Shown here: positions 1 to 64,000 of the stretch, in pieces
How positions within the stretch are numbered: position 1 is the stretch's first letter
Layout: every line of letters begins with the position of its first letter
Made by a program: the position numbers and the translations under genes
Notes under the pieces: generated by a model
The model's database searches: none
Told to the model about the DNA's origin: nothing
The model's input: only the letters and a program-made list of their open reading frames with translations
Source: Candidatus Campbellbacteria bacterium
Lineage (GTDB): Bacteria > Patescibacteriota > Minisyncoccia > Phycocordibacterales > JAXHMZ01
DNA length: 64,000 nt
Reading direction: 5' to 3'
Assembly (NCBI GenBank): GCA_034521025.1
Contig: JAXHMZ010000005.1
Location: 126,796-190,795 of the forward strand

Positions 1-407
1 TATCCACCTCAGAAGAACAAGCCGACAACACAGCCAGTGCAAAAAGGACGAGAAAGAAGAACGGAACGGTTTTGAAGCGTACATCGAACATTCGATCCTC
101 CTTGGATCTGAGCCGCATTCGGCCCCTAGACACTATTGATCTCACGATGAGATCAATCTATCCTGTTTTTACACTGAAAAACTTTTTCTGTCAATACTTC
201 GTAATGGTTTTGGTACATTTGGAGTGTTCTTATCGAGAAAGTAAAAAGAAACTTAAAAAAGCATTTGTTTTGATCCACAGTCGATTTAAAGAAAAAAATA
301 CGCTCTTGGGGCAACTACTACAATAACACTGGGCACTGTTCTCGCTTAAAGTAAATATTTTAAGCCGTGTATTCTCTGGTAAAGCACCAAAAGTCATTAC
401 CTAAGAC

Positions 408-845
408 ATGTGGGTACTCGAGTGGCACCTCGCTATGCCCCGTGATACCATGGAGGCGTTACTCATTAAGAATGATTTTATGAAAACGCTTTTTTTAGGG
501 AAGGGTCGCATCAATAGGATTACGTTTTTCGTCGGCATACTTGCTGTCGGCCTGCTCGGGTTCTTATATACGCAAAGTGCTTCAGGTACTTATAATTACG
601 GAAGTGGTGACATGATTGTACTTCTTCCGCTTCTTTTGTTGATTTACTTTACTATACGCCTTTGTGTATTACGTTTATATGACGCAAACCAAAGCCCCGG
701 CTGGAGTATACTTTTGATCTTTCCCCCTATTGCGCCTCTAGTGTTGTTGGTTCTTGCACTTCTTCCGGGAACAAAAGGAGCAAACGAAAATGGCCCCCGG
801 CCGTCGTCTGGTATTTCGATCTCTTCCAGGCATCAAAACAACTAG
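408..845 (+). CDS. DUF805-family inner-membrane protein. True start is probably an internal Met (MKTLFLGKGRINR...).
   Basis: GRINRITFF motif followed by hydrophobic helices, typical of DUF805/YhaH-like proteins. Confidence 0.45.
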   Translation: MWVLEWHLAMPRDTMEALLIKNDFMKTLFLGKGRINRITFFVGILAVGLLGFLYTQSASGTYNYGSGDMIVLLPLLLLIYFTIRLCVLRLYDANQSPGWSILLIFPPIAPLVLLVLALLPGTKGANENGPRPSSGISISSRHQNN

Positions 846-894
846 AACGAAAAACATTCTTAATTTTTTATAGACATGATATAGTACCCCCGCT

Positions 895-1425
895 ATGTCA
901 GGACATAACAAATGGTCAAAAATAAAACACAAAAAAGCGAGCAGTGACGCGCAGAAATCAAAAATATTTTCAAAGTACGCAAAGATGATAGACGTGGAAG
1001 CAAAAAAAGCCGGCGGAGACGTAAACTCCCCGGGACTAAAGGCTGTTATCGACAGCGCTAAAAAAGACAATATGCCGAACGAAAATATAGACAGAGCCAT
1101 AAAAAAAGCAACCGATCCAAATACGGCTGCTATGGAAGAGGTGGTATATGAAGCTTATGGCCCGGGCGGCGTAGCGATCATAATTACCGCGCTTACAGAC
1201 AACAGAAACCGTACCGCGGCTGAAATAAAGCACTTGCTCTCCAAAAACGGCCTCAGCCTAGCAGAGCCGGGCGCTGCCAGTTGGGCCTTCGCCAAAGAAG
1301 AGGGTGAATATATGCCCAATACGACAATAGATCTATCCGAGGAAGACGAAGAGAAACTGGAAGAAATAATTGATTCGCTAAACGAAAGCGAGGAGATAGA
1401 AGAGGTGTTTACAAACAGATCATAA
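895..1425 (+). CDS. yebC: YebC/PmpR-family DNA-binding regulator, short 176-aa form.
   Basis: N-terminus MSGHNKWSKIKHKKA... with ...AYGPGGVAIIITALTDNRNRTAAEIKH and a C-terminal ...EEIEEVFTN, matching YebC. It sits immediately upstream of ruvC, as in the classic yebC-ruvC arrangement. Confidence 0.75.
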   Translation: MSGHNKWSKIKHKKASSDAQKSKIFSKYAKMIDVEAKKAGGDVNSPGLKAVIDSAKKDNMPNENIDRAIKKATDPNTAAMEEVVYEAYGPGGVAIIITALTDNRNRTAAEIKHLLSKNGLSLAEPGAASWAFAKEEGEYMPNTTIDLSEEDEEKLEEIIDSLNESEEIEEVFTNRS

Positions 1426-1464
1426 GTCCCGAGAATAGAACTTTGCCCGTGCTATACTCTCAGC

Positions 1465-1962
1465 ATGAAAGTTATCTCAATTGATCCCGGGTACGATCGT
1501 CTGGGGGTCGCGGTGCTAGAAAAAACCGGATCAAGCAAAGAAGCTATACTTTTCTCTGAGTGTGTTCACAGTGACCGAGAGTCGTCTTTTGAGGAGCGAC
1601 TTTTTTCTATTGTCTCTACTTTCAAAGAAACGATAAACAAATTTTCTCCGGATGAATTAGCTATAGAAAAGCTTTTCTTTCAAAATAATCAAAAGACAGC
1701 AATGGATGTATCCAAAGTGATCGGGGCTTTAGAGTTTGTAGCTATGGAAAACAAAATGCCGGTTTTTGAATATACTCCTCTGCAGATCAAAACAGCCATA
1801 ACCGGCAACGGTCGATCTACAAAAACAGAAATGATGAAAATGATCCCGCTTATCATAGAAAACCCAAAGAATGGATCAGATAAAAAAATGCTTGATGACG
1901 AGTATGACGCTATAGCGGTGGGGCTAACCCACCTCGCTATAAAGAAAACTCGAGACCTTTAA
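1465..1962 (+). CDS. ruvC: Crossover junction endodeoxyribonuclease RuvC.
   Basis: MKVISIDPGYDRLGVAV N-terminus and ...ITGNGRSTKTEMMKMI motif. 165 aa. Located downstream of yebC. Confidence 0.7.
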   Translation: MKVISIDPGYDRLGVAVLEKTGSSKEAILFSECVHSDRESSFEERLFSIVSTFKETINKFSPDELAIEKLFFQNNQKTAMDVSKVIGALEFVAMENKMPVFEYTPLQIKTAITGNGRSTKTEMMKMIPLIIENPKNGSDKKMLDDEYDAIAVGLTHLAIKKTRDL

Positions 1963-2063
1963 ATAGGGCTGAAAAAATCTCTTGCAAAAAATTTTTCTTC
2001 TGTTACAACTAATGCAAAACTTGCCACAATTACTGAAAATTAGACATAAAAATTACGCGCTAT

Positions 2064-2273
2064 ATGAATTCATTTTCTACAAACCTTCCCTTTTTCTCAT
2101 TTGAAAACGAAGACGACGAAATTATGAATAACGAGAAAGCAGAAGAAAACGCCTTTGATAGAATGAATTTCAACGAAGATGATCTTGAGATGGAGTCCGA
2201 GGAAGACGAGGAAGATGCGTTCGAAGAGGAAGCCGGTGATCCGTGGGAATATGACGACAGAGACGATTTTTAA
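2064..2273 (+). CDS. Small, highly acidic hypothetical protein.
   Basis: ORF only. Asp/Glu-rich low-complexity composition. Confidence 0.25.
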   Translation: MNSFSTNLPFFSFENEDDEIMNNEKAEENAFDRMNFNEDDLEMESEEDEEDAFEEEAGDPWEYDDRDDF

Positions 2274-2329
2274 AAATTCGCCCTTTGGGGCGAATTTTTG
2301 TTTTGCGTACGATGTATTTATTTATCTCC

Positions 2330-3794
2330 TTACCTAGAAACAACCGCTTCAACAAATTTTCTTTTCCCGACCCTAAGCTTAAGGTCTTCTTCCACGGAAT
2401 AAAAAGGATCGGTTATTTTTTCTTCTGACGGCAGTTCTCTTATAGAGCCACTTTCTATTAGTCTCCTGAATTCAGATTTTGAAGCTACTACATTTCCGCG
2501 AACCAAAATATCGGAGAGAGGCTCTCCTTTTGAACCGAACACTTTGTCCATCTCCTCGGGCATTTCGTGCTGCTGGAAAGTATTTACAAACGCTTGTTCG
2601 GCTTTTTCTGCCGCTTCTTCTCCGTGATAAATTGAGACTATCTCTCTCGCTAGACGCATCTTGGCATCACGCGGATGCAGTGAGTCCTTCCTCTATGTCT
2701 TTTTCGATCTTTTCTACATCTCTAAGCGGAGTAAGAGCGGCCAGTCGGAAATAGTTACCAATTGAATGGTCTTTGATGGACATAACCTTGCCGTACATAT
2801 CGTTAGGAGCATCGGTGATACTGATGTAGTTGTCACTGCTTTTGCTCATTTTCTCTGAGCCGTCAGTGCCTTCTATAAGGTCAAAAGAAAGCACCGCTTG
2901 TGGGTCTGTCTTGTTCGCTCGCATTACATTGCGCCCTTGCAACATATTAAAGGTCTGATCTGTGCCCCCTATTTCCAAGTCACAGGAGCCGTATATCTTG
3001 GCGAGCATATACGAATCAATTCCCTGTAAAATAGGATACATCATCTCGTGCATATAGAGTTCTTCTCCGTCTTCTAAACGATTTTTGAACATATCCCGCT
3101 CTATGAGCTGAGCGTGGGTGGTGTGTTTTAGCGTCCAAAGAAAGCTTCTGAGTGTAATTGCGTAGATTTGCTCTTTCTTTAGATGCGTCTTCTGCATACG
3201 ACTCGATTCAAAATAGAGCGCTTTCCCGACAAAGGAGTTTGCCGGTATGTTTGCCGTTGCCTTTTTGCCTTCTATTGTCGTGTTCAATTTTACCCGAGAT
3301 TTTGGTGCAGCAGCTAGGTCTTCCGGAGAAAGAAACCAATCTGAGTTCCGAATCCAGGAAAAAGTTGTTTTGTCCAAAATCAGAATTTTACCGATCTGCT
3401 CCAGAAAGGTTTTCATATTGCTCTCCACTTCCTTTTGTTGTACTTCCGGACGAACCTTGTTTTTTCCTGTTGGGTCGCCTATTTGAGCGGTAAAGTCTCC
3501 AACTATGAAAACTACCTTGCAGCCGAGCTCTTGAAATTTGCGCAACTTACGGAGACCGACGGCGTGCCCCAGGTGAATATCCGGTCGAGTCGGATCAACT
3601 CCTAGCTTTACAACTATGTCTTTATCGTATTCTCCTTTAACTTTATCTGTAAGTTTTTGCTTGAACGATCCGTCCGGATCTATGAACGTTTCCACGCCCC
3701 TTGAGAGAACGGTCTCGATAGCGGCAAGTTTTCGTTCTATTTCTGTATTTTCTTCAGTCGCCATATATCCGACACTATAGCACAAAAATCGCAA
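2330..3794 (-). CDS. tyrS: Tyrosyl-tRNA synthetase, split into two ORFs (2667..3794 catalytic domain, 2330..2659 S4 domain) by an apparent +1 frameshift near 2665-2690.
   Basis: HLGH and KMSKS class-I motifs in the larger ORF. The smaller ORF holds the S4 domain (LSDILVRGNVVASKSEFRRLIESGSIR). The conserved HPRDAKMRLA motif reads through in the neighbouring frame. Confidence 0.85.
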
Positions 3795-3900
3795 TTCAAA
3801 ACAAATTTGAGCGGTATAAATAGATGTATTTCTATCGAGTAGCGTTGTGTTCGTGGTATTATTTAGTAATCTGTATAGAAAGTATCGTCTTTAATTTCTC

Positions 3901-6334
3901 ATGAGTAAAAAAAGGTTCAAAAAAAGGAATATTCTTATTGGCATTTTTGCCTTTGTAATGTTGGTTATATCCGGAGGTCTTCTCTGGGCGTCTACTCTTT
4001 CCATCCCTGACATTTCCGCCTTTGAAACCAGAAAGGTGGAAGAGTCTACAAAGATATACGATCGCACAGGCGAAGTGCTTCTTTATGACGCACACGCGAA
4101 TATCCGCCGCACGGTAATAGACTCTGATGAGATGTCAGACAACATCCGCGGGGCAACCTTAGCCATTGAAGATCAAGATTTCTATAATCACATTGGGATT
4201 GATTTTTCCGCTATTTTTCGCGCTACTTTCGCTAATATAAAAGCAGGCGAGTACGCTCAGGGTGGATCTACAATAACCCAGCAAGTTATCAAGAACTCTC
4301 TTTTAACAAACGAGAAGACCTTGTCCCGTAAAGTCAAGGAGTGGATACTGGCTATAAAGCTAGAGAATGAATACTCTAAGGACGAAATACTAACACTCTA
4401 TTTGAATGAGATACCCTACGGCGGAACGATCTATGGCGCAGAAGAAGCGGCCCAAGCGTTCTTTGATAAACCAGCTAAGGATCTTGGTATAGCTGAATCA
4501 GCTTATTTGGCCTCGCTTCCGCAAGCACCCACTTATTTTCTAAATAACCCCGAGAAACTAGAAGCTCGGAAAAACGCTGTGTTGTCAAAGATGTTGAAAG
4601 GTAACTACATTTCTAGAGAAGAATACGAGGAAGCAAAAGAGGAAGACGTGGACTTTAACGGAATTGCCGGAACTGGTATAAAAGCTCCGCATTTTGTTTT
4701 TTATATCCTAGAAAAACTAGAAACCGAATATGGTAAAGAATTAATACGCGAAGGCGGACTAGACATAATCACAACACTAGATTATGAACTACAGGAGAAA
4801 ATTCAGGAAAGAGTATATGAATACATAATAGACCACCAAGAACAGTTTGATATGGAAAACGCTTCTGTTGTGGTTACAGATCCAAATAGCGGAGAAATAA
4901 TAGTAATGGTTGGCTCGCGTAAATATGACGACGAAAACATAGACGGCGCCGTAAATGTCGCCACCCGCTCTCGCCAGCCCGGCTCTACTTTTAAGCCGTT
5001 TGCCTATGCTACTGCCTTTAAAAACGGATATACGCCTGAATCAGTAATATTTCAACCTGCGCACACAGTTTTCAACGAACTGTGAGCCGCACGAAACAAC
5101 AAGAAAAGAATCTCCTTGTTTTTCCCCCGAAAACTATAACTTTAGCTACCCCGGACCGGTAACTATGCGCCAAGCTCTAGCCGCCTCACAAAACATTCCG
5201 GCAGTAAAAACACTATATTTAGCCGGAGCACGTAATACCATCAAAACCGCCAACGATATGGGGATCTCTACTCTAAATAACGACGACGCGGATCTCTCGC
5301 TCGTTTTAGGATCCGGCGAGGTTAAACTTCTTGAAATGACAAACGCTTACGGAGTTTTCGCCAACGGAGGCATCTACTATGAACCAACCGGAATTTTAGA
5401 GATAGAAGATAGAAGTGGAGAAAAAATAGAAGAGTTTGAAAAAGACAGCAAACGAGTATTGCCCGAACAGAACGCTTTACAAATAACAGATATACTTTCT
5501 GACAGAGGCTTGCGTGTAGGAACCTTCGGACCTGGTACGGCTCTCGATATCCCGAATCCTAATATAGCGGTAAAAACCGGTACGACCAATAATTATCGAG
5601 ATGTCTGGACTATAGGATACAACACAGATATGTCACTCGGTATTTGGGGTGGTAACAACAACAACGATCCTATCGTGAGAAGAGTTTCCACTTATGTCAT
5701 TTCTCCTTTGTGGCGAGAAATTCTTGATATTGTAACTGAAAAGTACCCGGGTGAGACTTTCAGAGAACCAAATAAGGATTATTCAGATATCAATAAACCT
5801 ATATTGACCGGATCTTATACCGGAGGAATTATAAGCGGCGGAAGGATCATCGATCGCGGAGTACATTCCATTCTCCATTGGACAAACCCTTCTAATCCTC
5901 GCGGTCCGGTACCTTCTAACCCTAACTCGATCTCTCAATACAGCTACTGGGAATATCCGGTGAGCGTGTGGAGTAGAGGACAGATTATCGATACCGAAGA
6001 TGAGGAAATAGAAATTGAGGAAGATGAAAACGAAGAGGAGGAAGATGAAAATAATAGTAATGAAGACGTAGAAGCCAACTTCGAGGTTGAGGGACTTAAC
6101 AGCACTTATGATATAGGAGACGAAATGGAATTTGTCGTAGATTCAAGATCTGTTGATATAGAAAAAGCAGAAGCTGTTTTTGGAGAGGAGAGTAATGTGG
6201 ATTCTACAGAGGCTTTCAGATTCACCTTTGAAACTTATTATCTTGACGAGGGCGTTTACTCCCTAGAAATCACCGTGTACGACCACGACGATCAACAAAT
6301 AATGAGAAGTTTTGAAGTAGAAATAGAAGACTAG
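3901..6334 (+). CDS. Class-A penicillin-binding protein (PBP1A-type: TM anchor, GT51 transglycosylase, transpeptidase, acidic C-terminal extension). Split between the SxxK and SxN motifs by a frameshift in about 5050-5140.
   Basis: GT51 motifs (ATLAIEDQDFYNHIGID, GGSTITQQ). STFK (SxxK) lies in ORF 3901..5085. FSPENYNFSYPGPVTMRQALAASQNIPAV (SxN) and KTGTTNN (KTG) lie in ORF 5165..6334, and the SxN segment is readable upstream of its ATG in frame 2. Confidence 0.85.
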
Positions 6335-6588
6335 CGAATATCGTCTATTACGTGAGGTGAGATATTTTTAAGAAGCTCTTCAATGAGCTCTTTTTTATTG
6401 AATAAAATCTCGCTCTTAACAATAGAAGGACAATTAATATATACAATTCTTCCTCTTACCTTGACTTGCTCTCTTGAGATCTCGTAGGACAGTCTACTTT
6501 CCAAAAGACTGACCACAGAGTCACGTATTGCCATATTCGGCGGTGTGAGACGTTTATAGCGTGCCAGAAACGATGATATATCCTTCAT
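6331..6588 (-). CDS. DUF721/DciA-like small protein downstream of dnaN.
   Basis: 85 aa. Position after dnaN and an alternating hydrophobic pattern reminiscent of DUF721 (YaaB/DciA). A weak call. Confidence 0.4.
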   Translation of the reverse strand: MKDISSFLARYKRLTPPNMAIRDSVVSLLESRLSYEISREQVKVRGRIVYINCPSIVKSEILFNKKELIEELLKNISPHVIDDIR

Positions 6589-6598
6589 CTAAAGAGAG

Positions 6599-7696
6599 TT
6601 ATTTATTCATAGGCATTACAATATAGGTAAAGTCTTTCGAACCAACTCCACGAACCACAAGCGGCCGTGATACTCCATTAAAAAGCAATTCAACCGATTC
6701 TTCCGGAATCGCCTGAAAACTATCTGTGATGTATCTATAGTTAAAATTAACTGACAGCGGCTCTCCTTCAGCGGTAACATCCAACTCTGCTTTATTCTCC
6801 CCAACTTCGCTTGATCTGGTTTCGAGGATCATCAAGTTTTTCTCGGGATCTATGTCAAACGTCACTTGATTGGTTTTTCCGGAAAAAATAGTTGAAACCT
6901 TAAAGGCGTCAATTAAGTCTTGTTTTAGAACTGTAACTTTAGTCGAATACCCTTCCGGAATAATTTTTGCGTAGTCGGGAAATACTCCATCAACTATTCG
7001 TGATGTTATATAAAAGGAATTATCTACAATAGCTATCTGATTATCTCCGAAGATCATTTCAACTTCACCGTCAACTCCCTCAAGGATCCTCTCTATTTCT
7101 AAAACATTTTTTTGCGGGACAAGCACCGGCTCTACAGAGTGAGCTTCTTTTTCGGATAATTTCTTCTCCGCTAAACGAAAAGAATCTGTCGCAACGAAAA
7201 CTAAGTTATTGTCATCGGTACCTGATATATACACACTGGACAATTCAGGTTTAACAGAAGAAACGGAGGCGCTGTACACAACTGACTTTATTCCCGCGCG
7301 TAGTTTTTCAGCACTGAAATGAACAGAAGTTCCTTTTATTCTAGGTATAGTTGGAAACTCTGAGTGATCAAAGGTATTAAAAGTCGCGTGTTGTTTCTCT
7401 GAGGCAACCAGAAGGGTCTTGTCTTCGCTTTCCAGGGTAATACTTTTTCCACGAAGAGAAGAAACATAAGAGGCGAGAGATTGAGCTGAAATAGCCACGA
7501 CTCCTTCCTTTTCTACTTTAACCGGAAGGGAAATTTCAATTCCTAATTCTAGATTAGTACTTTTTACTAATAGAATCCCATCCTTAGCTTCAAGTAAAAC
7601 AGAAGACAGAATTGGAAGAGATGCATGCTTTCCTGCTATCCTTTCTGTTTTTCTTAATGCGTCGGCTAGTTTGGTTTGTACACATTCTATCTTCAT
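6599..7696 (-). CDS. dnaN: DNA polymerase III beta sliding clamp.
   Basis: 365 aa with the three-domain clamp pattern. Immediately downstream of dnaA on the same strand. Confidence 0.9.
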   Translation of the reverse strand: MKIECVQTKLADALRKTERIAGKHASLPILSSVLLEAKDGILLVKSTNLELGIEISLPVKVEKEGVVAISAQSLASYVSSLRGKSITLESEDKTLLVASEKQHATFNTFDHSEFPTIPRIKGTSVHFSAEKLRAGIKSVVYSASVSSVKPELSSVYISGTDDNNLVFVATDSFRLAEKKLSEKEAHSVEPVLVPQKNVLEIERILEGVDGEVEMIFGDNQIAIVDNSFYITSRIVDGVFPDYAKIIPEGYSTKVTVLKQDLIDAFKVSTIFSGKTNQVTFDIDPEKNLMILETRSSEVGENKAELDVTAEGEPLSVNFNYRYITDSFQAIPEESVELLFNGVSRPLVVRGVGSKDFTYIVMPMNK

Positions 7697-7941
7697 ATTT
7701 TTATCTTTATCTTATTGTTGGTATTAGGTCTGTGAAAATGTGGATACGAACTCTATTGTTGCTTTGTTTAGGTTTATTTTTGTTTCTGTAACTGTTGATC
7801 TAACTGTGAATATAAATGTGTATTGTGTATATCTATAGTGGAACTTTGTCCTATCCCCAATTACTAACAACTTTCTTTCAACATATTTTGGTCATATTTC
7901 CACATAGTTATACAAAGTTATAAACATAGATATGCACAAAC
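7697..7941. promoter_or_regulatory. AT-rich dnaA-dnaN spacer with DnaA-box-like 9-mers. Probably the second half of a bipartite oriC.
   Basis: TGTGGATAC at about 7737-7745 and ATTTCCACA at about 7894-7902, plus further 2-mismatch boxes and AT-rich runs. Confidence 0.45.
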
Positions 7942-9288
7942 CTAAAGCATAGCGCGTATCTGTGACAGTTCATTGTATATCTCGGAGTTATTCTTTAACT
8001 CCTCTCGCACTCTGTCACAGGAATGAATAACGGTTGTATGGTCTCGACCTCCCAACTTTTGTCCAATCAACGGAAAAGAAATTTTAAAATCCTCTCTTAA
8101 TATGAACATTATCATTTGCCTCGGTCGCACAACCTCCTTTTTCCGTGTTTTCTCAAAGATAACCTTTTCATCAATGTTATAGAATTCCGAAATCGTTTTT
8201 ATAACATCTTTGATAGCGATCTGTTTTCTCGGTTTAACCGAGGTCTTGGTTATGGATTGCAATTCGGAAATATCCAAGTCTCTACCCTTCATTTCCGCCT
8301 GCATAATGACGGTATTGAGTATACCTTCGAGATCTCTAACATTTCCCTCTACGGCAGAGGCAAGGTGTTCTACAGATTCTCGAGAAAGCGAAAAATTAGA
8401 ATGCTTTGCTTTGGCTGTGATTATCGCTACTCGAGAATCATGATCTGGAGGAGGAATGTCTACGATCATTCCCGCGCCAAAGCGCGACTTTAGACGCTCT
8501 TCAAGGTTTTGTATGTAGTTCGGATGTTTATCGCTGGAGAATACTATTTGCTTATTTGCGTCATAAAGGGCGTTGAAAAGGTGGAACAATTCTTCTTGAG
8601 TTTTGTCTTTGTTTGATAGGAATTGTATGTCGTCCATTATCAAGACATCGTAGTCTCTGTACTTTTCCTTGAATGCGTTTACACGATTGACCTGGATAGA
8701 GTTTAGAAAATCAACAGCAAACTTTTCACTGGTCAGGTAGTAACATTTCTTTCCCGAATAGAGCTCCTTCATCTTGTTACCGATCGCTTGTATCAAGTGA
8801 GTTTTGCCGTGCCCCGTGTTTCCGTATATAAAGAGTGGGTTGTATGTGGTGCCGGGTTTTTTAATAACCGCCTGAGCCGCGGCGTACGCCAGTTCATTGA
8901 AAGGACCAACCACAAAGGAATCAAAGTCGTACCGAGGATTCAGATTGTCCTCTTTGTTTATATAAACATCCTCAAACGGCAACTCCCCTCCCCTTGGCTG
9001 TTCGCGAAATGTTTTCTGCTTCTGTGTTCTTGCCGGCTTGCCTATTACATACTCTACGTTGCGAACTTCTCCAGCTCTGTCTCGTACCGCTTTAAGTATT
9101 GTTTTGTGATATTTGTTAAAGAGCCAGTCGCGGACAAATTGATTCGGTACAGAAATGTAGATTATTCCATCTTCGTGTTTTTGTATGTGGGTATCTTTAA
9201 ACCAAGTGTTAAACGTTGCGCTCGAAACAGATAGTTCTATCTCCACGAGCACGCTATCCCAGAGCTCTTTAATGTTCATAGCAGGCAA
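7942..9288 (-). CDS. dnaA: Chromosomal replication initiator DnaA.
   Basis: Walker A GNTGHGKTHL, an AAA+ core and a C-terminal DNA-binding domain (...IGQKLGGRDHTTVIHSCDRV...). Confidence 0.95.
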   Translation of the reverse strand: MPAMNIKELWDSVLVEIELSVSSATFNTWFKDTHIQKHEDGIIYISVPNQFVRDWLFNKYHKTILKAVRDRAGEVRNVEYVIGKPARTQKQKTFREQPRGGELPFEDVYINKEDNLNPRYDFDSFVVGPFNELAYAAAQAVIKKPGTTYNPLFIYGNTGHGKTHLIQAIGNKMKELYSGKKCYYLTSEKFAVDFLNSIQVNRVNAFKEKYRDYDVLIMDDIQFLSNKDKTQEELFHLFNALYDANKQIVFSSDKHPNYIQNLEERLKSRFGAGMIVDIPPPDHDSRVAIITAKAKHSNFSLSRESVEHLASAVEGNVRDLEGILNTVIMQAEMKGRDLDISELQSITKTSVKPRKQIAIKDVIKTISEFYNIDEKVIFEKTRKKEVVRPRQMIMFILREDFKISFPLIGQKLGGRDHTTVIHSCDRVREELKNNSEIYNELSQIRAML

Positions 9289-9500
9289 AAGGCGTTAACG
9301 GCTAATACTCATAGTATACAACTTGTGGATAAGATAAGAAAATGTGGCCCTGATAAGCCCACTGGAAGCCCTTATTTTTCTATTCGGTGATAATTTTGTG
9401 GAAAACCTGTGGATATCTCGTTGAAAAATGGGAAAATAGCACCAGCACGAGCCAAAACGATTGACTGTTTTAGCAAAGTGAGCTAACATTCCTTTCGTAA
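9289..9500. promoter_or_regulatory. oriC / dnaA promoter region with a DnaA-box cluster.
   Basis: TGTGGATAA (perfect reverse-complement of TTATCCACA) at 9324-9332, TGTGGAAAA at 9397-9405 and TGTGGATAT at 9408-9416, all in the same orientation, plus an AT-rich stretch. Lies between the divergent dnaA and rpmH genes. Confidence 0.65.
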
Positions 9501-9510
9501 AGCAAAATCT

Positions 9511-9645
9511 ATGTCAATAACTTATCAACCTAAGAAACGAAAAAGAAAGCGATCACACGGCTTTTTAGAGCGTATGCGAACTTCAGGAGGAAGGCGCTCT
9601 ATTCTTCGTCGCAGGCAAAAAGGCCGCAAGAAATTGTCGGTGTAG
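9511..9645 (+). CDS. rpmH: 50S ribosomal protein L34 (44 aa). Absent from the ORF track because it is short.
   Basis: Translation [44 protein letters not shown] matches the L34 consensus. Directly upstream of rnpA. Confidence 0.85.
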
Positions 9646-9728
9646 TAGCGCTTTAAATTTGTAATTCGAGAGACCCGCCAATTTCTAAAAGGTGGGTTTT
9701 TTGAATATACTCAACTATAATTGTTTTT

Positions 9729-10052
9729 ATGATACCCAAAGCAAAACGATTAACACGAAAAGAGTGCGATGCTCTTATAGAAGGAAGTTCGCAGGTTATA
9801 CACACACCTTCCCTGTTCGCGCGGTTTGTCACCTCCCGCGAATTCAAAGCGGCTGTGGCTGTTTCAAGAAAGGTTGCGAAAAAAGCCGTTGATCGCAACA
9901 AACTTCGCCGAATAGTATATGACGGATTTCAACACTGTGAAAACTTGAACAACTCCCTGGTTCATATTCTGGTTTCAGTTAAAAAGCAAGCAGTAAAAAA
10001 AGACAAAACAGAAATACAAAACGAAGTTATAGACCTTTGTCGCAAAATATAG
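9729..10052 (+). CDS. rnpA: Ribonuclease P protein component.
   Basis: 107-aa basic protein with RLTRKECDALI... and a KLRRIVYD-type motif. Canonical rpmH-rnpA-yidC order. Confidence 0.8.
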   Translation: MIPKAKRLTRKECDALIEGSSQVIHTPSLFARFVTSREFKAAVAVSRKVAKKAVDRNKLRRIVYDGFQHCENLNNSLVHILVSVKKQAVKKDKTEIQNEVIDLCRKI

Positions 10053-10098
10053 CCCTAAATTCTTGATATAGCCCTTTCTTCTGGTAGAATGGGTCAAT

Positions 10099-10881
10099 AT
10101 GTTAGGAGATTTTTTTCACGCGGTGCTGTACCAGCCGTTTTATAACGCCTTAGTTCTTTTAATTGAAGTTGTCCCCGCGGCTGACGTAGGGATAGCGGTG
10201 ATCATTCTCACTCTGGCCGTAAAATTCATAATACTTCCCCTTTCCATAAAAGCCACTCGAGCTCAGATCAAACTAAAAACCCTTGAGCCGAAAATAAAGG
10301 AAATTCAGGAGAAGTATAAAGACAATCGTGAAGAACAAGCCAAGGCAATGATGGGAGTATACAGCGAAGCCAAGGTAAACCCTTTCTCCGGCATATTTCT
10401 TCTTTTGGTACAGATGCCGATAATAATTGCTCTTTATTTTGTCTTTACTCGTGGCGGATTGCCCGAAATAGACCCGGAAGTTCTTTATTCGTTCGTGCCC
10501 ACACCTGATACCGTAAACATGCACTTTTTGGGAACATTTGACCTCTCCGAGAAAAGCGTAGTCCTTGCTCTGATAGCCGCGGGCACTCAATTCCTACAAT
10601 CGCACTTCTTGCTTTCAACCAAAAAGAACGAAGCAGAGAAAAATACTGACGATACAAAAGAGGGCCAGTCAGAGGAAAAAGAAGAAAAGCCAAAAGAACC
10701 CTCTTTCAAGGACGAACTTGCTAAAAGTATGAATCTACAAATGCGATTTGTTTTTCCTATTATTATAGGTTTTATCGCCTACTCTCTTTCCGGAGTTATC
10801 GCCATTTACTTCATAGTAAGCGGTGTTGTCTCTATCGCTCAAGAACTCTTCGTAAAAAGGCGACTTCGTGAAGAGTCCTAA
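10099..10881 (+). CDS. yidC: Membrane protein insertase YidC/Oxa1 family, short form.
   Basis: 260 aa with multiple TM helices and the conserved hydrophilic loop. Positioned after rnpA. Confidence 0.85.
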   Translation: MLGDFFHAVLYQPFYNALVLLIEVVPAADVGIAVIILTLAVKFIILPLSIKATRAQIKLKTLEPKIKEIQEKYKDNREEQAKAMMGVYSEAKVNPFSGIFLLLVQMPIIIALYFVFTRGGLPEIDPEVLYSFVPTPDTVNMHFLGTFDLSEKSVVLALIAAGTQFLQSHFLLSTKKNEAEKNTDDTKEGQSEEKEEKPKEPSFKDELAKSMNLQMRFVFPIIIGFIAYSLSGVIAIYFIVSGVVSIAQELFVKRRLREES

Positions 10882-10886
10882 ACTTT

Positions 10887-11348
10887 ATGAAAAAAGATAT
10901 TCCAGTTTCAACACTTCTCGAAGAGATCCTGACGAGGATGCTTGTTTCATTTGAGAGAATAGACGAGGTGGATGATAGTATTGGTATAAATCGCTTTAAT
11001 ATTATCTCTAAAGATGACTCGCCGCTTTTGATAGGTCCTCGCGGGGATAATTTACAGGCGCTCAATACGCTTTTAAAACATATTAAAGAAAACCACGAGG
11101 GTTCCGAAGACCTCTCTTTTATTATAGATGTAAATGATTATCAAAAAGAGCTTTTAGAAGGTCTGCGCAATCAGACAAAGATCATTGCCGAGCGCGTAAA
11201 GCTTTTCAAAAAAGAACTGCCCCTCTCCAGTATGAGCGCTTACGAAAGAATGATCGTTCACGCGGTAGCCAAAACCATAGAAGGTATAAAAACTCGATCC
11301 GAAGGCCAAGGCAGAAAACGCTATGTGGTTATAGAGCCGGCGGACTAA
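10887..11348 (+). CDS. jag: Jag/KhpB-like KH + R3H RNA-binding protein.
   Basis: C-terminal R3H-like segment (ERMIVHAVAKTIEGIKTRSEGQGRKRYVVI). Classic position after yidC. Confidence 0.7.
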   Translation: MKKDIPVSTLLEEILTRMLVSFERIDEVDDSIGINRFNIISKDDSPLLIGPRGDNLQALNTLLKHIKENHEGSEDLSFIIDVNDYQKELLEGLRNQTKIIAERVKLFKKELPLSSMSAYERMIVHAVAKTIEGIKTRSEGQGRKRYVVIEPAD

Positions 11349-13232
11349 TTAACTCTCCCCGGTAATTGTCTCCCAGTAAGCTTGCAAAGGACACATAGTT
11401 TTATCTTTAATAAGGTCGAGGTTTTCCGGTGAAACATCAAGAAAGCCGGAGTTTGGGCAGCCGTTTTTAGTGGACCAGTTGTCGCTATCATTTTCCCCGA
11501 AGATGCACTTATCGTTCTCAAATGTCTCGAGGTGTAGATGTGGTTTAAATGTATCGCATGTTCCACCACCCGAATTGTATCCCGGATTATCTGACTTAAA
11601 GCCTATCGCATCTCCGGCTTCAATTGGATCACCCGTGGAGACGTCACCAAGTTCTATGTGAGTCAGGATCCACGCTCTGCCATTTTCATCCACAATTGCT
11701 ACTTTATCATTTGCCGTTCTCCCGCTCCCCTCCGCGTAACACCCAGTATCCATATTTCTCATAATTTGTACTTCGCCGCTAACTGGACTTGAAATTGTAC
11801 TAACATCATCCCTATTTGTTCTGATATCTATTCCGGCGTGGTACTTACCTTGACTCTCTATATATTCTTCGTCGTTATAGTATCCGCTTGTTTGGTAAGC
11901 CCTGGTGCCCATCTCGTTTGCGAATTGCTCAAAAAGCTCCTCGAGTTCTTTGCGCGCTTCTTCCCCTGCGCCTTCAAATGCAGGAATTGAATCAAGTGTT
12001 TCCGGGTTTGCGTCACAAAAAGCCTCATCCCACTCCGCATCACTTAAGTCCAATTCTTCGATCACAGGAAATGGACTCGTAGCCTCTTCTTCACAGGTTG
12101 CTTCGTCTGTTTCTGTTACACAATAGTAACTTCCAAATTCGGATGAGACGTTACTATAATCGAAAACAAGTCTTCCGCCCACATCAGAGCACTCTTCTGA
12201 GATAACCGCTTCCACTTCGTCCACATCTTCATCTTCAGAAAGAAGATAGCAGCCCCCTGGAGATTGGCTTTGGTCATTCAAACTATCAGCGGCAAATTCA
12301 ACGCTGTAATGTGCGTCATTGTCAAAACTATCTCCAGATATATCTTCGGTTATGTCCGCGTTACCACAGAACATTTGTCTTTGTTCGGTGGTTGATGGCC
12401 TTCGAAGCTCATCCTGGAAACATTGCTCGGGCGTACCAGGCTCAAACAGCTCGTCAGCAGCGGCTTCACATTCGCTCATATCAACAGTAAGTCGAAATGG
12501 TATTTCGTCCGTTGTACCGACCTGTACTTCGCCGCCGACAATTTGACATACGGAAGCGTCCCCCGGACCACGATAAAAGTCAATATATTCATCCTGTGTA
12601 AAATTAACGCCATCCCAATTACGCACTGAATCGGGGTGACTCCCCGGACACAACGGAAGATCGCTTACGTTATCAACGGGAATATTTGTTTCGGTATTGG
12701 TGATATCGCCAGTACAAAATGTATCAAAGTCCGGAGGGGGCTGTCCTTCTCCTGGCGGCGGATCAATCCACGGCAAATTACCAAAGTCAGAACTAACGGT
12801 AACAGTCCCCGCTCCCCCAATAAGGAAAAGAAGCACATAACTAGCCACAGCCAAAAGCAAACCAACCAAAGCCGCGGTGATAGTATCCTTGGCAGATCCC
12901 TTGGTAGTAACAGAGTCACTCGTCATATACTGTACACCACCAAATATCAACGCCACCACGGCAAACAAAATAGCCAAAGAAACACCAAGTCTGTACACGA
13001 TCTTCAGATATTCACCCAAAGGATTCTCACTATTTTCTACATCACCTGGCTCAAGACCGGGAAGAGGGGCGAGGAGGCTGTATCCCTCGTCTTCCTGCGC
13101 CAGCGCCGGTGTAGGAGAAGAAACTAGAGCGAACGCCGGAATAACAAGGAAAGCGAAAATAAAAATATAAGCAACGGTAGAACGTACGTATCTCATGTTT
13201 ATGCTTTGCCTCTTATAGTCCATCAACTTCAT
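11349..13232 (-). CDS. Large secreted protein: N-terminal VirB2/TrbC-like pilin domain (near-identical to ORF 14724..15209), a Cys-rich acidic middle region, and a C-terminal M23 (LytM-type) metallopeptidase domain.
   Basis: Signal peptide plus two hydrophobic helices shared with the 161-aa pilin-like paralog. M23 motifs YHAGIDI and PHLHLE near the C-terminus. Confidence 0.6.
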   Translation of the reverse strand: MKLMDYKRQSINMRYVRSTVAYIFIFAFLVIPAFALVSSPTPALAQEDEGYSLLAPLPGLEPGDVENSENPLGEYLKIVYRLGVSLAILFAVVALIFGGVQYMTSDSVTTKGSAKDTITAALVGLLLAVASYVLLFLIGGAGTVTVSSDFGNLPWIDPPPGEGQPPPDFDTFCTGDITNTETNIPVDNVSDLPLCPGSHPDSVRNWDGVNFTQDEYIDFYRGPGDASVCQIVGGEVQVGTTDEIPFRLTVDMSECEAAADELFEPGTPEQCFQDELRRPSTTEQRQMFCGNADITEDISGDSFDNDAHYSVEFAADSLNDQSQSPGGCYLLSEDEDVDEVEAVISEECSDVGGRLVFDYSNVSSEFGSYYCVTETDEATCEEEATSPFPVIEELDLSDAEWDEAFCDANPETLDSIPAFEGAGEEARKELEELFEQFANEMGTRAYQTSGYYNDEEYIESQGKYHAGIDIRTNRDDVSTISSPVSGEVQIMRNMDTGCYAEGSGRTANDKVAIVDENGRAWILTHIELGDVSTGDPIEAGDAIGFKSDNPGYNSGGGTCDTFKPHLHLETFENDKCIFGENDSDNWSTKNGCPNSGFLDVSPENLDLIKDKTMCPLQAYWETITGES

Positions 13233-14535
13233 CTACTCCGGGGATTATTAATTCCTCTGTCTGGTCCAAAGAAAACGCCCACAAACTCATATCTGCTTTA
13301 TTGTTAAATATCAAATATTCTTCGCTCTCAGATATGAATGGTTTATAAATATCAATGTTTTCACTGTCCGTCTCACTTGGAGAATAGATCTCTTGCGCGT
13401 TGCCCTCACTCGCGTCTATCTCAAATATAGAGTCCGAAAAAGAAGTCTGCCCCTTGTACCAAACGTCCGGATACATTCCCGATCCAATATCTTCCGGCAC
13501 TCCGCAGTAAGCCGTCTCGGTATCAGCCCACACGCACTTTTCTGGCAGTGTTTCTATGAAAAGATCGCGGGAATTTCCGGTTGCAGTGTTGTATATATGA
13601 ACACTTAGGTTGCTCCTTCCGCTGACCGAATAGAGAATGTAGCTCCCGTCGGGATTAGTGAGGGTGGTCAGTCCTTCCTCGTCGCCAATATTTCTTTCCA
13701 GCTGGCCGGTGGAGATAGGAAGGTCGTATGAATAACCATCGGTACGTCCACTGGCTTTTGTTGTCATATTGACTGTACCCGAAGAGAACCACTGCGGTAA
13801 CCACTCTGAGAATGATGATGAGAATACGGCGCTCTGGTTTGTACCATCAGGAGCGGAGACAATTCCCGTCGTTTTCGTAGGGGCGCTGTCAAGCCAAAAT
13901 ATTTCACTACCTTTCGGTGAGGAAACCAATTGTGGTATGTCGTCCTGCAAAAATTCTCCACTGAGCTCAAAAGGTGTTTCTCCGGCTTCTAGCTCACTCT
14001 CTTTTTCCACGAGCGCAGCCGTATAGGTTTTGATGGTCTGATTGTCTTCATCGAGATAGCGCAAAATTACACGATCGCCTCCGGAGGTCCAAATTGCTTC
14101 GTGTATTCTCGGTATTGTCGTACTAGATAGTCTTTCCTTCTCGAGAGACTCAAGATCAACGTCAAACACGTGAGACGATTCGCGCTCCAGTAGGCGTACA
14201 AATTCGTCTTTTGTTGTGTCTGTCTCTGTCTCATCGCTTGTGGGTGGCTCAGATCCTTTCAATACAGTAGTTGCCCCAGCTGTCGGCTCCTCGTGCACTA
14301 GTCGCAAGCGAGATTCGGGGTCAAACACCCCGGAGCCGCTTTCGCGGTCACTTTCCCTTTCGGGATTTGTTCCTTCTCTCGTTTCGCTTGTCTCTCCGAA
14401 GGTCGGTGGCTCGCCGTTTTCTTCGCCGCCTCCGTCATAAAAGAAAACGAAGTATATAGCGGCAATCGTAGCTATGATCAAAGCGATCACTCCGCTAATA
14501 ATAAGGATATTTTGTCGATTTTCTCCTTGGTCCAT
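13213..14535 (-). CDS. Membrane-anchored secreted protein with beta-propeller (PD40/TolB-like) repeats.
   Basis: N-terminal TM helix. Repeats such as DGSYILYSVSGRSNLSVHIYNTATG. Confidence 0.35.
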   Translation of the reverse strand: MDQGENRQNILIISGVIALIIATIAAIYFVFFYDGGGEENGEPPTFGETSETREGTNPERESDRESGSGVFDPESRLRLVHEEPTAGATTVLKGSEPPTSDETETDTTKDEFVRLLERESSHVFDVDLESLEKERLSSTTIPRIHEAIWTSGGDRVILRYLDEDNQTIKTYTAALVEKESELEAGETPFELSGEFLQDDIPQLVSSPKGSEIFWLDSAPTKTTGIVSAPDGTNQSAVFSSSFSEWLPQWFSSGTVNMTTKASGRTDGYSYDLPISTGQLERNIGDEEGLTTLTNPDGSYILYSVSGRSNLSVHIYNTATGNSRDLFIETLPEKCVWADTETAYCGVPEDIGSGMYPDVWYKGQTSFSDSIFEIDASEGNAQEIYSPSETDSENIDIYKPFISESEEYLIFNNKADMSLWAFSLDQTEELIIPGVDEVDGL

Positions 14536-14723
14536 ATGATGATTATATCAGATATAGAATATAAAAATGTTAAGTACAAGTGGATACGTTAGCCAATCTG
14601 TGCCCCTGTTACAGCAACCAAAAATGAAGCTGAATCCAGTGTCTCTACTTCTGAAATATTCGGAGAAGTTATACGCCTTATTCTTTAGCTTTCGAGGTGT
14701 ACTGTACTTCAGACATATAACAT

Positions 14724-15209
14724 CTATCTTCCGCCGCCACCTTCCGGCGGATCTTCGTCGTCAACTCTTACGGAGTCGTCGCTGTCTTCAGATTGAGGCG
14801 GCGGCTCAATCCACGGCAAACTCCCAAAGTCAGAACTAATAGTAACAGTCCCCGCTCCCCCAATGAGAAACAAAAGCACATAACTAGCCACAGCCAAAAG
14901 CAAACCAACCAAAGCCGCGGTGATAGTATCCTTGGCAGATCCCTTGGTAGTAACAGAGTCACTCGTCATATACTGTACACCACCAAATATCAACGCCACC
15001 ACGGCAAACAGAATAGCCAAAGAAACCCCAAGTCTGTACACGATCTTCAGATATTCACCCAAAGGATTGTCACTACTCTCTATGTCATCCACATCAAGAC
15101 CGGGGAGAGGGGCGAGGAGCACATATCCATCATCTCCTTGTGCCAATGCTGGCATTGGAGAAAAAAGTACAACGAACGCCAAGAACAAGGTCGCGAGTAA
15201 TTTTTTCAT
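14724..15209 (-). CDS. VirB2/TrbC-like pilin-type protein (signal peptide plus two TM helices).
   Basis: 161 aa with pilin-like topology. N-terminal about 120 aa are roughly 90% identical to the N-terminus of ORF 11349..13232. Confidence 0.5.
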   Translation of the reverse strand: MKKLLATLFLAFVVLFSPMPALAQGDDGYVLLAPLPGLDVDDIESSDNPLGEYLKIVYRLGVSLAILFAVVALIFGGVQYMTSDSVTTKGSAKDTITAALVGLLLAVASYVLLFLIGGAGTVTISSDFGSLPWIEPPPQSEDSDDSVRVDDEDPPEGGGGR

Positions 15210-15212
15210 ACA

Positions 15213-16265
15213 TTAAGGAGTAATTATTTCAACAGAGCCGTCGCCGGTTTGAAAAATATTGTCATTGTTGGTTACGTGTAGATCTATCTCTGAAGTTCCG
15301 CTTTGTTCGGAAACAAGCGGTAGTTCAGTATTGCCTGAAGTGGTTGTCTCTCTGACGCTCCTGCCGTTAAGCCGCCAGGTGTATTCAAGGGAGTCTTGAT
15401 TGCTAAAATAGTGTGGCTCGGCAACAACCGTAGAACTGCTTCCTTGTGCTAGATCAATACTCTCTGAGATTTCCCTTTCGTACTGAATACCGCCAAGGGG
15501 AGTTTTTCGATAGAAAAGAACCTCCGGCTCAGTTAGTCTGAACGAATCGGACGTAGACCATCTTGAGCCCGACTGTGGGTCCTCCACTTCTACCTCCGCG
15601 GAATGAGTTTTTCTCGTAAATCGTGCCAGTACCAAAATAGAGTTTTTACCGTAGCCGGAATCTGAAGCTCTTCGACCCCCGTCTTTGCTCCAGTTGTAAA
15701 TTAGGTTTTCTGCCGGCAACATTCCACTTTGGTTGCTTACTTGTGGTATTGCCACCATCCTAACTGCGGAATCCATGGTTGGCAGTGCCTTGCCTTTATA
15801 AAACGGATGAGTATATGAATCAACTACTTCCCACAAAAGATCTATGTTAGCGACAGAGAAAGTTATGGTTTGGGTTTCTTCTATCTCAGAGCCTCTGTTA
15901 ACTACGACTTTTACAGTATAGACGCTTCCCAGACCTCCTGCTTCAATGGATATCTGTTTCATACCGACCCCGCTTTCATATTCCTCACCATTGACTATCC
16001 AGGTGATGTTAGAGCTGTCCAAATAACTTCGGCCGTAATGATTCAACGATATCTGTACGGTCTCGCCCGGTTGCGGGCTACTAGTTATTGCTTGTATTCG
16101 TAGAGGCTGTTCAATAGTATCTTGTATTTCCTCCGTGCTTGGAAATTCCGGTGATAACCCCTCCAGGCCGCTTTGGGCAAACGAATCGGTCGGCACAGAT
16201 ACAAAGAGAACGCAAACAAAGGTTGCTATGATCGTTTGTATTTTATTGTTTGCGATGTATTTCAT
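15213..16265 (-). CDS. Secreted protein with Ig-like/Big-type beta domains.
   Basis: Signal peptide. Beta-rich repeats (QPGETVQISLN..., TVKVVVNRGSE...). Confidence 0.35.
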   Translation of the reverse strand: MKYIANNKIQTIIATFVCVLFVSVPTDSFAQSGLEGLSPEFPSTEEIQDTIEQPLRIQAITSSPQPGETVQISLNHYGRSYLDSSNITWIVNGEEYESGVGMKQISIEAGGLGSVYTVKVVVNRGSEIEETQTITFSVANIDLLWEVVDSYTHPFYKGKALPTMDSAVRMVAIPQVSNQSGMLPAENLIYNWSKDGGRRASDSGYGKNSILVLARFTRKTHSAEVEVEDPQSGSRWSTSDSFRLTEPEVLFYRKTPLGGIQYEREISESIDLAQGSSSTVVAEPHYFSNQDSLEYTWRLNGRSVRETTTSGNTELPLVSEQSGTSEIDLHVTNNDNIFQTGDGSVEIITP

Positions 16266-16276
16266 AAACCTCCCGT

Positions 16277-18089
16277 TTATTGATCAAGTTTGTTTTTTGC
16301 TTCTTTGATGGCGAGAATCTGCGCGGGGTCTGAGGTAATTATTTGCTCTTCTGTATACGAGGCGATTATTTTGATGGCAACATGCTTGAGTCCGGCAAAG
16401 AATATTCCCTCTCCCACATCACTCTCCAGCAAAAGATACTTTTCTTCGTCGGTCAGGTTAAAGACTTCTTGCACGTGATCGATCGAGGTGGGAGATTGCT
16501 TCAAGAGTAATTGAATAGAAGAGTTGGTCAAAATTGGCAGACCGTATTCGGAGTTCAAGAAGTCGTCCACGTCCTGGGTTATAGTAGCCACGCCCAAATA
16601 GTACTTGCGACCTCGCTTAACCATACTGTATAGGAATGAAGCAGTGTCTTCGGAGCGCATCATCCACCATGCCTCATCAACTACCAAAAGACGTTTCTTG
16701 AGCTCGAAACGCACAGCGTTCCAGATGAAGTGCGTTATAAGGTACATCGCCATTGGCTTTAATTCGTCTTCCATGTCGCGTATTGAGAACACGATCAACC
16801 TTTGGTCTATATCTACGTTTGTAGGCTGGTTGATAAATTCTGACCACGAACCTTTGGTGTACTTAGAGAGTCTTTGTACGAGAGATTCAGTGCCCTCCAT
16901 TCCGCTCAAGAACCATCTCAAAATCAGACATAAGCGGTGGATCAATGTTAGAAAAGTCGGAATCGGGCGTTATGTCTTTTAGAGCGTATGTTTCGGTAAT
17001 GGCACGGTCGATAATAGCATCTTCTTCCGGCGTTAATCCGCCGAACATAATTCGAAATAAGCCGACCAATTGGATCGTGTTCGACCTGAGCACGTCTGCG
17101 GGGTCCTCGTCTTCTCGTACATCGGGTAAATCAAAAGGATTTATGTGGTGCTCGGAATTTAGTGAAATATTAAAATATCGCCCGCCGATAGCCGTAGCTA
17201 GTTGCTCATATTCACGTTCCGGGTCTATAACTATAACTTCGGTATCGAACATCAGAGTACGAAGTATCTCTAGCTTGGTAGCAAAAGACTTGCCGGCGCC
17301 TGATTTCGCGAAAGAAACCGAGTTGTAGTTCTCGAGTGAAAAACGGTCAAACAAGACCAGCGAGGAATTGTGCCGATTTATGCCGTGGAGGATGCCTTTG
17401 TCTGATGTTAAGTCGAAAGAAATGAAAGGGAAAATACTAGAGAGCGGAGACGTGTTCAGCTTAGAATAAACGTTAAGCTTGTCAGTTCCGAAAGGGAATA
17501 CGCTCATCAGGCCCTGTTCCTGCTGGAATATAGCCGGCTTGATATAAACCAACTTTGCTTCCAGTATGGACCGGATCTCACTTTCGAGCTTATCCAGCTC
17601 GTTTTGGTCTTTTCCGAAAATGGATACATAAAGCCCCACATCGAATAGCTTTTCTTGCGCCTGCTGGAGATCGTCACGAAGACTTTCAAGGTCGGCGAGC
17701 GCTGTATCGAGCATTGGACTACGCACAAGCCCTTTTTGCATACGGGAATTTATCTGAGACTGAACTTCAGCCACCTTTTTTTGAAATTGTCTTAATACCC
17801 GCTCGGTTGAAATTGGATGAACAACAATTGAAATATCGACAATTTTGTCCATATTTATGATCGGAGCGAACCAGCCTTCAGACAGGTATCGCGGATAAGA
17901 GATGACAAAGAAAGTTCGCACCAGCTTGTCTCCCAAGTGGATATCCTTAGGCGTAACCTTTAGGGCCGAAGGAGCGATCACATCCTTTACTTCGAGAGCG
18001 CTGCCCGACGCCATCTCGCCCGGCAAGAGCGATTCGATCGCAGACATCTTGTTTTCTTCTTGATTGTTTTCTTTTCCGAAAAGAGCCAT
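16277..18089 (-). CDS. VirB4/TraC/TrbE-family conjugation/T4SS ATPase. Split by a frameshift in the 16887-16945 overlap; total about 610 aa.
   Basis: Walker A FAKSGAGKSFATKLE in ORF 16887..18089. Walker B LLVVDEAWWMM in ORF 16277..16945. The ORFs overlap by 59 nt in different frames. Confidence 0.8.
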
Positions 18090-18112
18090 ATTATATTTCT
18101 TTATTATATCAC

Positions 18113-18757
18113 CTACTCGCCTTCGGCGGTGTTGGTTGATTCTGTTGGGTTAAATAGCTTGTAATAAAGCTCTATCAATTCCTCCGAGCCCAGGCGCGCG
18201 GTCCGCACTCCGGTCCGCATAAGTCCCTGCTCTACTAATAGTAGGCGTTGTTCGAGTTGGCCTATTAGTTCATTTAAGTTTTCTTCCTTTTGCTCCTCCT
18301 TTTCTTTTTCGTTCTTCTTTTTTCCTCCGAACCCAAGAAAGCCCCCGCTAGATTTTTTGGTGGAAATGATAGCTCCTTGATAAGGAATAACCACAAAGAA
18401 GCTCTTTGACATAATATTAGTAGAATCCGTGAACTGTTTAATGAACTGCATATATTCACGAGTTTGCACCTTTAGAAGTTCGTTGGTTTGAACCGCCTCT
18501 CTTTCTTTGAGCAAGGAAAGATATGGACGTATATCCAGACGCCTGGATTGCACATAGATCTGGATCGGGAAATCAAGTGAGTTCAAAAGATTCTGGAACT
18601 GAAGAATGATCGCTCTTTGCTCGTCAGATCCCTTAAGAGCGAAGTTTATAGAAGAAGCCATAACCACAGCACGAAGCGATCCGTCGTTTAAAACGATCAT
18701 TCCGTTGCGAATTTCTTTTATGGGTACAAATTCTTGTGTTGCTTGTGCGTTTGCCAT
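18113..18757 (-). CDS. VirB4 N-terminal-domain-like protein. It could be the N-terminal portion of the VirB4 gene, ending in TAG 23 nt before the ATPase ORF.
   Basis: Pattern ...IVLNDGSLRAVVMASSINFALKGSDEQRAIILQFQNLLNSLDFPIQIYV... resembles the N-terminal domain of Gram-positive VirB4 proteins. Confidence 0.45.
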   Translation of the reverse strand: MANAQATQEFVPIKEIRNGMIVLNDGSLRAVVMASSINFALKGSDEQRAIILQFQNLLNSLDFPIQIYVQSRRLDIRPYLSLLKEREAVQTNELLKVQTREYMQFIKQFTDSTNIMSKSFFVVIPYQGAIISTKKSSGGFLGFGGKKKNEKEKEEQKEENLNELIGQLEQRLLLVEQGLMRTGVRTARLGSEELIELYYKLFNPTESTNTAEGE

Positions 18758-18758
18758 A

Positions 18759-19214
18759 TTATTCGTTGTCTTTAGCTTTTACTTTTTCTTCTACCTCCAA
18801 GTTCCACGAAATATCTTTTAGCTTACTCTCGGAGAGGTGAGGAACAGCGATAGGTTGGTAGGCGTCATTCACCTCTTCGTGTTCCTTAAGTGTTTTTTTC
18901 ATAGTTTTCCTGTCTTCCTTGCGCTTTTTCCATAGATATAGCTTGTTTTTTGTTATATACCGGAAGGCCGCTTCCAGGGTATAGACAAAGGGTTTTTTGT
19001 TGAACTTGTAGAAAGCGAGAGCCAGAGAAAGTCCGATCACAGGAGCTATAATGAACATTGCGAGATATAAAGGAAGCAGTTGATATATAAAGTAGGAAAT
19101 GCCTGCGCCCCCAATAACATAAATAAACTGCTTGAAGGAAAGCGGGCCGAATATCTTGTCTTCGATCTCAATAAATTGTGGGACCTGAAATCGCATATAG
19201 TTTAATGATAACAA
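18759..19214 (-). CDS. Small 2-TM membrane protein, VirB3-like by position and topology.
   Basis: 151 aa with two adjacent hydrophobic helices. Encoded immediately upstream of the VirB4-like genes. Confidence 0.4.
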   Translation of the reverse strand: MLSLNYMRFQVPQFIEIEDKIFGPLSFKQFIYVIGGAGISYFIYQLLPLYLAMFIIAPVIGLSLALAFYKFNKKPFVYTLEAAFRYITKNKLYLWKKRKEDRKTMKKTLKEHEEVNDAYQPIAVPHLSESKLKDISWNLEVEEKVKAKDNE

Positions 19215-19237
19215 ATATAGCTCTCACTTAATGTGCA

Positions 19238-19753
19238 CTATTCTTCGATCGGCTCTCTGTAAGGATCGTGCTTTGACCCCGGCCCTCGTTTTTCTCCCAA
19301 TATACTCCCAGCTACCGGATCTCCAGTCGGTCTTTCTTCGGTTTTCTCTTGCGAACTTCCTCCAACTTTTTCTTCTGAGGAATCGTCTTCTTGATCCAGT
19401 TTTTTATCTCCGCTCGACTGTGATTTTGGAGACGACAGCCCCTGAACTTCGTTAAACGAAGATCTTACCTTCGAGAAAACGTTTTGGTCTATTTTGGCTG
19501 TGATGTCGTTTGCCTTCTCAAGATTAATTCCAAGTTCGCTCTCAAGATTATAGGCGAATTCTTTAATGTCGGTCATTCCAAACAAAACCATAATTGTTTC
19601 GGCCTGTAGTGCACCGCTTTGTTCATCAGAAAAGCCTTCCTTTTCAACTATAGATTGGATAAAGGATTGAAATTCATCAGATATCGCTATCTCCTGGATA
19701 TCCTCAGGCATCTTTTTAAATTTTTCCGTTAATATTTGTTTTGGATCGTCCAT
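19238..19753 (-). CDS. Acidic hypothetical protein.
   Basis: ORF in an operon-like array on the - strand. Confidence 0.3.
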   Translation of the reverse strand: MDDPKQILTEKFKKMPEDIQEIAISDEFQSFIQSIVEKEGFSDEQSGALQAETIMVLFGMTDIKEFAYNLESELGINLEKANDITAKIDQNVFSKVRSSFNEVQGLSSPKSQSSGDKKLDQEDDSSEEKVGGSSQEKTEERPTGDPVAGSILGEKRGPGSKHDPYREPIEE

Positions 19754-19780
19754 AATTTAGTGAATTATATATGTTTAACC

Positions 19781-20629
19781 TTATTCCTCTTCATCTTCTT
19801 TGTCGCTTCCTTTATCTTCTTTCAGGTGCCCAGAAAGCTCTTCTAGAAGTTGTTCCGGCTTTGATTTCTTAAGATTCTTTCTGACTGCCGCCGCTCGTTT
19901 CTTGTCTATCCTTTCTTCTCCGGTGACGCCTGCACCCACCAAGGTGATTCGATTCCTAATATTTCTCTTTAGCCAATTTTGTTTTTCCAGTCTACGGGCA
20001 AACGCCTCCTGTCTTCTGGCGGTTATGTCTTTTCCGCCATACTCGCTTGCTTCTTTTCTTAGCTGCTGAGCACGCTTAAGCTTCTCTTCTCTTCGGCTTG
20101 CATATATCGTATTTTTAGACTCTTCTTCCGCCTGTTTTGCCTCTCTTAACATCCTCTGCTTCTCCCTTTCTATTTCTTTAGGGGTCGCCTGATATTGTTT
20201 CGAAGTCTCTACTGCCGCTTTCTCGGCCTCCTCTATTCCTTTTTGTACTCCTCCCTTGCCCGCGTTTTGGCTGACCCCTGCATTTTTCAATCCTTGCTTT
20301 TCGAGATTTTTTGTAGCTATCTTGCCTAGGGAAGTTGTTCTTGGGTCAAAGCTAGACTTTGAAAAACGATCAGCGGCTCCAAGAGCCATTCTAGCTGATA
20401 TACCCCGAGCTCCTCCCTCTTCGGCTCTGGCTTGAAGATTTGCGTTCTCTTTTAGTCTGCTGGCTTGAGTTCCAATTGTTCTTCTGCCGGCGAGAGCCAT
20501 TCCTCCGGTCGCGACTCCGAGGCTCATACCTAAGGCGGCTTTACCGGCGTTGTCTGCCATTTTACCAAACTTACCACTGAGGTTTTTGGTGATGTGCAAG
20601 GTCATGAACAGGCCAGCTATCACAAACAC
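19781..20629 (-). CDS. Membrane-anchored Lys/Glu-rich coiled-coil protein.
   Basis: N-terminal hydrophobic/Gly-rich segment followed by charged heptad-like repeats. Confidence 0.35.
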   Translation of the reverse strand: MFVIAGLFMTLHITKNLSGKFGKMADNAGKAALGMSLGVATGGMALAGRRTIGTQASRLKENANLQARAEEGGARGISARMALGAADRFSKSSFDPRTTSLGKIATKNLEKQGLKNAGVSQNAGKGGVQKGIEEAEKAAVETSKQYQATPKEIEREKQRMLREAKQAEEESKNTIYASRREEKLKRAQQLRKEASEYGGKDITARRQEAFARRLEKQNWLKRNIRNRITLVGAGVTGEERIDKKRAAAVRKNLKKSKPEQLLEELSGHLKEDKGSDKEDEEE

Positions 20630-20634
20630 ATAGA

Positions 20635-21648
20635 TTATGAAGAGAGTGACTCAGGGGTTTCGCCATTGCTTGTGTCACCAACTACGGGCACAAACTCTCG
20701 TACCTCTCCAGAAACTTCGACATCTGAGGTATCTATCGCGTTCTCCTCTCTGGCTTGGTAGGCAAAAGTTAGCACAACGAACACCAGGAAAAGAAAGACC
20801 GCGCCAAGTATTGTCCATTTGAAAAGCTCTTCGCGCCATTGCTGGGCGTACTTGCTGAGGATGGGAAGATTGGCTCCGGCGACACCTATAGGTGAAAGCA
20901 CAAAAATAAAGATAAGAGCAAACGTACGTGCCACAAAAAGAATAGCAGCAGAAAGGAAGATCCACATCGACATCAAAATGATTACTGTTTTGAGCAAATT
21001 AATACGCACTCCTTGCCAGCCGTTCTCTACCTGCTCCAGTCTAAAATCGTTGATTTTTTGGATTCCCAAAGCATTCATAAAGCGTTCACTAATCCCCACT
21101 TCATCGCGTGAATTTCCCTCGACGTCTTTACATTCATTACCATCGCCGCACTCTGTAATAGTAGTGTAAAAGCTTGAAGCCAGTATATTCCCCGCGTCTA
21201 CGACAACCTTTGTCAGGAAGAGACTAAAGTTGACCAAAAGTGCCGCGATGATAATGGCAGTGAGGTGTTTTTTCCAATTTATTGACTCAATGCGGAGTAT
21301 CGTACCGATCGCGACATAAAGAAGTATAAAAATGAACGAAATATTTATAATATCTCGGAGAAGAGTCCAAGCTATGTTAACGGAATCACTTTGATAGAGA
21401 TTGGTGGTAATAGAAAAGTCAATTGCTTTGTCAAGCACTGCTCCGATCAAGTATAAAAGCAAAGATAGAATCCCATTAATGGCCGACAAAAGTGTGGAAA
21501 CCATCGTACCGGAGCAGTCTTTGAAGTCTCTGACGAGATTGCATCCATGCGCTACCTCAGCGCCAACTGGGCCGAATGCGAGAAAAAGCACAAGAAATGG
21601 AAATAGTCCGTAAGTGAATATCTTTTTAAAAGCTGGTCGTTTCATCAT
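20635..21648 (-). CDS. Polytopic membrane protein, VirB6/TrbL-like.
   Basis: 337 aa with at least 6 predicted TM helices. Located within the VirB3/VirB4-like cluster. Confidence 0.45.
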   Translation of the reverse strand: MMKRPAFKKIFTYGLFPFLVLFLAFGPVGAEVAHGCNLVRDFKDCSGTMVSTLLSAINGILSLLLYLIGAVLDKAIDFSITTNLYQSDSVNIAWTLLRDIINISFIFILLYVAIGTILRIESINWKKHLTAIIIAALLVNFSLFLTKVVVDAGNILASSFYTTITECGDGNECKDVEGNSRDEVGISERFMNALGIQKINDFRLEQVENGWQGVRINLLKTVIILMSMWIFLSAAILFVARTFALIFIFVLSPIGVAGANLPILSKYAQQWREELFKWTILGAVFLFLVFVVLTFAYQAREENAIDTSDVEVSGEVREFVPVVGDTSNGETPESLSS

Positions 21649-21649
21649 A

Positions 21650-22318
21650 GGGGCAAATCCCGCGCGCGTTAAAGCGAAACCTTCGTTTCATTATAGCAAA
21701 ACAAAAGCCCGATTTTATCGAGCCCCTGTTGAAAAGTATATTGTTATATTTATTCTTTTGACGAGCTGTGAGTGTCCGTATTATTACTTAATCGATGCCT
21801 CCTATGACTTCCGCTTAACTTCTCCTTCGTACCTTCTTCTTCAAATAGTTAACTTCTCGCTTCTCCTTCTTCTAGTCACCGAATCGAATTTCAGCTCACG
21901 GCTTCGTTCAACCTACAGTTCTCAAATACAGTGTCTACATCTTCTCTCCGGTAAGTCCAGTTCTGTCTGCAATTGCTTCTCGAAACGAGTGCTGTCACTT
22001 GCGAACATCGCTCCGTCTCCTCTGCAATGTGGTCGTCTGACACTTGACTTCTAGTCTTATCAGATTCTTGCATCTTCGAACTTCCTGCTCTTCTTGCTTG
22101 TTCTCACTTTCTTGTATGCCTTCCCTCGCATCCTCTTCGGCTTCTTTTTGTTTTTCCTCTATCTCCTTTTCCTTTCCTAATCTCCTCACATCCTTTGAGT
22201 TTTCGCTACGCGTAGGCATACTTATTCCGTTCTCGTATTATGTCTTGACAAAGCATTCTCTACTCATGGAGCAATCATTGTTTCAAGAAATTCGTCTCCT
22301 TGGTCTTTGAATATATCA
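21650..22318 (-). other. Strand-biased, pyrimidine-rich (+ strand) segment with no intact long ORF. Possibly a decayed gene for a charged protein.
   Basis: CT-rich on + and AG-rich on -. Only short - strand ORFs (21995..22219 and 21891..22073), both encoding E/K/R-rich peptides. Confidence 0.3.
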
Positions 22319-23178
22319 CTACATATATGTACAACTCCAGAGGTCAGATCGCTGGCAATAGCAGAAGGGCTTACACGTTCGCGCTGCAAACATTCTCCTG
22401 TATTGCGGATCATATCTAGCGCATTTGCCTATATTCTGTGCACCCTCGCCTGTGGCTATCTCTCTCTCTTTGTTTTCAAATGCTCGTTGTCGTTGCGCGA
22501 GAGATTCTTCGATCAAGGTTATGCGGGTGCATTCATAGTTACTCGCGCAGTTTTGCGTTACCTCGAGGAACGCTCCCCAGCCACCTTCGGTAAAGTCATT
22601 GTTAAACGCTTGGCGTTGCTCGTCTGTGATATTGGTTTGAAATTCTTCTTCAAAATTAGCCCAAAAATCTTTCTGCGCGGATTGGGCTTCTCTCGCGAGC
22701 TCTCGTGCTAACGTTTCCTTGAACCCTTCCGGCAACTGATCATTCCCTACTTGTGTTTTAAAAGTTTCAGTGAAAATTGCCGCTTCTCTGGAGATCAAGT
22801 TTCTAAACGCTTCTTCGGGATTTTCAATATACTCAAAAGCGCTTTGTACTTCTGCATGTCTTTAAAAGTAACGTTATTAACCTTTCCTGTTCTCATCTCT
22901 CTACACTTCCACGTGGTTACTTTTACTGCACTGTTTATGAAATCATAAGTTCTTCTTTGTTTGGCAATATTTGCCCATACCGCATCTAAACGTTCAGCGT
23001 TGTCAAGCACATACTCTTTTACTTGCTGCACTACATCTAGCACAACAAACTGGGCAGCCGCCTCGTTTGGCTTAAAAGAAAAAGTTACTGTAAATACACA
23101 CAAAACTACCAAGAATAGTACGGCAACTTTTCCAAAAAAACCTTTTCGTGTATGACTGTTTAGTTTCGGGAATTTCAT
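22319..23178 (-). CDS. Secreted hypothetical protein encoded by two ORFs with a TTGA overlap (22795..23178 and 22319..22798). Either one frameshifted gene or two coupled genes.
   Basis: Signal peptide in the upstream ORF. The downstream frame stays open for about 20 codons into the upstream ORF. Confidence 0.35.
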
Positions 23179-23189
23179 ATTTTACTACT

Positions 23190-24240
23190 TTATCTCGAAT
23201 CCGTGTTGGTAATTACGTATCCCGGTTCGTTTGCTGAAAAAGTGACGTTGTTGTTGTTAAAATAACTCACTAAGCCGGAGTTACCTTCAGCTATGGACAC
23301 ATATCCTTTCTGATATCGCACTAAGCCTATCAGACTCTTAAGTGGGTCGGCGTCGAAATCGTCACGAATTGATTTAAGGGTGGTTGCTAAGTGGTGAGTA
23401 CCGTTGATTATTTGCAAGTGGTACTCAGCAGCTCCTTGTGGTACGTTCTCGATCGAGAGCAATTCAGCGGTGGCGGTTTCGTATGTGGAAATAATTTCAT
23501 TTAAAGCAGAGGTATTTTCGTTCTCTACTGCTTCTTGTACTGAACTATGTTCCTCCTCAATACTAATATTGGTATATGACCCAGCGATCACTCCTAGGAC
23601 GTTTCCATAAGTTCTTATATCGGCTTTGCTAGATGTTTTCATGGTAGAAATATCGGAGGCGTCGTATCTTTCTGGAATTGATTCTATGTCTCCTATGGAG
23701 TTTTGTACGTATTTTTGTGTCAACTCAGATAAAAGTGCGTCTATGGAAGAATCGTTAAAGTTACCGCTCGCGCTCAACTCATTAAGTCCTTGGAAATAAT
23801 CTCTATAAAAAGCTTCCGTGGTGGTCAGACCCTCATTGCTTTCGCGGAAAAACGTAGGAGTGTCGTTCGTGCTTAACTCGTCATTTGGTCCGGGCACTCG
23901 CGGATCGCGACCTGTCTCTACTTCTTCACCGTCCGGTGTTCCATCTCCGTCTGTGTCGGGGTTTTCGGGGTCAGTGCGCCACATCACTTCTTCCCAGTCG
24001 CGCAAGCCGTCACTGTCTCTGTCTGTCTCAAATTGCTCCGCGGTCGTACTTACAGACACCCCTCCGTCGGTTACGGCGACGGGCTCTTCTTCGGATTTCG
24101 TTTTCATTAAATCTTGTAAAGTAAAGCGTCGCGCCCACGGCAAGGATCGCTATAAGCACGACAAGGATACGCAAACTAAGGTTTTTGTCTTCATTCATAA
24201 TTAGTGCTTTTAGTATATAACCCAATATTTGGTATGCCAA
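23190..24240 (-). CDS. Membrane-anchored protein with Asp-rich calcium-binding (thrombospondin-type-3-like) repeats. The TM anchor sits in a different frame (24028..24240), so a frameshift is likely.
   Basis: DTDGDGTPDGEEVETGRDPRVPG motif. The hydrophobic N-terminus lies in the overlapping ORF. Confidence 0.4.
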
Positions 24241-25857
24241 TTAACGATTGTGGATAGCTTTTGTTTTTCTAGAAGTATTCAAAAAGGCCAATAAGGATAT
24301 GGAAAGAAAAGCTATTAAGAACGGCGACGTACCGAGTCGACTGAATATCGTTAGGTAGGAAAATACAGGAACGTCAGCATACATAATTGATTCTCTTTCT
24401 TGTTCATTTGTCTTACTGAGCACTTCACCTTTATTGTTTACTATAAAGGTCGGTGCCACGTTTCCGGCTTGGATAAAGTATCTTCCGTTTTCCACGGCAC
24501 GCACCTTTGATTGTTTTGTGGTTTGATTTACCAGAAGTGGATAGTATCCAAATAGGCTATGAGAAGAACTGTTCACAAGAACTCCCGATCCTGAGGTGGC
24601 TAGTTGTCGATATAGCTCCGGCGAATACACTTCTGAGCAGAAAAGCGCACCCACCTCAGCGCCATTGACTGAAAAAGTTGATACATCACTTCCCCTCTCA
24701 GCTATGTTGTGACCTCGGTATGATTCTCCCGATTCTTCATCAAGAAAAATATTCATCAAGGGAAGCATAATTGTGGGAGTATACTCGCCGAAAGGAGTCA
24801 GCAGTATTTTCTTGTAGATCTCTTCTTCTTTGTTTTCACTGATTATTCTAAAGCGCACAATAGTTTGATTGGAAGGTCTGAAGCCGTATGAATCCAAAAC
24901 CTTTGGTAGCGCTCCGCTTTCTTTAAAATTAGCAAAAAAACGTTTCTTCTCCGGCGGGACAAATCTGTTAAAGTACGCTGCCCCCTCTGGAAGTATTATC
25001 AGTTCCGGAGACCTGCTGTCTCTTTCAAACATGTCTATCACTTGGCGCTGTGACATATACGCTTCAACTTGATCACTTATACCCACTTCCGTATCGGTCT
25101 TTATGTTACTTTGAACGGCCGCTATAGAAAGACTAACCTCGGATTCTTTCTCCTGGGCAAACAAAACCAAGCCGCTTATTACCAAAAAAAGTGCAAAGAA
25201 AAAAGCAGTTAATGTTCTAAATCGAAATATATAGAGGAAGATCAAAAGATTGAATACGACAAGCGTAAACGACAACAGATGTATGCCCCCGACTGACGCA
25301 AGAGAAAGCAAAGGAGGAAACTCGGCAAGAATATATCCAATATGACCAAAGGTCCATTGTCCTCCGATATATGATCCATTGCCGTAGCTCAGTACGGAAA
25401 AAATGAAAGCTCCCAGCCACTCTGCAAAACTCCAGCTAGCGGCCAAGCCGAGAGTTGTTAAAGAGTTTAGGTTTTGAATAAATACCTTCGCTACTATTCC
25501 CCACAACCCAACGGCTGATGAAAAGATGGCGGTAGTTATGAACCAGATTAGTGAAACCAGGAATAACGATAGAGGGTAGTTTTCTACCCCCATCCAATTC
25601 AGAGGTAGCGTTTCAAAGAAAAATGAGAATATAGCACCAAAGTGTGTGAAACCAACCAAGAAACTCCACGCAAACGCTTCGCGACTGTTTTGCGAGTTTT
25701 TCAGTACCAAAAGGAGTGGAACAAGCGCTATGAACCCCAATAACCAAAGCAAGGGTATGTTAAAGGAAAGGAAGAGCAGGGAACCCGAGAGGAGTGAGAG
25801 TAATAGCTTATGCGTTCTTTTCATACAACAAGTGTAGCAGTTTCTGCCAAGTTTCAA
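24241..25857 (-). CDS. lnt: Apolipoprotein N-acyltransferase (polytopic N-domain plus CN-hydrolase domain).
   Basis: Multi-TM N-terminal half. C-terminal nitrilase-type domain (...LIILPEGAAYF..., ...ALFCSEVYSPE...). Confidence 0.65.
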   Translation of the reverse strand: MKLGRNCYTCCMKRTHKLLLSLLSGSLLFLSFNIPLLWLLGFIALVPLLLVLKNSQNSREAFAWSFLVGFTHFGAIFSFFFETLPLNWMGVENYPLSLFLVSLIWFITTAIFSSAVGLWGIVAKVFIQNLNSLTTLGLAASWSFAEWLGAFIFSVLSYGNGSYIGGQWTFGHIGYILAEFPPLLSLASVGGIHLLSFTLVVFNLLIFLYIFRFRTLTAFFFALFLVISGLVLFAQEKESEVSLSIAAVQSNIKTDTEVGISDQVEAYMSQRQVIDMFERDSRSPELIILPEGAAYFNRFVPPEKKRFFANFKESGALPKVLDSYGFRPSNQTIVRFRIISENKEEEIYKKILLTPFGEYTPTIMLPLMNIFLDEESGESYRGHNIAERGSDVSTFSVNGAEVGALFCSEVYSPELYRQLATSGSGVLVNSSSHSLFGYYPLLVNQTTKQSKVRAVENGRYFIQAGNVAPTFIVNNKGEVLSKTNEQERESIMYADVPVFSYLTIFSRLGTSPFLIAFLSISLLAFLNTSRKTKAIHNR

Positions 25858-26668
25858 GAGGGACTTCTTGCGGACGAGTGGTTTCCTCGAGTCCGACTTG
25901 GTTTAAGATATTTTTCCCGCGTTCTTTGTCTTGAGCGAACAGGGTGTTTAAAAGCGTTTTTCGTTTCTGTGAAAATGCCCGGCGAATGGTTTTGAAAAAA
26001 TCCGCTTCGTTTATGGTAGTAAAAAAATCGCGTGAAATATTCTCGATCGCGAGAATTGCCGAATCAACTTTCGGCGCCGGGAAAAAAGAACCGGCTTTAA
26101 CCTTACCTCTATATACGGGAGTTCCAAATGCCTTAATTGAAAGCGACAATATACTTTCGGTATCTGAGACAATGCGCTTCGCTACTTCATCTTGTATCAA
26201 CAGCACTACCGAGCTTGGCAGGTTATCCAAAGAAAAAATAAATCGTAAAATTTTACCGGTGATGTAATAAGGGATATTCGCGATAACTTTATATTCTTTA
26301 TCTTTTAGTTTTTTCTCGAGAGCGTCTCTTTCTTCAAGAACATCTCCCTCTATAATAGTTAGTTGTTTTGATTCTATTTCTTCAGCGAATGTTTCTTTTA
26401 AAAACGAGACAAGTCCCTCGTCTTTTTCTACCGCGATCACTTTGACTCCCGTTGAAAGAAGAGTTCTGGTTAACGATCCCCTACCGGGGCCGATCTCTAC
26501 AACCGTTTCATCACCTTTAATATCTCCGGCGTTAACGATCTTTTCAAGAATTTTTTTATCGGAGAGAAAATTTTGCCCAAGATGTTTTTTGGGCTTGCTA
26601 CTGTCTTTGTTTTGATCAGGTGAATTAATCATATTAACTTTTTGTAGTGTGATTACTTTAAAAAGCAA
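25808..26668 (-). CDS. rsmA: 16S rRNA (adenine1518/1519-N6)-dimethyltransferase.
   Basis: HLGQNFL motif and VVEIGPGRGSLT SAM motif. Start probably at the internal Met (MINSPDQ...). Confidence 0.85.
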   Translation of the reverse strand: MLFKVITLQKVNMINSPDQNKDSSKPKKHLGQNFLSDKKILEKIVNAGDIKGDETVVEIGPGRGSLTRTLLSTGVKVIAVEKDEGLVSFLKETFAEEIESKQLTIIEGDVLEERDALEKKLKDKEYKVIANIPYYITGKILRFIFSLDNLPSSVVLLIQDEVAKRIVSDTESILSLSIKAFGTPVYRGKVKAGSFFPAPKVDSAILAIENISRDFFTTINEADFFKTIRRAFSQKRKTLLNTLFAQDKERGKNILNQVGLEETTRPQEVPLETWQKLLHLLYEKNA

Positions 26669-26669
26669 A

Positions 26670-27446
26670 CTAACTCTTCTTCGCTTTCACTAAAAAACGT
26701 TTTGATGTAAACGTAAGGCTGCCTTCAGCTTCGAGTTTATCTTGTATCTTTTTTAGATATGGCAAATGAGTTGCCACACTAAAATCCTTTACCACCCACG
26801 GAACGAACTTTAGATAGTAAACAAGCGCACCCACATCTTTAAAAGATGTCTTTCCTTCCCACTCTCTTGCTTCTTCTATACTCATCCCCGCCTCGGATAA
26901 CTTCCTTTTAACGTGCGAAAGTGTGTTCTCTGAGTGTGTTGGCTTCTCTTCAAAAAAGAAAAGGAGGTCGCTGAGATTATCGCCAGCTACCTGTTGGGTG
27001 AAAAATATACCTCCATTTTGAAGTACGCGGTTTATTTCTCTGACGTTCAATCCGCCGTGCCGGTTTAATATGAGATCGAAACTCTCGTCTCCAAAAGGAA
27101 GGGCTTCTGTCTCATCGATAAAAACGACATCAACGCCAAACGAGGCCAAGTTGTCTTTCGCTATTTTTACGTTCGGCCCGTATCCTTCCGTCGCTACCAT
27201 TTTTCTTTCATTAAATGGAGCTAGTTTGGATAGTTTCTCGCCGCCGCCAGTTGCAACATCTAATATGGATTCGGCCTTATAAACCAATTGCCTTGCTTGT
27301 GAAAGATAGTCCCAATCTGGCTTTTCCTCGATCATTCGATCTTGTAGGTATGAGAAATCCCATCCTTCAAAGTGAGCCTGTTCATCTTTTTTCCATTGCT
27401 CAATAATGTTTTTATTCATAGGAATAAAATAACACGAACAATGCAC
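26670..27446 (-). CDS. Class-I SAM-dependent methyltransferase.
   Basis: ILDVATGGGEKL SAM-binding motif. Confidence 0.55.
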   Translation of the reverse strand: MHCSCYFIPMNKNIIEQWKKDEQAHFEGWDFSYLQDRMIEEKPDWDYLSQARQLVYKAESILDVATGGGEKLSKLAPFNERKMVATEGYGPNVKIAKDNLASFGVDVVFIDETEALPFGDESFDLILNRHGGLNVREINRVLQNGGIFFTQQVAGDNLSDLLFFFEEKPTHSENTLSHVKRKLSEAGMSIEEAREWEGKTSFKDVGALVYYLKFVPWVVKDFSVATHLPYLKKIQDKLEAEGSLTFTSKRFLVKAKKS

Positions 27447-27571
27447 TTGATACGTTCATTAGTTCCACACGAAAACTTCATTGTTGAGTCTCGAGTCTTA
27501 AGGGTGGCGTGCTTATCTCTCCGAGAGTCGCACCAACCTCTCTCTTTATAGTCTACGGAAGTTTTGAAAAG

Positions 27572-29635
27572 TTAGAAGTCCAGATAAACTGTTTTGATCG
27601 GTTCTCCGCCCTCTCCGGATCCTTCGGCGTCCAGAAAGTCCTCGTCTATTCCGGTAATGAACTCTGAGGGAACCGTGCCGTTGCGTGAACCAAATACAGT
27701 GCGTACAAGAGCGTGCGTCAAAAACAATTTTCTCCTAGCTCTGGTTAAGGCAACATAAAATAGCCGGCGCTCTTCCTCTTCAGCTTCTTTGCTTAAAGAT
27801 TCTTCGTCTAGTCTTTGGTGCGGAAACAGTCCTTCTTCCAGTCCCGTGATAAATACCACATCAAATTCAAGTCCCTTGGAAGCATGTACGGTTAGAAGCT
27901 TAACCCCTTGTTTCTCTTCAGCAAGAGAGTCTTGATCCGTTGTTAATGAGGCACTCTCTAAAAGGCTCTCTATTCCCTCCTCGGGCGGTAGCTCGTCATA
28001 TCTCTGCGCAAGGGTGACGAGCTCTCTTACGTTCTCTAGATCTTCGCGTCCTTCGTCACCCCCGTCTTTAAAAGCTTTTTCCATGCCGGTCTCGCGAATA
28101 ATGAATTTAAGGGTTTCTGATGGAGTGTCGGATAGTGCGTGGGTTCTAATCTCTTTAAGCAGGGTTCGAAAATCAGCGACTCGTTTCTGCATGGCCGGGG
28201 TCAGCTCGCTTTCCTTATTAGCAAGAATCCTCATTAATGTAGTCTTGCCAATTCCTCGAGGTGGCACATTGATGATCCGAGACAGATCGGTGGTGTTGTC
28301 GGGATTTAGAGCCAGCCTGAGAAAGGTCAATGTATCTTTGATTTCTTTGCGATCGAAGAATTTAGTTCCCAGCACTTGGTGTGGCACTTCCATATCTATC
28401 ATTGCTTGCTCTACTGCTCGCGATTGAAAGTTTGCCCTGTAGAGAATGGCTATTTCTTCAGGAGGCGTACCGCCCCGGATCAATTCGCTTGCCTTCTCGG
28501 CTATGAAGCGTGCCTCGTCTTGTTCATCAAAGGAAGTATAGAGGGTTATGTTCTCTCCCTCCATATTGTTCGTAAAAAGATTCTTTTCTTTGCGGATCGT
28601 ATTTTTCGCAATAGTGGCGTTGGCCACAGTTATGATGGTTTTTGTAGAACGGTAATTTTCTTCGAGAAGAACGCTGTGCGCGTTTGGAAAATCTTCTTCA
28701 AAGTCAAAAATGTGTTTCATATTTGCTCCCCGCCAAGAATAAATATTTTGATCCATATCGCCCACGACGCAGATATTTTTGTGTTTCTCTGCCAAAAGCC
28801 GTGATATCTCATATTGAACTCCGTTTGTATCCTGGAATTCATCGATGTGGATATACGACCACTTGTTTTGGTAGTGTTCCAATATTTTGGGTTCTTTCTT
28901 TAAAAGAAGCAGAGTTTTTAGGAGCAGATCGTCAAAGTCTAACGCCTTTTCTTCTTGCAGCGCCTTTTCATATTCTCTCCACACCTGAAGAACAAGTTCG
29001 TTGAAAATATTTCCTTTGGCTTGTTCTTCGTATGTGCCGGGTGTAAGCCCCTCCCCTTTTTTGCGGGAAATAACAGAAAGTATTTTGCCCGGATCGTGTT
29101 GCTTGGGATCTATTCCGAGTTTTTCAAGAGCTCTCTTTATTATGCGCTTGGAATCACTTCTATCGAAGATAGAGAAATGCCTAGTGAGTCCAAAATATCC
29201 CGCGTGCTGTTTTAATATATGAACTCCCAGAGAATGAAAGGTAGAAACGAAAGGTCGCGCGGAGCGACTGTCTATAGTAAGAGAAGGGTCTTTGTCTATA
29301 AGATCTACGACGCGTTCGCGCATTTCGCTCGCCGCTTTGTTGGTAAAGGTTATGGCCAGTATTTTTTCCGGGGCTATACCCTGTCTCGTCAAATGTAAAA
29401 TTCTGGTAGTTATGACTTTGGTCTTTCCGGCACCGGCACCGGCCAGAATAAGTAACGGCCCGTCTGTGTATTCGACCGCCTCTCGTTGGGCGGGGTTTAG
29501 ATTCTCTAGATATTCCATCGCAACCATAATAGCACAGCCGAGATAATTCATTCGTTTATTTGTTTTTGGGAGAAAGTTGACAAGAAAGATAAAAAATTGT
29601 TGCGCACACCTGACCCGTTGACAACTTTTCTCCAT
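27572..29635 (-). CDS. UvrD/PcrA-family ATP-dependent DNA helicase. True start probably near MEYLENLNPAQ at about 29507.
   Basis: NPAQREAV..., GAGAGKT Walker A, and UvrD helicase motifs throughout. Confidence 0.85.
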   Translation of the reverse strand: MEKSCQRVRCAQQFFIFLVNFLPKTNKRMNYLGCAIMVAMEYLENLNPAQREAVEYTDGPLLILAGAGAGKTKVITTRILHLTRQGIAPEKILAITFTNKAASEMRERVVDLIDKDPSLTIDSRSARPFVSTFHSLGVHILKQHAGYFGLTRHFSIFDRSDSKRIIKRALEKLGIDPKQHDPGKILSVISRKKGEGLTPGTYEEQAKGNIFNELVLQVWREYEKALQEEKALDFDDLLLKTLLLLKKEPKILEHYQNKWSYIHIDEFQDTNGVQYEISRLLAEKHKNICVVGDMDQNIYSWRGANMKHIFDFEEDFPNAHSVLLEENYRSTKTIITVANATIAKNTIRKEKNLFTNNMEGENITLYTSFDEQDEARFIAEKASELIRGGTPPEEIAILYRANFQSRAVEQAMIDMEVPHQVLGTKFFDRKEIKDTLTFLRLALNPDNTTDLSRIINVPPRGIGKTTLMRILANKESELTPAMQKRVADFRTLLKEIRTHALSDTPSETLKFIIRETGMEKAFKDGGDEGREDLENVRELVTLAQRYDELPPEEGIESLLESASLTTDQDSLAEEKQGVKLLTVHASKGLEFDVVFITGLEEGLFPHQRLDEESLSKEAEEEERRLFYVALTRARRKLFLTHALVRTVFGSRNGTVPSEFITGIDEDFLDAEGSGEGGEPIKTVYLDF

Positions 29636-29651
29636 TTTCTATACTCTCTTG

Positions 29652-29800
29652 TATCGCTGAAACGACAGGTTAACTGGGTGCGGTGAATGCGTTTAGGGGA
29701 TCATTTAATTCACCCGCCGAGATCGAATTGAAAGAACGACTTTCTTAACAAAACCGACTATTTTACCCAGTCCACAGGATCCGAGTTATTCAAAACAACG
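29652..29800 (+). ncRNA. Structured 5' leader of the LysM-M23 gene. Candidate c-di-AMP (ydaO-type) riboswitch.
   Basis: Promoter TTGACA-17nt-TATACT at about 29617-29645. The leader contains CGCTGAAAC, GGTGAATG, GGGGATCA and CCCGCCGA segments reminiscent of ydaO motif blocks. Cell-wall hydrolase genes are typical ydaO targets. Confidence 0.25.
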
Positions 29801-29804
29801 TAGC

Positions 29805-30830
29805 TTGGTGAAATACGCGAAAGCCGAAGTTGGCACAAAAGCGATAATAGCAGTTACAGCACTGCTAATTGCTCTTCCGCTATCTATCGGAGCGCAAGCA
29901 GGCGCCGCCAATGTTAGTTCTTCTAATAATGAGGAACAAAAAGGCGGTTTTTCTCGTAATGCGCAAACGATCTCTCTTCTAAGGGCGGACCGCGGAGCGA
30001 ATAACAATACCTCTCAAGGTGGTGGTGGTGTTGAAATAATCGATGTTAGTGCTCTGAAGTCGAGCCAAAGAACAAGCTCTGAGGAGAGTGAATCCTCCGC
30101 GACTAATACAGGCAATGTCAGCGTCTACGAAGTTAGTAAAGGCGACTCTCTGGGAGAGATCGCCCAAATGTTCGACGTTTCCACCAACACCATAATCTGG
30201 GCAAACGATCTTGAAGGTAGCACCATTCAACCCGGACAATCTCTTGTCATATTGCCAATGTCCGGTGTTCGGCACGAAGTGAAAGAGGGAGACACTCTAA
30301 GATCAATAGCCGATAAGTACAACGGAGACATTGACGAAATACGAGAATTTAACGAGATCGAAGAAGACGTCGCCTTGTCTGTCGGAGATTATGTAGATAT
30401 TCCCGACGGAGAAGTTCAAGAGACCGTCTCTACTCCTTCTCCTGAGGCTAACTCGTCTCCGTCTCCTGCACCTTCATCCGGCGGTGGATGGCTGATAAGA
30501 CCTATTTCAGGCGGCATAAAGACCCAAGGGTTACACGGTTACAACGCGGTAGACTTAGCTGCTCCAAAAGGTACGAACGTTATGGCTTCCGCTCCAGGAA
30601 CCGTGATCACGACAAAGAGTGATAGAGGGTGGAACGGTGGATATGGAAATTATGTGATCGTGGAGCACGCCAACGGAGTTCAGACCCTGTATTCGCACCT
30701 GGGAAGTGTTCTCGTAAGCAGAGGTCAATATGTAGTACAGGGTCAAGTCTTAGGTCATATTGGAATGACAGGAAAGACCACCGGACCCCATGTTCACTTT
30801 GAGGTACGGGGAGCGACTAACCCGTTCTAG
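29805..30830 (+). CDS. Secreted LysM-domain M23 peptidoglycan endopeptidase.
   Basis: Two LysM repeats (GDSLGEIAQMF..., GDTLRSIADKY...). M23 signature HLGSV...GHIGMTGKTTGPHVHFEV. Confidence 0.85.
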   Translation: MVKYAKAEVGTKAIIAVTALLIALPLSIGAQAGAANVSSSNNEEQKGGFSRNAQTISLLRADRGANNNTSQGGGGVEIIDVSALKSSQRTSSEESESSATNTGNVSVYEVSKGDSLGEIAQMFDVSTNTIIWANDLEGSTIQPGQSLVILPMSGVRHEVKEGDTLRSIADKYNGDIDEIREFNEIEEDVALSVGDYVDIPDGEVQETVSTPSPEANSSPSPAPSSGGGWLIRPISGGIKTQGLHGYNAVDLAAPKGTNVMASAPGTVITTKSDRGWNGGYGNYVIVEHANGVQTLYSHLGSVLVSRGQYVVQGQVLGHIGMTGKTTGPHVHFEVRGATNPF

Positions 30831-30859
30831 AGTATTATTTTAAATAAAATAACGAAAAT

Positions 30860-30889
30860 AAATGCTTCAATCTATAGATTGAAGCATTT
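30860..30889. terminator. Bidirectional hairpin terminator between the convergent LysM-M23 and comM genes. An identical palindrome occurs at 43408..43437.
   Basis: AAATGCTTCAATC-TATA-GATTGAAGCATTT perfect inverted repeat flanked by A/T runs. Confidence 0.55.
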
Positions 30890-30903
30890 ATTTTGAGAAC
30901 TGG

Positions 30904-32487
30904 TTATAAAAATATTGGCTTTTGACGATATTGCAGCGCTTCAAGCAAATGCTTTTCCTTTACTCTCTCACTTTCATTCAAGTCGGCTATGGTGCGGGCA
31001 ACTTTGAGTACCTTGTGATATCCGCGCGCTGAAAGTTCCAGTTCATTAGCTACATTTTCTATAAGAGTATACACTTCATCTTCGGCGTTTATCTTTTGGG
31101 TTATAGATCTTGGTCCCAATTGTGCGTTTCTCTTTACCTCTTCCTTTTTAAACCTTTCTGACTGTAAAGAGCTGGCTAGAGCGATCCTTTTCTTGGTCAT
31201 CTCCTCTTCGGCAAAAGGATCACCCTCCTTCTTTGTTGTGCTTTCACGTAGTTTAGATATTTCTATCTTGCCCACCTCAATCCATAAGTCTATTCTGTCC
31301 AGTATGGGGCCCGATAGTTTGCGCTCGTAGCGCGCGAGATCGCTTGGGGTGCAACGGCAATCTTTTTCGCTCCCCCGATTGCCGCAAGGACAGGGGTTCA
31401 TAGCGGCTATAAGGATAAAATCTGCCGGAAAGCTTGAGGATCTTTGTGATCTGGAAACGGTCAGTCTTTTTTCTTCCAAGGGCTCTCTCAGAGACTCAAT
31501 AACACGCCTGTCGAATTGAGGAAATTCGTCCAAAAAGATGACACCGCGATGAGCCAGCGTTATTTCTCCCGGGCGAGGGTTCGCTCCTCCTCCAACTATC
31601 GATACATAAGAAGAGGTATGGTGCGGAGACCTAAATGGCGGTCTGGTCAGAAGCGGCTGATCGAGCTTCCCTACCGCTGAATGTATAGCGGTAACCTCGA
31701 GGGCTTCTTCAAAAGAAAGGTCGCTAAGTAATGAGGAAAATGCTTTTGCCAAAAGTGTTTTACCTGTGCCGGGAGGGCCAAACAAAAGTACGTTATGTCC
31801 GCCGGCTGCCGCTATCTCGAGCCCTCGCTTTGCCGTCTCTTGGCCTTTAATGTCATCGAGACTGACGCGATTTCTATCACTGTCTTTTAGTTGTTTGGGT
31901 TTGGTTTTGGGTTGCGCCGATAAGGAGCGCGCAAATAATTTGCCCTTGGTATCCCTTTCTAACGCGCTTTCGGGGTCTAAGTGAGTTATAAGTTCGTTTA
32001 AAGTTGAGGGTGAGTATATATCTACATTTTCAACCAAAGCAGCTTCTTCGGCATTCTCTTTGGGTACGAAAATTTCCAAATAGCCCTCTTCTTTTGCCTT
32101 TTGGACTATGGAAAGAACGCCGTTTATAGGTTTGATCTCGCCGTTGAGTGAAAGTTCGCCGAGAAACATCTTTTTTTCGGGCGCAAAATTAATTTCTTCG
32201 GAAGCCAGAAGGTATGCCATAGCAATACCCAGATCGAACACCGGTCCGGTCTTTTTAAGTTCTGCCGGAGCGAGCGAGATCACCACGTTCTCGTTTTTCT
32301 GTTTGGGAGATTTAAACCCCGAGTTTTTAATAGCCGCGGAAACCCTATCGTGTGATTCTTCTACTGCTTTGTCGGGAAGTCCCACCAAGGTGAACGAGTT
32401 CAACCCGCGCGCGATGTCTATTTCTATAGAAACGAGCTTTGGCTCTAGCCCGTCTATTTGAGCACTAGTCAGTTTAGCAAAGCCCAT
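30904..32487 (-). CDS. comM: YifB/ComM-family Mg-chelatase-like AAA+ ATPase.
   Basis: Walker A LLFGPPGTGKTLLAKA, a sensor region and a C-terminal domain, as in ComM. Confidence 0.8.
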   Translation of the reverse strand: MGFAKLTSAQIDGLEPKLVSIEIDIARGLNSFTLVGLPDKAVEESHDRVSAAIKNSGFKSPKQKNENVVISLAPAELKKTGPVFDLGIAMAYLLASEEINFAPEKKMFLGELSLNGEIKPINGVLSIVQKAKEEGYLEIFVPKENAEEAALVENVDIYSPSTLNELITHLDPESALERDTKGKLFARSLSAQPKTKPKQLKDSDRNRVSLDDIKGQETAKRGLEIAAAGGHNVLLFGPPGTGKTLLAKAFSSLLSDLSFEEALEVTAIHSAVGKLDQPLLTRPPFRSPHHTSSYVSIVGGGANPRPGEITLAHRGVIFLDEFPQFDRRVIESLREPLEEKRLTVSRSQRSSSFPADFILIAAMNPCPCGNRGSEKDCRCTPSDLARYERKLSGPILDRIDLWIEVGKIEISKLRESTTKKEGDPFAEEEMTKKRIALASSLQSERFKKEEVKRNAQLGPRSITQKINAEDEVYTLIENVANELELSARGYHKVLKVARTIADLNESERVKEKHLLEALQYRQKPIFL

Positions 32488-32543
32488 TACTGTAAATTTG
32501 ATCTGTTATTAAATAATAAAAAATGACGCTTGGGCGCCATCAA

Positions 32544-32933
32544 TTAGTCGTTCATATGAGCCTTACTTGTTCTGGCCGCCGGGTTTGCCTCTAATCGATC
32601 TTTTTCGATGGGCTCTCCGGAAACCTCACAAATTCCGTAGGTGCCGTTTTCGATCTTTTCAATAGCGTCATTCACTGCTCTGAGCTGAGACTCCAACTCT
32701 TCGGTTATGACGCTTGTCTCGTAAAATTCTTCTTGTTCATCAGCTGCTTCGTTTCGGTCTGCTTCTTGTATATTTAGGTCTCTGAGCTCGCCCTCCCAGT
32801 TTTCTTTATCTAGTTTGTCGTGTTGATCTCCGGCTCTGCCCAGGCCTTCTAAAAGAAGCTTCTTTTCTTCTTCTAGTCTCTTTTTGAAATAGTTTGTGTC
32901 TATGTCTTTTCTCATTTCTATATTGTAACCCAA
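32544..32933 (-). CDS. DksA/TraR-family coiled-coil protein with a degenerate (mostly Cys-less) zinc finger.
   Basis: Long acidic coiled coil followed by C-E-V-S-G...RLEANPAA...TSKAH in place of the CxxC...CxxC motif. Confidence 0.4.
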   Translation of the reverse strand: MGYNIEMRKDIDTNYFKKRLEEEKKLLLEGLGRAGDQHDKLDKENWEGELRDLNIQEADRNEAADEQEEFYETSVITEELESQLRAVNDAIEKIENGTYGICEVSGEPIEKDRLEANPAARTSKAHMND

Positions 32934-32955
32934 AACATTTTCTTCGCTACCCTTT

Positions 32956-34111
32956 TTACTCTTCTAGGCGCAAGATAATGTCGCGCAGAGCCTCAGAGGT
33001 TCGGGTTAGTATGAGCTTGTTTTCTTCCGGAAGAGAGTATATCAAAATACTTTCTCTCTCGACTTCTTCGTTGTTCGTTTCTGAATCTGCCTCAGTGCTA
33101 TCTTCGGCTATTACTAACTCTCTTGCGTCGTACCCCCTGACAGTTGAATCTTCGAAAGAATTATTGCTCGAAATAGCGGCGCGGTGTTGGTGAAAAATAT
33201 TATAGAGATCGCTTGCCATATCCTCTTCCCAGTCGAGCAAGGCGCCGAAACTTTCATCGTATGATCTTATATCAGCCAATAAAAATACCTCTCCGCCCGA
33301 GCTTTGTGTATCAATAGCTCCAATTGTATAGCCCTCGATGTTACGAGCGAGCGCGCTGTCAACGGAGAGATCAAGTAAGCTAAAAACTTCTCTTGGGGTT
33401 AACATAACCTGCTTGGTCTCCTCCTCGGAAGCCAGCACTTCTTTTACCGGAATAATGGCGTGTATACCTCCCGAGCCTGCTTTATCTATGCTTCCCAAGA
33501 TCGCTTCTCCAAATTCTCTGCGACTGGTGGAATTATTTGTAACAAATATTTTTTCTGAACTTGTATCGATCAGTGTTTCGTATGTGACGTTGCTTCCGTC
33601 CTCAGAGGTATCCGGATCTCCTTTGAAAAACGAAAACGAAGGGAGTGATATGTTAGGCATAGAAATATTAGGCAGAGAAAAAGATCCAAGAGATATACCC
33701 TGTCGAGAAAGGAAGAGATAAGAAGATCCGAGAAATACAACCAAGACCAGCACGATCACAAAAGCGCGTAGTGGAAAACGCCTTGAGGTTGATCCAGAGT
33801 AAGAGCTATGATCGTCACTGTGGCTTTGTATTCTTGGCGACCTTGGGGGTTTCTTGAGGTTTTTTACTTTGTCTTTTTAGGGCTTCTCCGGCCAAAGTAA
33901 TGTTTTGTTCAGAAGTGACCGTTTGCATGTCTTCGGCCAGTGTTCTGATAGGCGAAACTTTGGATACACTTTTTGGACTATCAAATTTTGGCGGTGGAGC
34001 CTGACTCTCTTTTTTGTTTGGATCTTCATTTCTAACAGCTTTGACGATCCCACGACCACCTTTTTCTAGGGATTCTGAACTTGTTTGGAAGCTGTCTTTG
34101 TATTTGGCCAT
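32956..34111 (-). CDS. Membrane protein: Lys-rich cytoplasmic N-region (33815..34111), a TM helix and an extracytoplasmic domain (32956..33759). Probably one gene with a frameshift.
   Basis: The downstream ORF's frame stays open upstream (...RRFPLRAF-VIVLVLVVFLG), giving a positive-inside TM topology. Confidence 0.3.
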
Positions 34112-34189
34112 TGTAAAGAATGCTATAACGGGGGCTCTTATAGTCTAGATTCTATCACGTTTTCGCTCTCGGCTTTCAACAGTGCTTAA

Positions 34190-34753
34190 TTATTTTTTTG
34201 GAGACCGGGAATTTTTAGAATTTTTCTTACCACGTCTGGAGCGTCGGTCGTTGATCAAGTACTTTGAACTTTCTTCGTCTAGGTCTACAAAATCGTCCGC
34301 CGCTTCTTTAAGTCGAGCGGAGGCTGATTTTCCGAAGGTCATAACTTCAACCTGCGAACCTTCTTTGTTTTGTATGTAAGTGACCAGAGGTACAAAATCT
34401 CCGTCTCCCGAGCAAATAACGACCGCGTCTACTTTTGTAGCTAGCTTAATGGCGTCAACCGCAATTCCGACGTCCCAGTCGGCCTTTTTCGCTCCCCCGT
34501 AAAATATTTGTAAGTCCTTTGTTTTTGTCTCTATGCCAAGCTTTTCTAAGGCTTCAAAGAAGATCTTCTCTTCTCCGGTTTCGGTTGTGATCACGTAAGC
34601 AATGGCCCTGATAAGTGACCTTCCCGCTACGGCGGAGTCAAGCACTTCGCCGAAATTTACCTTCGATTTATAAAGGTGTTTTGCACTATGGTATAGATTT
34701 TGCGCGTCAATAAAAACAGCAACGCGCTGCTCCTTATGTTTTATTATTGTCAT
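34190..34753 (-). CDS. NYN/LabA-like (PIN-related) domain protein.
   Basis: VAVFIDAQNLYHS... and ...DAVVICSGDGDFVPLV motifs, typical of PF01936. Confidence 0.65.
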   Translation of the reverse strand: MTIIKHKEQRVAVFIDAQNLYHSAKHLYKSKVNFGEVLDSAVAGRSLIRAIAYVITTETGEEKIFFEALEKLGIETKTKDLQIFYGGAKKADWDVGIAVDAIKLATKVDAVVICSGDGDFVPLVTYIQNKEGSQVEVMTFGKSASARLKEAADDFVDLDEESSKYLINDRRSRRGKKNSKNSRSPKK

Positions 34754-34867
34754 GAAAAATAGAACTAAATTTATAAAAAGGATCCTGAATAAATATATAA
34801 ATTATATAGATCAGAATATTCGTTCGCTCAATTAAAAACTTCTGCCTAGCTCTTAGTATACTCTAAA

Positions 34868-34898
34868 GATGTAAAAAACCTCTGTGGAGAGAGGTCAA
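34868..34898 (-). terminator. Rho-independent terminator downstream of rpsO.
   Basis: On the - strand, a CCTCTCTCCACAGAGG hairpin followed by a TTTTTT tract. Confidence 0.5.
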
Positions 34899-34900
34899 AA

Positions 34901-35164
34901 TTATTTTAGTTTGAGCTTCTTGCGAATCTCTGTGGCTCTCTTTGGAGATCTCTTATCCAGATATTTTAGGTGCTTTCTGCGGTCGGCGACCATCTGCAGA
35001 AGCCCTCTTCGTGAGTGCTGATCTTTGTAATGTTTCTTAAGATGAGCCGAAAGAGAGTTGATGCGCTCTGTGAGTAACGCAACCTGAACCTCCGGAGATC
35101 CCGTGTCCCCTTCTTTCGTTTGTGTTTTTGAAATTATTGTCTGTTTCTTTTTCGTGCTAAGCAT
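34901..35164 (-). CDS. rpsO: 30S ribosomal protein S15. The ORF-track start at 35215 is probably an artefact; the true start is the internal Met.
   Basis: ...[48 protein letters not shown] matches the S15 consensus. Confidence 0.85.
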
Positions 35165-35335
35165 AATTTTTCTTATGAGCTTCGGCACTGTAGCACATAC
35201 TAGCGATCTTTGCAAGTATTTGTACTAGATGAGTACACCGTTAAATAGCGCCTTTGAACAACTTCGGAAGTTATTCAACAATAGTTACAAGTTGACAAAG
35301 CTTTGGACTGATATACCGTTAAATATAGAAAGGAG

Positions 35336-35758
35336 GTGATCAGGTTGAACGGATGCATAAGGTATTTCTTGGGCGAGGAAGACTTCAAAAGAGTAAAGGC
35401 AAACATCACCGAAGGAGGTCAGCTTGAGTCTTCTTATCGAGGACTGTTAAGCGACATAGCCGCAGTTGTTTTGTGCGAAGCCAACTTGGACTTCTCGGGA
35501 AAGGAATTGAGTTTTTCGCTACTGATCGAGCTTTACTGGAGGGCTCGTTACCCTGGATTAATGAATCGTGAAAAAAGAAGAGTTGATGAGGCTTACGAAT
35601 ATAAGAACAAATTGCCACCGGTAGATGAAAGAGTGGTCCTCGAAGAAATCCTCGTAGATAAAGAAGTTTTCAGGTCGTGGCTAATTCAAAACACCGAAGG
35701 AGTTCTTGTGGAGTCAGCCGTTTCCGACGAAACCCACGCTAAAATACCCTTTAGCTAG
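35336..35758 (+). CDS. Hypothetical protein.
   Basis: ORF with an RBS (aaaggagg). No recognisable domain. Confidence 0.35.
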   Translation: MIRLNGCIRYFLGEEDFKRVKANITEGGQLESSYRGLLSDIAAVVLCEANLDFSGKELSFSLLIELYWRARYPGLMNREKRRVDEAYEYKNKLPPVDERVVLEEILVDKEVFRSWLIQNTEGVLVESAVSDETHAKIPFS

Positions 35759-35797
35759 TAGACCGCGTTATTTGAAACGAAAGCGCGGTCTTTTTCT

Positions 35798-36765
35798 TTG
35801 CTATACTATAGGTATAAACGGCTTATGAATGCTTTAGAGACTTATAAACGAGAATTTCTCGAACATATTGAAATTGAAAAGGGGCGTTCTCTCAAAACGG
35901 TTGAGAATTACGACCGCTATCTAAATAGTTTTTTTGAATTTGCCAAAATATCTCAACCGGATCAGAAATTAACGAAGAATTAATTCGTCGTTTTCGTCTG
36001 CATTTGAACCGCAAGCGAGCTAACGCGGACGGAGATACTCTAAAGAAGAAAACGCAAAATTACTATTTGATCGCGCTCAGAAGTTTTCTGAAGTATTTAT
36101 TAAAAAGAGATATCTCTACTCTTTCCCCCGAAAAAATCGAACTAGCCAAAGTGTCCGACAGAAACCTTGACTTAATTACTCGCGAGGAGCTGAATAGGAT
36201 CTTAGCTGGTCCGGACACTGACAGTGAAAATAAAAACGAAAAATTGGCGGCGCTTCGTGATCGAGCTATTTTAGAAATGCTCTTTTCTACCGGATTGCGT
36301 GTCTCCGAGCTCTGTTCCCTTTCTAGAGAGATAGACTTAAGCCGAGAGGAGATGACCATTAGAGGAAAAGGAGATAAGGTGAGAATTGTTTTTATCTCGG
36401 AAGACGCGAAAGACGCTGTTCGTGCCTATCTGAAAGAGCGAGTAGATATAGACGAAGCCCTTTTTATTTCACACTCCAAGCGTGACATCAACAAAGACGG
36501 GAGCGACGTTGAAAGACACCTGACGCCGCGTTCAGTAGAAAGAATAGTAGAAAAATATGCTATTAAGGCCGGTATCTCAAAGAAAGTTACTCCTCATGTT
36601 ATACGGCATTCTTTCGCGACCGATCTTTTACAAAATGGAGCTGATATACGTTCTGTGCAGACCCTGCTTGGCCACGCTGATATCTCCACAACACAAGTTT
36701 ATACACATGTGTCGAACTCACATTTAAAAGAGGTCTATAAAAAGTATCACAACAAAAAGAATTAG
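35798..36765 (+). CDS. XerC/XerD-type tyrosine recombinase. Split (35798..35983 and 36004..36765) by a frameshift near 35955-35975.
   Basis: N-terminal SAM-like domain in ORF 1. ORF 2 carries the catalytic R...HxxR...Y set (LRVSEL, HVIRHSFAT, TQVYTHV). Its frame reads ...NEELIRRFRLHL upstream of the start. Confidence 0.8.
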
Positions 36766-36994
36766 TCGTGAATATAAGCAAACAAAAAGGGCGCAAGAGT
36801 TGGGGGTGCAAAACTCTTGCGCCTGTATACAAGGGGCGGCTGATGCTTTCTCTTTACTGGGAGGTCGCGCGGATGGGAGAGGAGGAGATAGCGAGCAAAG
36901 CGAAAGCAGTCCGGGAGGAAAAGGAGCCACCCATAAGATATTCTACCCTGAAGATACACTATATTGTGCGAATTATCAATATTGATTAGAGTAA

Positions 36995-37030
36995 AAACAA
37001 GAAAAAGGCGCCCTTTAGAGACAGGCGCCT
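36995..37030. terminator. Bidirectional terminator hairpin between xerD and ctpA.
   Basis: AAGGCGCC-CTTTAGAGAC-AGGCGCCTT flanked by A-runs and T-runs. Confidence 0.45.
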
Positions 37031-37038
37031 TTTGTGTC

Positions 37039-38613
37039 TTAAGTTCCTTCAGCTTGGCAGGCTCTCTGCAGGGCTCCGATGGTATCAACGTCTATTTTGG
37101 GGTTCGAGAAAGGCACCCCCTCACCCTCGGCGATCCTTGTGATCTCCTCTCTCTGGAATCTTTCTGTTTCAATATCCGGAGCAATGCCTACTTCGTGAAA
37201 GTTTTCTCCAGAGGGTGTCAGTAGCTCGAAACTTGTTACGTGGGAAGTCCCCCTGTTTTTCAAGTGAAGCAATCGCTGTCCTACGCCTTTGCCGAACGTT
37301 CTTTGGCCTACCAGGGTAGCCCCTTCTGACTGTAGGGCGGCCGCGAGTATTTCTGCGGCGGAAGCTGTTTGGTTGTTGATCAGTACTGTGAGTAATCCGA
37401 CATTGACACGCTCTTTTTCTTCGATGTTTGTCCTATGTTCTTCTAGGACGCCATAGCGATCCTTGGTGTAAAGCACCGTCGAATCGTGTGGCATGAACTC
37501 GCTTGCTACGTCAATTGCCGTGTCAATCAATCCTCCTCCATTCCCCGTTAAGTCCAAAACTATGTTGGGGAGAGGACATTGATCTCTTATTTCCTCCAGA
37601 GCGTCCCTCAGTTCACTGTGGGCTCTTTCCTTGGAAAGAGATCTCAAGCTGATGTAGAACGTCGCGTTGGTAAGACGCCTTGATGACACCAACCGCGGAA
37701 GATCGCTTAGGCGCTGAAGCTCTATTATCTCATCAGCGCCATCACCGTCCTTCCTCAGTACCCTCATTTGTACTGTCGTTCCGTGCGCACCTCGCAAGGA
37801 CTCGATGGCTTCTTCCAAAGTTTTAGGACCTACCGGATTTCCGTTAATGGCGTAGAGCTTGTCGCCGTATCTCAGTCCGGCTTCTTCGGCCGGGCTGTTT
37901 TCTCTCACGTCGATTATGGTAAATGGACCGACGTTCTCTTCCCGGAATATGGTTATACCCGGACCGGACCATTCTTCTGCTGAAGCCATTGCTCTATCTG
38001 AAGAGCGTGCAACTTCAACGGGTGTTCTGTAGAAGGTGTACCTGTCGTGAAGTGACCAAAGAGCCTGTGATATTGCTTCTCTGAGCGGTCTGTCTGCCGT
38101 GTTTAGCAGATCTTCCCGGCAAAGGTAGGAAAAAAAGTAGAAAAAGTCTTTAGCATTTCTACTCTCGTTTACTTTTTCGTAAGCGATCAAGCTCTCGAGT
38201 TTTTGGTTCACAGGCCTTACTTCTTCGCGCAAAAATCTTACGGTCCTTTTCAGCTCGTGATCTCCGAATGAATGTTTGAGCGATAAGTTAAGGCCAACCA
38301 GGGCGTTCCACCACATGTGCTCCGAAGTTGAATTTCCCGGAATGTCGTAGAGGAAATTGCGCTCAGCGAGTTCAGTGGTTTGTATCAAGGAGACGAGGTC
38401 TTCCAGCTCTAGACCGCATACATCGTCGTTGTCGGTTATGATCTCGGCGACTGCTTGAAAGGTTTCGGTCTCTTTCTCTTTCATATTCATCTCCTCCAGT
38501 TGCGCTCTCGCGGATATGCCAAGTATAAGTGCGGTGAAGATGAACGCGACCACTGCCAGGACTTCACTAAGTCGATGCATTTTCTGACCACACCTCCTTT
38601 CGTGGCCTGCCAA
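37039..38613 (-). CDS. ctpA: S41-family C-terminal processing peptidase with a PDZ domain.
   Basis: PDZ-like segment (YGDKLYAINGNPV...). S41 catalytic region (...ASAAEILAAALQSEGATLVGQRTFGKGVGQ). Confidence 0.75.
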   Translation of the reverse strand: MAGHERRCGQKMHRLSEVLAVVAFIFTALILGISARAQLEEMNMKEKETETFQAVAEIITDNDDVCGLELEDLVSLIQTTELAERNFLYDIPGNSTSEHMWWNALVGLNLSLKHSFGDHELKRTVRFLREEVRPVNQKLESLIAYEKVNESRNAKDFFYFFSYLCREDLLNTADRPLREAISQALWSLHDRYTFYRTPVEVARSSDRAMASAEEWSGPGITIFREENVGPFTIIDVRENSPAEEAGLRYGDKLYAINGNPVGPKTLEEAIESLRGAHGTTVQMRVLRKDGDGADEIIELQRLSDLPRLVSSRRLTNATFYISLRSLSKERAHSELRDALEEIRDQCPLPNIVLDLTGNGGGLIDTAIDVASEFMPHDSTVLYTKDRYGVLEEHRTNIEEKERVNVGLLTVLINNQTASAAEILAAALQSEGATLVGQRTFGKGVGQRLLHLKNRGTSHVTSFELLTPSGENFHEVGIAPDIETERFQREEITRIAEGEGVPFSNPKIDVDTIGALQRACQAEGT

Positions 38614-38692
38614 GCTGTCGTGTCAAAGAGCGGTTTATTTGATTTAAAACAAAAAGTTCCGCGCAGTCAATGCTTTTTGGTATGATAGAGAT

Positions 38693-39469
38693 ATGAAAAT
38701 CATTTCTTGGAATGTAAACGGCATAAGGGCTTTGGAAAAGAAAGGACAATTCAACTGGCTTTTAAGCAAAGGTCCGGATGTTTTTTGTCTGCAAGAAACC
38801 AAAGCCAGAGCAGAACAACTGGATGAGTCACTTCTTTCTCCTGCCGGTTACTTTTCCTTTTTTTCATCACACGAAGAAAAGAAGGGGTATAGCGGTACAG
38901 CTTTATACAGCAAAAAAGAGCCGGATAGGGTTGACCATGGAATCGGAATAAAGGAGTTTGATAACGAAGGTCGAATGGTAATAGCAACCTTTGGCAAAAC
39001 TATCGTAGCTAATGTGTATTTTCCCAATGGCGGAGGAGGCCCGGAACGGTTGGATTATAAGCTGAGATTTTATGATGCCTTTTTGGAATATTGCCTCAAA
39101 AAACAAGAGCAAGGATATGAATTGATAATAGCCGGTGATGTTAATACGGCACACGAAGAAATTGACCTTGCTCGAGCAAAAGAGAATGAAAAAAACACCG
39201 GCTTTTTGCCGGAAGAAAGAGCGTGGATCGACGAGGTGATCCGCAATGGATTTGCCGACGCTTTTCGTAGTGTTTATCCAAATAGAGCTGAGGCCTATAC
39301 ATATTGGGATCAAAAAACATACGCGCGAGAGCGTAATGTCGGTTGGCGCATAGACTACTTTCTAGTTACTCAGGGAATTAAAGCAAAAATAAAAGACGTG
39401 GTTCTGCATACTGACGTAAAAGGTTCTGACCATTGTCCGATAGAATTAGTTCTAAAGGACACTTTGTAA
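38693..39469 (+). CDS. xth: Exodeoxyribonuclease III.
   Basis: MKIISWNVNGIRA..., ...CLQETK..., and the C-terminal ...GSDHCPIELV. Confidence 0.9.
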   Translation: MKIISWNVNGIRALEKKGQFNWLLSKGPDVFCLQETKARAEQLDESLLSPAGYFSFFSSHEEKKGYSGTALYSKKEPDRVDHGIGIKEFDNEGRMVIATFGKTIVANVYFPNGGGGPERLDYKLRFYDAFLEYCLKKQEQGYELIIAGDVNTAHEEIDLARAKENEKNTGFLPEERAWIDEVIRNGFADAFRSVYPNRAEAYTYWDQKTYARERNVGWRIDYFLVTQGIKAKIKDVVLHTDVKGSDHCPIELVLKDTL

Positions 39470-39545
39470 AAGACATTCTAAAGGACATTTTTTGTAAAGG
39501 ACACTTATCCACAGAAATGTCCTTTACAAATCTAAAGGACAAATT
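39451..39545. repeat. Array of five CTAAAGGACA-type repeats (one inverted) enclosing a perfect DnaA box (TTATCCACA, 39505..39513).
   Basis: Direct reading: the 12-mers TGTAAAGGACAC / TGTCCTTTACAA flank TTATCCACA as an inverted pair. Confidence 0.5.
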
Positions 39546-39847
39546 ATACTAATAATCAGACGTATCGCGATACAATTTTAGAGAAACATATTCGGAATTC
39601 TACAAAAGGAATTCATCAATTAGGTAGCTGTTTCTTGTAAAACATATGTTCTTTCCTGTCCGCGCGGCCACGTGGACCACAACTAAACAAAAGCCTGCGT
39701 TATTTCTCGCTAAATTGCGAATTTGCTCCTAACTTATCCCACTTATTGGCAAGCCCGCACTATTTAGCCCATTTCAAAGCCGTACTTGCGACCATTTTTC
39801 ATCCCACTTATTTGAGTTGCATCATAGTGCGGCTTTTTCTATTTTAT

Positions 39848-39863
39848 TGTTTCATGTGAAACA
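39848..39863. promoter_or_regulatory. parS-like site (TGTTTCATGTGAAACA, one mismatch).
   Basis: 16-bp palindrome matching the parS consensus TGTTNCACGTGAAACA. Confidence 0.5.
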
Positions 39864-39895
39864 GATTTAAGGTTTCTCGGGAAACAAATATAATA

Positions 39896-41392
39896 CTATT
39901 TTACCCAGTATTTTTTGCGAATTTCTTTAATAGTAGCTTCGTCGTACTCCTCTTGGGTAGATTTCCCCTTTTTTCCTAATTCCTCTAGTTCTTTATTTGG
40001 TAATTTGAACAACTCTTCTGCCCGGTTTTTGAGATACTCTGCGATGTTTTTGTCGGGGTCATCAAGGACTTCTTCGAGGAGAGCGTGAAGGATATAGCCA
40101 ATATGAGGACCCGGTTTTGAATCTGTCAGTTTCATAATTTCACTGCCGTCAATTTTTAGCATATCTACGGATATTGGGTCTCGCAGTACTTCAGCGATCA
40201 TCGCCTCGTATTTTCTTAATCTATAAGGACTTTCTTTAGGTCTTCCGGTTCCGATCCTGTCGGCACGACGCAAGCTCAAAAGGTCTTCGACGTTCTCTTT
40301 CCCCACGTTTCTTACCATTCTTCTGACCGCGGAATATGATATTTGATCAGTATCCGTAAAAAACATATGCCATCGTACTAACTTTGTTACACGTGAAACG
40401 GTCTCTTTTGGATATTTTAAGCGTTCTAAGACAGTCTTTGTTACACGTGAACCAACCACGTCGTGGCCGTGAAATGCCCAATCTTTTTTCTTGTTAGACC
40501 ATTCTCGCGTATATGGCTTACCGATATCGTGAAAAATTGAAGCAAGTTTTACGTGAAACGGAAGATCTTTGTCAGCTGCATACTGAGCTGTGCGTAGCAA
40601 ATGCTCCCAGACGGTGAAGGCGTGCGCCTGATTTTGCTCTATTCCCACACTTTTCTCAAATTCGGGCAATATAACGTGCAATATTCCCAAACGTTCCATG
40701 AGAAACATACCAGTCATAGGGTTTTTTGAATCGATGATCTTGGAAAACTCATCTCTAATTCTCTCTTGAGCGATGTTTTTGAGCTCTTCTGTGTGGTTTT
40801 GAATGGCCTCTTGCGTAGAATTCTCAATAGAGAAGTCTAGAGTTGTAGCTAGGCGTACGGCACGCATTATTCTAAGCGCGTCTTCAGCGAATCTTTGACT
40901 CGGGTTTCCAACCGCTTTAATGGTTTGTGCCTTAAGGTCATTTTGTCCGTTGTAGGGGTCAACAAATGTTCCACGAGAAACGTCGGAAGGGTTATTTGCA
41001 CTTAGATCCGGGGATAATGCTATAGCATTAACTGTAAAGTCGCGTCTTTTCAGGTCATCATTAATGTTTTTCGTGAAACTAACCTGATCTGGCCTTCTTT
41101 TGTCGCTATAACCGCTTTCTTCGCGGTATGTAGTAACTTCAATTGTTTGGTGACGAGGGTCTTCTGCGTCTTCAAAAACAACACCAACTGTTCCAAATTC
41201 GTTTTCGTAAAAACTGTGTTCAAACAAAGACAATATTTCTTCGGGAGTAGCGTCAGTGGCGACGTCCCAATCGTCTGGCTCGCTTTCAAGGAGTATGTCG
41301 CGCACGCAACCACCCACAAAATATGCCTCAAAACCGGCTTGTTTGAGAGTTTTTACCGTATCCAGCGCTTCCTGAGGTATTTGTTGTGCCAT
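39896..41392 (-). CDS. cca: CCA-adding tRNA nucleotidyltransferase with a C-terminal HD domain.
   Basis: YFVGGCVRD...DWDVATDATPEE Pol-beta-type head. HD motif ...FHDIGKPYT. Confidence 0.85.
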   Translation of the reverse strand: MAQQIPQEALDTVKTLKQAGFEAYFVGGCVRDILLESEPDDWDVATDATPEEILSLFEHSFYENEFGTVGVVFEDAEDPRHQTIEVTTYREESGYSDKRRPDQVSFTKNINDDLKRRDFTVNAIALSPDLSANNPSDVSRGTFVDPYNGQNDLKAQTIKAVGNPSQRFAEDALRIMRAVRLATTLDFSIENSTQEAIQNHTEELKNIAQERIRDEFSKIIDSKNPMTGMFLMERLGILHVILPEFEKSVGIEQNQAHAFTVWEHLLRTAQYAADKDLPFHVKLASIFHDIGKPYTREWSNKKKDWAFHGHDVVGSRVTKTVLERLKYPKETVSRVTKLVRWHMFFTDTDQISYSAVRRMVRNVGKENVEDLLSLRRADRIGTGRPKESPYRLRKYEAMIAEVLRDPISVDMLKIDGSEIMKLTDSKPGPHIGYILHALLEEVLDDPDKNIAEYLKNRAEELFKLPNKELEELGKKGKSTQEEYDEATIKEIRKKYWVK

Positions 41393-41557
41393 TTATGCTT
41401 AATTGTATTACAGGTTGTGGTATTTATCTAACCAATTTAAGAAGTTTCGATTAGATAACTCTAATTTAAATGATTATGTTGTCAAATGGAGCTAATGTTT
41501 CAAATACGCCCATTTGCATTTATAATTCAGAGATATATACTGAGTTTCTGGAAAAAC

Positions 41558-41629
41558 GCTCCCGTGGTGAAATGGATATCACAACTGACTTCGGATCAGT
41601 TATTCTGGGTTCGAATCCTGGCGGGAGCA
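41558..41629 (+). tRNA. tRNA-Arg (anticodon TCG).
   Basis: Manual cloverleaf fold: acceptor GCTCCCG/CGGGAGC, D-arm GTGA/TCAC, anticodon loop CTTCGGA, T-arm CTGGG-TTCGAAT-CCTGG, discriminator A. Confidence 0.85.
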
Positions 41630-41846
41630 CACGAATGAAGTGAGTGGGCCTCCGAGAAAGCTCATTTCTGAGCTTTCGTCCGGGAGGACTGTTTGAGAAG
41701 GTTGCCAGATGGTTTGGAGAGCTTGCGAGGCAAACCATCGACAACCTGTACTGCTCCTGTAAGGAGGAGTATATCGCGCGGAACGTAGTGAGCACGATAC
41801 GAGACCTGTACTGATCATGTAATGATCGAATCCTGGCGGGAGCACA
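41630..41846 (+). mobile_element. About 200-nt insert ending in a direct repeat (41826..41846) of the tRNA-Arg T-loop-to-3'-end (41611..41631). Contains a module homologous to those at the Gly-GCC and Pro loci.
   Basis: 21-nt exact repeat TCGAATCCTGGCGGGAGCACA. Internal ...GAGTATATCGCGCGGAACGTAGTGAGCACGATACGAGACCTGTACTGA... is about 75% identical to the other modules. Confidence 0.5.
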
Positions 41847-41948
41847 AAGATCAAACAAAACTAATTTGTGGTTGAAACTAAATTTTGGGTTTGATTAACT
41901 TGTAGAGTTCCGTGAGAAACATTTTTCTTCCAGAAGGAAATCATAATT

Positions 41949-41966
41949 ATGTTTCACGTGAAACAT
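41949..41966. promoter_or_regulatory. Perfect parS site (ATGTTTCACGTGAAACAT), just upstream of the tRNA-Gly promoter (TTGCTT-16nt-TATAAT).
   Basis: 18-bp perfect palindrome containing the 16-bp consensus parS. Confidence 0.65.
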
Positions 41967-42019
41967 AATATCAAAATTTGCTTCAATTCGAGCAACTGGT
42001 ATAATCTCCTAAGCCATTT

Positions 42020-42090
42020 GCGAGTATAGTTTAGTGGTAGAACGCATCCTTGCCAAGGATGAGACGGGAGTTCGATTCTCCCTACTCGCA
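42020..42090 (+). tRNA. tRNA-Gly (anticodon GCC).
   Basis: Acceptor GCGAGTA/TACTCGC, anticodon loop TTGCCAA, T-arm GGGAG-TTCGATT-CTCCC. Confidence 0.85.
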
Positions 42091-42274
42091 CCGTAATCCA
42101 AAAACCTCTTTGCATCTTGCGAGTCACACTACGCTGGGGAATGGCGAGAGCGAGCACATTTCTGTGCTCGCGCCGGCGGGGAATCGAAAAGATCGAGTAT
42201 ATCGTACGGAGCGACAGCGAGTACGATACGAGATCTCTACCGAATCTGTAAGATTCGATTCTCCCTACTCGCAC
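42091..42274 (+). mobile_element. Insert with a conserved ~72-nt module (42182..42253), ending in a 21-nt direct repeat (42254..42274) of the tRNA-Gly T-loop-to-3'-end.
   Basis: Module GAATCGAAAAGATCGAGTATATCGTACGGAGCGACAGCGAGTACGATACGAGATCTCTACCGAATCTGTAAG is nearly identical (3 mismatches) to the one at 44170..44243. Confidence 0.55.
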
Positions 42275-42421
42275 ACTAGAAAAATCCCTTTCTGCGGTGA
42301 TTTTACTTACTCTAGCGAGTAGACTTGTTGCACTGCGAGAGACTTAGGAGTTTGATTTAAAGCCCATATCGCTTGATTTTACAGCGTGCCTAGGATAATG
42401 TGGCTTTTGAGTTAGGTCTGG

Positions 42422-43324
42422 TTGTCAGATCTAAGCTGTACTTTCTCAGCCATAGAAAAGGAGAAGAAAATGAGTCGAAATTTTAGGGAGATGATCGGTC
42501 GGCATTGGTCTAGAGGGAATTTTGTTTGTGTCGGGCTTGATACTGACTTTGACAAAATTCCAAAGGTCGCCAAGGGCAACAAGAGCCATTATTCTCCGGA
42601 AGACATCTCCAGTGTTGTCGTCAGTTACAACAAAAGAATAATTGAGGCAACGCGAGACTTGGTCTGCGCTTACAAGCTAAACACTGCTTTCTACGAGAAA
42701 CACGGTGCTAATGGCTTGGACGCGCTTCGTCAGACGATCGACTACATCCTCGAAACCGCCGCAGACGTTCCCGTGATCCTAGACGCCAAGCGGGCTGACA
42801 TTGGCAATAGTAACGAGGCCTATGCAGAAGCAGCTTTTGCTTCTCTACGGGCAGACGCGATCACTGTTCATCCATACCTTGGTCATGCGGCACTTGAGCC
42901 ATTTCTGGCACAAAGAAACAAAGGGATCTTTGTTTTGTGTCGCACCTCTAACTCGGGAGCTGGTGAGTTTCAGGACCTCTCCGTAGGGAACAATGAGCCA
43001 CTATATCTCCGAGTTGCTAGAAACGTAGCTGACATTTGGAACAAGTACGGAAACTGCGCTCTGGTTGTCGGCGCTACTTTCCCCAAGGAGTTGGGCGAAA
43101 TTAGAAAAACCGTCGGGAATCTGCCGATACTCATTCCGGGTATTGGAGTGCAAGGGGGCGACTTGAAGGAGGTCGTAAATGCTGGCAAAGATAGCCGCGG
43201 TATGGGAATGATAATTAACTCATCACGCGGTATCATCTTTGCCTCAGAGGGCGACAATTACGCAGAAGCTGCGAGAGTAGAAACCAAAAGACTCCAAGGC
43301 AGGATCACTAGATACCTACTCTGA
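42422..43324 (+). CDS. pyrF: Orotidine-5'-phosphate decarboxylase (type 2). True start probably the internal Met (MSRNFREMIG...).
   Basis: ...VCVGLDTD... and ...VILDAKRADIGNS... motifs. Confidence 0.75.
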   Translation: MSDLSCTFSAIEKEKKMSRNFREMIGRHWSRGNFVCVGLDTDFDKIPKVAKGNKSHYSPEDISSVVVSYNKRIIEATRDLVCAYKLNTAFYEKHGANGLDALRQTIDYILETAADVPVILDAKRADIGNSNEAYAEAAFASLRADAITVHPYLGHAALEPFLAQRNKGIFVLCRTSNSGAGEFQDLSVGNNEPLYLRVARNVADIWNKYGNCALVVGATFPKELGEIRKTVGNLPILIPGIGVQGGDLKEVVNAGKDSRGMGMIINSSRGIIFASEGDNYAEAARVETKRLQGRITRYLL

Positions 43325-43340
43325 AGCTCTCACTTAAAAG

Positions 43341-43378
43341 ACCAGAGCCGCTGTGACTCAGAATAGCGGCTCTTTTTT
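43341..43378 (+). terminator. Rho-independent terminator after pyrF.
   Basis: AGAGCCGCT...AGCGGCTCT hairpin followed by TTTTTTG. Confidence 0.6.
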
Positions 43379-43407
43379 GTTGCAAAACTGTATTTTGTGT
43401 GTAAATA

Positions 43408-43437
43408 AATGCTTCAATCTATAGATTGAAGCATTTA
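43408..43437. repeat. Second copy of the 30-bp palindromic element AAATGCTTCAATCTATAGATTGAAGCATTT.
   Basis: Identical to 30860..30889. Confidence 0.5.
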
Positions 43438-43453
43438 AGTGATCGTTTTCAGT

Positions 43454-43469
43454 GTTTCACGTGACACAT
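43454..43469. promoter_or_regulatory. parS-like site (TGTTTCACGTGACACA, one mismatch). A perfect DnaA box (TGTGGATAA) lies 47 nt downstream at 43516..43524.
   Basis: Direct reading. Confidence 0.5.
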
Positions 43470-43609
43470 TTTTAACGCATTTAAGCCATATTTATAGGAC
43501 ATTTTGTGTATAACTGTGGATAAGTCTGTGAATATGTGTATAAAAGACATTTCTTTTTTGTCTCTAATGTCTTTTCTAAAACGCTTAACCACGCTATTCT
43601 AAATGGACA

Positions 43610-44001
43610 ATGCATCCATTAACGCATCTGGATATAGGACAAATCGGGGAAAATGCCGCGCTTCGTCATTATGAGAAAAGAGGCTTCAGATCAATACAGC
43701 AGAACTATCAAAAACCTTTTGGGGAGATAGATCTAATTGTAGAAAAAGATAAAAAATTGGTTTTTGTGGAGGTGAAAGAGTGTTTCATGTAAAACTTATT
43801 CGGATGTTTCACGTGACACACATAATCCCGCAGAGAATATTCACTTTAAAAAACGAAAAAGACTGCGCAAGACCATTGTCAGTTTTCTGTCGGAGATTCG
43901 ACGACGGTTTCTCGGAGTGGCGTTTTGACGTTGCATTGGTGCTAGTAAACACTAAAGTAAGACACTCTAGGGTGGAGATCATTGAAGATGTTGTGCTATA
44001 A
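43610..44001 (+). pseudogene. yraN: YraN/UPF0102-family endonuclease disrupted by a short insert carrying parS-like sites (43790..43820) and at least one further frameshift.
   Basis: N-terminal part ...GEIDLIVEKDKKLVFVEVKE then stops. The middle (ENIHFKKRKRLRKTIVSFL) and the C-terminus (RFDVALVLV...) lie in two other frames. Confidence 0.55.
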
Positions 44002-44061
44002 ACAACGACAGATTGAATTTTTTATCTACCGGTGATACTATCAGTTGGCGTAAACGCAATA

Positions 44062-44134
44062 CGGAGTGTGGTGTAACGGCTAACATTCCTGGTTTGGGAC
44101 CAGGCGATTCCGGGTTCGAATCCCGGCGCTCCGA
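44062..44134 (+). tRNA. tRNA-Pro (anticodon TGG), with a C1:G72 pair.
   Basis: Acceptor CGGAGTG/CGCTCCG, anticodon loop TTTGGGA, T-arm CCGGG-TTCGAAT-CCCGG. Confidence 0.85.
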
Positions 44135-44264
44135 AAGAAGTAAGGATAAGAAAAGCAGGGCTTTTCCAGGGATTCGAAAAGATCGAGTATATCGCACGGA
44201 GCGACAGCGAGTACGATACGAGATCTGTACCGAATCTGTAAGATTCGAATCCCGGCGCTCCGAA
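44135..44264 (+). mobile_element. Insert with the conserved ~72-nt module (44170..44243), ending in a 21-nt direct repeat (44244..44264) of the tRNA-Pro T-loop-to-3'-end.
   Basis: TTCGAATCCCGGCGCTCCGAA is repeated exactly. The module is near-identical to that at 42182..42253. Confidence 0.55.
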
Positions 44265-44363
44265 CGAATCCTCGCTTTTTCTTGACAAACACATGGTTTA
44301 ACAATACAACTAACGCTGGAGACGGTGGGTGTTCTTTCTAAAGAGGTTTGGAGGCTTGTCTAA

Positions 44364-44798
44364 ATGTTAGGTAAAGAAGTTCTCTGTATCGCGCATAGAG
44401 ATGATACGCTTGCTTGTTTAGCGATCGAGGCATTGGAAGCGTATAAAGGGAAAACAGATATACACTTCAAAACAGAGTTAGCTGGGAGTGTGAGTATCTC
44501 TGAGACCCCGTGTGTAGTTTTTGTTACCTTGAGCGAAAGAGAAATAACCGACAATGGTAGAACCACCACAGGGAGTCTGCGATTTAGGGGCAAATATCTC
44601 AAGATATTGGGAGGCAAGGAGATTGAGTTGTATAAGCCCGCATGGGCTCCGAATGCCTATATGGTGGTTGCTCTGAAAAACGAGCTAAAGACAGTGAAAG
44701 GGGACCCAAAAGAATCTGAGGCGTTTGGGCAAGCCATCATACACGTTTTTGAAGGAGGTAAGGGTAGAAAAATAGTTCGAGCTCAAAAAGATACCTAA
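44364..44798 (+). CDS. Hypothetical protein.
   Basis: 144-aa ORF with no recognisable motif. Confidence 0.35.
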   Translation: MLGKEVLCIAHRDDTLACLAIEALEAYKGKTDIHFKTELAGSVSISETPCVVFVTLSEREITDNGRTTTGSLRFRGKYLKILGGKEIELYKPAWAPNAYMVVALKNELKTVKGDPKESEAFGQAIIHVFEGGKGRKIVRAQKDT

Positions 44799-44847
44799 AC
44801 TTCTTGGACAAACTCCAGGTGGCTTGCATAGCCACCTTTAAATACAA

Positions 44848-44950
44848 ATGTCTTTTACAAATATTCTAAAGGACATATAATACAAGAAGTGTCCTTTAGG
44901 GCATCAACTATAAAGGACAAAATACTTATAAAGGACATAAAGGACAAATA
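44848..44950. repeat. Array of about six TAAAGGACA-type repeats in both orientations, ending at the mscS start codon.
   Basis: CTAAAGGACAT, GTGTCCTTTAGGG, TATAAAGGACAAAA, TATAAAGGACATAAAGGACAAAT. Confidence 0.5.
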
Positions 44951-44953
44951 ACA

Positions 44954-46027
44954 ATGAATTTAGATACAGTTATATTGGGAAATAATATAGAAGAATATTT
45001 ACTAGCAGTGGCCGCTACAATAGTGGTTTACGCTATTTTGTGGGTATTCAAACAAATTACTTTTTCGTTTTTAAAAAAGAGAAAAGATAAACTGGGTGGC
45101 GACGTTGGTTACGCCTTATTCGAAATGGCTTCCTACGTGAAGTTTTGGTTCTATCTTGCTATCTCCTTGTATGTTGGAACACAATTTCTAGAATTATCGG
45201 CGAGGGCTTCGTTGGTGTTTGAAAGGGTCTTTTTAGTGGCATTGGTAGCACAAGCAATTATATTGGGCTCAATTTTCTTGCGTTTTCTTCTCCGACAAAA
45301 GTACGCCAAAGGAAAGAGCGCCACTATCCAGTCGGCAGTTGAGATCCTATCTACGGTGGCAGTAGCGCTATTGTGGATACTCGGTGTCCTATTTGTCCTT
45401 TCTAATTTTGGTGTAGAAATTACTTCTCTTATCGCCGGCCTTGGTGTTGGAGGTTTGGCTGTAGCTCTCGCTCTGCAGGGAGTATTGGGTGATCTTTTCA
45501 GCTCTCTTGCTATCTACTTTGATAAGCCGTTCGAGGTGGGGGACTTTATTGAGTACGCAGGAAATTTCGGTACCGTGAAGCATATAGGAATGAAGACCTC
45601 AAGAATTGAGCTTCTTAGCGGGGAAGAGTTTGTAGTGACCAACCGAGAACTTTCTGATGGAAAAATTAGAAACTTTACGCGCTTGGAAGAATATAGAGAG
45701 TCTATGAACTTTGGTGTTACATATGAAACGTCTCTTGATAAGCTCGAGCGTATACCAGAGATCGTTCAGAGTATAGTTGAGTCCATTGATAAGGCGCGCT
45801 TCGATAGAACTCATCTGAGCGGGTTTGATGAATCAGCGCTTACTTTTACGACAATTTACTTCGTAGAGGATAATAATTATGACGTATATATGGACACCAA
45901 GCAAAAAATAAACCTTGAGGTATTGCGCGCTTTCGAAAAAGAGGGAATTGAAATTGCTTACCCAACTAGAACGCTTCACGTACAAAAGGAGTCTCCCTAC
46001 ACAAATTCTCAAGCTACTGATTCCTAG
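44954..46027 (+). CDS. mscS: Small-conductance mechanosensitive channel (MscS family).
   Basis: TM3-like GLGVGGLAVALALQGVLGDLFS. Beta-domain ...PFEVGDFIE..GNFGTVKHIGMKTSRIE.... Confidence 0.8.
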   Translation: MNLDTVILGNNIEEYLLAVAATIVVYAILWVFKQITFSFLKKRKDKLGGDVGYALFEMASYVKFWFYLAISLYVGTQFLELSARASLVFERVFLVALVAQAIILGSIFLRFLLRQKYAKGKSATIQSAVEILSTVAVALLWILGVLFVLSNFGVEITSLIAGLGVGGLAVALALQGVLGDLFSSLAIYFDKPFEVGDFIEYAGNFGTVKHIGMKTSRIELLSGEEFVVTNRELSDGKIRNFTRLEEYRESMNFGVTYETSLDKLERIPEIVQSIVESIDKARFDRTHLSGFDESALTFTTIYFVEDNNYDVYMDTKQKINLEVLRAFEKEGIEIAYPTRTLHVQKESPYTNSQATDS

Positions 46028-46318
46028 TTGGTAAATGTTATACTACGGATTATGAGTAACGATCAAGAATACAAATACAACGGCAACGAATATGAAACTC
46101 CGGAAGAGGCGGAGAGAAGGCGAGCGGCCGAAAAAGAGGCTCACCTTAATAGTCCCGACGAGATTTTAGAGGAAGCGGATTCTCTGGAAGAAAGCCAGAC
46201 CGTCCAAGGAGAGGTTGGCGATAACTTAACCGAACAATTTCCCACGAAAGATCAAACAGCAGGGGAGAGTGCGACAGGCGGAAAGGACGATGAAGAGTTC
46301 GGTTCAAGTGATAAATAG
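46028..46318 (+). CDS. Small acidic hypothetical protein.
   Basis: ORF only. Confidence 0.3.
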   Translation: MVNVILRIMSNDQEYKYNGNEYETPEEAERRRAAEKEAHLNSPDEILEEADSLEESQTVQGEVGDNLTEQFPTKDQTAGESATGGKDDEEFGSSDK

Positions 46319-46416
46319 ACGCGCTTTTGACTCGACCAAGGATTGATAAAGAGGTTTTGTTTTGCTACGATATCGTAGTATCTTAGCCACGACATGGTGG
46401 AAAACGGAGGTCGTTT

Positions 46417-46487
46417 GCGGGTATAGTTTAGTGGTAGAATGTCTGCCTTCCAAGCAGAAGACGAGAGTTCGATTCTCTCTACCCGCA
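46417..46487 (+). tRNA. tRNA-Gly (anticodon TCC).
   Basis: Acceptor GCGGGTA/TACCCGC, anticodon loop CTTCCAA, T-arm GAGAG-TTCGATT-CTCTC. Confidence 0.8.
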
Positions 46488-46542
46488 CATTACAAATTAC
46501 TGAGACATTTCCGTCAGGAAATGTACTCGTGGACGATTCTCT
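46488..46542 (+). repeat. 35-nt hairpin-containing spacer followed by a 19-nt direct repeat (46524..46542) of the tRNA-Gly(TCC) T-loop-to-3'-end.
   Basis: CGATTCTCTCTACCCGCAC is repeated. Spacer hairpin GACATTTCC-GTCA-GGAAATGT. Confidence 0.5.
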
Positions 46543-46631
46543 CTACCCGCACCTTATAGAAAATATTCTCTTTAGCCGATTTTCTCGCAATAAGCGGGTA
46601 TAGAGCGAGCAAACTGCAATAGCACACAAAA

Positions 46632-46662
46632 AAGCCCCATCTTGGGGCTTTTTTGTGTGTTC
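46632..46662. terminator. Bidirectional Rho-independent terminator, downstream of hup on the - strand.
   Basis: AAAAAAGCCCCATCTTGGGGCTTTTTTG. Confidence 0.65.
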
Positions 46663-46678
46663 GATGGGTTATCAAAAA

Positions 46679-46951
46679 CTATCGTACGGAATCCTTCAGA
46701 GCTTTTGCCGGTCGGAATTTCGGTACTCTCATAGCTGGAACCTGTATTTTCTCACCGGTGCGCGGATTACGTGCTTCGCGAGCCGCGCGTTTCTTAGCTG
46801 AAAAAATACCGAGCCCTGCAATGGATACCTCGTCGCCTCTTTTGAGGGCGTCCGTAATGCTGTTAACAAAGGTCTCAACAACTTCTTCTGCTTCCACCTT
46901 TGTTCCTCCTGTAACTTCCTGAACTTTGTTTACTAAATCTGCTTTGTTCAT
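46679..46951 (-). CDS. hup: DNA-binding protein HU.
   Basis: MNKADLVNKV... and ...RNPRTGEKIQVPAMRVPKFRPAKALKD. Confidence 0.9.
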   Translation of the reverse strand: MNKADLVNKVQEVTGGTKVEAEEVVETFVNSITDALKRGDEVSIAGLGIFSAKKRAAREARNPRTGEKIQVPAMRVPKFRPAKALKDSVR

Positions 46952-47121
46952 AATGTATTTAGAGTAATTGATAATGCGACTTGAAACTCTGACTTCAAGA
47001 ACTTATGTTTCTTTAACTAAAAAGCTCTCTATCAAGCCATACTTTATCTACCTTTAATTATAGTATACACACAAAAGCTTGCAAGAGCTCTCTCTATGGT
47101 TTTCTATATCCTGCCTTACTT

Positions 47122-48654
47122 CTATCTGGCGTATTCTATTGTGCGGGACTCGCGAATAACGTTGACCTTTATTTCTCCCGGGTAGCGCAACTCTCCTTCG
47201 ATTTTTCTTGCCAAATTTTTTGCCAGCTCCACCGCGTCTATGTCCGAGATATTTTCCGGAGTTACAAAAACTCTGATCTCTCGGCCGGCCTGTAGGGCGT
47301 AAGCTCTATCTATGCCATCAAAGGTCAGAGCCATATCCTCTAATTCAGAAAGGCGCTTGAGATAATTTTCTACCGAATCGCGTCTTGCTCCCGGACGAGA
47401 AGCGGAGATAGAGTCGGCAACTTGTACTATTTTTGCTTCCAATGTCTCGTAAGGATATTCTTCGTGATGAGCCTGCATCGCTTTTATGATCTCGGGCTTG
47501 GCTCCGAATTTTTCAAGAATACGTTTTCCTATTTCTACGTGCGATCCCTGAACTTCGTGATCAACCGCCTTTCCTATATCGTGAACAAGTCCGGCTGTTT
47601 TTGCTACTAACACATCAGCTCCGACTTCTTCGGCTATCATTCCGGCTAGGTGAGAGACCTCAATTGAGTGGCGTAATACATTTTGCCCGTAGGAAGATCT
47701 GAAATAAAGTCTTCCGAGAATAGACGTTATACGATTGTCTAGGTTGTAGATGCTACATTCATACACAGCTTCTTCTCCTTTTTCTCTTATTATCTGATTC
47801 ACCTCGGCTTGCGCTTTTTCTATTTCTTCCTCTATCCTGGTTGGCTGTACTCGTCCATCTAGTATTAGATTTTCCAAGGCAACCCTTGCTATCTGACGAC
47901 GGATCGGATCAAAGCTCGAAATCAAAATAGCGCCGGGAGTATCATCTATTATCAATTCAACACCGGCGGCTTTCTCAAACGTTCTTATGTTTCTGCCTTC
48001 TTTGCCGATTATTTTTCCTTTTATGTCCTCTGAATCTATGGATACAGAAGTGGACATTATTTCTGAGGCAACCGAGTTGCCTAAGCGGTGGATCGAGCTC
48101 ACCAAGACCTCTTTGGCTTTTTGTTGCATTCGTTCCTCACCTGAGATATCAAGCTTTTTGAGACGGTGCATCAGATCTTCTTCGTAATCGTGCTTTATTA
48201 CTTTGAAAATTTCTTCACGTGCCTCTTTTTCGTCCATATTTGAGATACTCGCGAGCTCTTGTCTTAACCTTTCTTCTAACTCTTTCGTTTCGTTTGAGTA
48301 AGAATCAAGCTCGCTTTGCTTCTCTTTCAGGCGAGACTCCTCGGAGTCCAGAGATAACTGCCTTTTGTCGAGAAGCTCTTCTTTTTTGATCAGGCGATCT
48401 TCAGTAGTCTTTCGTTTTTCGTCTGTGTTTTCTGCCTCCGTTTCAGCTCTTTCGCGAATTTCATCGGCTTTTTTCTGAGCGTCTGCGGTTATGTTTTTAG
48501 CCTCTTCTCGGGCTTCCAGAAGTATCTGTTTTACCTCCAGCTCCATAGACCCCCTTTTTCCTAGGGAAATGAGGAGGCGTAAAAAATAACCGACTGCGAT
48601 CCCGACAACAAGAGCAAATGCTACATAGAGGAGCAACAGTTCGTTATTAACCAT
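47122..48654 (-). CDS. rny: Ribonuclease Y.
   Basis: N-terminal TM helix, a long coiled coil, a KH domain, and an HD domain (...LVHDIGKA...). Confidence 0.85.
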   Translation of the reverse strand: MVNNELLLLYVAFALVVGIAVGYFLRLLISLGKRGSMELEVKQILLEAREEAKNITADAQKKADEIRERAETEAENTDEKRKTTEDRLIKKEELLDKRQLSLDSEESRLKEKQSELDSYSNETKELEERLRQELASISNMDEKEAREEIFKVIKHDYEEDLMHRLKKLDISGEERMQQKAKEVLVSSIHRLGNSVASEIMSTSVSIDSEDIKGKIIGKEGRNIRTFEKAAGVELIIDDTPGAILISSFDPIRRQIARVALENLILDGRVQPTRIEEEIEKAQAEVNQIIREKGEEAVYECSIYNLDNRITSILGRLYFRSSYGQNVLRHSIEVSHLAGMIAEEVGADVLVAKTAGLVHDIGKAVDHEVQGSHVEIGKRILEKFGAKPEIIKAMQAHHEEYPYETLEAKIVQVADSISASRPGARRDSVENYLKRLSELEDMALTFDGIDRAYALQAGREIRVFVTPENISDIDAVELAKNLARKIEGELRYPGEIKVNVIRESRTIEYAR

Positions 48655-48787
48655 AATTTTTTGTTTGTTTCAATAATCAATTCCACTGTTTAATAATAAG
48701 TAATTCAGCCTATTCTGTCTAATTGAGCAAATAATAAGGCCCTCTTTTCAAAAGAAGGCCTTATATTATCGTCTTTCTCTTCAGAAC

Positions 48788-49411
48788 TTATTTGTTGCTT
48801 GGTTTGGTGAGGACTTCGTCAATTATTCCGTAATCCTTGGCTTCTTTAGCTTCCATAAAGAAATCGCGCTCCACGTCTTTTTCTATCTTGGAAAGCTTTT
48901 GGCCGGTAAAGCCGGCTAGTAATTTGTTCAGTCGTTCGCGGGTTTTCAAGATGTGACGTGCTGTGATGTCTATGTCGGTGGCTTGTCCTGTGGCACCGCC
49001 GTGTGGTTGGTGGACCATAACTTCTGAGTTTTCCAGGGCAAATCTTTTTCCTTTTGCTCCGGCGGCAAGGGTAATAGCTGCTCCTGAAGCCGCAATTCCC
49101 ACACACACCGTTGAAACATCGGGTTTGATGTAATTCATCGTGTCGATCATTGCCATCGTAGAAGTTACAGCGCCACCGGGAGAATTAATGTAAAGAGAAA
49201 TATCTTTATCTTGATCCTCTTTCTGCAAAAATAGCAATTGCGCGATTATCGTATTAGCGACATCGTCGTCTATTGGTCCGCCTAAAAATACAATGCGGTC
49301 CTTTAGAAGTCTGGAGTATATGTCGTAAGCTCGTTCGCCGAACTGTTCTTTTTCGATTACTGTTGGTATTAACATGGATGTAATGTTACGTATGCTAAGT
49401 AGGGAAGTCAA
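48788..49411 (-). CDS. clpP: ATP-dependent Clp protease proteolytic subunit.
   Basis: ...[19 protein letters not shown]... and ...[13 protein letters not shown].... Confidence 0.9.
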
Positions 49412-49450
49412 GCTAGGGCGCTAGTGCTTCGCAGTCCTATTTAAGCGTTT

Positions 49451-50581
49451 CTAGGAGTCTTGCTTTTGGTTTTCCAAGAACTCAAAAACGTTTTGATTAG
49501 CAAGTTGTGTTTCTACGTATGTCTCAGCACGCTCTCGCTCTACTTGAGGATTTTGCTCCAAGACTTGATTTATATGAGGTTCCATATCCTCTTTTTTCGG
49601 TAGAAGCTCTTCTTGGGTAGCGATCTTATTGAGCAATAATTGCATCTTGGCGCGCTTTTCAGCGTGCGGCCTCCATTCTTTTTTCAGCTCCTCCTCGGTT
49701 TTGCCCGCCTGTTTTAGGTAATCTTCCATTTTCATACCCGCTTGAGTTACATCTTGGGCAAATTGGGCCATCATAGAAGCCAACTCACTTTCAACGACCA
49801 TTTCCGGAATGGTAACTTCAGATTTCTCCAGGATTTTTTCAATAATAGCTAAACGATGTTTTTCGTTTGCCTGTTTCTCTTTATGGGTTTTGAGGTCTTC
49901 GCGCACTGTTTGCTCGAACTCTGCTACTGTCTTTGCGGGGGACACTTTCTGTATTTTTTCATCGGTTAGTGGCGATGGCTCTTTTTCTTCACTTTCGCCT
50001 GCTCCACTTTCGCTTGTCTCGTTGCTCTCACTTTCTTCTTTATTTTCTCCTTCGGATTTCTCTTCCCCTTCGCCGGCATTTGCTTGCTGTTCGCGCTTGT
50101 CCAATTCTTTCCTTACTTCCAAGAGTGCCTTCTGAACTTCTTCGTCGGTTACTGTTACTTCTTCTTTATCCTTATTCACCTCAGCTGCAATTTCTTTGTA
50201 GTCGGGAATCTCAACTTTTGGCATTACTGCTGTGTGAACCGTAAATTCCACCGGATTGCCCGGGGCAAGTTTGTTGAAGTGTACGTGAGGACGTCCAAAG
50301 ATATCGAGTTTTTCTTCTCGAACAATTTCCGGATAAATTTCATTTAGCGCGCGACTTGCCATTTCTTCGTAAATAGCACTTTCCGATACGTGTTTTTTGA
50401 GAACATCTTCAGGTACATTTCCTTTACGAAAGCCATCTATAGAGACATTTTCTGAAAAAAACTTTAGTGTTCCTTCTTTGTGTTTTTCTACTTCCTCGGA
50501 AGGGATGCTTCCCGAAATTGAGATCTCTCCTTTTGAGTCGTCTTTTTCTACTTTTACGTTATATTTTTCAGTTACAGACAT
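49451..50581 (-). CDS. tig: Trigger factor without a recognisable FKBP/PPIase domain. An acidic low-complexity insert sits in its place.
   Basis: N-terminal ribosome-binding domain (...GFRKGNVP...). tig-clpP synteny. The middle region is Glu/Ser-rich. Confidence 0.75.
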   Translation of the reverse strand: MSVTEKYNVKVEKDDSKGEISISGSIPSEEVEKHKEGTLKFFSENVSIDGFRKGNVPEDVLKKHVSESAIYEEMASRALNEIYPEIVREEKLDIFGRPHVHFNKLAPGNPVEFTVHTAVMPKVEIPDYKEIAAEVNKDKEEVTVTDEEVQKALLEVRKELDKREQQANAGEGEEKSEGENKEESESNETSESGAGESEEKEPSPLTDEKIQKVSPAKTVAEFEQTVREDLKTHKEKQANEKHRLAIIEKILEKSEVTIPEMVVESELASMMAQFAQDVTQAGMKMEDYLKQAGKTEEELKKEWRPHAEKRAKMQLLLNKIATQEELLPKKEDMEPHINQVLEQNPQVERERAETYVETQLANQNVFEFLENQKQDS

Positions 50582-50701
50582 TATTTATGAGTTTTATTTA
50601 CTACTAAGCTCGTCAAACTAACTGCGAGTAAGCGCAGCAGCTATCTTTTAAAGTCCCACTATACGCACAAGCGGGATTTTGTGCAAACGACTCTTTAATA
50701 T

Positions 50702-51061
50702 TTATTGACTAAATTCAGCGTCTAGCTCGTTTTCCAATTCTTGGCCGAGGCCGTCAAAATCAGTATCTGAATTAAGTTCCTGTTCCATTTCATCAAACTC
50801 GTTTTCTTTAGGTTCCTCGTCTAGAGGAAGATCTTCCTGTACTTGGTTTTGTTCTTGATTTTCGCTTTCTGAGTTTTCTAAGGATCGTCCGTAGAAGTAT
50901 AGTCCTAGAATAATTAACGCTAAAAGCAGAGCGCCGAACAAAAGCGCGTTTCGAAGTGAATTTCTCTCTTGTTTTCTGGGAGAATATTCAGGGATCGCGC
51001 CACCTTTTTCTTTTGAATAACGGCTTCCTTCTGGCTGGTTGTTTTGGTTATCTTCATCCAT
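50702..51061 (-). CDS. Small membrane protein with acidic tails.
   Basis: One central TM helix. Confidence 0.3.
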   Translation of the reverse strand: MDEDNQNNQPEGSRYSKEKGGAIPEYSPRKQERNSLRNALLFGALLLALIILGLYFYGRSLENSESENQEQNQVQEDLPLDEEPKENEFDEMEQELNSDTDFDGLGQELENELDAEFSQ

Positions 51062-51072
51062 ATTAATAATTG

Positions 51073-51762
51073 TTAGTTTTCAACAGAGTTGTTGCTCGTT
51101 TCTGTTTCTGAAAATTGTCTATAGGTAGCGCGAGCGCTCGCTAATGCTTCAACTAATGCTTCGTGAGCTTCTCTCAGTTCTTCACGAGCCGCTCTGAGCG
51201 ACTCTTTTGCCTGACCCACCATCTCTCTTGGGGTGTCCGTTGTAATAACATCTTGGGTTGAATCAGCGATATCTGAAATACTCTCAGCGGCCTCGATTAG
51301 TTTCTCGCGAGCCGACTCGAGTATTTCTCTCGTCTCTCTTACATCTACGCCTCTACTTTCCATTTTGTCTAAACGCGATTCAAGCCGATCTGCTATATTT
51401 GAACGCCTAATAATGGCCTCCTCAAACCTTGTAAGTGTAATGTCGAGAGCCATTTGGATACGCTCCAGCACTCTGGCGTTTACTCGAGCGTTGACCTCTT
51501 GTCTTTGACTTTCAATTCGGTCGCGTACTTCTCTAACTTTTTCCCTTACTTCAGAGCGACTTTGGGGCTGTCCGTCTTCTCCGGGCACGGTTTCTCTTTG
51601 AGGGGCTACGTCTTCAGACTGCTCGTTACCTCTTTCTAGAGGCGTTCTGTTTTCATTGGTCCTCGCGTCACTATCATGAGTGTCCGCCTGCGCCATTTGT
51701 GTAAAAGTAACTAAAGAGGCGAATAGTAGTAAGGTACTTAATAGGGATATTTTTTTCATCAT
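51073..51762 (-). CDS. Secreted coiled-coil protein.
   Basis: Signal peptide. Arg/Glu-rich heptad-like repeats. Confidence 0.3.
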   Translation of the reverse strand: MMKKISLLSTLLLFASLVTFTQMAQADTHDSDARTNENRTPLERGNEQSEDVAPQRETVPGEDGQPQSRSEVREKVREVRDRIESQRQEVNARVNARVLERIQMALDITLTRFEEAIIRRSNIADRLESRLDKMESRGVDVRETREILESAREKLIEAAESISDIADSTQDVITTDTPREMVGQAKESLRAAREELREAHEALVEALASARATYRQFSETETSNNSVEN

Positions 51763-51871
51763 TTTTAATTTGTACTCTATTGTTATCGTGACCTCATTAT
51801 ACTGTACGCCAGAAACAAAAACACCAGCCCGTTGTGGACTAGTGTTTTTGTAATTTTAAATCTCAGAAAGG

Positions 51872-52423
51872 TTATTCTACTTCTTTTTTGTATATTTCTA
51901 CAGATTTTTCGATTGCTTCGTGGGCTTCTTTTTTACCCTTGAATCCATGTATCTCTACTGGAACCTGCGTTGCTTTGTCGTCCTTTAGCTCCTTGTACGT
52001 CTCAAAGAAATGCTTGAATTCTCTCAGAGAGTGAGGATTTACGTCGTCAATGTCTTGGACCGTCTCAAAACGACGGTCGTCGGTTGGGACCGTTATAACT
52101 TTGTAGTCCGATTCGCCGGAATCGATCATTTCCATCACAGCAACAGGTCGTACCTTAACAAGAATGCCGGGATACAGAGGATAAGTGGTAAGCACTATTA
52201 TGTCTAACGGATCGTCGTCTTCCCATAATGTCTGTGGAGCAAATCCATAGTCAAAAGGGAAGGGAGCTGAGGAATAATTAGCTCGATCAAGTGATATAAG
52301 TCCGGTATCTTTATCTATCTCGTATTTGTTGTTTGACCCTCTTGGGATCTCGATAATGGTATTAATTTCTTCTGGGGCGTTTTCTCCTAGCGGAATGTCT
52401 TTCCAAAGACTCATAATTTTCAT
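51872..52423 (-). CDS. ppa: Inorganic pyrophosphatase (family I).
   Basis: ...IIEIPRGSNNKYEIDKDTG... and DPLDIIVL... motifs. Confidence 0.9.
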   Translation of the reverse strand: MKIMSLWKDIPLGENAPEEINTIIEIPRGSNNKYEIDKDTGLISLDRANYSSAPFPFDYGFAPQTLWEDDDPLDIIVLTTYPLYPGILVKVRPVAVMEMIDSGESDYKVITVPTDDRRFETVQDIDDVNPHSLREFKHFFETYKELKDDKATQVPVEIHGFKGKKEAHEAIEKSVEIYKKEVE

Positions 52424-52463
52424 TTAACTTTTAGCTTGTAATGATGGTTGTAGGTGCATTGTA

Positions 52464-53849
52464 CTACACCTCTTTCTTTTCTTCTTCCTCCGCGTCCTCG
52501 GAAGCCGTCTCTTCCTCGCTAGCTGTTTCTGTCTCTTCTTCTGATGAAGTTTCGGTTTCTTCTTTTGCTCCTGTCTCTTCTTCGTCTTCTTCGGTGCTTT
52601 CGGCCTCGATGGCTTCTTCCTCGACTTCCTCTGTTGTCTCCTCTGTCGCTGCTGTTTCTTTGCCGGGAATGTTCTCAAGGTTGCCCTTTATTGTGTCGTC
52701 TGGGGCAGCTTCAACTTCTTCGTCACTTCCTACGGAGTGTATTTCGATCTTCCAACCCGTAAGTCTTGCCGCCAAGCGAACATTTTGACCTCCTTTACCG
52801 ATGGCTAGAGATTGTTGGTCGGTGCTAACTTCGACAAAGGCCTTGCCTTCTTCTTCGTCCAGCTCTACCGACAAAACTGAAGCAGGGGAAAGCGCGTCTT
52901 CAATGAACTTGTGCGGATTGTCAGACCATTCGATAATGTCTATCTTCTCTCCGCCCAGCTCGGACATAACTGTTGAAACTCGTACACCTCGTTGTCCTAC
53001 GAGTGAGCCGACGGGATCAATGTTTGGGTCGTTGGAGTATACGGCGACCTTGGAGCGCGAACCCGGTTCTCTCGCGATAGCCGTGATCTCGACCACGTCC
53101 GTTGAGATCTCGGGGGCCTCTGCCTTGAACAATTCTTTTAGAAAATCAGGGTGAGAACGTGAAAGGCGCAAAAATACTCCGCGTCCGCTTTCTTCTACCA
53201 AATAGAGGAGGGCGCGTATTCTCTCGCCCTGTCGGAATCTTTCTCCGGGTATCTGATCATCCCAACCGATGATACCGGTGGTTCTTCCGAGGTCAACGAA
53301 AACTGCCCCGCGCTCAATGCGCTGTACGGTTCCTGAGACGATAGTTCCTTCTTTTTCTCCGAATTCGTCTACAACCGAGACCTTCTCAGCTTCGCGAATT
53401 TTTTGAATGATCACTTGCTTTGCGGTTTGAGCCGCTATGCGTCCGTAGTCGTCTTTTTTCTCCAAAGGAAAGACAATTTCTTCTCCTACTTCGGCATCCT
53501 TTTTGATCTTTTTAGCGTCTTCTAGGAATATATGGTGCTCAGGGTTGTAGCGAGGACGTTCGTCTTCTTCCTCGCCGTTTGTTTCTGTCTCCTCGATGGG
53601 TTCGCCTGTTTCATCCGTTTCAACTACTCGTACGGTTGATTCATCAACCACGATCTTTACCTGAAAGAACTCTACGCCTCCCGAATCTACGTTAAATTGA
53701 GCGCGTATGATCTGTCCTTTTTTTCCGTATTCCTTCTTGTAAGCGGTAGCTAGAGCCGATTCTATGGCCTCTAACACACTAGCGCGCGGAATACCCCTTT
53801 CTTCTTCGAGTTCGGTAAGTACCGAATTAATTACTTTTAGGTCAAACAT
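52464..53849 (-). CDS. nusA: Transcription termination/antitermination factor NusA with a long acidic C-terminal tail.
   Basis: N-terminal, S1 and KH1/KH2 domains (e.g. ...LAIGKGGQNVRLA...). The overlapping basic ORF 52424..52678 is a mirror artefact. Confidence 0.9.
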   Translation of the reverse strand: MFDLKVINSVLTELEEERGIPRASVLEAIESALATAYKKEYGKKGQIIRAQFNVDSGGVEFFQVKIVVDESTVRVVETDETGEPIEETETNGEEEDERPRYNPEHHIFLEDAKKIKKDAEVGEEIVFPLEKKDDYGRIAAQTAKQVIIQKIREAEKVSVVDEFGEKEGTIVSGTVQRIERGAVFVDLGRTTGIIGWDDQIPGERFRQGERIRALLYLVEESGRGVFLRLSRSHPDFLKELFKAEAPEISTDVVEITAIAREPGSRSKVAVYSNDPNIDPVGSLVGQRGVRVSTVMSELGGEKIDIIEWSDNPHKFIEDALSPASVLSVELDEEEGKAFVEVSTDQQSLAIGKGGQNVRLAARLTGWKIEIHSVGSDEEVEAAPDDTIKGNLENIPGKETAATEETTEEVEEEAIEAESTEEDEEETGAKEETETSSEEETETASEEETASEDAEEEEKKEV

Positions 53850-54004
53850 ATATAAATTATTATTTTGTTGTTTCTCAAAACGATCTGTCTATCTCGCCGC
53901 AGAGATATGATGAGTTTTTAATAAAAAAGTCCCGTTTCGTCGGGATTTCAGTCAAACTATATTCACACCTCTTTGTATCTTCTAGGTTACTTTAATTTAT
54001 ATAG

Positions 54005-54577
54005 TTGTCAATAGACCTTTTCACAGGTGTGAGGTTGTTTATGTCTGTGTTACAATTCCCACATATGAATGGAAAAAGTATTTTAATTATTGTTCTTCTG
54101 TTAGCTGTAGTTGGGATCATCTGGCTTGCCGCCTCCGGCGATGAGCAAGACGGTGACAACGATCAGGATAACGAGGAGCAAGTAGAAACAAACGGTGAGA
54201 CAGACGAAGACCCTGAGTCAGAGGGGAGTAATGACGACTCAGAGGTAGAAGGAGAGCAGAATGGTGAAGATGAAACCTCGGTTGATGACGAAGAAGGCGA
54301 GGAAGAAACCGTGATCACGTTTACGGACAATGGATTTGATCCCGAAGAAGTGACGGTCTCTGTGGGCGAGAGCGTTGTGTGGGTCAATGAGTCCAGTGAA
54401 GGAATGTGGCCTGCTTCAAATGTACATCCAACCCACGAGATATATTCCGAGTTTGATGCTTTAGGTGAAATTCCACCAGGAGAAGGCTGGGAGTTCACAT
54501 TTGAAGAAGCCGGAGATTGGGGATTTCACGATCATCTGAGTCCGCAATTTGAGGGCGTAGTACACGTCACTGAATAG
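54005..54577 (+). CDS. Secreted acidic protein with a C-terminal cupredoxin-like beta-sandwich domain.
   Basis: Signal/TM segment and an Asp/Glu-rich linker. C-terminal ...VITFTDNGFDPEEVTVSVGESVVWVN... pattern. No Cys ligand, so probably not a copper site. Confidence 0.35.
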   Translation: MSIDLFTGVRLFMSVLQFPHMNGKSILIIVLLLAVVGIIWLAASGDEQDGDNDQDNEEQVETNGETDEDPESEGSNDDSEVEGEQNGEDETSVDDEEGEEETVITFTDNGFDPEEVTVSVGESVVWVNESSEGMWPASNVHPTHEIYSEFDALGEIPPGEGWEFTFEEAGDWGFHDHLSPQFEGVVHVTE

Positions 54578-54682
54578 ACAATCTATTATAAGGGACGAAA
54601 GCACGAAGCTCTGGTTTAAGCCAGAGCTTTTGTTTTGAGATTTACCCTTCCCTCATTCTCGCTTAATTACCAATTCGAGCAC

Positions 54683-54785
54683 TTGACAGAAAAAGTATTT
54701 CAATGTAAAAGCAAGATAGATTGGTCTCATAGGGAGACCATCAACACCTAGAGGCCAAATGTGGCCCGGATCCAAGGAGGATCAA
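54683..54785 (+). promoter_or_regulatory. Promoter (TTGACA-17nt-TAAAAG) plus a leader with two hairpins and an RBS. A paralogous leader lies at 60424..60526.
   Basis: Hairpins GGTCTC-ATAGG-GAGACC and GGCCA-AATG-TGGCC. The second shows compensatory changes in the paralog (GGTCA-AATG-TGACC). Confidence 0.5.
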
Positions 54786-55303
54786 ATGTTTGTACGTTTC
54801 AAGATCGTTCCGCTTCTCTTACTCGCCCTTTTTGCTCGGCGCTCCGCGCTCTGGGTAGAATCTTCGGAAGAGGATCCCCTACTTGAAGAAACTTCCCCTC
54901 AAGTTTGGAGCGTGGATCTCAGTGAAGCCGGCTTTGGATTGACCTTTACGCCAAACGACGACCTAAGGTCTGATCCCTACGTGGACTTTCTGGGGATCTA
55001 ATGAAGGTGGAGGTTCTTGCGCAGAGCAACAACCCCGATCTTCACCTACAAACACTCCAAGGGTTCACTCGATATGACTTCATCGATTCAATTTCTGTGT
55101 GTGCCTTGGAGCGCGAGGAAAACGCGGAGCTGCTCGAGAGGATCGATAACGCTACAGAAAGCAACTTCGGTTCTTTCTATGACGCTTGGCTTGGGCTGTA
55201 TGACAGAGAATGTGACACTTCCTTCTCTCGTCTTGGGTGGCCGAACCCTGAAGCCAATGAAGGCCTGGGAATGTGTTCGCTGGAGAGGGTTAGTGAAGTC
55301 TAA
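54786..55303 (+). pseudogene. Array unit 1 of the lectin-like secreted-protein gene, broken into two ORFs by a stop/indel after ...DFLGI.
   Basis: Near-identical to the intact unit 3, except for TAATGAAGG versus TACGAAGG at the junction. Confidence 0.55.
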
Positions 55304-55332
55304 GTAGTTATCCCCAGTGAACTTCATGTTCA

Positions 55333-55925
55333 TTGGCAATTTATATTATAATTAAAGTGTATATGAGTGTTTTCAAACTACTTTCGATATTGGTCTCAGC
55401 TGTAGTCGCTTTTCTATCTGTTGTCGCGTTGTTTTTGATGTTTCTAATGAGAAGGATCCCCCAACCGAAGAAACTTCCCCTCAAGTTTGGAGCGTGGATC
55501 TCAGTGAAGCCGGCTTTGGCGTATTGACCTTTACGCCAAACGACGACCTAAGGTCTGATCCCGACGTGGACTTTCTGGGGATCTAACGAAGGTGGAGGTT
55601 CTTGCGCAGTACAATACAACCCCGATCTCCACGGACAAACACTCGAAGGGTTCACTCGATATGACTTCATCGATTCAATTCTCGTGTGTGCCTTGGAGCG
55701 CGAGGAAAACGCGGAGCTGCTCGAGAGGATTGATAACGCTACAGAAAGCAACTTCGGTTCTTTCTATGACGCTTGGCTTGGGCTGTATGACAGAGAATGT
55801 GACACTTCCTTCTCTCGTCTTGGGTGGCCGAACCCTGAAGCGAATGAAGGCCTGGAATGTGTTCCTGGCTTGGAAGAGGGCTTGAGCGAAGTCTAAGTAG
55901 TTATCCCCAGTGAACTTTATGTTCA
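55333..55925 (+). pseudogene. Array unit 2, frameshifted.
   Basis: T5 versus T6 homopolymer difference in the signal-peptide region relative to unit 3, and TAACGAAGG versus TACGAAGG later. The downstream domain is otherwise intact in another frame. Confidence 0.55.
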
Positions 55926-55955
55926 TTGGGGATTTATATTATAATTAAAGTGTAT

Positions 55956-56471
55956 ATGAGTGTTTTCAAACTACTTTCTTTTTTATTGGTCTCAGCTGTA
56001 GTCGCTTTTCTATTTGTTGTCGCGTTGTTTTTTGATGTTTCTAATGAGAAGGATCCCCCAACCGAAGAAACTTCCCCTCAAGTTTGGAGCGTGGATCTCA
56101 GTGAAGCCGGCTTTGGCGTATTGACCTTTACGCCAAACGACGACCTAAGGTCTGATCCCGACGTGGACTTTCTGGGGATCTACGAAGGTGGAGGTTCTTG
56201 CGCAGTACAATACAACCCCGATCTCCACGGACAAACACTCGAAGGGTTCACTCGATATGACTTCATCGATTCAATTCTCGTGTGTGCCTTGGAGCGCGAG
56301 GAAAACGCGGAGCTGCTCGAGAGGATTGATAACGCTACAGAAAGCAACTTCGGTTCTTTCTATGACGCTTGGCTTGGGCTGTATGACAGAGAATGTGACA
56401 CTTCCTTCTCTCGTCTTGGGTGGCCGAACCCTGAAGCGAATGGAGGCCTGGAACGTGTTCCTGGCTTGTGA
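55956..56471 (+). CDS. Array unit 3, intact: secreted protein with a C-type-lectin-like signature (about 170 aa from Met11 of the ORF).
   Basis: Signal peptide MSVFKLLSFLLVSAVVAFLF. Motifs WLGLYDRECDTSFSRLGWPNPEAN and ...EREENAELLERIDNATESNFGSFYDA. Confidence 0.55.
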   Translation: MSVFKLLSFLLVSAVVAFLFVVALFFDVSNEKDPPTEETSPQVWSVDLSEAGFGVLTFTPNDDLRSDPDVDFLGIYEGGGSCAVQYNPDLHGQTLEGFTRYDFIDSILVCALEREENAELLERIDNATESNFGSFYDAWLGLYDRECDTSFSRLGWPNPEANGGLERVPGL

Positions 56472-56559
56472 AGAGGGCTTGAGCGAAGTCTAAGTACAGT
56501 TAATCCTCAGTGAACTTTATGTTCATTGGGGATTTATATTATAATTAAAGTGTATATGA

Positions 56560-57120
56560 GTGTTTTCAAGCTTACTTTTCTTTTTTATTGGTCTCAGCTG
56601 TAGTCGCTTTTCTATTTGTTGTCGCGTTGTTTTTCTGACGTTTTCCAACGAGAAGGATCCCCCAACCGAAGAGACTTCCCCTCAAGTTTGGAGCGTGGAT
56701 CTCAGTGAAGCCGGCTTTGGCGTATTGACCTTTACGCCAAACGACGACCTAAGGCTCTGATCGACGTGGACTTTCTGGGGATCTACAAAACGAAGGTGGG
56801 AGGTTCTTGCGAGCAGACAAAGTCCGATCTCCACGGACAAACACTCGAAGGGTTCACTCGATATGACTTCATCGATATCAACTCTCGTGTGCGCCTTGGA
56901 GCGCGAGGAAAACGCGGAGCCGCTCGAGAGGATTGATAACGCTACAGAAAGCAACTTCGGTTCTTTCTATGACGCTTGGCTTGGGCTGTATGACAGAGAA
57001 TGTGACACTTCCTTCTCTCGTCTTGGGTGGCCGAACCCTGAAGCGAATGAAGGCCTGGAATGTGTTCCTGGCTTGGGAGAGGGCCTTCTGATGCAGATAG
57101 AGATCCATTATCCCTGACAT
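56560..57120 (+). pseudogene. Array unit 4: the most divergent copy, with several indels and stops.
   Basis: Homologous segments are spread over three frames (56560..56760, 56863..57117). Confidence 0.5.
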
Positions 57121-57203
57121 TATTGAAATGTTTGCCTACAAAAGGTGTTCGTGACAACTTACGCCACCCCTGTTAACAACAACTTGTTGTATAGTGAAAA
57201 GTA

Positions 57204-57389
57204 ATGAACGACAAAAAGTTCTTCTATGTACTATTGATAGCATCTGTTGCCCTGGCCCTTGTTTTTGCGGTGCTTATTTTTGGCAAGGGAGGAGCTCAGC
57301 CCACAGGGCAAGATGAAGTCTATCAATATGCTTCGTTGGCAAATGAACACTATTCGAACGAAGAATGGAACAAAACAATCGCACACTGA
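57204..57389 (+). CDS. Small membrane-anchored protein.
   Basis: N-terminal TM helix. 61 aa. Confidence 0.25.
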   Translation: MNDKKFFYVLLIASVALALVFAVLIFGKGGAQPTGQDEVYQYASLANEHYSNEEWNKTIAH

Positions 57390-57456
57390 CTAACAAGGGT
57401 CGGCTTAGGCAAAGCGGGCTTCATCGGGTATATGGAAAAACAGGGGCTATGCATTT

Positions 57457-58080
57457 TTGAGATTGGCTCATGAGGAGCAGTACAATAATGATGCAGACGC
57501 CTCAGTTACAGACGAATTCGCAGAAGAAGCAATACGTAGCCTTGAAACAGCCGTAGAGCGTGACCCACAGGATCATGAAAGTTTGTTCTACCTCGGATAC
57601 ATTCACCTGTTTATGCGTGATAACTGGGAGAGGGCAGCCCCGTACTTAGAACGAGCATACGACCTTGATCCAAAAGACCCCGAGTATCTCATCGGTATGG
57701 GGTGGGTACATAGTCAAAATGCCGAAGAGTCGCTTGAGGATGCCCAGACAGCCGTAACGTACTACGAGGAGTCCATCGAGATCTCCCCGATGCCTTTGGC
57801 GTATAACGGACTCGGCCACGTACTGAGTAACGGTATAAACGACCAAATACGCGCAATAGAAAGCCTCGAGCAGGCGATAGAGCTCGATCCTTCTTACGTT
57901 TCTCCTTACCACAATCTTGCACTTGCTCACGCTCGACTGGGAGAGAAAGAGAAGGCACTTGAATATTACGAGGGAGTCTATGAGCTCACGGGCGAGAATG
58001 ATACGCGGAGAGACGAATTACGTGAAGAGTTGTTAGCAATAGACACTATAAATATACAAGATGATGAATTGGCGCAATAA
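57457..58080 (+). CDS. TPR-repeat protein.
   Basis: Repeated A..Y/...LG.....A 34-residue-like units, e.g. ESLEQAIELDPSYVSPYHNLALAHARLGEKEKALEYYE. Confidence 0.6.
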   Translation: MRLAHEEQYNNDADASVTDEFAEEAIRSLETAVERDPQDHESLFYLGYIHLFMRDNWERAAPYLERAYDLDPKDPEYLIGMGWVHSQNAEESLEDAQTAVTYYEESIEISPMPLAYNGLGHVLSNGINDQIRAIESLEQAIELDPSYVSPYHNLALAHARLGEKEKALEYYEGVYELTGENDTRRDELREELLAIDTINIQDDELAQ

Positions 58081-59520
58081 AATTACCGGCTTTGTTTTTT
58101 TGGTAGCCTTGCTAGCGGTTTTTGGTGGTATTGGAATTCAAACTGCAGACGCTTCGCCGCGACAGGGCTTTCCTCCATCTGCATCGGATGATGACGCGGA
58201 AGCAACAGACGAACCGTTAGTCGAAGGGACGGTAATACTTTAGAGTTCGTAGTCAGACGACGATGGGATTACAGACTAACCGAGTCTGAGCCAGTTACGA
58301 CCAGAAGTTAAACCATGCTCCATGCAGCGGAGCGGAATGATACTGGCGACAGATGATGAATGAATCAGAGTATGGATGCAGTGGTGGCGATGTTATCGTA
58401 AAAACAATGAAACTGAGCGTCCTGGGGGGTTCGGGAACGGAGGTGAACAGCCAGGTAAGGTGATATGTTCAACCTGTGGCATAGAGGAGTCTTGATAGAA
58501 GCGGGAGTCGCGTCGGAATAGATGGCGGGTATCTGGAGCTGATGATCCCGAAGAAGATTATTGCGATCGTTTCCCTATGTCGAGGAGATGCAATGGTGGA
58601 GACGATGGAGGAGACGATGGTGGAGATGATGGTGGAGACGAATGCCCTCCCGGCGATGAGCTCGTGGACGGTAGGTGTGTTCACGTACCAGATCCAGAAC
58701 CGGAGCCCGAGCCGGAACCAGAACCAGAACCGGAGCCCGAGCCGGAACCAGAACCAGAACCGGAGCCCGAGCCGGAACCAGAACCGGAGCCCGACCCTTC
58801 CGTTTTGAATATAAGCAGTAACATAGACAGCTCCGTCGCCCCGGGAGCGGAAGTAACGCGGTGGAATCGTTCTGTTACCTATGATTATGATATGTGCACT
58901 AGAGGTACTCGGTGGGGAGACTTTTCTTATCCATGCAACTTTCGCAGTATAGTTAATTGGTCAGAGTCTGGAACAACATACACAACGATTCGACGAATAA
59001 GGAGTTCAAGTTCTTCTGTACGTAGATACCTTGAGGCGGAAGATACACACAAAGGAGCTAGTTTTACTGGTTGGAGTGGATGTAATGGGGATACATTTAC
59101 GATCGACGGAGGCGTCGGATAGATGCGGTAAGCGCAACGCACGCTGAACTACCAGAACCGTCACCGCTCAAAACCGAGGACCCGATACTCCCACCTCCAC
59201 CAGCACCACAACCAAAGATCAACTCCTTCACCGCCAATCCGGAGTGGATACGACGCTACTCCGAAACTCGAGAAAACGACACCGACGGAAAATCAACTCT
59301 CAGGTGGGACGTCAAAGACGTAGACACCTGTGAAATGGAAGCGAACCCAGAACTAGAACCACCTCTTTCAATGGGCTCAATTGAATCCGATGGAAAAAAA
59401 GAAGTAACCGAGATCACCCGAACCACTGAATTTACCCTCACCTGTACCGGAGAGGATAGCAGTGACGAGGTCTCCGCCACCACCACTGTCAATGTGTTGC
59501 CGGTGTACGAGGAGTTTTAG
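58061..59520 (+). pseudogene. Secreted Cys-rich protein with a (PE)n linker and a C-terminal Ig-like domain, fragmented across at least three frames.
   Basis: Signal peptide in 58061..58243. 58577..59122 holds the GDDGGDD and PEPEPEP... repeats. Frame +2 continues from about 59085 to 59520 (...KINSFTANPEW...TLRWDVKDVDTCEM...). Confidence 0.45.
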
Positions 59521-59871
59521 TAAACATTTACTAAGTACATTAACAAAAACCCCGACCTCACTCGGCGTTTTCGCCAACTCAGAAACCATTTAAAACGATA
59601 CGATTTGTTTTAGCTCCAAGCAGAAACTGCCACCAGAAGAGGAGTTGTTGAATGCAACAACTTCATCCGCCCTGCCGCGATTTCTCGTGGTCTCACCGTA
59701 CTTTCATAGGAGTGGCCAAATTGGAAACGCTCCTCCCCCGACGACCTTGAGCCTACCCCTTTCACTAAGTGCCTGCGCTCAGTTGAACCACCGGAAGCCC
59801 AGGAAGCTTCGAACTCAGAGATCCGACTTGCCTGCCTGATCAAGACACACCCCGAGCAACAGCGTGAGGAG

Positions 59872-60324
59872 ATGAATTATCATCCCATCCTGGGTAAGGT
59901 AGCGCGAGAACGAGCTGAGGACATGGCTGAAAATGGCTACTACGGAGGAGAGGACTATGGTCTTCCATACCCTCCTCACGTTGACCACGACGGCTTTGGC
60001 CCCAATTACTACATTTGCAAAGCGGGCTACATCATAGATCCTTGGATCTGTGAGGAGGCTGAAGAAGACCCGTTCATCAATACGGTTGAGTCGATTGGTT
60101 GGGGTTCGGGTAGTTCAAGGAGTTCCCCTCAAGATCAACTGAACGGTTGGTTAAATTCACCGGGTCATCGCCGGCACGTATTGGCTACTTCAGGCCCCCA
60201 CGAAGTTGCGTCCACCAACTACGGCATAGGCCACGCCGCGACCGGTGATAGCCCCGACCGTCCTGGCAGATCAGCCAGTTTCTGGGTGTTCATTGCCGCA
60301 CCTCCGCCTGAGTCGAGTGAATAG
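59872..60324 (+). CDS. CAP/YkwD-like domain protein, probably lacking its N-terminus (frameshifted upstream).
   Basis: ...NGWLNSPGHRRHVLATSGPHEVASTNYGIGHA resembles the YkwD/CAP motif. The reading frame stays open upstream of the annotated Met. Confidence 0.4.
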   Translation: MNYHPILGKVARERAEDMAENGYYGGEDYGLPYPPHVDHDGFGPNYYICKAGYIIDPWICEEAEEDPFINTVESIGWGSGSSRSSPQDQLNGWLNSPGHRRHVLATSGPHEVASTNYGIGHAATGDSPDRPGRSASFWVFIAAPPPESSE

Positions 60325-60360
60325 AGAAAAAGTACAAAAAACCAAAAGTGGCAGTACAAT

Positions 60361-60390
60361 GAACGGGTCTACGGGCCCGTTCTTTTTTAT
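60361..60390 (+). terminator. Rho-independent terminator after the CAP-like gene.
   Basis: GAACGGG...CCCGTTC hairpin followed by TTTTTTA. Confidence 0.5.
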
Positions 60391-60526
60391 GAAAATTCCA
60401 GCGTCAAACACCATGCCTATCATTGACAGAAAAAGCTTCCCAATGTAAAAGCAAGATAGAGTGGTCTCAAAGGGAGATCATTTACACCTAGAGGTCAAAT
60501 GTGACCTCGGATCCAAGAAGGATCAA

Positions 60527-61009
60527 ATGTTTGGCGTACGTTTAAAGATCGTTCCGCTTTTTCTCATCGTCCTTTTTACTCTGGTTACTCTGGCAGCTTG
60601 CGCTCCCGCGACGGATGCGTTGCCCGAGAGTAGCCCGGAGATTCTCTCTCTTGATGCCAAGAGGATAGACGGCGGAGAGAGAATGCGCTACGAATGGGAA
60701 GTCGATCCGAATGGCTCTACCGCGGATACGTGGCTTGGGGTTTGGACGGGCGACCCACAGCGCCCGGAAATCCCGCAAGGGGAAACGTGGCCGTTTTCTC
60801 TTGATGAATGTGACAATGAAGATAGTGTAACTTGTCACAGCGACTCGCGGGTGACTTTTGCATTTATTCTCGATGTCACTACGGGTGAGGAGGAATCCGG
60901 CACGACTTACTACCAAGTGTACGTCGGTAATTTCGGCCCTCCGAACGATTTTTCTACCCCAAGAGAGGTGGAAGTGAGTAGCGACATTCGCTCTCACGCG
61001 TACCCGTAA
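60527..61009 (+). CDS. Lipoprotein paralogous at its N-terminus and leader to the lectin-like array gene.
   Basis: MFGVRLKIVPLFLIVLFTLVTLAAC lipobox. Upstream leader homologous to 54683..54785. Confidence 0.5.
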   Translation: MFGVRLKIVPLFLIVLFTLVTLAACAPATDALPESSPEILSLDAKRIDGGERMRYEWEVDPNGSTADTWLGVWTGDPQRPEIPQGETWPFSLDECDNEDSVTCHSDSRVTFAFILDVTTGEEESGTTYYQVYVGNFGPPNDFSTPREVEVSSDIRSHAYP

Positions 61010-61158
61010 GGTTCAACTGACAGTAAACATAAGGCGGACACTCGATGTCCGCCTTAACTTATTTTCATAAATTTATATAACATTGATTTTTGATAAAATG
61101 TTGAGCTGTGGAAAACTTTTCGTCTGGTATTTGTATATATGCCATATAATTAATACCA

Positions 61159-61686
61159 ATGGACACTAAAAGCGTTCTCTATATACTATTGGTCGTGCTT
61201 GTCGGATTAGCTCTGATATTTGTAGTGTCGATTTTTGACGGGGAAGAAAGTTCTACGGTTGATGACAAAGGAAGCGAAGAAGAATCAGAAGCTCCGGCGG
61301 AGCAAACCTCAACACAAGATGGTTGGACTCACACCGCCACCGTCAACAACATGAATATCACCTACTACGTCGTCGATGAAGTAGACAGCGAGGAGGGATA
61401 TACGAACGAATACGATCATGAGGCAGAGATGTGCCTCATTCGTCTTTCGGAGGACTACTTGGAAGGGACACCACCTGCAGTTTTTGGTATCCTAGGCTCT
61501 CTCGCACGTTGTTACGGTCAGGCAGAGCTCGGATTTCCAACGGGTGACTTTGTCGCGGATACGAATTACATCAACCGCTTCATCCGTGAATACATCGATC
61601 GGTGCGACAGACAACTCGAACCTCTTGGTTTTCCGGTGAATGACGGACAATGCGAGGATATGCCTCGATTTGAAGAGGAGTTGTAG
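61159..61686 (+). CDS. Membrane-anchored hypothetical protein.
   Basis: N-terminal TM helix. Terminator hairpin at about 61697-61735. Confidence 0.4.
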   Translation: MDTKSVLYILLVVLVGLALIFVVSIFDGEESSTVDDKGSEEESEAPAEQTSTQDGWTHTATVNNMNITYYVVDEVDSEEGYTNEYDHEAEMCLIRLSEDYLEGTPPAVFGILGSLARCYGQAELGFPTGDFVADTNYINRFIREYIDRCDRQLEPLGFPVNDGQCEDMPRFEEEL

Positions 61687-61807
61687 GTTGGAGTACTGCC
61701 GAAGCCCCGTTTTTATGGGGCTTCTTTATATTTGTGGTTATCCCCAATACAAAATGCAAGATGTTCTTACGTCTGTATAATACGGATATATTAAGTTCAG
61801 TTTTGTT

Positions 61808-62971
61808 ATGACATCTCGATATCTCTTTCAATCTCTCTTGGTTTTATCAGCAGCGGTGCTTGTTTCTTTGTTTATACCGACACAGGTATACGCCCAAGGA
61901 GGAAGTGTTGGCGTGTACAAATGTTTTGGAGGGGCGTGTCAAATGGTTTCTTGTGCTACAGGTAGTTGCGTAGACCAGTGTAGTTCTTATAAAGACTGTC
62001 AAGAGCCCGAGCCCGAGCCTGATGACGATGAGGAAACACATAGAATCAGGATAATAGTAAGCGGAGAGGGGTCAGGAACGGTTAGGGGTAATTATGGGAT
62101 CAACTGTAGCTCCGACTGTCGCTATAGTAATAGAACTTCATCTAGTTCCACTACCTGGTCTCCGAGAGCAACTGCTGATTTCTGACCTCGGAATTCGTGG
62201 AATGGAAAAGCGGCCCCGTTTGATAGAGATGGAAGATATGTTTGCGGAACGAATATAGAGTGCGAGGTCGAAGGGAGAACCTCTACTGTTACTTTAGAAG
62301 CAGAGTTTGACCTTGTGCCGGAGCCCGATCCTGAACCAGAGCCGGAGCCGGATCCGGATCCTGAACCCGATCCCGAGCCTGAACCAGAGCCTGACCCCGA
62401 ACCTGAGCCAGAGCCGGTTGAAACAATTCTTAATGTACGTAGCAGGATCAACAATATCTCGGCAAACGCGGACGTTACATTTTGGCGAGAAGAGTTTTCC
62501 GGATGGAACTCCTGCACCATATCTGGTTATGTGTTTCCCTATTGTGAGCCGGAGTACACCTGGACCGAGTACTCTACAGCCCAAACACCCCATCAAATTA
62601 AAACTAGCAGTAACATTGAGCGATATATAGAAGCCGAAGGAGAGCACAGCGGAGCTAACTTTTCCCGCTGGAATGACTGCGACAATAATTCATATCCAAT
62701 AAACGGCGCTTCCAATGACGTTTGCTATACGTATGTCTCCGCCGATGGAACACAAACTGTTACTGCTAGGTATGAGGATAATGCCTCAGATTTAACTCTG
62801 GAAAAAAATATTTCCTCAAAAACAACCTTCTTCGGCAAGGGGGGCGTGGTAACAAATGAGACCGGCCAAAACGGTGGTATACAACTTACTTGCGACAATG
62901 ATAGTAGTAGTTGTAGAACCGCTACTGATAGTTTCACACAGTCTGAAGTCGGAGTAGTGGCTACCCCCTGA
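61808..62971 (+). CDS. Secreted Cys-rich protein with a (PE/PD)n linker, read as one frame containing a single in-frame TGA at 62183..62185.
   Basis: ORFs 61808..62185 and 62315..62971 are in the same frame, separated only by TGA. The C-terminal domain is paralogous to 58577..59122 (...[14 protein letters not shown].. versus ..ERYIEAEGEHSGANF..). Confidence 0.45.
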
Positions 62972-63032
62972 CTCGAACACATCCTCCGTCTTTCATAGGT
63001 GGCTGGTACCCTGATTCCGGATTATAGCTGCT

Positions 63033-63500
63033 ATGGACAGAAGGAATACAGCGTTGTCCCAAACCTGCAATGTGCCAATGAGTCAATCTTCCGAGAGCCT
63101 GGGTGCTCGGTTTAGGAACTTTAGAACTTTGGCCGGCGAGGCGGAGCAAGTGCTGGGCTCTAGTGCTAGATTACACGGGGAAGTGCAGGTATATAACTCC
63201 ACCTATGATTCTCCTATAGAGCTATCATTTAGACTTTGGGATTCTGAAAATGTCCCGGCTGAATGTGATGCGCCGGGAGGAATAGATATCTCTGTGGAAG
63301 AAAGGACATTTTCCAATAATGGAACTTATGAGTTTTCTACTATCATAGGAGCCGAGGGAGAGCACGATGTTGATTTGGAGCAAAATACCGAATATGTTTA
63401 TTGTGCGATCGGCGAACAGGATAACGGAACACAGGTTACGAAATACAGTGACTTAAGTGGACTTCAGACTTTGATAAGACCAAACTTTCAAGAGTTTTAG
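63033..63500 (+). CDS. Paralog of the C-terminal domain family (AEGEH motif).
   Basis: ...FSTIIGAEGEHDVDLEQNTEYVYCAIGEQDNGT.... Confidence 0.35.
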   Translation: MDRRNTALSQTCNVPMSQSSESLGARFRNFRTLAGEAEQVLGSSARLHGEVQVYNSTYDSPIELSFRLWDSENVPAECDAPGGIDISVEERTFSNNGTYEFSTIIGAEGEHDVDLEQNTEYVYCAIGEQDNGTQVTKYSDLSGLQTLIRPNFQEF

Positions 63501-63702
63501 ATTGTTACACAGATGTTCAATTCTTCGATCAGTAAATAGTGGCAATGCCAATGTATATTTGACATAACCACTAGAGACCTTTACATCATCCATTTTTAAT
63601 GCTAAAGCTTTAAATAGAACGACGTTTTTGAAAGGAGGTTCGACAAAACATGCAATAGCTCTTACATAAACTACGTCTCTTGCCGTCTCGAAAGGGGACA
63701 AA

Positions 63703-64000
63703 ATGTACAAAATCCTTGGGATCTCAATGTTCGCTTTAGCGATGGTCGCCCTTGTGGCGTGCTCTCCGTCAACTACCACTCCCGATTCCTCGGTGCCCAC
63801 CGAATGGACAGCGGAAGTCAACGACATTCCGATCAGGTACGTAATACAGCGCAGTGTTACGTTCAGGGACGTCGAAATTGACGTGTGGAGTGAGTGGACT
63901 AATGGCGAGTGTCGCATGGAAATCCGTACTGCATACGCTCGTGATATGGATTCAGAGGGACTTGCCCAGCTCGTAGCAGGCTGTTACGACCTGCGCGAAC
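63703..64000 (+). CDS. Lipoprotein, truncated at the window end.
   Basis: RBS aaagggga-N5-ATG. MYKILGISMFALAMVALVACS lipobox. The ORF is open to the end of the window. Confidence 0.45.
   Translation, partial: MYKILGISMFALAMVALVACSPSTTTPDSSVPTEWTAEVNDIPIRYVIQRSVTFRDVEIDVWSEWTNGECRMEIRTAYARDMDSEGLAQLVAGCYDLRE

Follow-up and report, generated by a model that had tools for sequence, protein, structure and literature searches.

About one fifth of the coding genes within a 64,000-nt stretch of a Candidatus Campbellbacteria bacterium MAG (hereafter, the window) are broken, and the breaks, which are some 17 one-base insertions or deletions cutting otherwise healthy genes, are very probably single-base indel errors in the MAG consensus rather than biology. 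The window lies within a 266,769-nt GenBank contig (locus tags U5L75_), in which exact-sequence look-ups identify the fragments of split genes as separate CDS within MDZ7726532-MDZ7726590 (the tyrS fragments being MDZ7726536 and MDZ7726535). Because these fragments match separately deposited proteins exactly, the frame breaks belong to the GenBank record itself. The genes of the organism are most likely intact and the breaks would be absent from living cells; the gene caller would have split each gene at a false frameshift, with the pieces being deposited as separate proteins. As for the errors, they may stem from error-prone (probably long-read) data, from poor polishing or from a strain-mixed consensus. 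An earlier note on this DNA had already put indel errors forward as the leading explanation, which is upheld by what can be observed directly (breaks in the record, one-base repair of five tested genes, intact relatives and no relaxed selection), together with a broken tyrS, the dominance of frameshifts and the lack of recoding signals.

Conserved genes split by frame breaks

A homologue reading through the break was taken as confirmation. Such homologues bear out the recurrent frameshifts that the earlier note had seen in conserved genes, that is, in tyrS, the class-A penicillin-binding protein (PBP), VirB4, XerD, yraN and the gene at 22.2-23.2 kb that encodes a secreted protein (the 22k gene), and they confirm an additional break in a VirB6-like gene that was not on its list (Table 1). 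That each gene would carry a single frameshift holds for tyrS, PBP, VirB4 and XerD, but not for yraN (two), the 22k gene (at least two) or the tandem array. The basis for the case at 24.1 kb is conserved domain layout, while the cases at 33.8 kb, in the PE-repeat protein, at 62 kb and in the tandem array, which are genes without homologues, are read from internal evidence.

Table 1. Broken genes, putative frame changes and repeats in the window (nt positions in the window)
Feature	Position	Strand	Junction and lesion	Remarks
tyrS (tyrosine-tRNA ligase), broken	2330..3794	-	2677-2685, one extra nt	365/375-aa and 109-aa fragments
Class-A PBP (transglycosylase and transpeptidase), broken	3901..6334	+	5049-5053 (ATATTTC), one extra nt	
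VirB4/TraC-like ATPase, broken	16277..18089	-	16907-16912, one extra nt	
VirB6-like polytopic membrane protein, broken	19781..21648	-	20647-20656, one missing nt	
Secreted protein adjoining type IV secretion genes (22k gene)	22220..23178	-	At least two: ~22850-22865, missing nt; ~22392-22408, extra nt	Orthologue is the 409-aa P0001
TSP3-like repeat protein	23190..24198	-	~24080-24105, one extra nt	Architecture-level support
Orphan membrane protein	32956..34111	-		98-aa hydrophilic ORF, then ORF starting with a membrane helix
XerD-like tyrosine recombinase, broken	35825..36765	+	35960-35965 (CCGGATCAG), one missing nt	
yraN (UPF0102), two breaks	43610..44001	+	~43772-43785 and ~43900-43922, one extra nt each	
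Four tandem ~597-nt units	54740..57200	+		Each an orphan ~180-aa membrane-anchored protein
Orphan PE-repeat protein	58577..59520	+	Putative frame change ~59100-59122, one missing nt	Internal evidence
Second orphan PE-repeat protein	61808..62971	+		Ambiguous; internal evidence

In tyrS, which is usually essential and single-copy, the KMSKS motif precedes the junction and HPRDAKMRLA follows it. This break is backed by 68-71 related loci, and the gene is intact at the related locus L001 (515 codons), which also has a PBP orthologue of 852 codons in one continuous frame. The PBP junction falls between STFK and SQN/KTG, and 51 loci support the break. In VirB4, for which the support comes from 77-79 loci (relatives are 605-617 aa long, in a single frame), Walker A (GAGKS) is found in the N-terminal fragment and LLVVDEAW in the C-terminal one. 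Both VirB6-like ORFs are spanned by two homologues (L132 and L134, 743-861 aa), 12 relatives' loci are in a single frame, and the corresponding ORF of L161 runs uninterrupted across the break, one residue separating the two HSPs. For the XerD break, the support includes L070. As for YraN, its three frame segments joined by hand match PF02021 over 1-80/80 (E 6e-19). A chance origin is ruled out, since the frames downstream of the breaks continue without a stop over 116-427 codons (P 1e-3 to 4e-11 each), and upstream and downstream fragments share their protein matches.

Systematic repair of tyrS, PBP, VirB4, VirB6-like and XerD restored a gap-free homologue alignment with one single-base edit in all five. 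Orthologues are uninterrupted in every relative examined, including short-read contigs at 83.5% DNA identity, and the downstream/upstream identity ratio of the fragments matches that in more distant intact homologues. No same-species DNA or protein was found in GTDB representatives, JGI metagenomes or a 15-billion-protein collection; the closest relatives are at 77-78% protein identity (with the exception of a single 3.3-kb contig, whose DNA is 83.5% identical), and 16 of the 16 proteins looked up are singletons in 90% clusters. The genome is missing from the GTDB species representatives although the species has no other genome, which is consistent with failed quality control.

The 22k gene was compared with P0001, an uninterrupted 409-aa orthologue found on short-read contigs (83.5% DNA identity). 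In addition to its frame breaks, the gene has a divergent or degenerate 3′ end, where the frame meets a TGA near 22266 and two more bases are in excess. These breaks and 3′ lesions all lie in the patches most divergent from the relative, and the conserved stretches of the DNA comparison (~1,100 nt and 416 nt) contain zero gaps. Relaxed selection is not seen past the breaks, dN/dS remaining at 0.06-0.22 throughout: the three differently framed segments have values of 0.22, 0.15 and 0.06, and a neighbouring gene 0.12 (dS in the comparison being ~0.3-0.6 or more). The 'lesions' have not been followed by neutral drift. In the adjacent TSP3-like protein, one frame encodes the N-terminal membrane helix (ATG at 24198) and another the body (23190-24143); the homologues all have an N-terminal helix ahead of the D-x-D...DWEE motif. 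The label 'Ca-binding' that this protein had been given is poorly supported, since what was found is a sub-threshold TSP3 match.

Orphan surface genes and the tandem array

Searches with the 33.8 kb protein, the PE-repeat proteins and the array unit found no homologues. In the 33.8 kb membrane protein, coding-frame segmentation and the frames themselves point to a probable shift of one extra nucleotide somewhere in 33818-33876. The second PE-repeat protein can be read in two ways: a single TGA interrupts the frame at ~62182, or two shifts that cancel each other out lie at ~62176-62188 and 62205-62222.

The four array units, previously described as lectins, match no Pfam family, and this label is unsupported. 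Copies differ by one-base indels (for example, extra A at 55585, T5 versus T6 at 55432/56028, extra T at 56469 and extra G at 55267), and eight substitutions and eight gap events distinguish units 2 and 3. For such near-identical copies, this equal share of indels speaks for error. Unit 4 (56578-57190) is the most degenerate copy, with many more indels, some of them multi-base, and ~6% substitutions. It resembles real decay, which speaks against an error for this copy, and the suggestion in the earlier note that some surface genes might be genuinely decaying therefore finds a possible example here. The array contains exact repeats of at least 154 nt and is spanned by one long contig, and breaks gather at 54-63 kb, a variable region with repeats to which the array belongs.

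Sequence context and competing explanations

Homopolymers are not enriched at the junctions, where the mean longest run is 3.0 nt (versus 3.2 in random intervals) and the longest is 4; no run exceeds 7 in the whole window, and a T7 run is the same as in the relative. Homopolymer-driven error thus finds no support as the cause. Runs of at least 8 nt number 0 in the window versus a median of ~9 per 64 kb in relatives, which is uninformative since relatives range from 0 to 40. Weak hints of a different context come from GATC, found in five of the 17 junction intervals (1.8 expected, P ~0.02), and GGATC, found in four (0.65 expected, P ~0.005 before correction for 512 tests). Once all the k-mers tested are allowed for, neither holds up, and nor does the suggestive CGGAT. 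The 8-mer at the XerD junction is CGGATCAG, which the tyrS and PE59k repairs can recreate. This weak link to GATC/GGATC may point to basecalling errors tied to methylation. It is the one hint of the 'systematic' errors, typical of 'long-read-only' assemblies, that the earlier note had invoked; the position of the junctions outside homopolymers does not speak for them. A literature search found neither the sequencing platform nor the assembly method of this MAG. Four tRNAs were the only hits when the entire window was scanned against Rfam, for which a GC-rich stretch at 36766-36985 had given the occasion.

The slippery-motif check at the junctions that had been suggested if frameshifts persisted gave little: a XXXYYYZ heptamer is absent within 20 nt of 14 of the 17, and the other three have TTTAAAG (near 22k-a) or AAACCCC (near VirB6 and 33.8k). 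No junction has a long A/T run (~9 or more) for transcriptional slippage, such runs being at most 4 at all of the junctions. Rescue by slippery sites or by poly-A slippage was rejected, since these signals are missing from the junctions, and so was an alternative genetic code in which TGA is sense, since conserved motifs resume in another frame and not beyond a stop. Programmed frameshifting is known for prfB (+1), dnaX (-1) and IS3-family transposases, and Tamas and colleagues reportedly described poly(A) transcriptional slippage in endosymbionts in 2008. The split genes do resemble such systems in having protein halves in adjacent frames, and there is a heptamer near three junctions, but these genes are unrelated to the known recoded prfB, dnaX and IS transposases, most junctions lack a slippery motif and all a long A/T tract, directions are mixed (+1 and -1), and the shift is shared by no orthologue. 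The idea that the genes are functional as encoded, their frame being restored through programmed ribosomal frameshifting or through slippage during transcription, is thus effectively refuted. We consider it highly improbable that the frameshifts are real and tolerated in some other way, either by an unrecognised, motif-linked recoding or editing step or in a decaying lineage caught just after an indel burst; were motif-linked recoding or editing true, the GGATC/CGGATCAG association would be a signal and not an error context.

Several points speak for very recent genuine pseudogenisation in a lineage undergoing reductive decay. CPR bacteria are reduced symbionts, and some of the breaks affect orphan surface genes that are variable and non-essential. 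Array unit 4 combines lesions of several kinds with raised substitutions, and in the 22k gene the shifts at the 3′ end are accompanied by an in-frame TGA. We nevertheless regard it as improbable. Pseudogenes would be expected to drift neutrally and acquire later lesions, but most broken genes have a single clean lesion each (array unit 4 and the 3′ end of the 22k gene aside), one base suffices to mend each of the five repair-tested genes, and dN/dS downstream is low even where a gene is broken at least twice. Among pseudogene lesions one would also expect nonsense mutations and deletions beside frameshifts, and a bias towards deletions, but here in-frame stops number 0-2 (ambiguous) versus ~17 frameshifts, and the net sign of the 17 lesions is approximately +1 (extra base) in 12 and -1 (missing base) in five. 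Natural bacterial mutation being deletion-biased, this excess of extra bases supports error. Finally, essential single-copy genes should be spared, but the tyrS copy in the window is broken, and so are PBP, XerD and the secretion ATPase. Comparison with Mycobacterium leprae and Sodalis glossinidius, pseudogene-rich genomes of recently host-restricted bacteria, is instructive: a large share of genes is interrupted in these species as it is here, but here essential genes are broken, nearly all lesions are one-base frameshifts (mostly one per gene) and the sequence past the breaks is still under purifying selection.

If the breaks are artefacts, they could have arisen where co-existing strains differ, the consensus having been mixed, and not from raw read error. 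This is in keeping with the confinement of 22k-gene breaks and lesions to the most divergent patches, the conserved stretches being gap-free, and with the many breaks at 54-63 kb, where the sequence is repeated and variable. We think it rather unlikely, though, because the PBP, VirB4 and XerD junctions are in ordinary, fairly conserved sequence. Errors in the consensus, whatever their source, remain by far our favoured explanation for the frame breaks. Besides the decay-like array unit 4, what runs against it is that the classic nanopore/454 homopolymer signature is missing, and that clustering exceeds what a uniform error rate predicts: yraN has two breaks in 390 nt, the 22k gene three lesions in 40 nt at its 3′ end, and the array many.

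Fragmented genes in the databases

Watson and Warr reportedly drew attention in 2019 to indel errors that fragment genes when an assembly is made from long reads or is poorly polished. Such indels are well described for long-read assemblies (PMC12007338, Kastor; bioRxiv 10.1101/2020.03.12.974238). The window has much in common with these assemblies, including one-base splits, fragments that are annotated separately or truncated, intact orthologues, one-base repair of the tested genes, and a long contig that crosses a tandem repeat. It differs from them in that junctions are outside long homopolymers, bases are more often extra than missing, and there is a weak GATC/GGATC link.

The significance of these findings is one of data hygiene, not biology. 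Split entries such as a 365-aa 'tyrosine--tRNA ligase', a 109-aa 'hypothetical protein' (which is the C-terminal domain of TyrS) and a 394-aa 'transglycosylase domain-containing protein' are now in GenBank/nr, where they swell the counts of orphan and hypothetical families and lower completeness estimates. Since such entries could pass for CPR-specific gene truncation or loss, the frames need correcting before any gene-content or pseudogene work is done on this MAG.

Split genes and their intact homologues

The earlier note reported at least ten genes split by frameshifts, an observation that is real and has been both confirmed and extended here. When all ORFs of 160 related loci were translated and aligned to the window, five places were found where a single relative protein matches two adjacent segments on the same strand but in different frames (see table). 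Four of these (tyrS, class-A PBP, VirB4 and XerD) had been recognised in the sequence, while the fifth, a VirB6-like membrane protein, is an addition. In a repair scan, every single-base deletion or insertion around each junction was introduced and the resulting proteins were scored against homologues, which revealed that a single-base change is enough to give each of the five genes a perfect frame, and that the repaired proteins align gap-free. At the VirB6-like junction, a partial ORF of the short-read contig L161 runs across uninterrupted, with one residue separating the two HSPs. The split of yraN holds up as well, with two breaks, and the repaired protein covers the whole Pfam UPF0102 model (positions 1–80 of 80, E 6e-19). 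As for the repeat protein at 24 kb, the N-terminal membrane helix common to all its homologues is encoded in another frame.

Coordinates of split genes and other features of the window
Feature	Position	Base difference (repair scan)	Loci with split match	Deposited as separate CDS
tyrS	split match ~2680; junction 2677-2685	one extra base	68-71	MDZ7726536 (365 aa); C-terminal, 109 aa: 'hypothetical protein U5L75_03070'
class-A PBP	~5050; 5049-5053	one extra base	51-52	MDZ7726537 (N-terminal half, 394 aa)
VirB4	~16908; 16907-16912	one extra base	77-79	MDZ7726551 (N-terminal half)
VirB6-like	~20650-20820; 20645-20652	one missing base	12	MDZ7726556 (N-terminal half)
XerD	~35954; 35960-35965	one missing base	1	MDZ7726574 (C-terminal part)
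22k gene (-)	22220-23178; frame changes near 22850-22865 and 22392-22408			
Repeat protein	23190-24143; helix 24106-24198			
33.8 kb protein (-)	32956-34111			
yraN	43610-44001			
Tandem array (+)	54740-57200			
PE-repeat proteins (+)	58577-59520; 61808-62971			
T4SS-pilin-like genes	11349-13232; 14724-15209; common part 12754-13053, 14797-15096			
T4SS-like operon (-)	14.7-21.6 kb			
GC-rich stretch	36766-36985			
tRNA-Gly(GCC) region	42020-42275; element 42179-42261; repeat 42254-42274			
tRNA-Pro(TGG) region	44062-44264; element 44169-44251; repeat 44245-44264			
MscS-like gene and acidic ORF	44954-46318; stop of MscS-like gene 46025-46027			
84-nt element	54683-54766; 60423-60506			

The 22k gene, which encodes a secreted protein, is the only broken gene with a relative at the DNA level. 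A search of 5.8 billion proteins gave it a single homologue, P0001 (409 aa), which is intact, lies on two short-read contigs with 83.5% DNA identity to the window, and bears out the reported split since the window changes frame twice against it. In its divergent last 40 nt, the gene also has an in-frame stop (TGA) and two extra bases. A T7 run (23129-23135) is the same in the window and the relative. In the relative's frame, dN/dS is 0.22, 0.15 and 0.06 in the three differently framed segments (0.12 in the adjoining gene, with dS ~0.3–0.6 or more), which argues against a real pseudogene because the neutral drift expected after two to four indels is not seen. The breaks sit in those stretches where the window has diverged most from the relative, which suggests that the problem is partly a muddled consensus at strain-variable sites.

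Orphan genes and the 54-64 kb region

No relatives were found for the 33.8 kb protein, the two PE-repeat proteins or the tandem-array protein (the last among 5.8 billion proteins), and their breaks were called by coding-frame segmentation and reading of the three frames, complemented for the array by alignment of its four ~597-nt units to one another. The second PE-repeat gene has an in-frame TGA or else two compensating shifts. The protein encoded by each array unit is an orphan of ~180 aa that carries a membrane helix at its N-terminus and matches no Pfam family; the reported frameshifts are indeed visible as single-base indels between copies, but nothing supports the 'lectin' label given to the units. 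Units 2 and 3 are 99–100% identical over 154–287 nt, yet differ by eight gap events and eight substitutions. Among these differences, an extra A at 55585 creates a stop and an extra T at 56469 cuts short the sole 'intact' copy. Unit 4 is far more damaged than the others.

The surrounding region (54000-64000) has a GC content of 0.46–0.51 (~0.42–0.44 elsewhere) and codes only for orphan secreted, Cys-rich or PE-repeat proteins, a CAP-domain protein and a cupredoxin-like protein; it may represent a variable island of surface proteins. Two copies (87% identical) of an 84-nt element lie just 5' of two different orphan secreted-protein genes. The element begins with TTGACA, contains a GGTCTC-N5-GAGACC hairpin, and may act as a shared promoter/operator or leader.

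Gene content and tRNA-associated repeats

The window also carries dnaA, dnaN, housekeeping genes and four tRNAs. Related loci all belong to Paceibacteria/Parcubacteria (CPR) MAGs, and even the nearest for tyrS (L001) shows just 78% protein identity (at most 77% for VirB4). Two T4SS-pilin-like genes have ~300 nt in common (93% identity), the longer one combining a pilin-like N-terminus, a long Cys/Asp-rich region and an M23 peptidase domain. Between xerD and a convergent S41 peptidase gene lies an ORF-free, GC-rich stretch of ~220 nt that matches no Rfam family at gathering score. Immediately after the stop of the MscS-like gene, an acidic ORF of 96 codons continues in frame; rather than read-through, it is most likely a small gene of its own whose start lies a few codons into the ORF.

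The 3' 20–21 nt of tRNA-Gly(GCC) and tRNA-Pro(TGG) are repeated exactly, in direct orientation, 110–160 nt downstream of each gene. Directly before each repeat is an ~83-nt element (95% identical between sites), which together with the duplicated tRNA end is predicted to fold into a long hairpin. This looks like a miniature integration/insertion scar in the T-loop. Neither tRNA-Arg nor tRNA-Gly(TCC) in the window has the element or repeat, and 162 related loci contain no copies of the element.

Assembly error or biology

About 17 frame changes can be localised in ~75 genes, affecting roughly one gene in five, and they are very probably assembly indels, as the earlier note had favoured on the sequence. 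This is supported by the one-base repairs, dN/dS, a break in tyrS (usually an essential, single-copy gene) and relatives, every one of which, among those examined, has the genes intact. Downstream fragments remain open for 116–427 codons (chance P 1e-3 to 4e-11), and downstream and upstream identities to homologues compare alike for nearest and more distant relatives (in tyrS, 63% versus 76% for L001 and 50% versus 62% for the related locus L002). Natural decay brings nonsense mutations and a deletion bias. Here, nearly all lesions are frameshifts, 12 with a net extra base and five net -1, while in-frame stops beside them number 0–2, both in ambiguous, divergent contexts; this insertion bias argues for error, as do near-identical repeats with as many indels as substitutions. 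Genuine decay may apply, at most, to the array copy with the heaviest damage and perhaps to the 22k gene at its 3' end. Programmed frameshifting is all but ruled out, and the suggested search for slippery motifs found an XXXYYYZ heptamer within 20 nt of just three junctions.

Gene-fragmenting indels are documented in long-read assemblies (PMC12007338; bioRxiv 10.1101/2020.03.12.974238), and long reads are suggested by the fact that the contig spans an array with exact 154-nt repeats. The GTDB species representatives do not include this MAG, even though it lacks any conspecific, which would fit a genome that failed quality control. Against indel error, the breaks are clustered (yraN has two, the 22k gene several and the 54-63 kb region many), and the classic signature of homopolymer error is missing: the longest run averages 3.0 at junctions versus 3.2 in random intervals, and no A/T run at a junction exceeds 4. 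Throughout the 64 kb, homopolymers do not exceed 7 nt; among short-read relatives with comparable GC, the median per 64 kb is ~9 runs of at least 8 nt, with a range (0–40) too variable for this lack to be interpreted. GATC occurs in five of 17 junction intervals (1.8 expected, P ~0.02) and GGATC in four (0.65 expected, P ~0.005 before correction for 512 pentamers). Removing G2677 from tyrS, or adding one C at the PE-repeat junction, yields CGGATCAG, an 8-mer present at the XerD junction. This weak, statistically insecure pattern would fit methylation-linked basecalling errors; with 151 GGATC sites in the window, no more than a few per cent of them could be affected.

By exact-sequence look-up, nine of ten intact window proteins are singleton NCBI entries (MDZ7726532.1 to MDZ7726590.1) from a single 266,769-nt contig. 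The fragments of split genes are themselves deposited as separate CDS, so the frame breaks belong to the public record rather than to extraction of the window. The split genes are no new biological feature, and the practical consequence is that this MAG's deposited proteins include many artificial fragments.

Follow-up and report, generated by a model that had tools for sequence, protein, structure and literature searches.

A chromosomal Patescibacteria-type type IV secretion locus with a predicted pilin-M23 peptidase fusion in Candidatus Campbellbacteria

Gene content and setting of the locus

The window analysed here is a 64-kb stretch of DNA from a Candidatus Campbellbacteria MAG. A VirB-type cluster occupies its positions 11349-24240 on the minus strand, between ksgA on one side and jag/yidC/rnpA/dnaA on the other. 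A preliminary description, made from the sequence before any database search, had reported ∼13 kb of co-directional minus-strand genes here. All the genes that it named were found in place and co-directional, and each named component is supported by profile and homology searches. The genes are as follows, from the ksgA side.

23190-24240, minus strand: p317, TM-anchored secreted TSP3 protein (TSP3_bac, CglD/MtsD)
21650-23178, minus strand: gene X, conserved secreted protein (positional and sequence match to relatives)
19781-21648, minus strand: VirB6/TrbL-like polytopic protein (orthologue identity, TrbL matches in the family)
19238-19753, minus strand: p171, small acidic protein (tblastn conservation)
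18759-19214, minus strand: PrgI family protein, the VirB3 equivalent of monoderm T4SSs (Pfam PrgI)
18113-18757, minus strand: TrsD-like protein, 214 aa (NCBIfam, separate ORF in relatives)
16277-18089, minus strand: VirB4 ATPase (P-loop_TraG, TraC_F_IV, DUF87; NCBIfam conju_CD1110)
15213-16265, minus strand: p350, signal-anchored extracytoplasmic protein (repeat motif, position)
14724-15209, minus strand: VirB2-like T4SS pilin, 161 aa (T4SS_pilin, TrbC, phmmer homology)
13213-14535, minus strand: p440, TM-anchored beta-propeller (AF2 model, fold matches)
11349-13232, minus strand: fusion gene (T4SS_pilin and Peptidase_M23)

The order ksgA-p317-VirB6-(p171)-PrgI-TrsD-VirB4-p350-pilin-p440, followed by jag/yidC, is conserved in 80 species-level Patescibacteria loci. 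No VirD4, VirB11 or relaxase domain was present in any scanned ORF of at least 110 aa over the whole 64-kb window, as the preliminary description had also noted; nor did the window contain a T4CP, and the locus region does not form a compositional island. The locus is a chromosomal, non-conjugative type IV secretion/pilus system of the Patescibacteria type, and the earlier reading of a CPR apparatus not devoted to conjugation was right, given the order kept in the 80 loci and the match to the published Patescibacteria T4SS.

VirB4 matches conju_CD1110 over positions 182-554 and 560-733 of 752, and is 72-89% identical to its counterparts in the 80 species-level loci (82-90% to those of L083 and L087). 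As sequenced, it is divided into a 400-aa piece with Walker A and a 222-aa piece with Walker B. Alignment of the junction to L001 places the break at a one-base insertion (+1-nt frameshift) near 16905, CTT-G-AGC. The description of VirB4 in two to three pieces was therefore correct for this split, but the supposed third piece, the 214-aa ORF, was rejected as a VirB4 fragment: it is closed by its own stop and is a distinct gene in 76/76 relatives. This ORF matches TrsD of NCBIfam (E = 3.8e-4) and is homologous to the N-terminal domain of VirB4 (CD1110 positions 2-118, VirB4_plasma positions 101-233); its orthologues are annotated as TraC-like (Pfam PF26593).

Both membrane-platform assignments, VirB3-like and VirB6-like, were upheld. 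The PrgI protein, which has a hydrophobic hairpin, scores well above the Pfam cut-off (40.4 bits against 27; E = 4.4e-10) and occupies the same position in 71/80 loci. VirB6 has five to six hydrophobic helices and a charged C-terminal tail. The relatives encode it in one uninterrupted ORF of 599-999 aa; in the window it is split into 337 and 282 aa by a frameshift at ∼20640 (context CTCTCTTC). The window fragment by itself has no Pfam match. Its assignment comes from the orthologues: residues 1-339 are 54-56% identical to the 678-aa protein of L001, 7 of 25 aligned VirB6 sequences (24 orthologues and the window fragment) match the TrbL/VirB6 Pfam families, and weak NCBIfam matches to Mbov_0396 and CD3337/EF1877 were also obtained. 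The neighbouring p171, which has neither a Pfam match nor a TM segment, was found by tblastn at the same position in 18/80 loci, as well as in L083 and L087, and is conserved within part of the clade.

The interleaved secreted proteins with Ig-like, beta-propeller and Ca-binding domains are present, the Ig-like similarity being weak. The first conserved gene of the locus, p317, has orthologues in 33/80 loci, which begin with a TM helix followed by DxDxDGLKDWEE. It carries a TSP3-type Ca-binding repeat (TSP3_bac, E = 0.0029) that matches the TSP3 regions of CglD/MtsD. In the window the protein is spread over two frames: its TM helix is encoded by a 70-aa ORF in frame 2 (24028-24240), the remainder in frame 0, with the break at ∼24090. 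Gene X, 325-616 aa long in relatives, is represented by a 127-aa and a 159-aa ORF, possibly with a third of 74 aa, which means at least two frame changes; a three-frame view places its signal/TM N-terminus and its conserved GGW..TQN core in different frames. Five relatives have an ORF between p317 (or ksgA) and VirB6 that matches window positions 22406-22846, and the 473-aa gene X of L083 matches the window over residues 93-233 only.

Directly downstream of virB4 in every case, p350 (66/80 loci) consists of three ∼100-aa beta-rich repeats with a W..NG motif and invariant W89, W192 and W297 spaced ∼100 aa apart; it has a weak BiPBP_C match, and its Ig-like PDB matches are non-significant. p440 comprises an N-terminal TM helix, an acidic linker and a beta-propeller. 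Its AF2 model (pLDDT 90.3, pTM 0.84) matched propeller folds at E = 1e-9, its TolB profile match has E = 0.0016, and some homologues carry PG_binding_1 or PD40. Present in 50/80 loci, it is always the final gene before yidC/jag except where the fusion comes after. The end of p440 and the beginning of the fusion gene overlap by 20 nt.

The fusion protein and its matched pilin

The fusion protein is divided as follows.

13098-13232, minus strand: residues 1-45, Sec-type signal peptide ending PALA/Q (hydrophobic segment 19-37)
12753-13097, minus strand: residues 46-160, VirB2-like pilin module with TM1, K-rich loop and TM2 (T4SS_pilin, direct repeat)
11898-12752, minus strand: residues 161-445, Pro-rich linker and Cys-rich extracytoplasmic region (alignments A1 and A2)
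11352-11897, minus strand: residues 446-627, M23 (LytM/lysostaphin-type) zinc endopeptidase (profile, fold, catalytic residues)

The T4SS_pilin profile matches residues 85-134 (E = 4.6e-4), and Peptidase_M23 matches residues 464-575 at 27.5 bits (cut-off 28.7). The catalytic set is complete (H465-x3-D469, H525, H565-x-H567) and conserved in the family, two members of which have Asp in place of the second His of HxH. A family-specific C-terminal motif, TMCPLQAYW, is also present. Searched against the PDB, the family profile found experimental structures of M23 peptidases, with E-values from 3e-8 to 1e-5. Structure prediction likewise recovered M23 folds (Foldseek matches to LytM, lysostaphin, StM23 and PrgK-LytM), but the model of the whole protein is poor (pLDDT 52.5) and the Cys-rich region is of low confidence (pLDDT 25-74). 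This region, which lies outside the M23 part and has no Pfam or PDB match, contains eight Cys that are invariant, as well as W-D..C and QTSGYY motifs. The enzyme is predicted to be catalytically competent.

Full-length homologues were found by exhaustive phmmer (P0002-P0005), together with P0151. Six other sequences (L081, L082, L083/84, L085, L086 and L087) have the fusion in the corresponding place, where it follows p440 and converges on jag/yidC. Judged from these sequences, the gene noticed at the outset as a pilin joined to a Cys-rich region and a C-terminal M23 domain is real and conserved. It is probably a lineage-specific accessory subunit. The enzyme is not a core requirement, because most loci of the relatives have no recognisable hydrolase.

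The stand-alone pilin has the same ALA-Q site within its Sec signal peptide (..PALA/Q), two TM helices (60-78 and 98-116) with a Lys-containing loop between them, and then a short acidic/Gly tail. Its profile scores are low (T4SS_pilin E = 8.3e-5, 23 bits, below the 26.6 cut-off; TrbC E = 0.0086; a weak match to the pilin-like Mbov_0395). The VirB2-like assignment nevertheless holds, as phmmer places the protein in a family where 104 of 116 long members match PF18895.

The two genes share a 300-nt direct repeat (12754-13053 in the fusion, 14797-15096 in the pilin) that is 93% identical, with a fully identical central 135 nt. Over the 69-aa pilin core, the six differences are all synonymous and the protein identity is 100%. 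Matching of the fusion to the co-resident pilin was also observed in L086 (100%), L083 (90%), L085 (88%) and L082 (80-93%, the L082 pilin being frame-broken). Between genomes, the pilin cores are only 36-55% identical, except for the closely related L085 and L086 (83-84%). Other loci with two pilin genes are likewise matched (69-92%).

We also surveyed 116 long pilin-domain cluster representatives for cargo domains, counted per Pfam family, so that one protein may be counted more than once. These included NlpC/P60 (5), SLT (4, and one SLT_3), VanY (4), M23 (4), YkuD (4), Peptidase_M15_4 (3), Amidase_5 (2) and 3D (1). Relatives also have locus pilins joined to NlpC/P60 (L078), to SLT, to CHAP (a weak match) and to a pectate-lyase-like beta-helix. 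Predicted wall-active domains therefore recur on close relatives of the pilin.

Proposed role of the fusion and alternative readings

We consider it probable that this is a Patescibacteria T4SS that has lost DNA processing, in which the fusion acts as a pilin-like subunit delivering M23 to the wall. The system, which sits beside the replication origin, would derive from monoderm conjugation machinery (MPF_FATA). By homology, TrsD and VirB4 form the ATPase and PrgI/VirB3 with VirB6 the membrane platform. The Sec-exported VirB2-like pilin would be the filament subunit, and p350 (Ig-like), p440 (the TM-anchored propeller) and p317 (Ca-binding) are a conserved accessory extracytoplasmic trio. A topology of N-out, Lys loop in and C-out would display M23 outside the membrane. 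In keeping with this, the fusion begins with a signal peptide, its pilin module consists of two TM helices around a Lys-containing loop, and the eight invariant Cys come after that module. With a pilin module indistinguishable from the major pilin, the fusion may be treated as a pilin by the T4SS, which would bring it to the assembly site and probably build it in by co-polymerisation, as a minor subunit, despite its ∼470-aa extension; the basis for co-polymerisation is the sequence homogenisation. A D,D-endopeptidase cutting peptidoglycan cross-links would thereby be placed where the pilus crosses a cell wall. That wall could belong to the producer itself, in a VirB1/PrgK-like role, to the bacterium that hosts the epibiont, or to both; the stand-in for VirB1 proposed in the preliminary description is one of these two options. 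The fusion points to a way in which enzymes that degrade cell walls might be borne by epibionts on the pilus or next to it.

A purely VirB1/PrgK-type role is possible, though on balance rather unlikely. The fusion would then serve only as an autolysin, held in the membrane by its pilin module as a two-helix anchor, and would open the thin wall of the producer for T4SS assembly. PrgK (LytM, SLT and CHAP) is an example of the TM-anchored, multidomain hydrolases of monoderm T4SSs; its LytM domain is among the structural matches of the fusion, and the M23, SLT, NlpC/P60 and CHAP cargos of the pilins are types of Gram-positive VirB1 equivalents. Gene conversion between two nearby repeats could yield homogenisation without selection; the repeats in question are 2 kb apart, and the identical central 135 nt is what a recent conversion tract would leave. 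However, homogenisation recurs across five genomes, although outside it their fusions share just 32-44% identity; this is more readily explained if the match is of consequence. Some pilin cargos (YkuD, VanY, the pectate-lyase-like beta-helix) are not hole-punching, and most relatives build the same locus without any hydrolase.

It is improbable that the locus is a decaying pseudogene cluster with real frameshifts, in which neither the apparatus nor a meaningful role of the fusion survives in this genome. Frame-broken genes are virB4, virB6, gene X and p317, making four or five, so that the locus as sequenced is not intact; the preliminary description had overlooked the breaks in virB6, gene X and p317. 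The 13 kb hold at least five breaks, and the affected genes are whole in all relatives examined (virB4 is uninterrupted in 79/79); the virB4 insertion lies outside any homopolymer; and the ∼27 kb of housekeeping genes at 27-54 kb appear intact by length and Pfam coverage. On the other hand, the fusion, p440, p350, the pilin, PrgI and TrsD are unbroken. PBP1a, elsewhere in the window, is likewise broken by one base in a T run, and several copies in a tandem paralog array at 54.7-57.2 kb are frame-broken; together with the split pilin in the metagenomic contig L082, this pattern is typical of indel-prone assemblies. The dN values of virB4 on the two sides of its break are equal (0.085 and 0.088), with no excess of amino-acid change downstream, and evolution is no faster than in the sister lineage (L001). 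We therefore conclude that the breaks most likely arose as indels in the assembly or as lesions of very recent date, and that long-standing decay is the less likely cause. With four or five locus genes frame-broken as sequenced, the machine may be inactive in this particular genome.

An integrated conjugative element or remnant, with its relaxase and coupling protein outside the window, is very improbable. In its favour, the VirB4 is of the conjugative CD1110/MPF_FATA lineage, there is a tyrosine recombinase gene at 36004-36765, 12 kb from the locus, and T4CP homologues occur in many Patescibacteria genomes, mostly far from virB4 (PMC12102498). Against it, the ksgA-yidC/dnaA position is shared by 80 species-level genomes with vertically conserved synteny, housekeeping genes separate the locus from the recombinase, a compositional island is absent, and relaxases occur in only 103 Patescibacteria genomes, rarely near virB4 (PMC12102498).

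Comparison with known systems

The cluster as a whole is already known, and the pilin-M23 gene is its one new feature. Loci of this type in ultra-small CPR (Patescibacteria) bacteria were described in the literature in 2023 and again in 2025 (PMC10633639, PMC12102498), and in Southlakia the T4SS is essential to growth as an epibiont (PMC10633639). Reviews treat a pilus formed by the VirB2-like proteins of Patescibacteria as a possibility. The published system adjoins dnaA/dnaN/ksgA/rnpA and has an MPF_FATA-related VirB4, TrsD (the most abundant component of the repertoire), PrgI, VirB6 and VirB2-like pilins without a relaxase (PMC12102498); the window locus agrees with it gene for gene. A pilin-anchored M23 hydrolase had been called an unusual means of breaching peptidoglycan in the preliminary description. 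This is so for the tether to a pilin, but not for the M23 domain itself, for which PrgK of pCF10, a monoderm T4SS hydrolase with an M23/LytM domain, provides a precedent.

Gene content of the locus and its relatives

The T4SS/pilus cluster occupies 11349-24240 of the window, and all of its genes lie on the - strand. The window is chromosomal and near the replication origin; one flank of the locus carries trpS/tyrS, PBP1a, dnaN, dnaA (7942-9288), rnpA, yidC and jag, and the other carries lnt, ksgA, a methyltransferase gene and pcrA/uvrD. No compositional island was detected in the window.

Genes of the locus in order of transcription
23190-24240 (-): p317, TM-anchored protein with a TSP3-type Ca-binding repeat; first in transcription order
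21650-23178 (-): gene X, conserved secreted protein, in fragments here
19781-21648 (-): VirB6/TrbL-like protein
19238-19753 (-): p171
18759-19214 (-): PrgI/VirB3; Pfam PrgI 40.4 bits against a cut-off of 27
18113-18757 (-): TrsD-like protein, 214 aa; VirB4 N-terminal and TrsD matches
16277-18089 (-): VirB4, in pieces of 400 and 222 aa
15213-16265 (-): p350, three ~100-aa beta-rich repeats
14724-15209 (-): VirB2-like pilin, 161 aa
13213-14535 (-): p440, N-terminal TM helix and beta-propeller
11349-13232 (-): pilin-Cys-rich-M23 fusion, 627 aa; last in transcription order

The best NCBIfam match of VirB4 was conju_CD1110 (243 and 129 bits for the two pieces, and 19 bits for TrsD). The VirB6 assignment rests on orthology: TrbL was matched, at a best E of 1.1e-6, by 7 of 25 aligned sequences (the window fragment and 24 orthologues), and the N-terminal part in the window has 5-6 hydrophobic helices and is 54% identical to that of L001, a related locus; the window fragment by itself had no Pfam match. 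The two pilin-module proteins scored 23.0 (pilin) and 20.6 bits (fusion) with T4SS_pilin, under the Pfam cut-off of 26.6. Both possess a signal peptide, two TM helices and a basic loop, and both are homologous by phmmer (E down to 1e-29) to a set of proteins in which 104 of 116 representatives matched PF18895. The AF2 model of p440, predicted from an alignment of database homologues, reached a pLDDT of 90.3 and retrieved propellers in a fold search (E ~1e-9). Some p440 homologues (P0170, P0188, P0195 and P0220) contain PG_binding_1 (PF01471), which suggests peptidoglycan contact for this conserved accessory protein of the T4SS. Profile searches against the PDB gave no match for TrsD, only chance matches for VirB6 and only non-significant Ig-like matches for p350. 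A scan of the locus for promoters and terminators gave the same counts as shuffled sequence.

Among the scanned ORFs of at least 110 aa in the 64-kb window, we found no VirD4/TcpA, VirB11 or relaxase domain; those outside the T4SS were housekeeping genes or had no match. Thus, the gene cluster, its VirB3/PrgI, VirB4, VirB2-like, VirB6 (by orthology) and M23 assignments, and its lack of VirD4, VirB11 and relaxase genes, all proposed in the preliminary description, were borne out by profiles, orthology and the window scan. The homologue of Lnt (apolipoprotein N-acyltransferase; 24241-25857, -) directly upstream adjoins the locus in only 1 of 80 related loci (L063). A 253-aa tyrosine recombinase with a Phage_integrase domain (36004-36765, +), 12 kb away from the locus and surrounded by housekeeping genes, is probably XerC/D-like and without a link to the T4SS. 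We also observed predicted secreted proteins at 58577-59122, 61808-62185 and 62315-62971 (+), in which long (Pro-Glu/Asp)n runs precede domains that contain Cys. Two of the three, the longest, look like paralogs; the sole Pfam match among these proteins is the low-complexity PARP repeat, and the local GC reaches ~0.50.

We queried one genome per species with the central VirB4 piece and obtained 80 loci, all from Patescibacteria and mostly from Paceibacteria, with VirB4 identities of 72-89%. Their gene order is ksgA - p317 - (gene X) - VirB6 - (p171) - PrgI - TrsD - VirB4 - p350 - pilin(s) - p440, convergent with jag/yidC. This arrangement matches exactly the description by Quinonero-Coronel et al. 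2025 (PMC12102498), in which an MPF_FATA-derived VirB4 is accompanied by TrsD (the most abundant partner), PrgI, VirB6 and PF18895/VirB2-like pilins, relaxases are almost absent, T4CP homologues are mostly far from virB4, and the T4SS of Paceibacteria lies near dnaA, dnaN, ksgA and rnpA. Every testable defining feature of this group is present in the locus: an MPF_FATA-lineage VirB4, a separate TrsD, PrgI/VirB3, VirB6/TrbL, PF18895-type pilins, a cluster free of relaxase and T4CP genes, and a dnaA-proximal chromosomal site. A conjugative element would have a relaxase and a VirD4/TcpA T4CP beside its mating-pair genes; the locus does not qualify as one because both are missing from the window.

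The homologous system of Southlakia epibionticum is required for epibiotic growth (Wang et al. 2023; PMC10633639). A 2025 review adds the Patescibacteria systems to the T4SS superfamily and considers that they may build a pilus, a structure so far unseen for any of them. As judged by homology, therefore, the locus encodes a Patescibacteria-type T4SS, with the DNA-processing genes missing from its neighbourhood. The cluster as a whole is an already known kind of system. The earlier reading of it as a non-conjugative apparatus for host contact is largely right and agrees with the literature, but it is not new.

Frame breaks in the assembly

VirB4 had been described as lying in two to three pieces. 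The split into 400 and 222 aa is present, but the third piece, the 214-aa ORF, is TrsD, a gene of its own. This ORF aligns with TrsD and with the first ~120-180, N-terminal positions of VirB4 models, and in 76 of 76 relatives it ends at a stop codon of its own. The 400- and 222-aa parts, on the other hand, form one uninterrupted frame in 79 of 79 relatives. We aligned the junction with that of L001, the closest locus of the genome collection, and found one extra base (...GTT CTT G AGC GGA ATG...; the relative reads V-L-S-G-M), which parts Walker A from Walker B.

The breaks in VirB6, gene X and p317 had been missed in the preliminary description. In relatives VirB6 occupies one ORF of 599-999 aa; in the window it changes frame at ~20640, in the context CTCTCTTC. 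Gene X has at least two frame changes, and the TM anchor of p317 is on a 70-aa ORF in a different frame. Genes outside the T4SS are also broken. The class A PBP gene (PBP1a, transglycosylase and transpeptidase; 3901-6334, +) is split into pieces of 394 and 389 aa, its frame shifting by one base at ~5051 within a T run (ATATTTC context), while in the fusion-bearing contigs L082 and L083 it is a single ORF of 807-839 aa. A tandem paralog array at 54.7-57.2 kb is frame-broken in several of its copies as well. This array (54750-57150, +) comprises around four paralogs of ~180 aa that have a TM/signal segment at the N-terminus, conserved Cys and the motif ...VCALEREENAELLERIDNATESNFGSFYDAWLGLYDRECD...; the copy at 55926-56471 alone is in one frame, and the others consist of 2-3 ORFs each. 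The housekeeping genes that fill ~27 kb at 27-54 kb look intact.

Non-synonymous divergence from L001 was the same on the two sides of the virB4 break (0.085 versus 0.088), and the lineage of the window was no more diverged than L001 from 55-79 outgroups. This equal divergence, with no excess over L001, indicates that the breaks are either indel-prone assembly artefacts or very recent lesions. An exact-pattern scan of metagenome contigs found no unbroken virB4 allele. In L082, a JGI metagenome contig, the stand-alone pilin (565-1010) is split into ORFs of 60 and 78 aa; therefore, frame breaks in such loci are not unique to the assembly of the window. Pseudogenisation of the T4SS, which an enrichment of breaks there could have signalled, is weakened as an explanation by the broken PBP1a gene and paralog array elsewhere. 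An alternative code in which UGA is read as Gly was rejected, since the breaks are frame changes and not in-frame stops, and since TGA, TAA and TAG each terminate well-supported genes. The split genes are thus most probably a quality problem of the assembly, whose many frame breaks are of no use as evidence for a 'split VirB4' biology.

The pilin-M23 fusion and the resident pilin

Two proteins of the locus, as judged by homology, have the same pilin module: one is a Sec-exported VirB2-like pilin, and the other also bears an extracytoplasmic M23 domain. From residue 13 onward the latter, the fusion, is identical to an NCBI protein from a Candidatus Campbellbacteria MAG, which places the organism in the Paceibacteria group of CPR/Patescibacteria.

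Regions of the 627-aa fusion
Residues 1-45: Sec-type signal peptide ending PALA|Q; the 161-aa pilin has this site too
Residues ~46-160: pilin module; hydrophobic helices 82-100 and 120-138, linked by TSDSVTTKGSAKDT
Residues 161-445: PPP-rich linker, then a Cys-rich region with eight invariant Cys and the invariant motifs W-D..C and QTSGYY
Residues 446-627: M23 domain; H465-x3-D469 (H465-AGI-D469), H525 and H565-x-H567 (H565-L-H567)

We infer that the Lys-containing loop of the pilin module is inside, so that both ends of the module would face outward, like those of VirB2/TraA pilins. The Cys-rich region is consistent with a disulfide-bonded extracytoplasmic domain; neither the AF2 model, nor a profile against the PDB, nor a fold search assigned a fold to it. 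The full-length AF2 model, made from six sequences, was poor (pLDDT 52.5), and the M23 part alone was usable. The Peptidase_M23 Pfam score is 27.5, slightly below the cut-off of 28.7. The family profile matched solved PDB M23 peptidases at E = 3e-8 with the catalytic residues aligned, and in Foldseek the M23 model superposed on LytM and lysostaphin (probability 1.0 for both), StM23 and the LytM domain of PrgK. In both sequence and fold the domain belongs to the M23 family, and its residues make it look catalytically competent. A second, conventional M23 peptidase with two LysM domains (29805-30830, +; Peptidase_M23 101 bits) is encoded outside the T4SS locus; therefore, the genome has a housekeeping M23 enzyme besides the pilin-tethered one.

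A word-indexed protein search with the whole fusion returned the query itself only, and one with a C-terminal profile returned 3 proteins; an exhaustive phmmer search was needed to find the family. This yielded four full-length homologues of the same three-part architecture (E = 2e-75 to 5e-45), and a profile search added a fifth. Genomic context was readable for the fusions of L081, L082, L083/L084, L085, L086 and L087. All of these loci end with the fusion, which follows the p440 orthologue directly and is convergent with jag/yidC-rnpA-dnaA-dnaN, and an intact T4SS lies upstream wherever the contig extends far enough. An assembly chimera is thus excluded by six other sequences with the same architecture at the same position. 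The M23 part is absent from all 80 species-representative loci, and therefore the fusion is confined to a small subclade. We concluded that the pilin-Cys-rich-M23 fusion, which the preliminary description had singled out, is a genuine, conserved and narrowly distributed variant. Our literature search found no description of this fusion or of the other pilin-cargo fusions below; the 2025 survey mentions only extra M23 or LysM domains on some VirB1 homologues (PMC12102498).

The fusion and pilin genes share a 300-nt direct repeat of 93% identity. Their proteins are identical over the 69-residue TM1-loop-TM2 core; the six nucleotide differences in the core are all synonymous, and its central 135 nt are identical. 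In the other genomes for which both genes were available, the core of the fusion is likewise close to that of the co-resident pilin (100% identity in L086, 90% in L083, 88% in L085 and 80-93% in L082), while between genomes the cores are 36-55% identical, except for the close pair L085/L086. The C-terminal parts of the fusions show 32-44% identity between genomes and are orthologous, at the same position. As these parts are orthologous but old, each genome must have homogenised its pilin modules more than once. A like picture emerged from three further Paceibacteria loci that have two pilin-module genes each, with module identities of 69-92% and unrelated C-terminal parts. This homogenisation contrasts with the published pilin arrays of other classes, which diverge (average identity 25%, maximum 54%; PMC12102498). 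It may, however, reflect neutral gene conversion between nearby repeats.

Cargo on pilin modules is not confined to M23. The ORF at the pilin position of the 80 loci is typically far longer than a bare pilin (median 326 aa, range 160-575). Among 42 aligned proteins from this position (the window pilin and 41 from related loci), one carries NlpC/P60 (L078, 575 aa), one carries SLT and another has a weak CHAP match. The co-resident pilin of L085 (7640-9688, 682 aa) consists of a pilin module followed by a right-handed beta-helix (Pel9A-like/Beta_helix), a predicted polysaccharide-lyase-like (pectate-lyase-like) cargo. L087 has a 682-aa ORF at the same position (5638-7686), where pilin module and ORF length were checked. 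In the set of 116 long cluster representatives, those nearest to the window pilin, wall-active fusion partners included NlpC/P60 in 5, SLT in 4, SLT_3 in 1, VanY in 4, Peptidase_M15_4 in 3, M23 in 4, YkuD in 4, Amidase_5 in 2 and 3D in 1 (counts are per family and may overlap within one protein). Tandem arrangements, with two or more pilin modules per polypeptide, were observed in L032 (13864-15285), P0135 (1046 aa, 7 matched stretches), P0009 and P0056. Pilin modules with cell-envelope-active cargo that co-evolve with the resident pilin thus form a wider, apparently undescribed pattern.

Possible roles and comparison with known systems

The shared module suggests that the fusion would be handled as a pilin by the T4SS. 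It would leave the membrane pool for the VirB3/VirB4/VirB6 platform, where it would probably be built in as a minor subunit among the 161-aa pilins, and a cross-link-cutting endopeptidase would thereby be placed where the filament crosses a wall. Which wall this is can be read in two ways. The enzyme may attack the wall of the bacterium that the epibiont uses as its host. The range of cargos, among them folds of an L,D-transpeptidase and a D,D-carboxypeptidase as well as a polysaccharide-lyase-like beta-helix, leans, together with the repeated homogenisation with the major pilin, towards display on the filament. Alternatively, the enzyme may act on the producer's own wall, as a functional analogue of VirB1/PrgK; PrgK of pCF10 is TM-anchored and contains a degenerate LytM domain. 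The fusion is not a VirB1 family member, as it has no SLT/lysozyme-like glycosidase domain, and no protein of the locus has an SLT domain. It may nevertheless be a functional analogue of VirB1.

Display on the filament can be extended to a general model, which we regard as possible though rather unlikely. The T4SS filament of this Paceibacteria clade would be a modular enzyme-display pilus, with one pilin module kept uniform per genome via gene conversion or selection, interchangeable C-terminal cargos (M23, NlpC/P60, SLT, CHAP, VanY/M15, YkuD and the pectate-lyase-like beta-helix are those seen), and mixed filaments that bring envelope-degrading enzymes to the host surface. If this is true, such filaments would drill through host capsule and peptidoglycan and give CPR epibionts their route to host resources. 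The T4SS, which has to pass two cell walls, is among the few systems shown to be essential for CPR epibiotic life. Two additions are made here: a small syntenic family that links the locus's own pilin to an intact M23 endopeptidase, and related pilin modules that repeatedly bear wall- or glycan-active domains yet stay near-identical to the co-resident pilin. Both lead to the testable idea that the pilus, or its assembly site, is a delivery vehicle for wall-degrading enzymes.

Among the closest known systems are the chromosomal T4SSs of Patescibacteria, for example that of Southlakia epibionticum (SEML1_0006-0019; PMC10633639; PMC12102498), which share the MPF_FATA-related VirB4, the separate TrsD, PrgI/VirB3, VirB6 and PF18895 pilins. 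As in these systems, the organism is a CPR bacterium, the cluster has no relaxase or T4CP, and the site, by dnaA/dnaN/ksgA/rnpA, is that of Paceibacteria. The locus differs from the published systems in that several genes are frame-broken in the assembly, and in its two pilin-module genes with identical cores, where published arrays have 2-11 pilin genes. A second pilin gene with a Cys-rich region and M23 is an architecture missing from both papers.

We also compared the conjugative MPF_FATA systems pCF10 Prg/Pcf, the CTn2 CD1110 family, pGO1 Trs and the Mycoplasma ICE Mbov_0395-0397. The CD1110 family gave VirB4 its best score, PrgI and TrsD are families of MPF_FATA systems, the outer-membrane core complex is likewise absent, and a pilin-like protein and a TM protein of the Mycoplasma ICE gave weak matches. 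Unlike these mobile elements, the locus has a fixed chromosomal position and no relaxase, coupling protein or PrgB-type adhesin, and it has VirB2-type pilins, which most MPF_FATA systems lack.

PrgK (pCF10), TraG (pIP501) and CwlT (ICEBs1) are likewise membrane-tethered extracytoplasmic wall hydrolases of monoderm T4SS loci, and PrgK shares a LytM/M23-fold domain (PDB 8s0u was among the fold matches of the fusion). In PrgK, however, the LytM domain is degenerate and metal-free, and activity resides in an SLT-like muramidase domain (PMC11323569), whereas the fusion has intact M23 catalytic residues and no SLT or CHAP. The anchors differ too: a full VirB2-like hairpin after a cleavable signal peptide in the fusion, and a single N-terminal TM helix in the PrgK type. 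With the M23 endopeptidases LytM and lysostaphin the fusion shares the fold and the HxxxD and HxH zinc/catalytic residues; in place of their type of SH3b/LysM targeting domain it has the Cys-rich domain and a C-terminal TMCPLQAYW motif.

VgrG-3 of the Vibrio cholerae T6SS is a structural subunit with a peptidoglycan-hydrolase extension. Its machine and fold are unrelated, and the likeness to the fusion, a putative filament subunit, is an analogy of concept only: a wall-degrading domain is appended to a subunit that polymerises or forms a spike, and the enzyme travels with the structure.

Follow-up and report, generated by a model that had tools for sequence, protein, structure and literature searches.

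The closest described systems are regulators that bind both promoters and the origin region, where their sites adjoin or overlap DnaA boxes, and that couple replication initiation to gene expression, namely Caulobacter CtrA, Bacillus Spo0A (0A-boxes), mycobacterial MtrA, Streptomyces AdpA and Helicobacter HP1021. Their consensus sites are TTAA-N7-TTAA (CtrA), TGTCGAA (Spo0A), GTCACAgcg (MtrA), TGGCSNGWWY (AdpA) and TGTT[TA]C[TA] (HP1021), and their regulons are genome-wide. A further comparison system is the bacterial oriC, with a basal unwinding system and tandem DnaA boxes (PMC8287927).

The window analyzed here, a stretch of 64 kb from a member of the Patescibacteria (CPR) that is probably Paceibacteria-like, carries the 9-mer TAAAGGACA, which shares several properties with the boxes of the five regulators, being short, non-palindromic, variably spaced, present in both orientations and located at promoters and near or overlapping DnaA boxes; a coupling of initiation to gene expression is also the outcome that would be expected here. 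However, its sequence is unlike any of the five consensus sites and its occurrences were limited to about 5 kb, and none of the known regulators explains the 9-mers. The features of the locus are collected in Table 1.

Table 1. Features of the xth-mscS locus (window coordinates)
Feature	Position	Strand	Remark
xth	38693-39469	+	
Upstream 9-mers, array 1	39453..39503	+	TAAAGGACA ×3, variant TAAAAGACA ×1
Exact TAAAGGACA, array 1	39453, 39479, 39495, 39518, 39533	+, +, +, −, +	
One-mismatch TAAAAGACA, one per array	39467 (array 1), 44849 (array 3)	+, −	
DnaA box TTATCCACA	39505..39513	+	perfect
Reverse 9-mer TGTCCTTTA	39518..39526	−	
Forward 9-mer in promoter spacer	39533-39541	+	
−10 hexamer TATACT	39545-39550	+	spacer 16 bp
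Predicted unannotated RNA	39558..39850	+	length about 290 nt; xth-cca interval
boxA-like GTTCTTTCC	39648		in predicted RNA
Two hairpin loops with AUCCCACUUAUU	39736, 39801		in predicted RNA
Terminator-like stem	39814-39835		of predicted RNA, T run after
parS-like cluster	39848..43820		39848, 40385, 40439, 41950 (perfect), 43453, 43805
cca	39896-41392	−	
tRNA-Arg	41558		
tRNA-Gly	42020		
pyrF	42422-43324	+	
parS-like TGTTTCACGTGACACA	43453-43468		single mismatch to the consensus
Probable oriC core (array 2)	43480..43575		
AAATATGGCTTAAA	43480-43493	−	in array 2
Degenerate 9-mer TATAGGACA	43493		
Box-like 9-mer TGTGTATAA	43505		one mismatch to DnaA box
DnaA box TGTGGATAA	43515-43523		perfect
Weaker box-like 9-mer TGTGAATAT	43527		two mismatches
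Box-like 9-mer TGTGTATAA	43535		one mismatch
9-mer TAAAAGACA	43541-43549		overlaps last box (43535) by 3 nt
Reverse variant TGTCTTTTC	43567-43575	−	
yraN	43610-44001	+	frameshifted
tRNA-Pro	44062		
Partial tRNA-Pro duplication	44237-44266		
Orphan ORF	44364-44798		
mscS promoter (predicted)	44849..44881	+	inside array 3
Reverse variant TGTCTTTTA	44849-44857	−	carries −35 TTTACA (44854-44859)
TAAAGGACA filling 16-bp spacer	44867-44875	+	abuts −10 TATAAT (44876-44881)
Exact TAAAGGACA, array 3	44867, 44890, 44911, 44929, 44938	+, −, +, +, +	
9-mers in predicted mscS 5′ leader	44890, 44911, 44929 and 44938	−, +, +, +	last two in tandem
mscS	44954-46027	+	

Exact matches to TAAAGGACA numbered ten in the window against 0.58 expected, a value reached by none of 100 shuffles, and they fell into two stretches of less than 100 bp each, with none in the remaining 58.4 kb. 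When the one-mismatch copies were included, arrays 1 and 3 contained six copies each in mixed orientation. These data agree with the preliminary description, which had reported arrays in both orientations at 39.5 and 44.9 kb; conservation of the arrays at orthologous positions in relatives, which it had proposed to check, was also found. The gene order of the locus (38693..46027) is common to L019, L031, L036, L041 and L056, and TAAAGGACA recurs in the same arrangements at syntenic positions in five distant genomes. The five syntenic genomes together contained 31 copies in 105 kb, where 0.8 were expected; apart from one outlier, these clustered within about 5 kb to one side of mscS, while 75 non-syntenic CPR and DPANN loci returned 7 copies in 1.13 Mb against 8.65 expected. 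Since most genomes are represented by near-element loci only, genome-wide confinement of the motif is based on the window and the five 21-kb loci. The 9-mer was also found in more than 120 metagenome contigs. Eight of the nine positions of its matrix are nearly invariant, and the 9-mers are near-invariant across very divergent genomes, with spacers and copy numbers varying. Within the cca genes of the relatives, 36 of the 38 x-K-G-Q/H sites are spelled exactly TAAAGGACA, where codon use predicts 4.8%, a bias indicative of selection acting on the DNA within the coding sequence.

Array 1 has the structure of a σ70-type promoter with 9-mers over the −35 and in the spacer, as judged from its sequence. 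The −35 hexamer TTTACA (39523-39528) consists of the last four bases of TGTCCTTTA followed by CA, the match to the σ70-type consensus is 10/12 and transcription is predicted to begin at the A or G of cAG, 39558-39559. At its upstream end, the 9-mer at 39453 overlaps the final xth codons (stop at 39467-39469). The inverted pair TGTAAAGGACA / TGTCCTTTACA already noticed in the preliminary description does bracket the perfect TTATCCACA, with a forward 9-mer 1 bp before the box and a reverse 9-mer 4 bp after it. This N1/N4 spacing recurs in L031, L036 and L041, and on the N4 side only in L056; the four loci were found via mscS, independently of the motif, and the TAAAGGACA-N1-2-TTATCCACA-N4-TGTCCTTTA arrangement is present in the loci so found. 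Among the nearest relatives, spacers and copy number change around an invariant set of 9-mers, DnaA box, −35 and −10; the upstream copies, themselves invariant, number four in the window, three in L116 and five in L135. Across 122 metagenome contigs the distance from the box start to the −10 is 40-41 nt in 75% of cases and a second 9-mer, in either orientation, occupies the spacer in about 95, but the box/9-mer spacing statistics are not independent in this set, since it was picked by a pattern that includes a DnaA box and one 9-mer. A G near +54 is also conserved in these contigs.

The array 1 promoter is predicted to drive a structured, unannotated RNA with a fold z-score of −2.78; none of 100 shuffles folded as well. 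The predicted RNA matches no family in Rfam; it has homologues in L135 and L116, and covariation was detected in a related subfamily. GTTCTTT is strand-specific near its 5′ end, resembling the boxA of rRNA leaders (the NusB/NusE site) in that GTTCTTT[ACG]AAAA, often in two copies, lies close to the start of an untranslated transcript; however, no rRNA gene follows the predicted array 1 transcript.

The second perfect DnaA box, TGTGGATAA, was located one base upstream of the 43516-43524 reported previously, and it is not isolated as had been proposed. It belongs to a tandem of four box-like 9-mers in the same orientation (43505-43543); the consensus of the relatives has three boxes, AAAAC-TGTGGATAA-nTC-TGTGGATA-TGTGGATAAAGGACA ... 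AAAATATGGCT ... parS ... yraN. Of 45 eligible contigs, 21 have the fused TGTGGATAAAGGACA after the tandem boxes, and a degenerate version is present in L031, L041 and L056. Array 2 is a degenerate copy of this conserved tandem-DnaA-box module, in which the last box is fused to a 9-mer and parS and yraN follow. Both the degenerate 9-mers (TATAGGACA, TAAAAGACA and reverse TGTCTTTTC) and the parS-like TGTTTCACGTGACACA that had been noted around 43.5 kb were recovered. A second TATAGGACA at 43633, within the yraN coding sequence, is probably a chance occurrence.

Array 3 corresponds to the predicted mscS promoter and 5′ leader. With 11/12 consensus positions, this promoter is the top σ70-like match in 39300-45100, and the two best matches of that interval sit in arrays 1 and 3. 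The array does run up to mscS, as first described, ending 7 nt before the ATG at 44954. Its final AAGGA could serve as the Shine-Dalgarno sequence of this ATG; the 9-mers at 44890 and 44911 could form a 9-bp RNA hairpin in the leader.

The position of the replication origin was then considered. Six parS-like sites were found against 0.03 expected, the only ones in the window and all between arrays 1 and 3, and 161 occur within ±6 kb of the element in the 122 contigs, which also show an enrichment of perfect DnaA boxes at +2.0 to +2.75 kb. When the same contigs are pooled, their third-codon-position GC skew changes polarity at the locus (step r = +0.043, bootstrap 95% interval 0.027-0.067, coding strand regressed out), and 190 of 200 bootstraps put the best boundary within it; the switch is not resolved from the window alone. 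Because of the parS-like sites and the pooled skew switch, the xth-cca-yraN locus is probably oriC. Like bacterial origins it shows tandem same-orientation DnaA boxes, a dense parS cluster and a skew polarity switch. It differs from them in the extra conserved 9-mer fused to the last box, in the lack of a clear DNA-unwinding element or DnaA-trio run beside the tandem boxes (criteria of PMC8287927) and in its distance from dnaA, which is about 30-31 kb in the window; in L176 dnaA lies 11 kb away on the opposite side. The dnaA/rpmH intergenic region contains one perfect and two imperfect DnaA boxes, and oriC could therefore lie there.

The motif is real, conserved and confined to the region, and its copies are built into promoters and placed next to DnaA boxes. 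We give about an even chance (0.5) to the reading that TAAAGGACA is the site of a putative origin-region binding protein of Paceibacteria-type Patescibacteria, which would gate both DnaA boxes and promoters. The proposal of the preliminary description that the arrays bind an origin-region protein is in agreement with the near-invariance, the confinement to about 5 kb, the fixed DnaA-box spacings and the GC3-skew switch. The putative factor would recognize TAAAGGACA, with sites concentrated only in the roughly 5-kb region of DnaA boxes and parS. The 9-mers cover the −35 and spacer of the predicted origin-flanking σ70 promoters of the RNA (39.5 kb) and mscS (44.9 kb), and probably also of the yraN promoter at 43.57 kb. 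They also stand at fixed distances from DnaA boxes, 1 bp and 4 bp from the one at 39505, with a 3-bp overlap at 43541. Given this placement on promoters and at DnaA boxes, we infer that protein occupancy of the 9-mers might jointly control access of RNA polymerase and of DnaA, by competition or by cooperation. If so, origin-proximal transcription would be coupled to replication initiation, as with CtrA, Spo0A, MtrA, AdpA and HP1021. As to the binder, the neighbourhood contains only HU, scattered TrmB-like paralogues, an XerC-like recombinase and YraN, none tied to the motif, and no response regulator was found nearby.

The 9-mers might instead be ordinary operators of a local transcription factor, a repressor or an activator, acting on the RNA gene, yraN with a small ORF, and mscS, with no replication role, the DnaA boxes reflecting DnaA as a transcription factor or mere origin proximity. 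We regard this as doubtful, although the sites extend over the −35 and spacer and past the start site like classical operators and TrmB-like HTH regulators are frequent in the metagenome contigs. The direct repeats upstream of the −10, with an 11-12 bp period, also recall Pho-box/OmpR-family class II architecture: 65 of 122 contigs have a pair of same-orientation copies, of 11-13 bp period, that takes the place of the −35 or overlaps it and stops 7-9 bp short of the −10. However, about 30 contigs, like the window, have the second copy inverted, and copies also occur far from any promoter. Confinement to the DnaA-box/parS region, copies selected within cca, where a promoter is not expected, a 9-mer fused to the last tandem box in a module without clear promoter geometry, and a functionally incoherent putative regulon (RNA, nuclease-like protein, channel) all speak against simple operators. 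An origin-organizing or centromere-like array, whose structural protein would anchor or compact the origin or bound ParB spreading with secondary promoter effects, is unlikely. The comparators are RacA/ram sites and the short-repeat centromeres of ω- and ParR-type partition proteins; the ω heptads of pSM19035 are likewise short repeats in both orientations overlapping promoters. Here the arrays bracket the entire parS cluster of the window and coding DNA carries copies too. On the other hand, some contig classes have parS outside the arrays (for example at −560 to −680 in L105-type contigs), the conserved neighbours include no small RHH gene, and a role that was structural alone would not account for such precise spacing to −35, −10 and DnaA boxes.

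The DnaA-titration locus suggested earlier, modulating the DnaA-ATP/ADP pool rather than firing replication, appears very unlikely. datA and DARS combine DnaA boxes with IHF or Fis sites, and the tandem boxes with an accessory motif at 43.5 kb, at a locus separate from dnaA, would fit a datA-like or DARS-like site; arrays 1 and 3, however, contain one and zero boxes respectively, which does not sustain the suggestion for them, and the pooled skew switch and parS cluster mark an origin. An even smaller chance is assigned to an RNA-level word, UAAAGGACA acting as a Shine-Dalgarno-like or sRNA-target element. GUUCUUU of the neighbouring RNA, which is strand-specific and accompanied by CU-rich loops, can pair with AAAGGAC via one G·U pair, and the predicted mscS leader contains four copies, the last usable as the Shine-Dalgarno sequence; yet most of the conserved copies lie upstream of predicted starts, in both orientations and at fixed −35/−10/DnaA-box distances, and region B has no evident transcript. 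Least credible of all are plasmid-type iterons of a second initiator, arm-type sites of the neighbouring tyrosine recombinase or a mobile-element remnant, for which one may cite the repeats beside DnaA boxes, the XerC-like recombinase adjoining xth in 50 contigs and the tRNA-Pro duplication. The locus does parallel plasmid iterons and the origin of Vibrio chromosome 2 (RctB 12-mers, DnaA box, transcribed non-coding rctA) in that a DnaA box has repeats next to it, inverted repeats overlap a promoter and a non-coding transcript adjoins the origin. The term "iteron-like" used previously nevertheless holds only superficially: the 9-bp unit is half an iteron in length, spacings are irregular (0 to 24 bp), orientation is mixed and no Rep-type initiator gene adjoins the arrays. 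Moreover, this is a chromosomal element conserved throughout the lineage, and the same arrangement at a syntenic position in very divergent genomes argues against a mobile element.

The 9-mer TAAAGGACA occurred ten times as an exact copy in the window, with 0.58 copies expected, and none of 100 shuffled sequences attained that number. Five exact copies were located within 39453-39541 (array 1, between xth and cca) and five within 44867-44946 (array 3, before mscS), in both orientations, and a one-mismatch copy, TAAAAGACA, added one to each array at positions 39467 and 44849, in agreement with the five to six copies per array that the preliminary description had reported on both strands. The other 58.4 kb of the window contained no exact copy. 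The position matrix of the 9-mer read T-A-A-A-(G 0.79/A 0.21)-G-A-C-A, with T-rich flanks.

The conservation of the arrays was assessed in loci retrieved by the MscS protein, independently of the motif. The closest mscS relatives, which came from metagenome-assembled genomes of Patescibacteria and DPANN, were only about 40-44% identical. Five of the retrieved loci (L019, L031, L036, L041 and L056, labelled Paceibacterota, Paceibacteria, Kaiserbacteria or "Patescibacteria group") shared the tRNA/mscS synteny and carried 31 exact 9-mers in 105 kb against 0.8 expected. Nearly every copy lay in a stretch of about 5 kb, always to one and the same side of mscS, and the arrays were indeed found to persist in relatives; the remaining 75 loci contained 7 in 1.13 Mb against 8.65 expected. 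The arrangement TAAAGGACA-N1-2-TTATCCACA-N4-TGTCCTTTA was present in L031, L036 and L041, L056 retained the half composed of the box, N4 and the reverse 9-mer, and L019 carried a one-mismatch DnaA box in the opposite orientation. A metagenome scan with the pattern TTATCCACANNNNTGTCCTTTA matched at least 120 contigs, and a combined set of 122 non-identical loci was built around the composite element of array 1 (9-mers, DnaA box and predicted promoter). Since almost all of these loci share promoter, RNA and module features, they were regarded as homologues and not as chance matches; xth was adjacent in 89 and cca in 84. In the nearest relatives, L116 and L135, the 9-mers, the DnaA box, the −35 and the −10 were invariant, and spacers and copy number differed.

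In arrays 1 and 3 the 9-mers overlie predicted core promoter elements in the manner of operators, with the −35 in one copy and a second copy in the spacer (39518-39550 and 44849-44881); the predicted start sites are at about 39558 and about 44888. A consensus scan of 39300-45100 returned 44854-44881 (11/12) and 39523-39550 (10/12) as the top two σ70-like sites, and array 1, where TGTCCTTTAca includes the −35 TTTACA, is a predicted σ70-type promoter. A TAnnnT hexamer was found 16-17 bp beyond the −35 in 75% of the 122 contigs, together with a conserved G as the likely start. The spacer 9-mer was a direct copy 11-13 bp past the first in 65 contigs and an inverted copy abutting the −10 in about 30, as it is in the window, while extra upstream copies were placed 1-2 bp before the box in 36 contigs and 18-22 bp before it in 34. 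Array 3, the predicted mscS promoter, showed the layout of array 1 without the DnaA box; four further 9-mers fall in the predicted mscS leader, the last of which provides a Shine-Dalgarno-like AAGGA. In the relatives, a homologous 9-mer cluster is located directly past yraN and is followed by an ORF of about 22 codons, tRNA-Pro and mscS. This ORF (9548-9619 in L031, 9383-9469 in L041) encodes a predicted hydrophobic peptide behind a strong AAGGAGG ribosome-binding site, and no counterpart was detected in the window.

Downstream of the array-1 promoter, the relatives contain a non-coding stretch of 250-350 nt, or of about 520 nt in one class of contigs, which is closed by a terminator and beyond which a convergent gene usually lies; more than 100 Patescibacteria contigs have this promoter with a non-coding transcription unit behind it. 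In the window this position, between xth and cca, is occupied by an unannotated, predicted structured RNA of about 290 nt (39558-39850, plus strand) with a boxA-like GTTCTTTCC and two AUCCCACUUAUU loops, whose fold gave z = −2.78 and was better than 100 of 100 shuffles. The sequence is fast-evolving, the window copy being matched by L135 and L116 only; an 11-member subfamily displayed a covarying hairpin and a nested terminator showing the invariant loop CGCCCCUGCUCCUUUU. The boxA-like motif GTTCTTT[ACG]AAAA was strand-specific; 74 of the 122 contigs had it within the initial 200 nt, often duplicated at a distance of 10-12 nt. The promoter-RNA cassette was inverted with respect to its neighbours, between cca (+) and xth (−), in L105, L167, L193 and L200. 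Searches against Rfam 15 at the gathering score returned only tRNAs in the window and 20 related loci, permissive searches of 39400-39950 (E ≤ 10) and of the related locus L117 (E ≤ 5) gave nothing relevant, and ARAGORN recognized no tmRNA.

Pairs of same-orientation 9-mers 24 bp apart in the relatives were first taken as regulatory sites, an assignment that was discarded when they proved to be located inside the cca coding sequence. Among 64 distinct cca genes of relatives, 36 of the 38 x-K-G-Q/H sites following RRDFTINA were spelled exactly TAAAGGACA, against 4.8% predicted from the genes' own codon use. Lysine was encoded by AAA and glycine by GGA in 100% of these sites (64% and 28% elsewhere, respectively), and the preceding third base was T in 95% (27% elsewhere). 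Because of this excess, the cca copies are considered to be still selected as DNA words, and the peptide at these positions appears to follow from the DNA word. Examples of in-frame copies are found at L112 2586-2618, L128 334-366 and L137 2714-2763; the cca gene of the window contains none.

The perfect DnaA box at 39505-39513 lies between an inverted pair of 9-mers, as originally described. A second perfect box was likewise recovered amid degenerate 9-mers and beside a parS-like site (43453-43468), its position being corrected by one nucleotide to 43515-43523, and the third and last of the 64 kb is located at 9324, upstream of dnaA. A DnaA-box cluster, as looked for in an oriC, is formed at 43505-43543 by four box-like 9-mers in tandem, all in the same orientation; one is perfect, two carry a single mismatch and the fourth carries two. 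The perfect box at 39505 comes in addition. The relatives keep a three-box module that reads, beyond cca, AAAAC-TGTGGATAA-nTC-TGTGGATA-TGTGGATAAAGGACA, followed in order by a spacer of 15-25 nt, the reverse variant TGTCTTTTA, AAAATATGGCT, parS and yraN; the last DnaA box and the 9-mer have TAA in common. The same order is kept in degenerate form at 43480-43575 of the window, shifted by the insertion of a tRNA and pyrF, and by this sequence comparison the degenerate copies at 43.5 kb are assigned to a conserved DnaA-box module. The motif AAATATGGCT(T)AAA was observed beside the tandem boxes in the window (43480-43493, minus strand) and in L041, L056, L083, L104, L114 and L131, with a modest pooled enrichment.

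As for an origin-proximal parS cluster, six parS-like sites occur at 39848-43820, between arrays 1 and 3, with 0.03 expected and none elsewhere in the window, and 161 such sites fall within ±6 kb of the element in the 122 contigs. Some are in coding DNA: cca contains those at 40385 and 40439, and yraN the one at 43805, which is spelled by its V-S-R-D/E-T codons. Perfect DnaA boxes were enriched 2.0-2.75 kb downstream of the element in the same contigs. Third-position GC skew, pooled across the 122 contigs with the coding strand regressed out, showed a step from negative to positive, for which r was +0.043 and +2 kb was the best boundary; when xth and cca were excluded, r was 0.046 (bootstrap 95% interval 0.027-0.067) and the best boundary fell in the excluded xth/cca gap in 190 of 200 bootstraps. 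The profile of the window alone was flat and resolved no switch. Adjacency of oriC to dnaA/dnaN is common and not obligatory; in the window dnaA is about 30-31 kb away, in a group with dnaN, rpmH, rnpA, yidC and jag about 30 kb to the left of the arrays, and in L176, a further related locus, it lies 11 kb from the element on the opposite side. A duplex-stability scan returned no outstanding low-stability stretch at 43.3-43.6 kb, the least stable segments nearby being 44946-45005 and 41421-41480. Inspection for DnaA-trios, defined as a run of (NAN)≥3 at a set side and distance from the boxes (PMC8287927), revealed no clear run at the expected side and distance. On balance, oriC rather probably lies within 39.4-45 kb.

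Annotated features around the arrays and at the dnaA locus (window positions)
Feature	Position	Strand
dnaN	6599-7696	
dnaA	7942-9288	
xth	38693-39469	+
cca	39896-41392	−
tRNA-Arg	41558	+
tRNA-Gly	42020	+
pyrF	42422-43324	+
yraN	43610-44001	+
tRNA-Pro	44062	+
Orphan ORF	44364-44798	+
mscS	44954-46027	+

The 9-mer is asymmetric, occurs in either orientation and at many spacings, is confined to the probable origin/centromere region, overlies predicted core promoter elements, and abuts or overlaps DnaA boxes. This is what would be expected of a high-affinity binding site, here for a putative dedicated DNA-binding protein. Comparison with the consensus sites for CtsR, HrcA/CIRCE, LexA, Fur, NrdR, WalR, PhoB/PhoP, Spo0A, CtrA, MtrA, WhiA, SpoIIID and SinR gave no fit; the WhiA site is GACAC, and WhiA was disfavoured because only 12% of copies have a C directly after ACA. 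DnaA itself was judged an unlikely binder: 5 of 9 positions are common to the 9-mer and the DnaA box, and the DnaA of the window has the standard RDHTTV signature. Clustering of neighbouring ORFs (at least 70 aa, and 30-100 aa) yielded xth, cca, XerC-like, YraN, NYN, S15, PNPase, HU and scattered TrmB-like paralogues, and no conserved small RHH or HTH gene beside the arrays. In the searchable literature, the motif strings matched only primers and eukaryotic sequences, and no paper tying oriC to Patescibacteria and no candidate binder were retrieved.

Several other explanations were weighed. The repeats beside DnaA boxes had been called iteron-like in the preliminary description, a term that holds only superficially: plasmid-type iterons are direct repeats of about 17-22 bp, regularly spaced and bound by an adjacently encoded Rep initiator, whereas the present unit is 9 bp, its spacings are irregular (9-24 bp), both orientations are used, and no Rep-like gene was found among the neighbours of the arrays in the window and in the relatives' loci. 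A DnaA-titration site, also proposed there as speculative, would recall datA/DARS loci, in which several DnaA boxes and accessory-protein sites alter the DnaA-ATP/ADP state; this anatomy of boxes plus accessory motif is partly present at 43.5 kb, and array 3 consists of 9-mers with no box. A purely local operator would account for the copies over the −35 and spacer, and leaves aside those kept within cca; a structural centromere-like array would suit the parS-like sites bracketed by the arrays, and leaves aside the promoter layout. An RNA-level role could apply to the copies in the mscS leader and is harder to reconcile with copies upstream of the predicted start sites in either orientation.

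In the most far-reaching reading, to which we assign a probability of about 0.35, the origin of Paceibacteria-type Patescibacteria would be located at a conserved xth-RNA-cca-yraN locus and not at dnaA, and would comprise tandem DnaA boxes, a parS cluster, a boxA non-coding RNA controlled by a DnaA box, and arrays of a lineage-specific 9-mer bound by an origin factor that would gate DnaA and the flanking promoters. The most economical mechanism for the 9-mers would be a putative origin-region factor gating RNA polymerase and DnaA together, for which it can be likened to CtrA, Spo0A, MtrA, AdpA and HP1021. Since the −35 of the arrays is the weaker TTTACA, other promoters here having TTGACA/TTGACT, activation by the factor would also be possible. 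The 9-mers would then be accessory-factor sites at a bacterial origin. Patescibacteria account for much of bacterial diversity, most of them have not been cultured, and to our knowledge almost nothing is established about their replication control and gene regulation; the proposed factor, if real, would add a new layer of initiation control in this major radiation and, if it gates DnaA, a new example of reduced, host-dependent bacteria coupling replication to physiology. The near-invariant word offers a concrete handle, as it marks a single 5-kb region, in which it overlies predicted promoters and is in contact with DnaA boxes. From this word the place of the origin can be predicted; it may also serve as bait for catching its binding protein, and it points to a widespread unannotated RNA with a DnaA box in its predicted promoter.

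Some further features of the window were recorded. At least two frameshifts are needed to read through yraN (UPF0102), which is either a pseudogene or affected by sequence errors; in relatives, intact orthologues adjoin the DnaA-box module. tRNA-Pro has its 3′ end (44106-44134) duplicated about 130 bp downstream (44237-44266), ahead of the orphan 144-aa ORF, an arrangement that resembles a scar left by an insertion at this tRNA. The orphan ORF had no Pfam match and is not conserved at that position, where L031 has YraN instead. The reading frame of a penicillin-binding protein is interrupted, giving two ORFs (3901-5085 and 5165-6334), and YebC (895-1425) is short, at 176 aa, possibly reflecting more frameshifts. 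A long gene block at 11349-34753, entirely on the minus strand and including a TraG-like P-loop protein (16277-16945), may encode type IV secretion or conjugation-like machinery, which has reportedly been described for Patescibacteria, and a XerC-like recombinase is located at 36004-36765. An identical 30-nt palindromic hairpin, AAATGCTTCAATCTATAGATTGAAGCATTT, occurs past a gene end at both 30860-30889 and 43407-43436, 12.5 kb apart. Finally, a tandem array at 54871-57075 comprises four units of about 600 bp that are 76-100% identical, and in each of them an AT-rich stretch precedes a short ORF.
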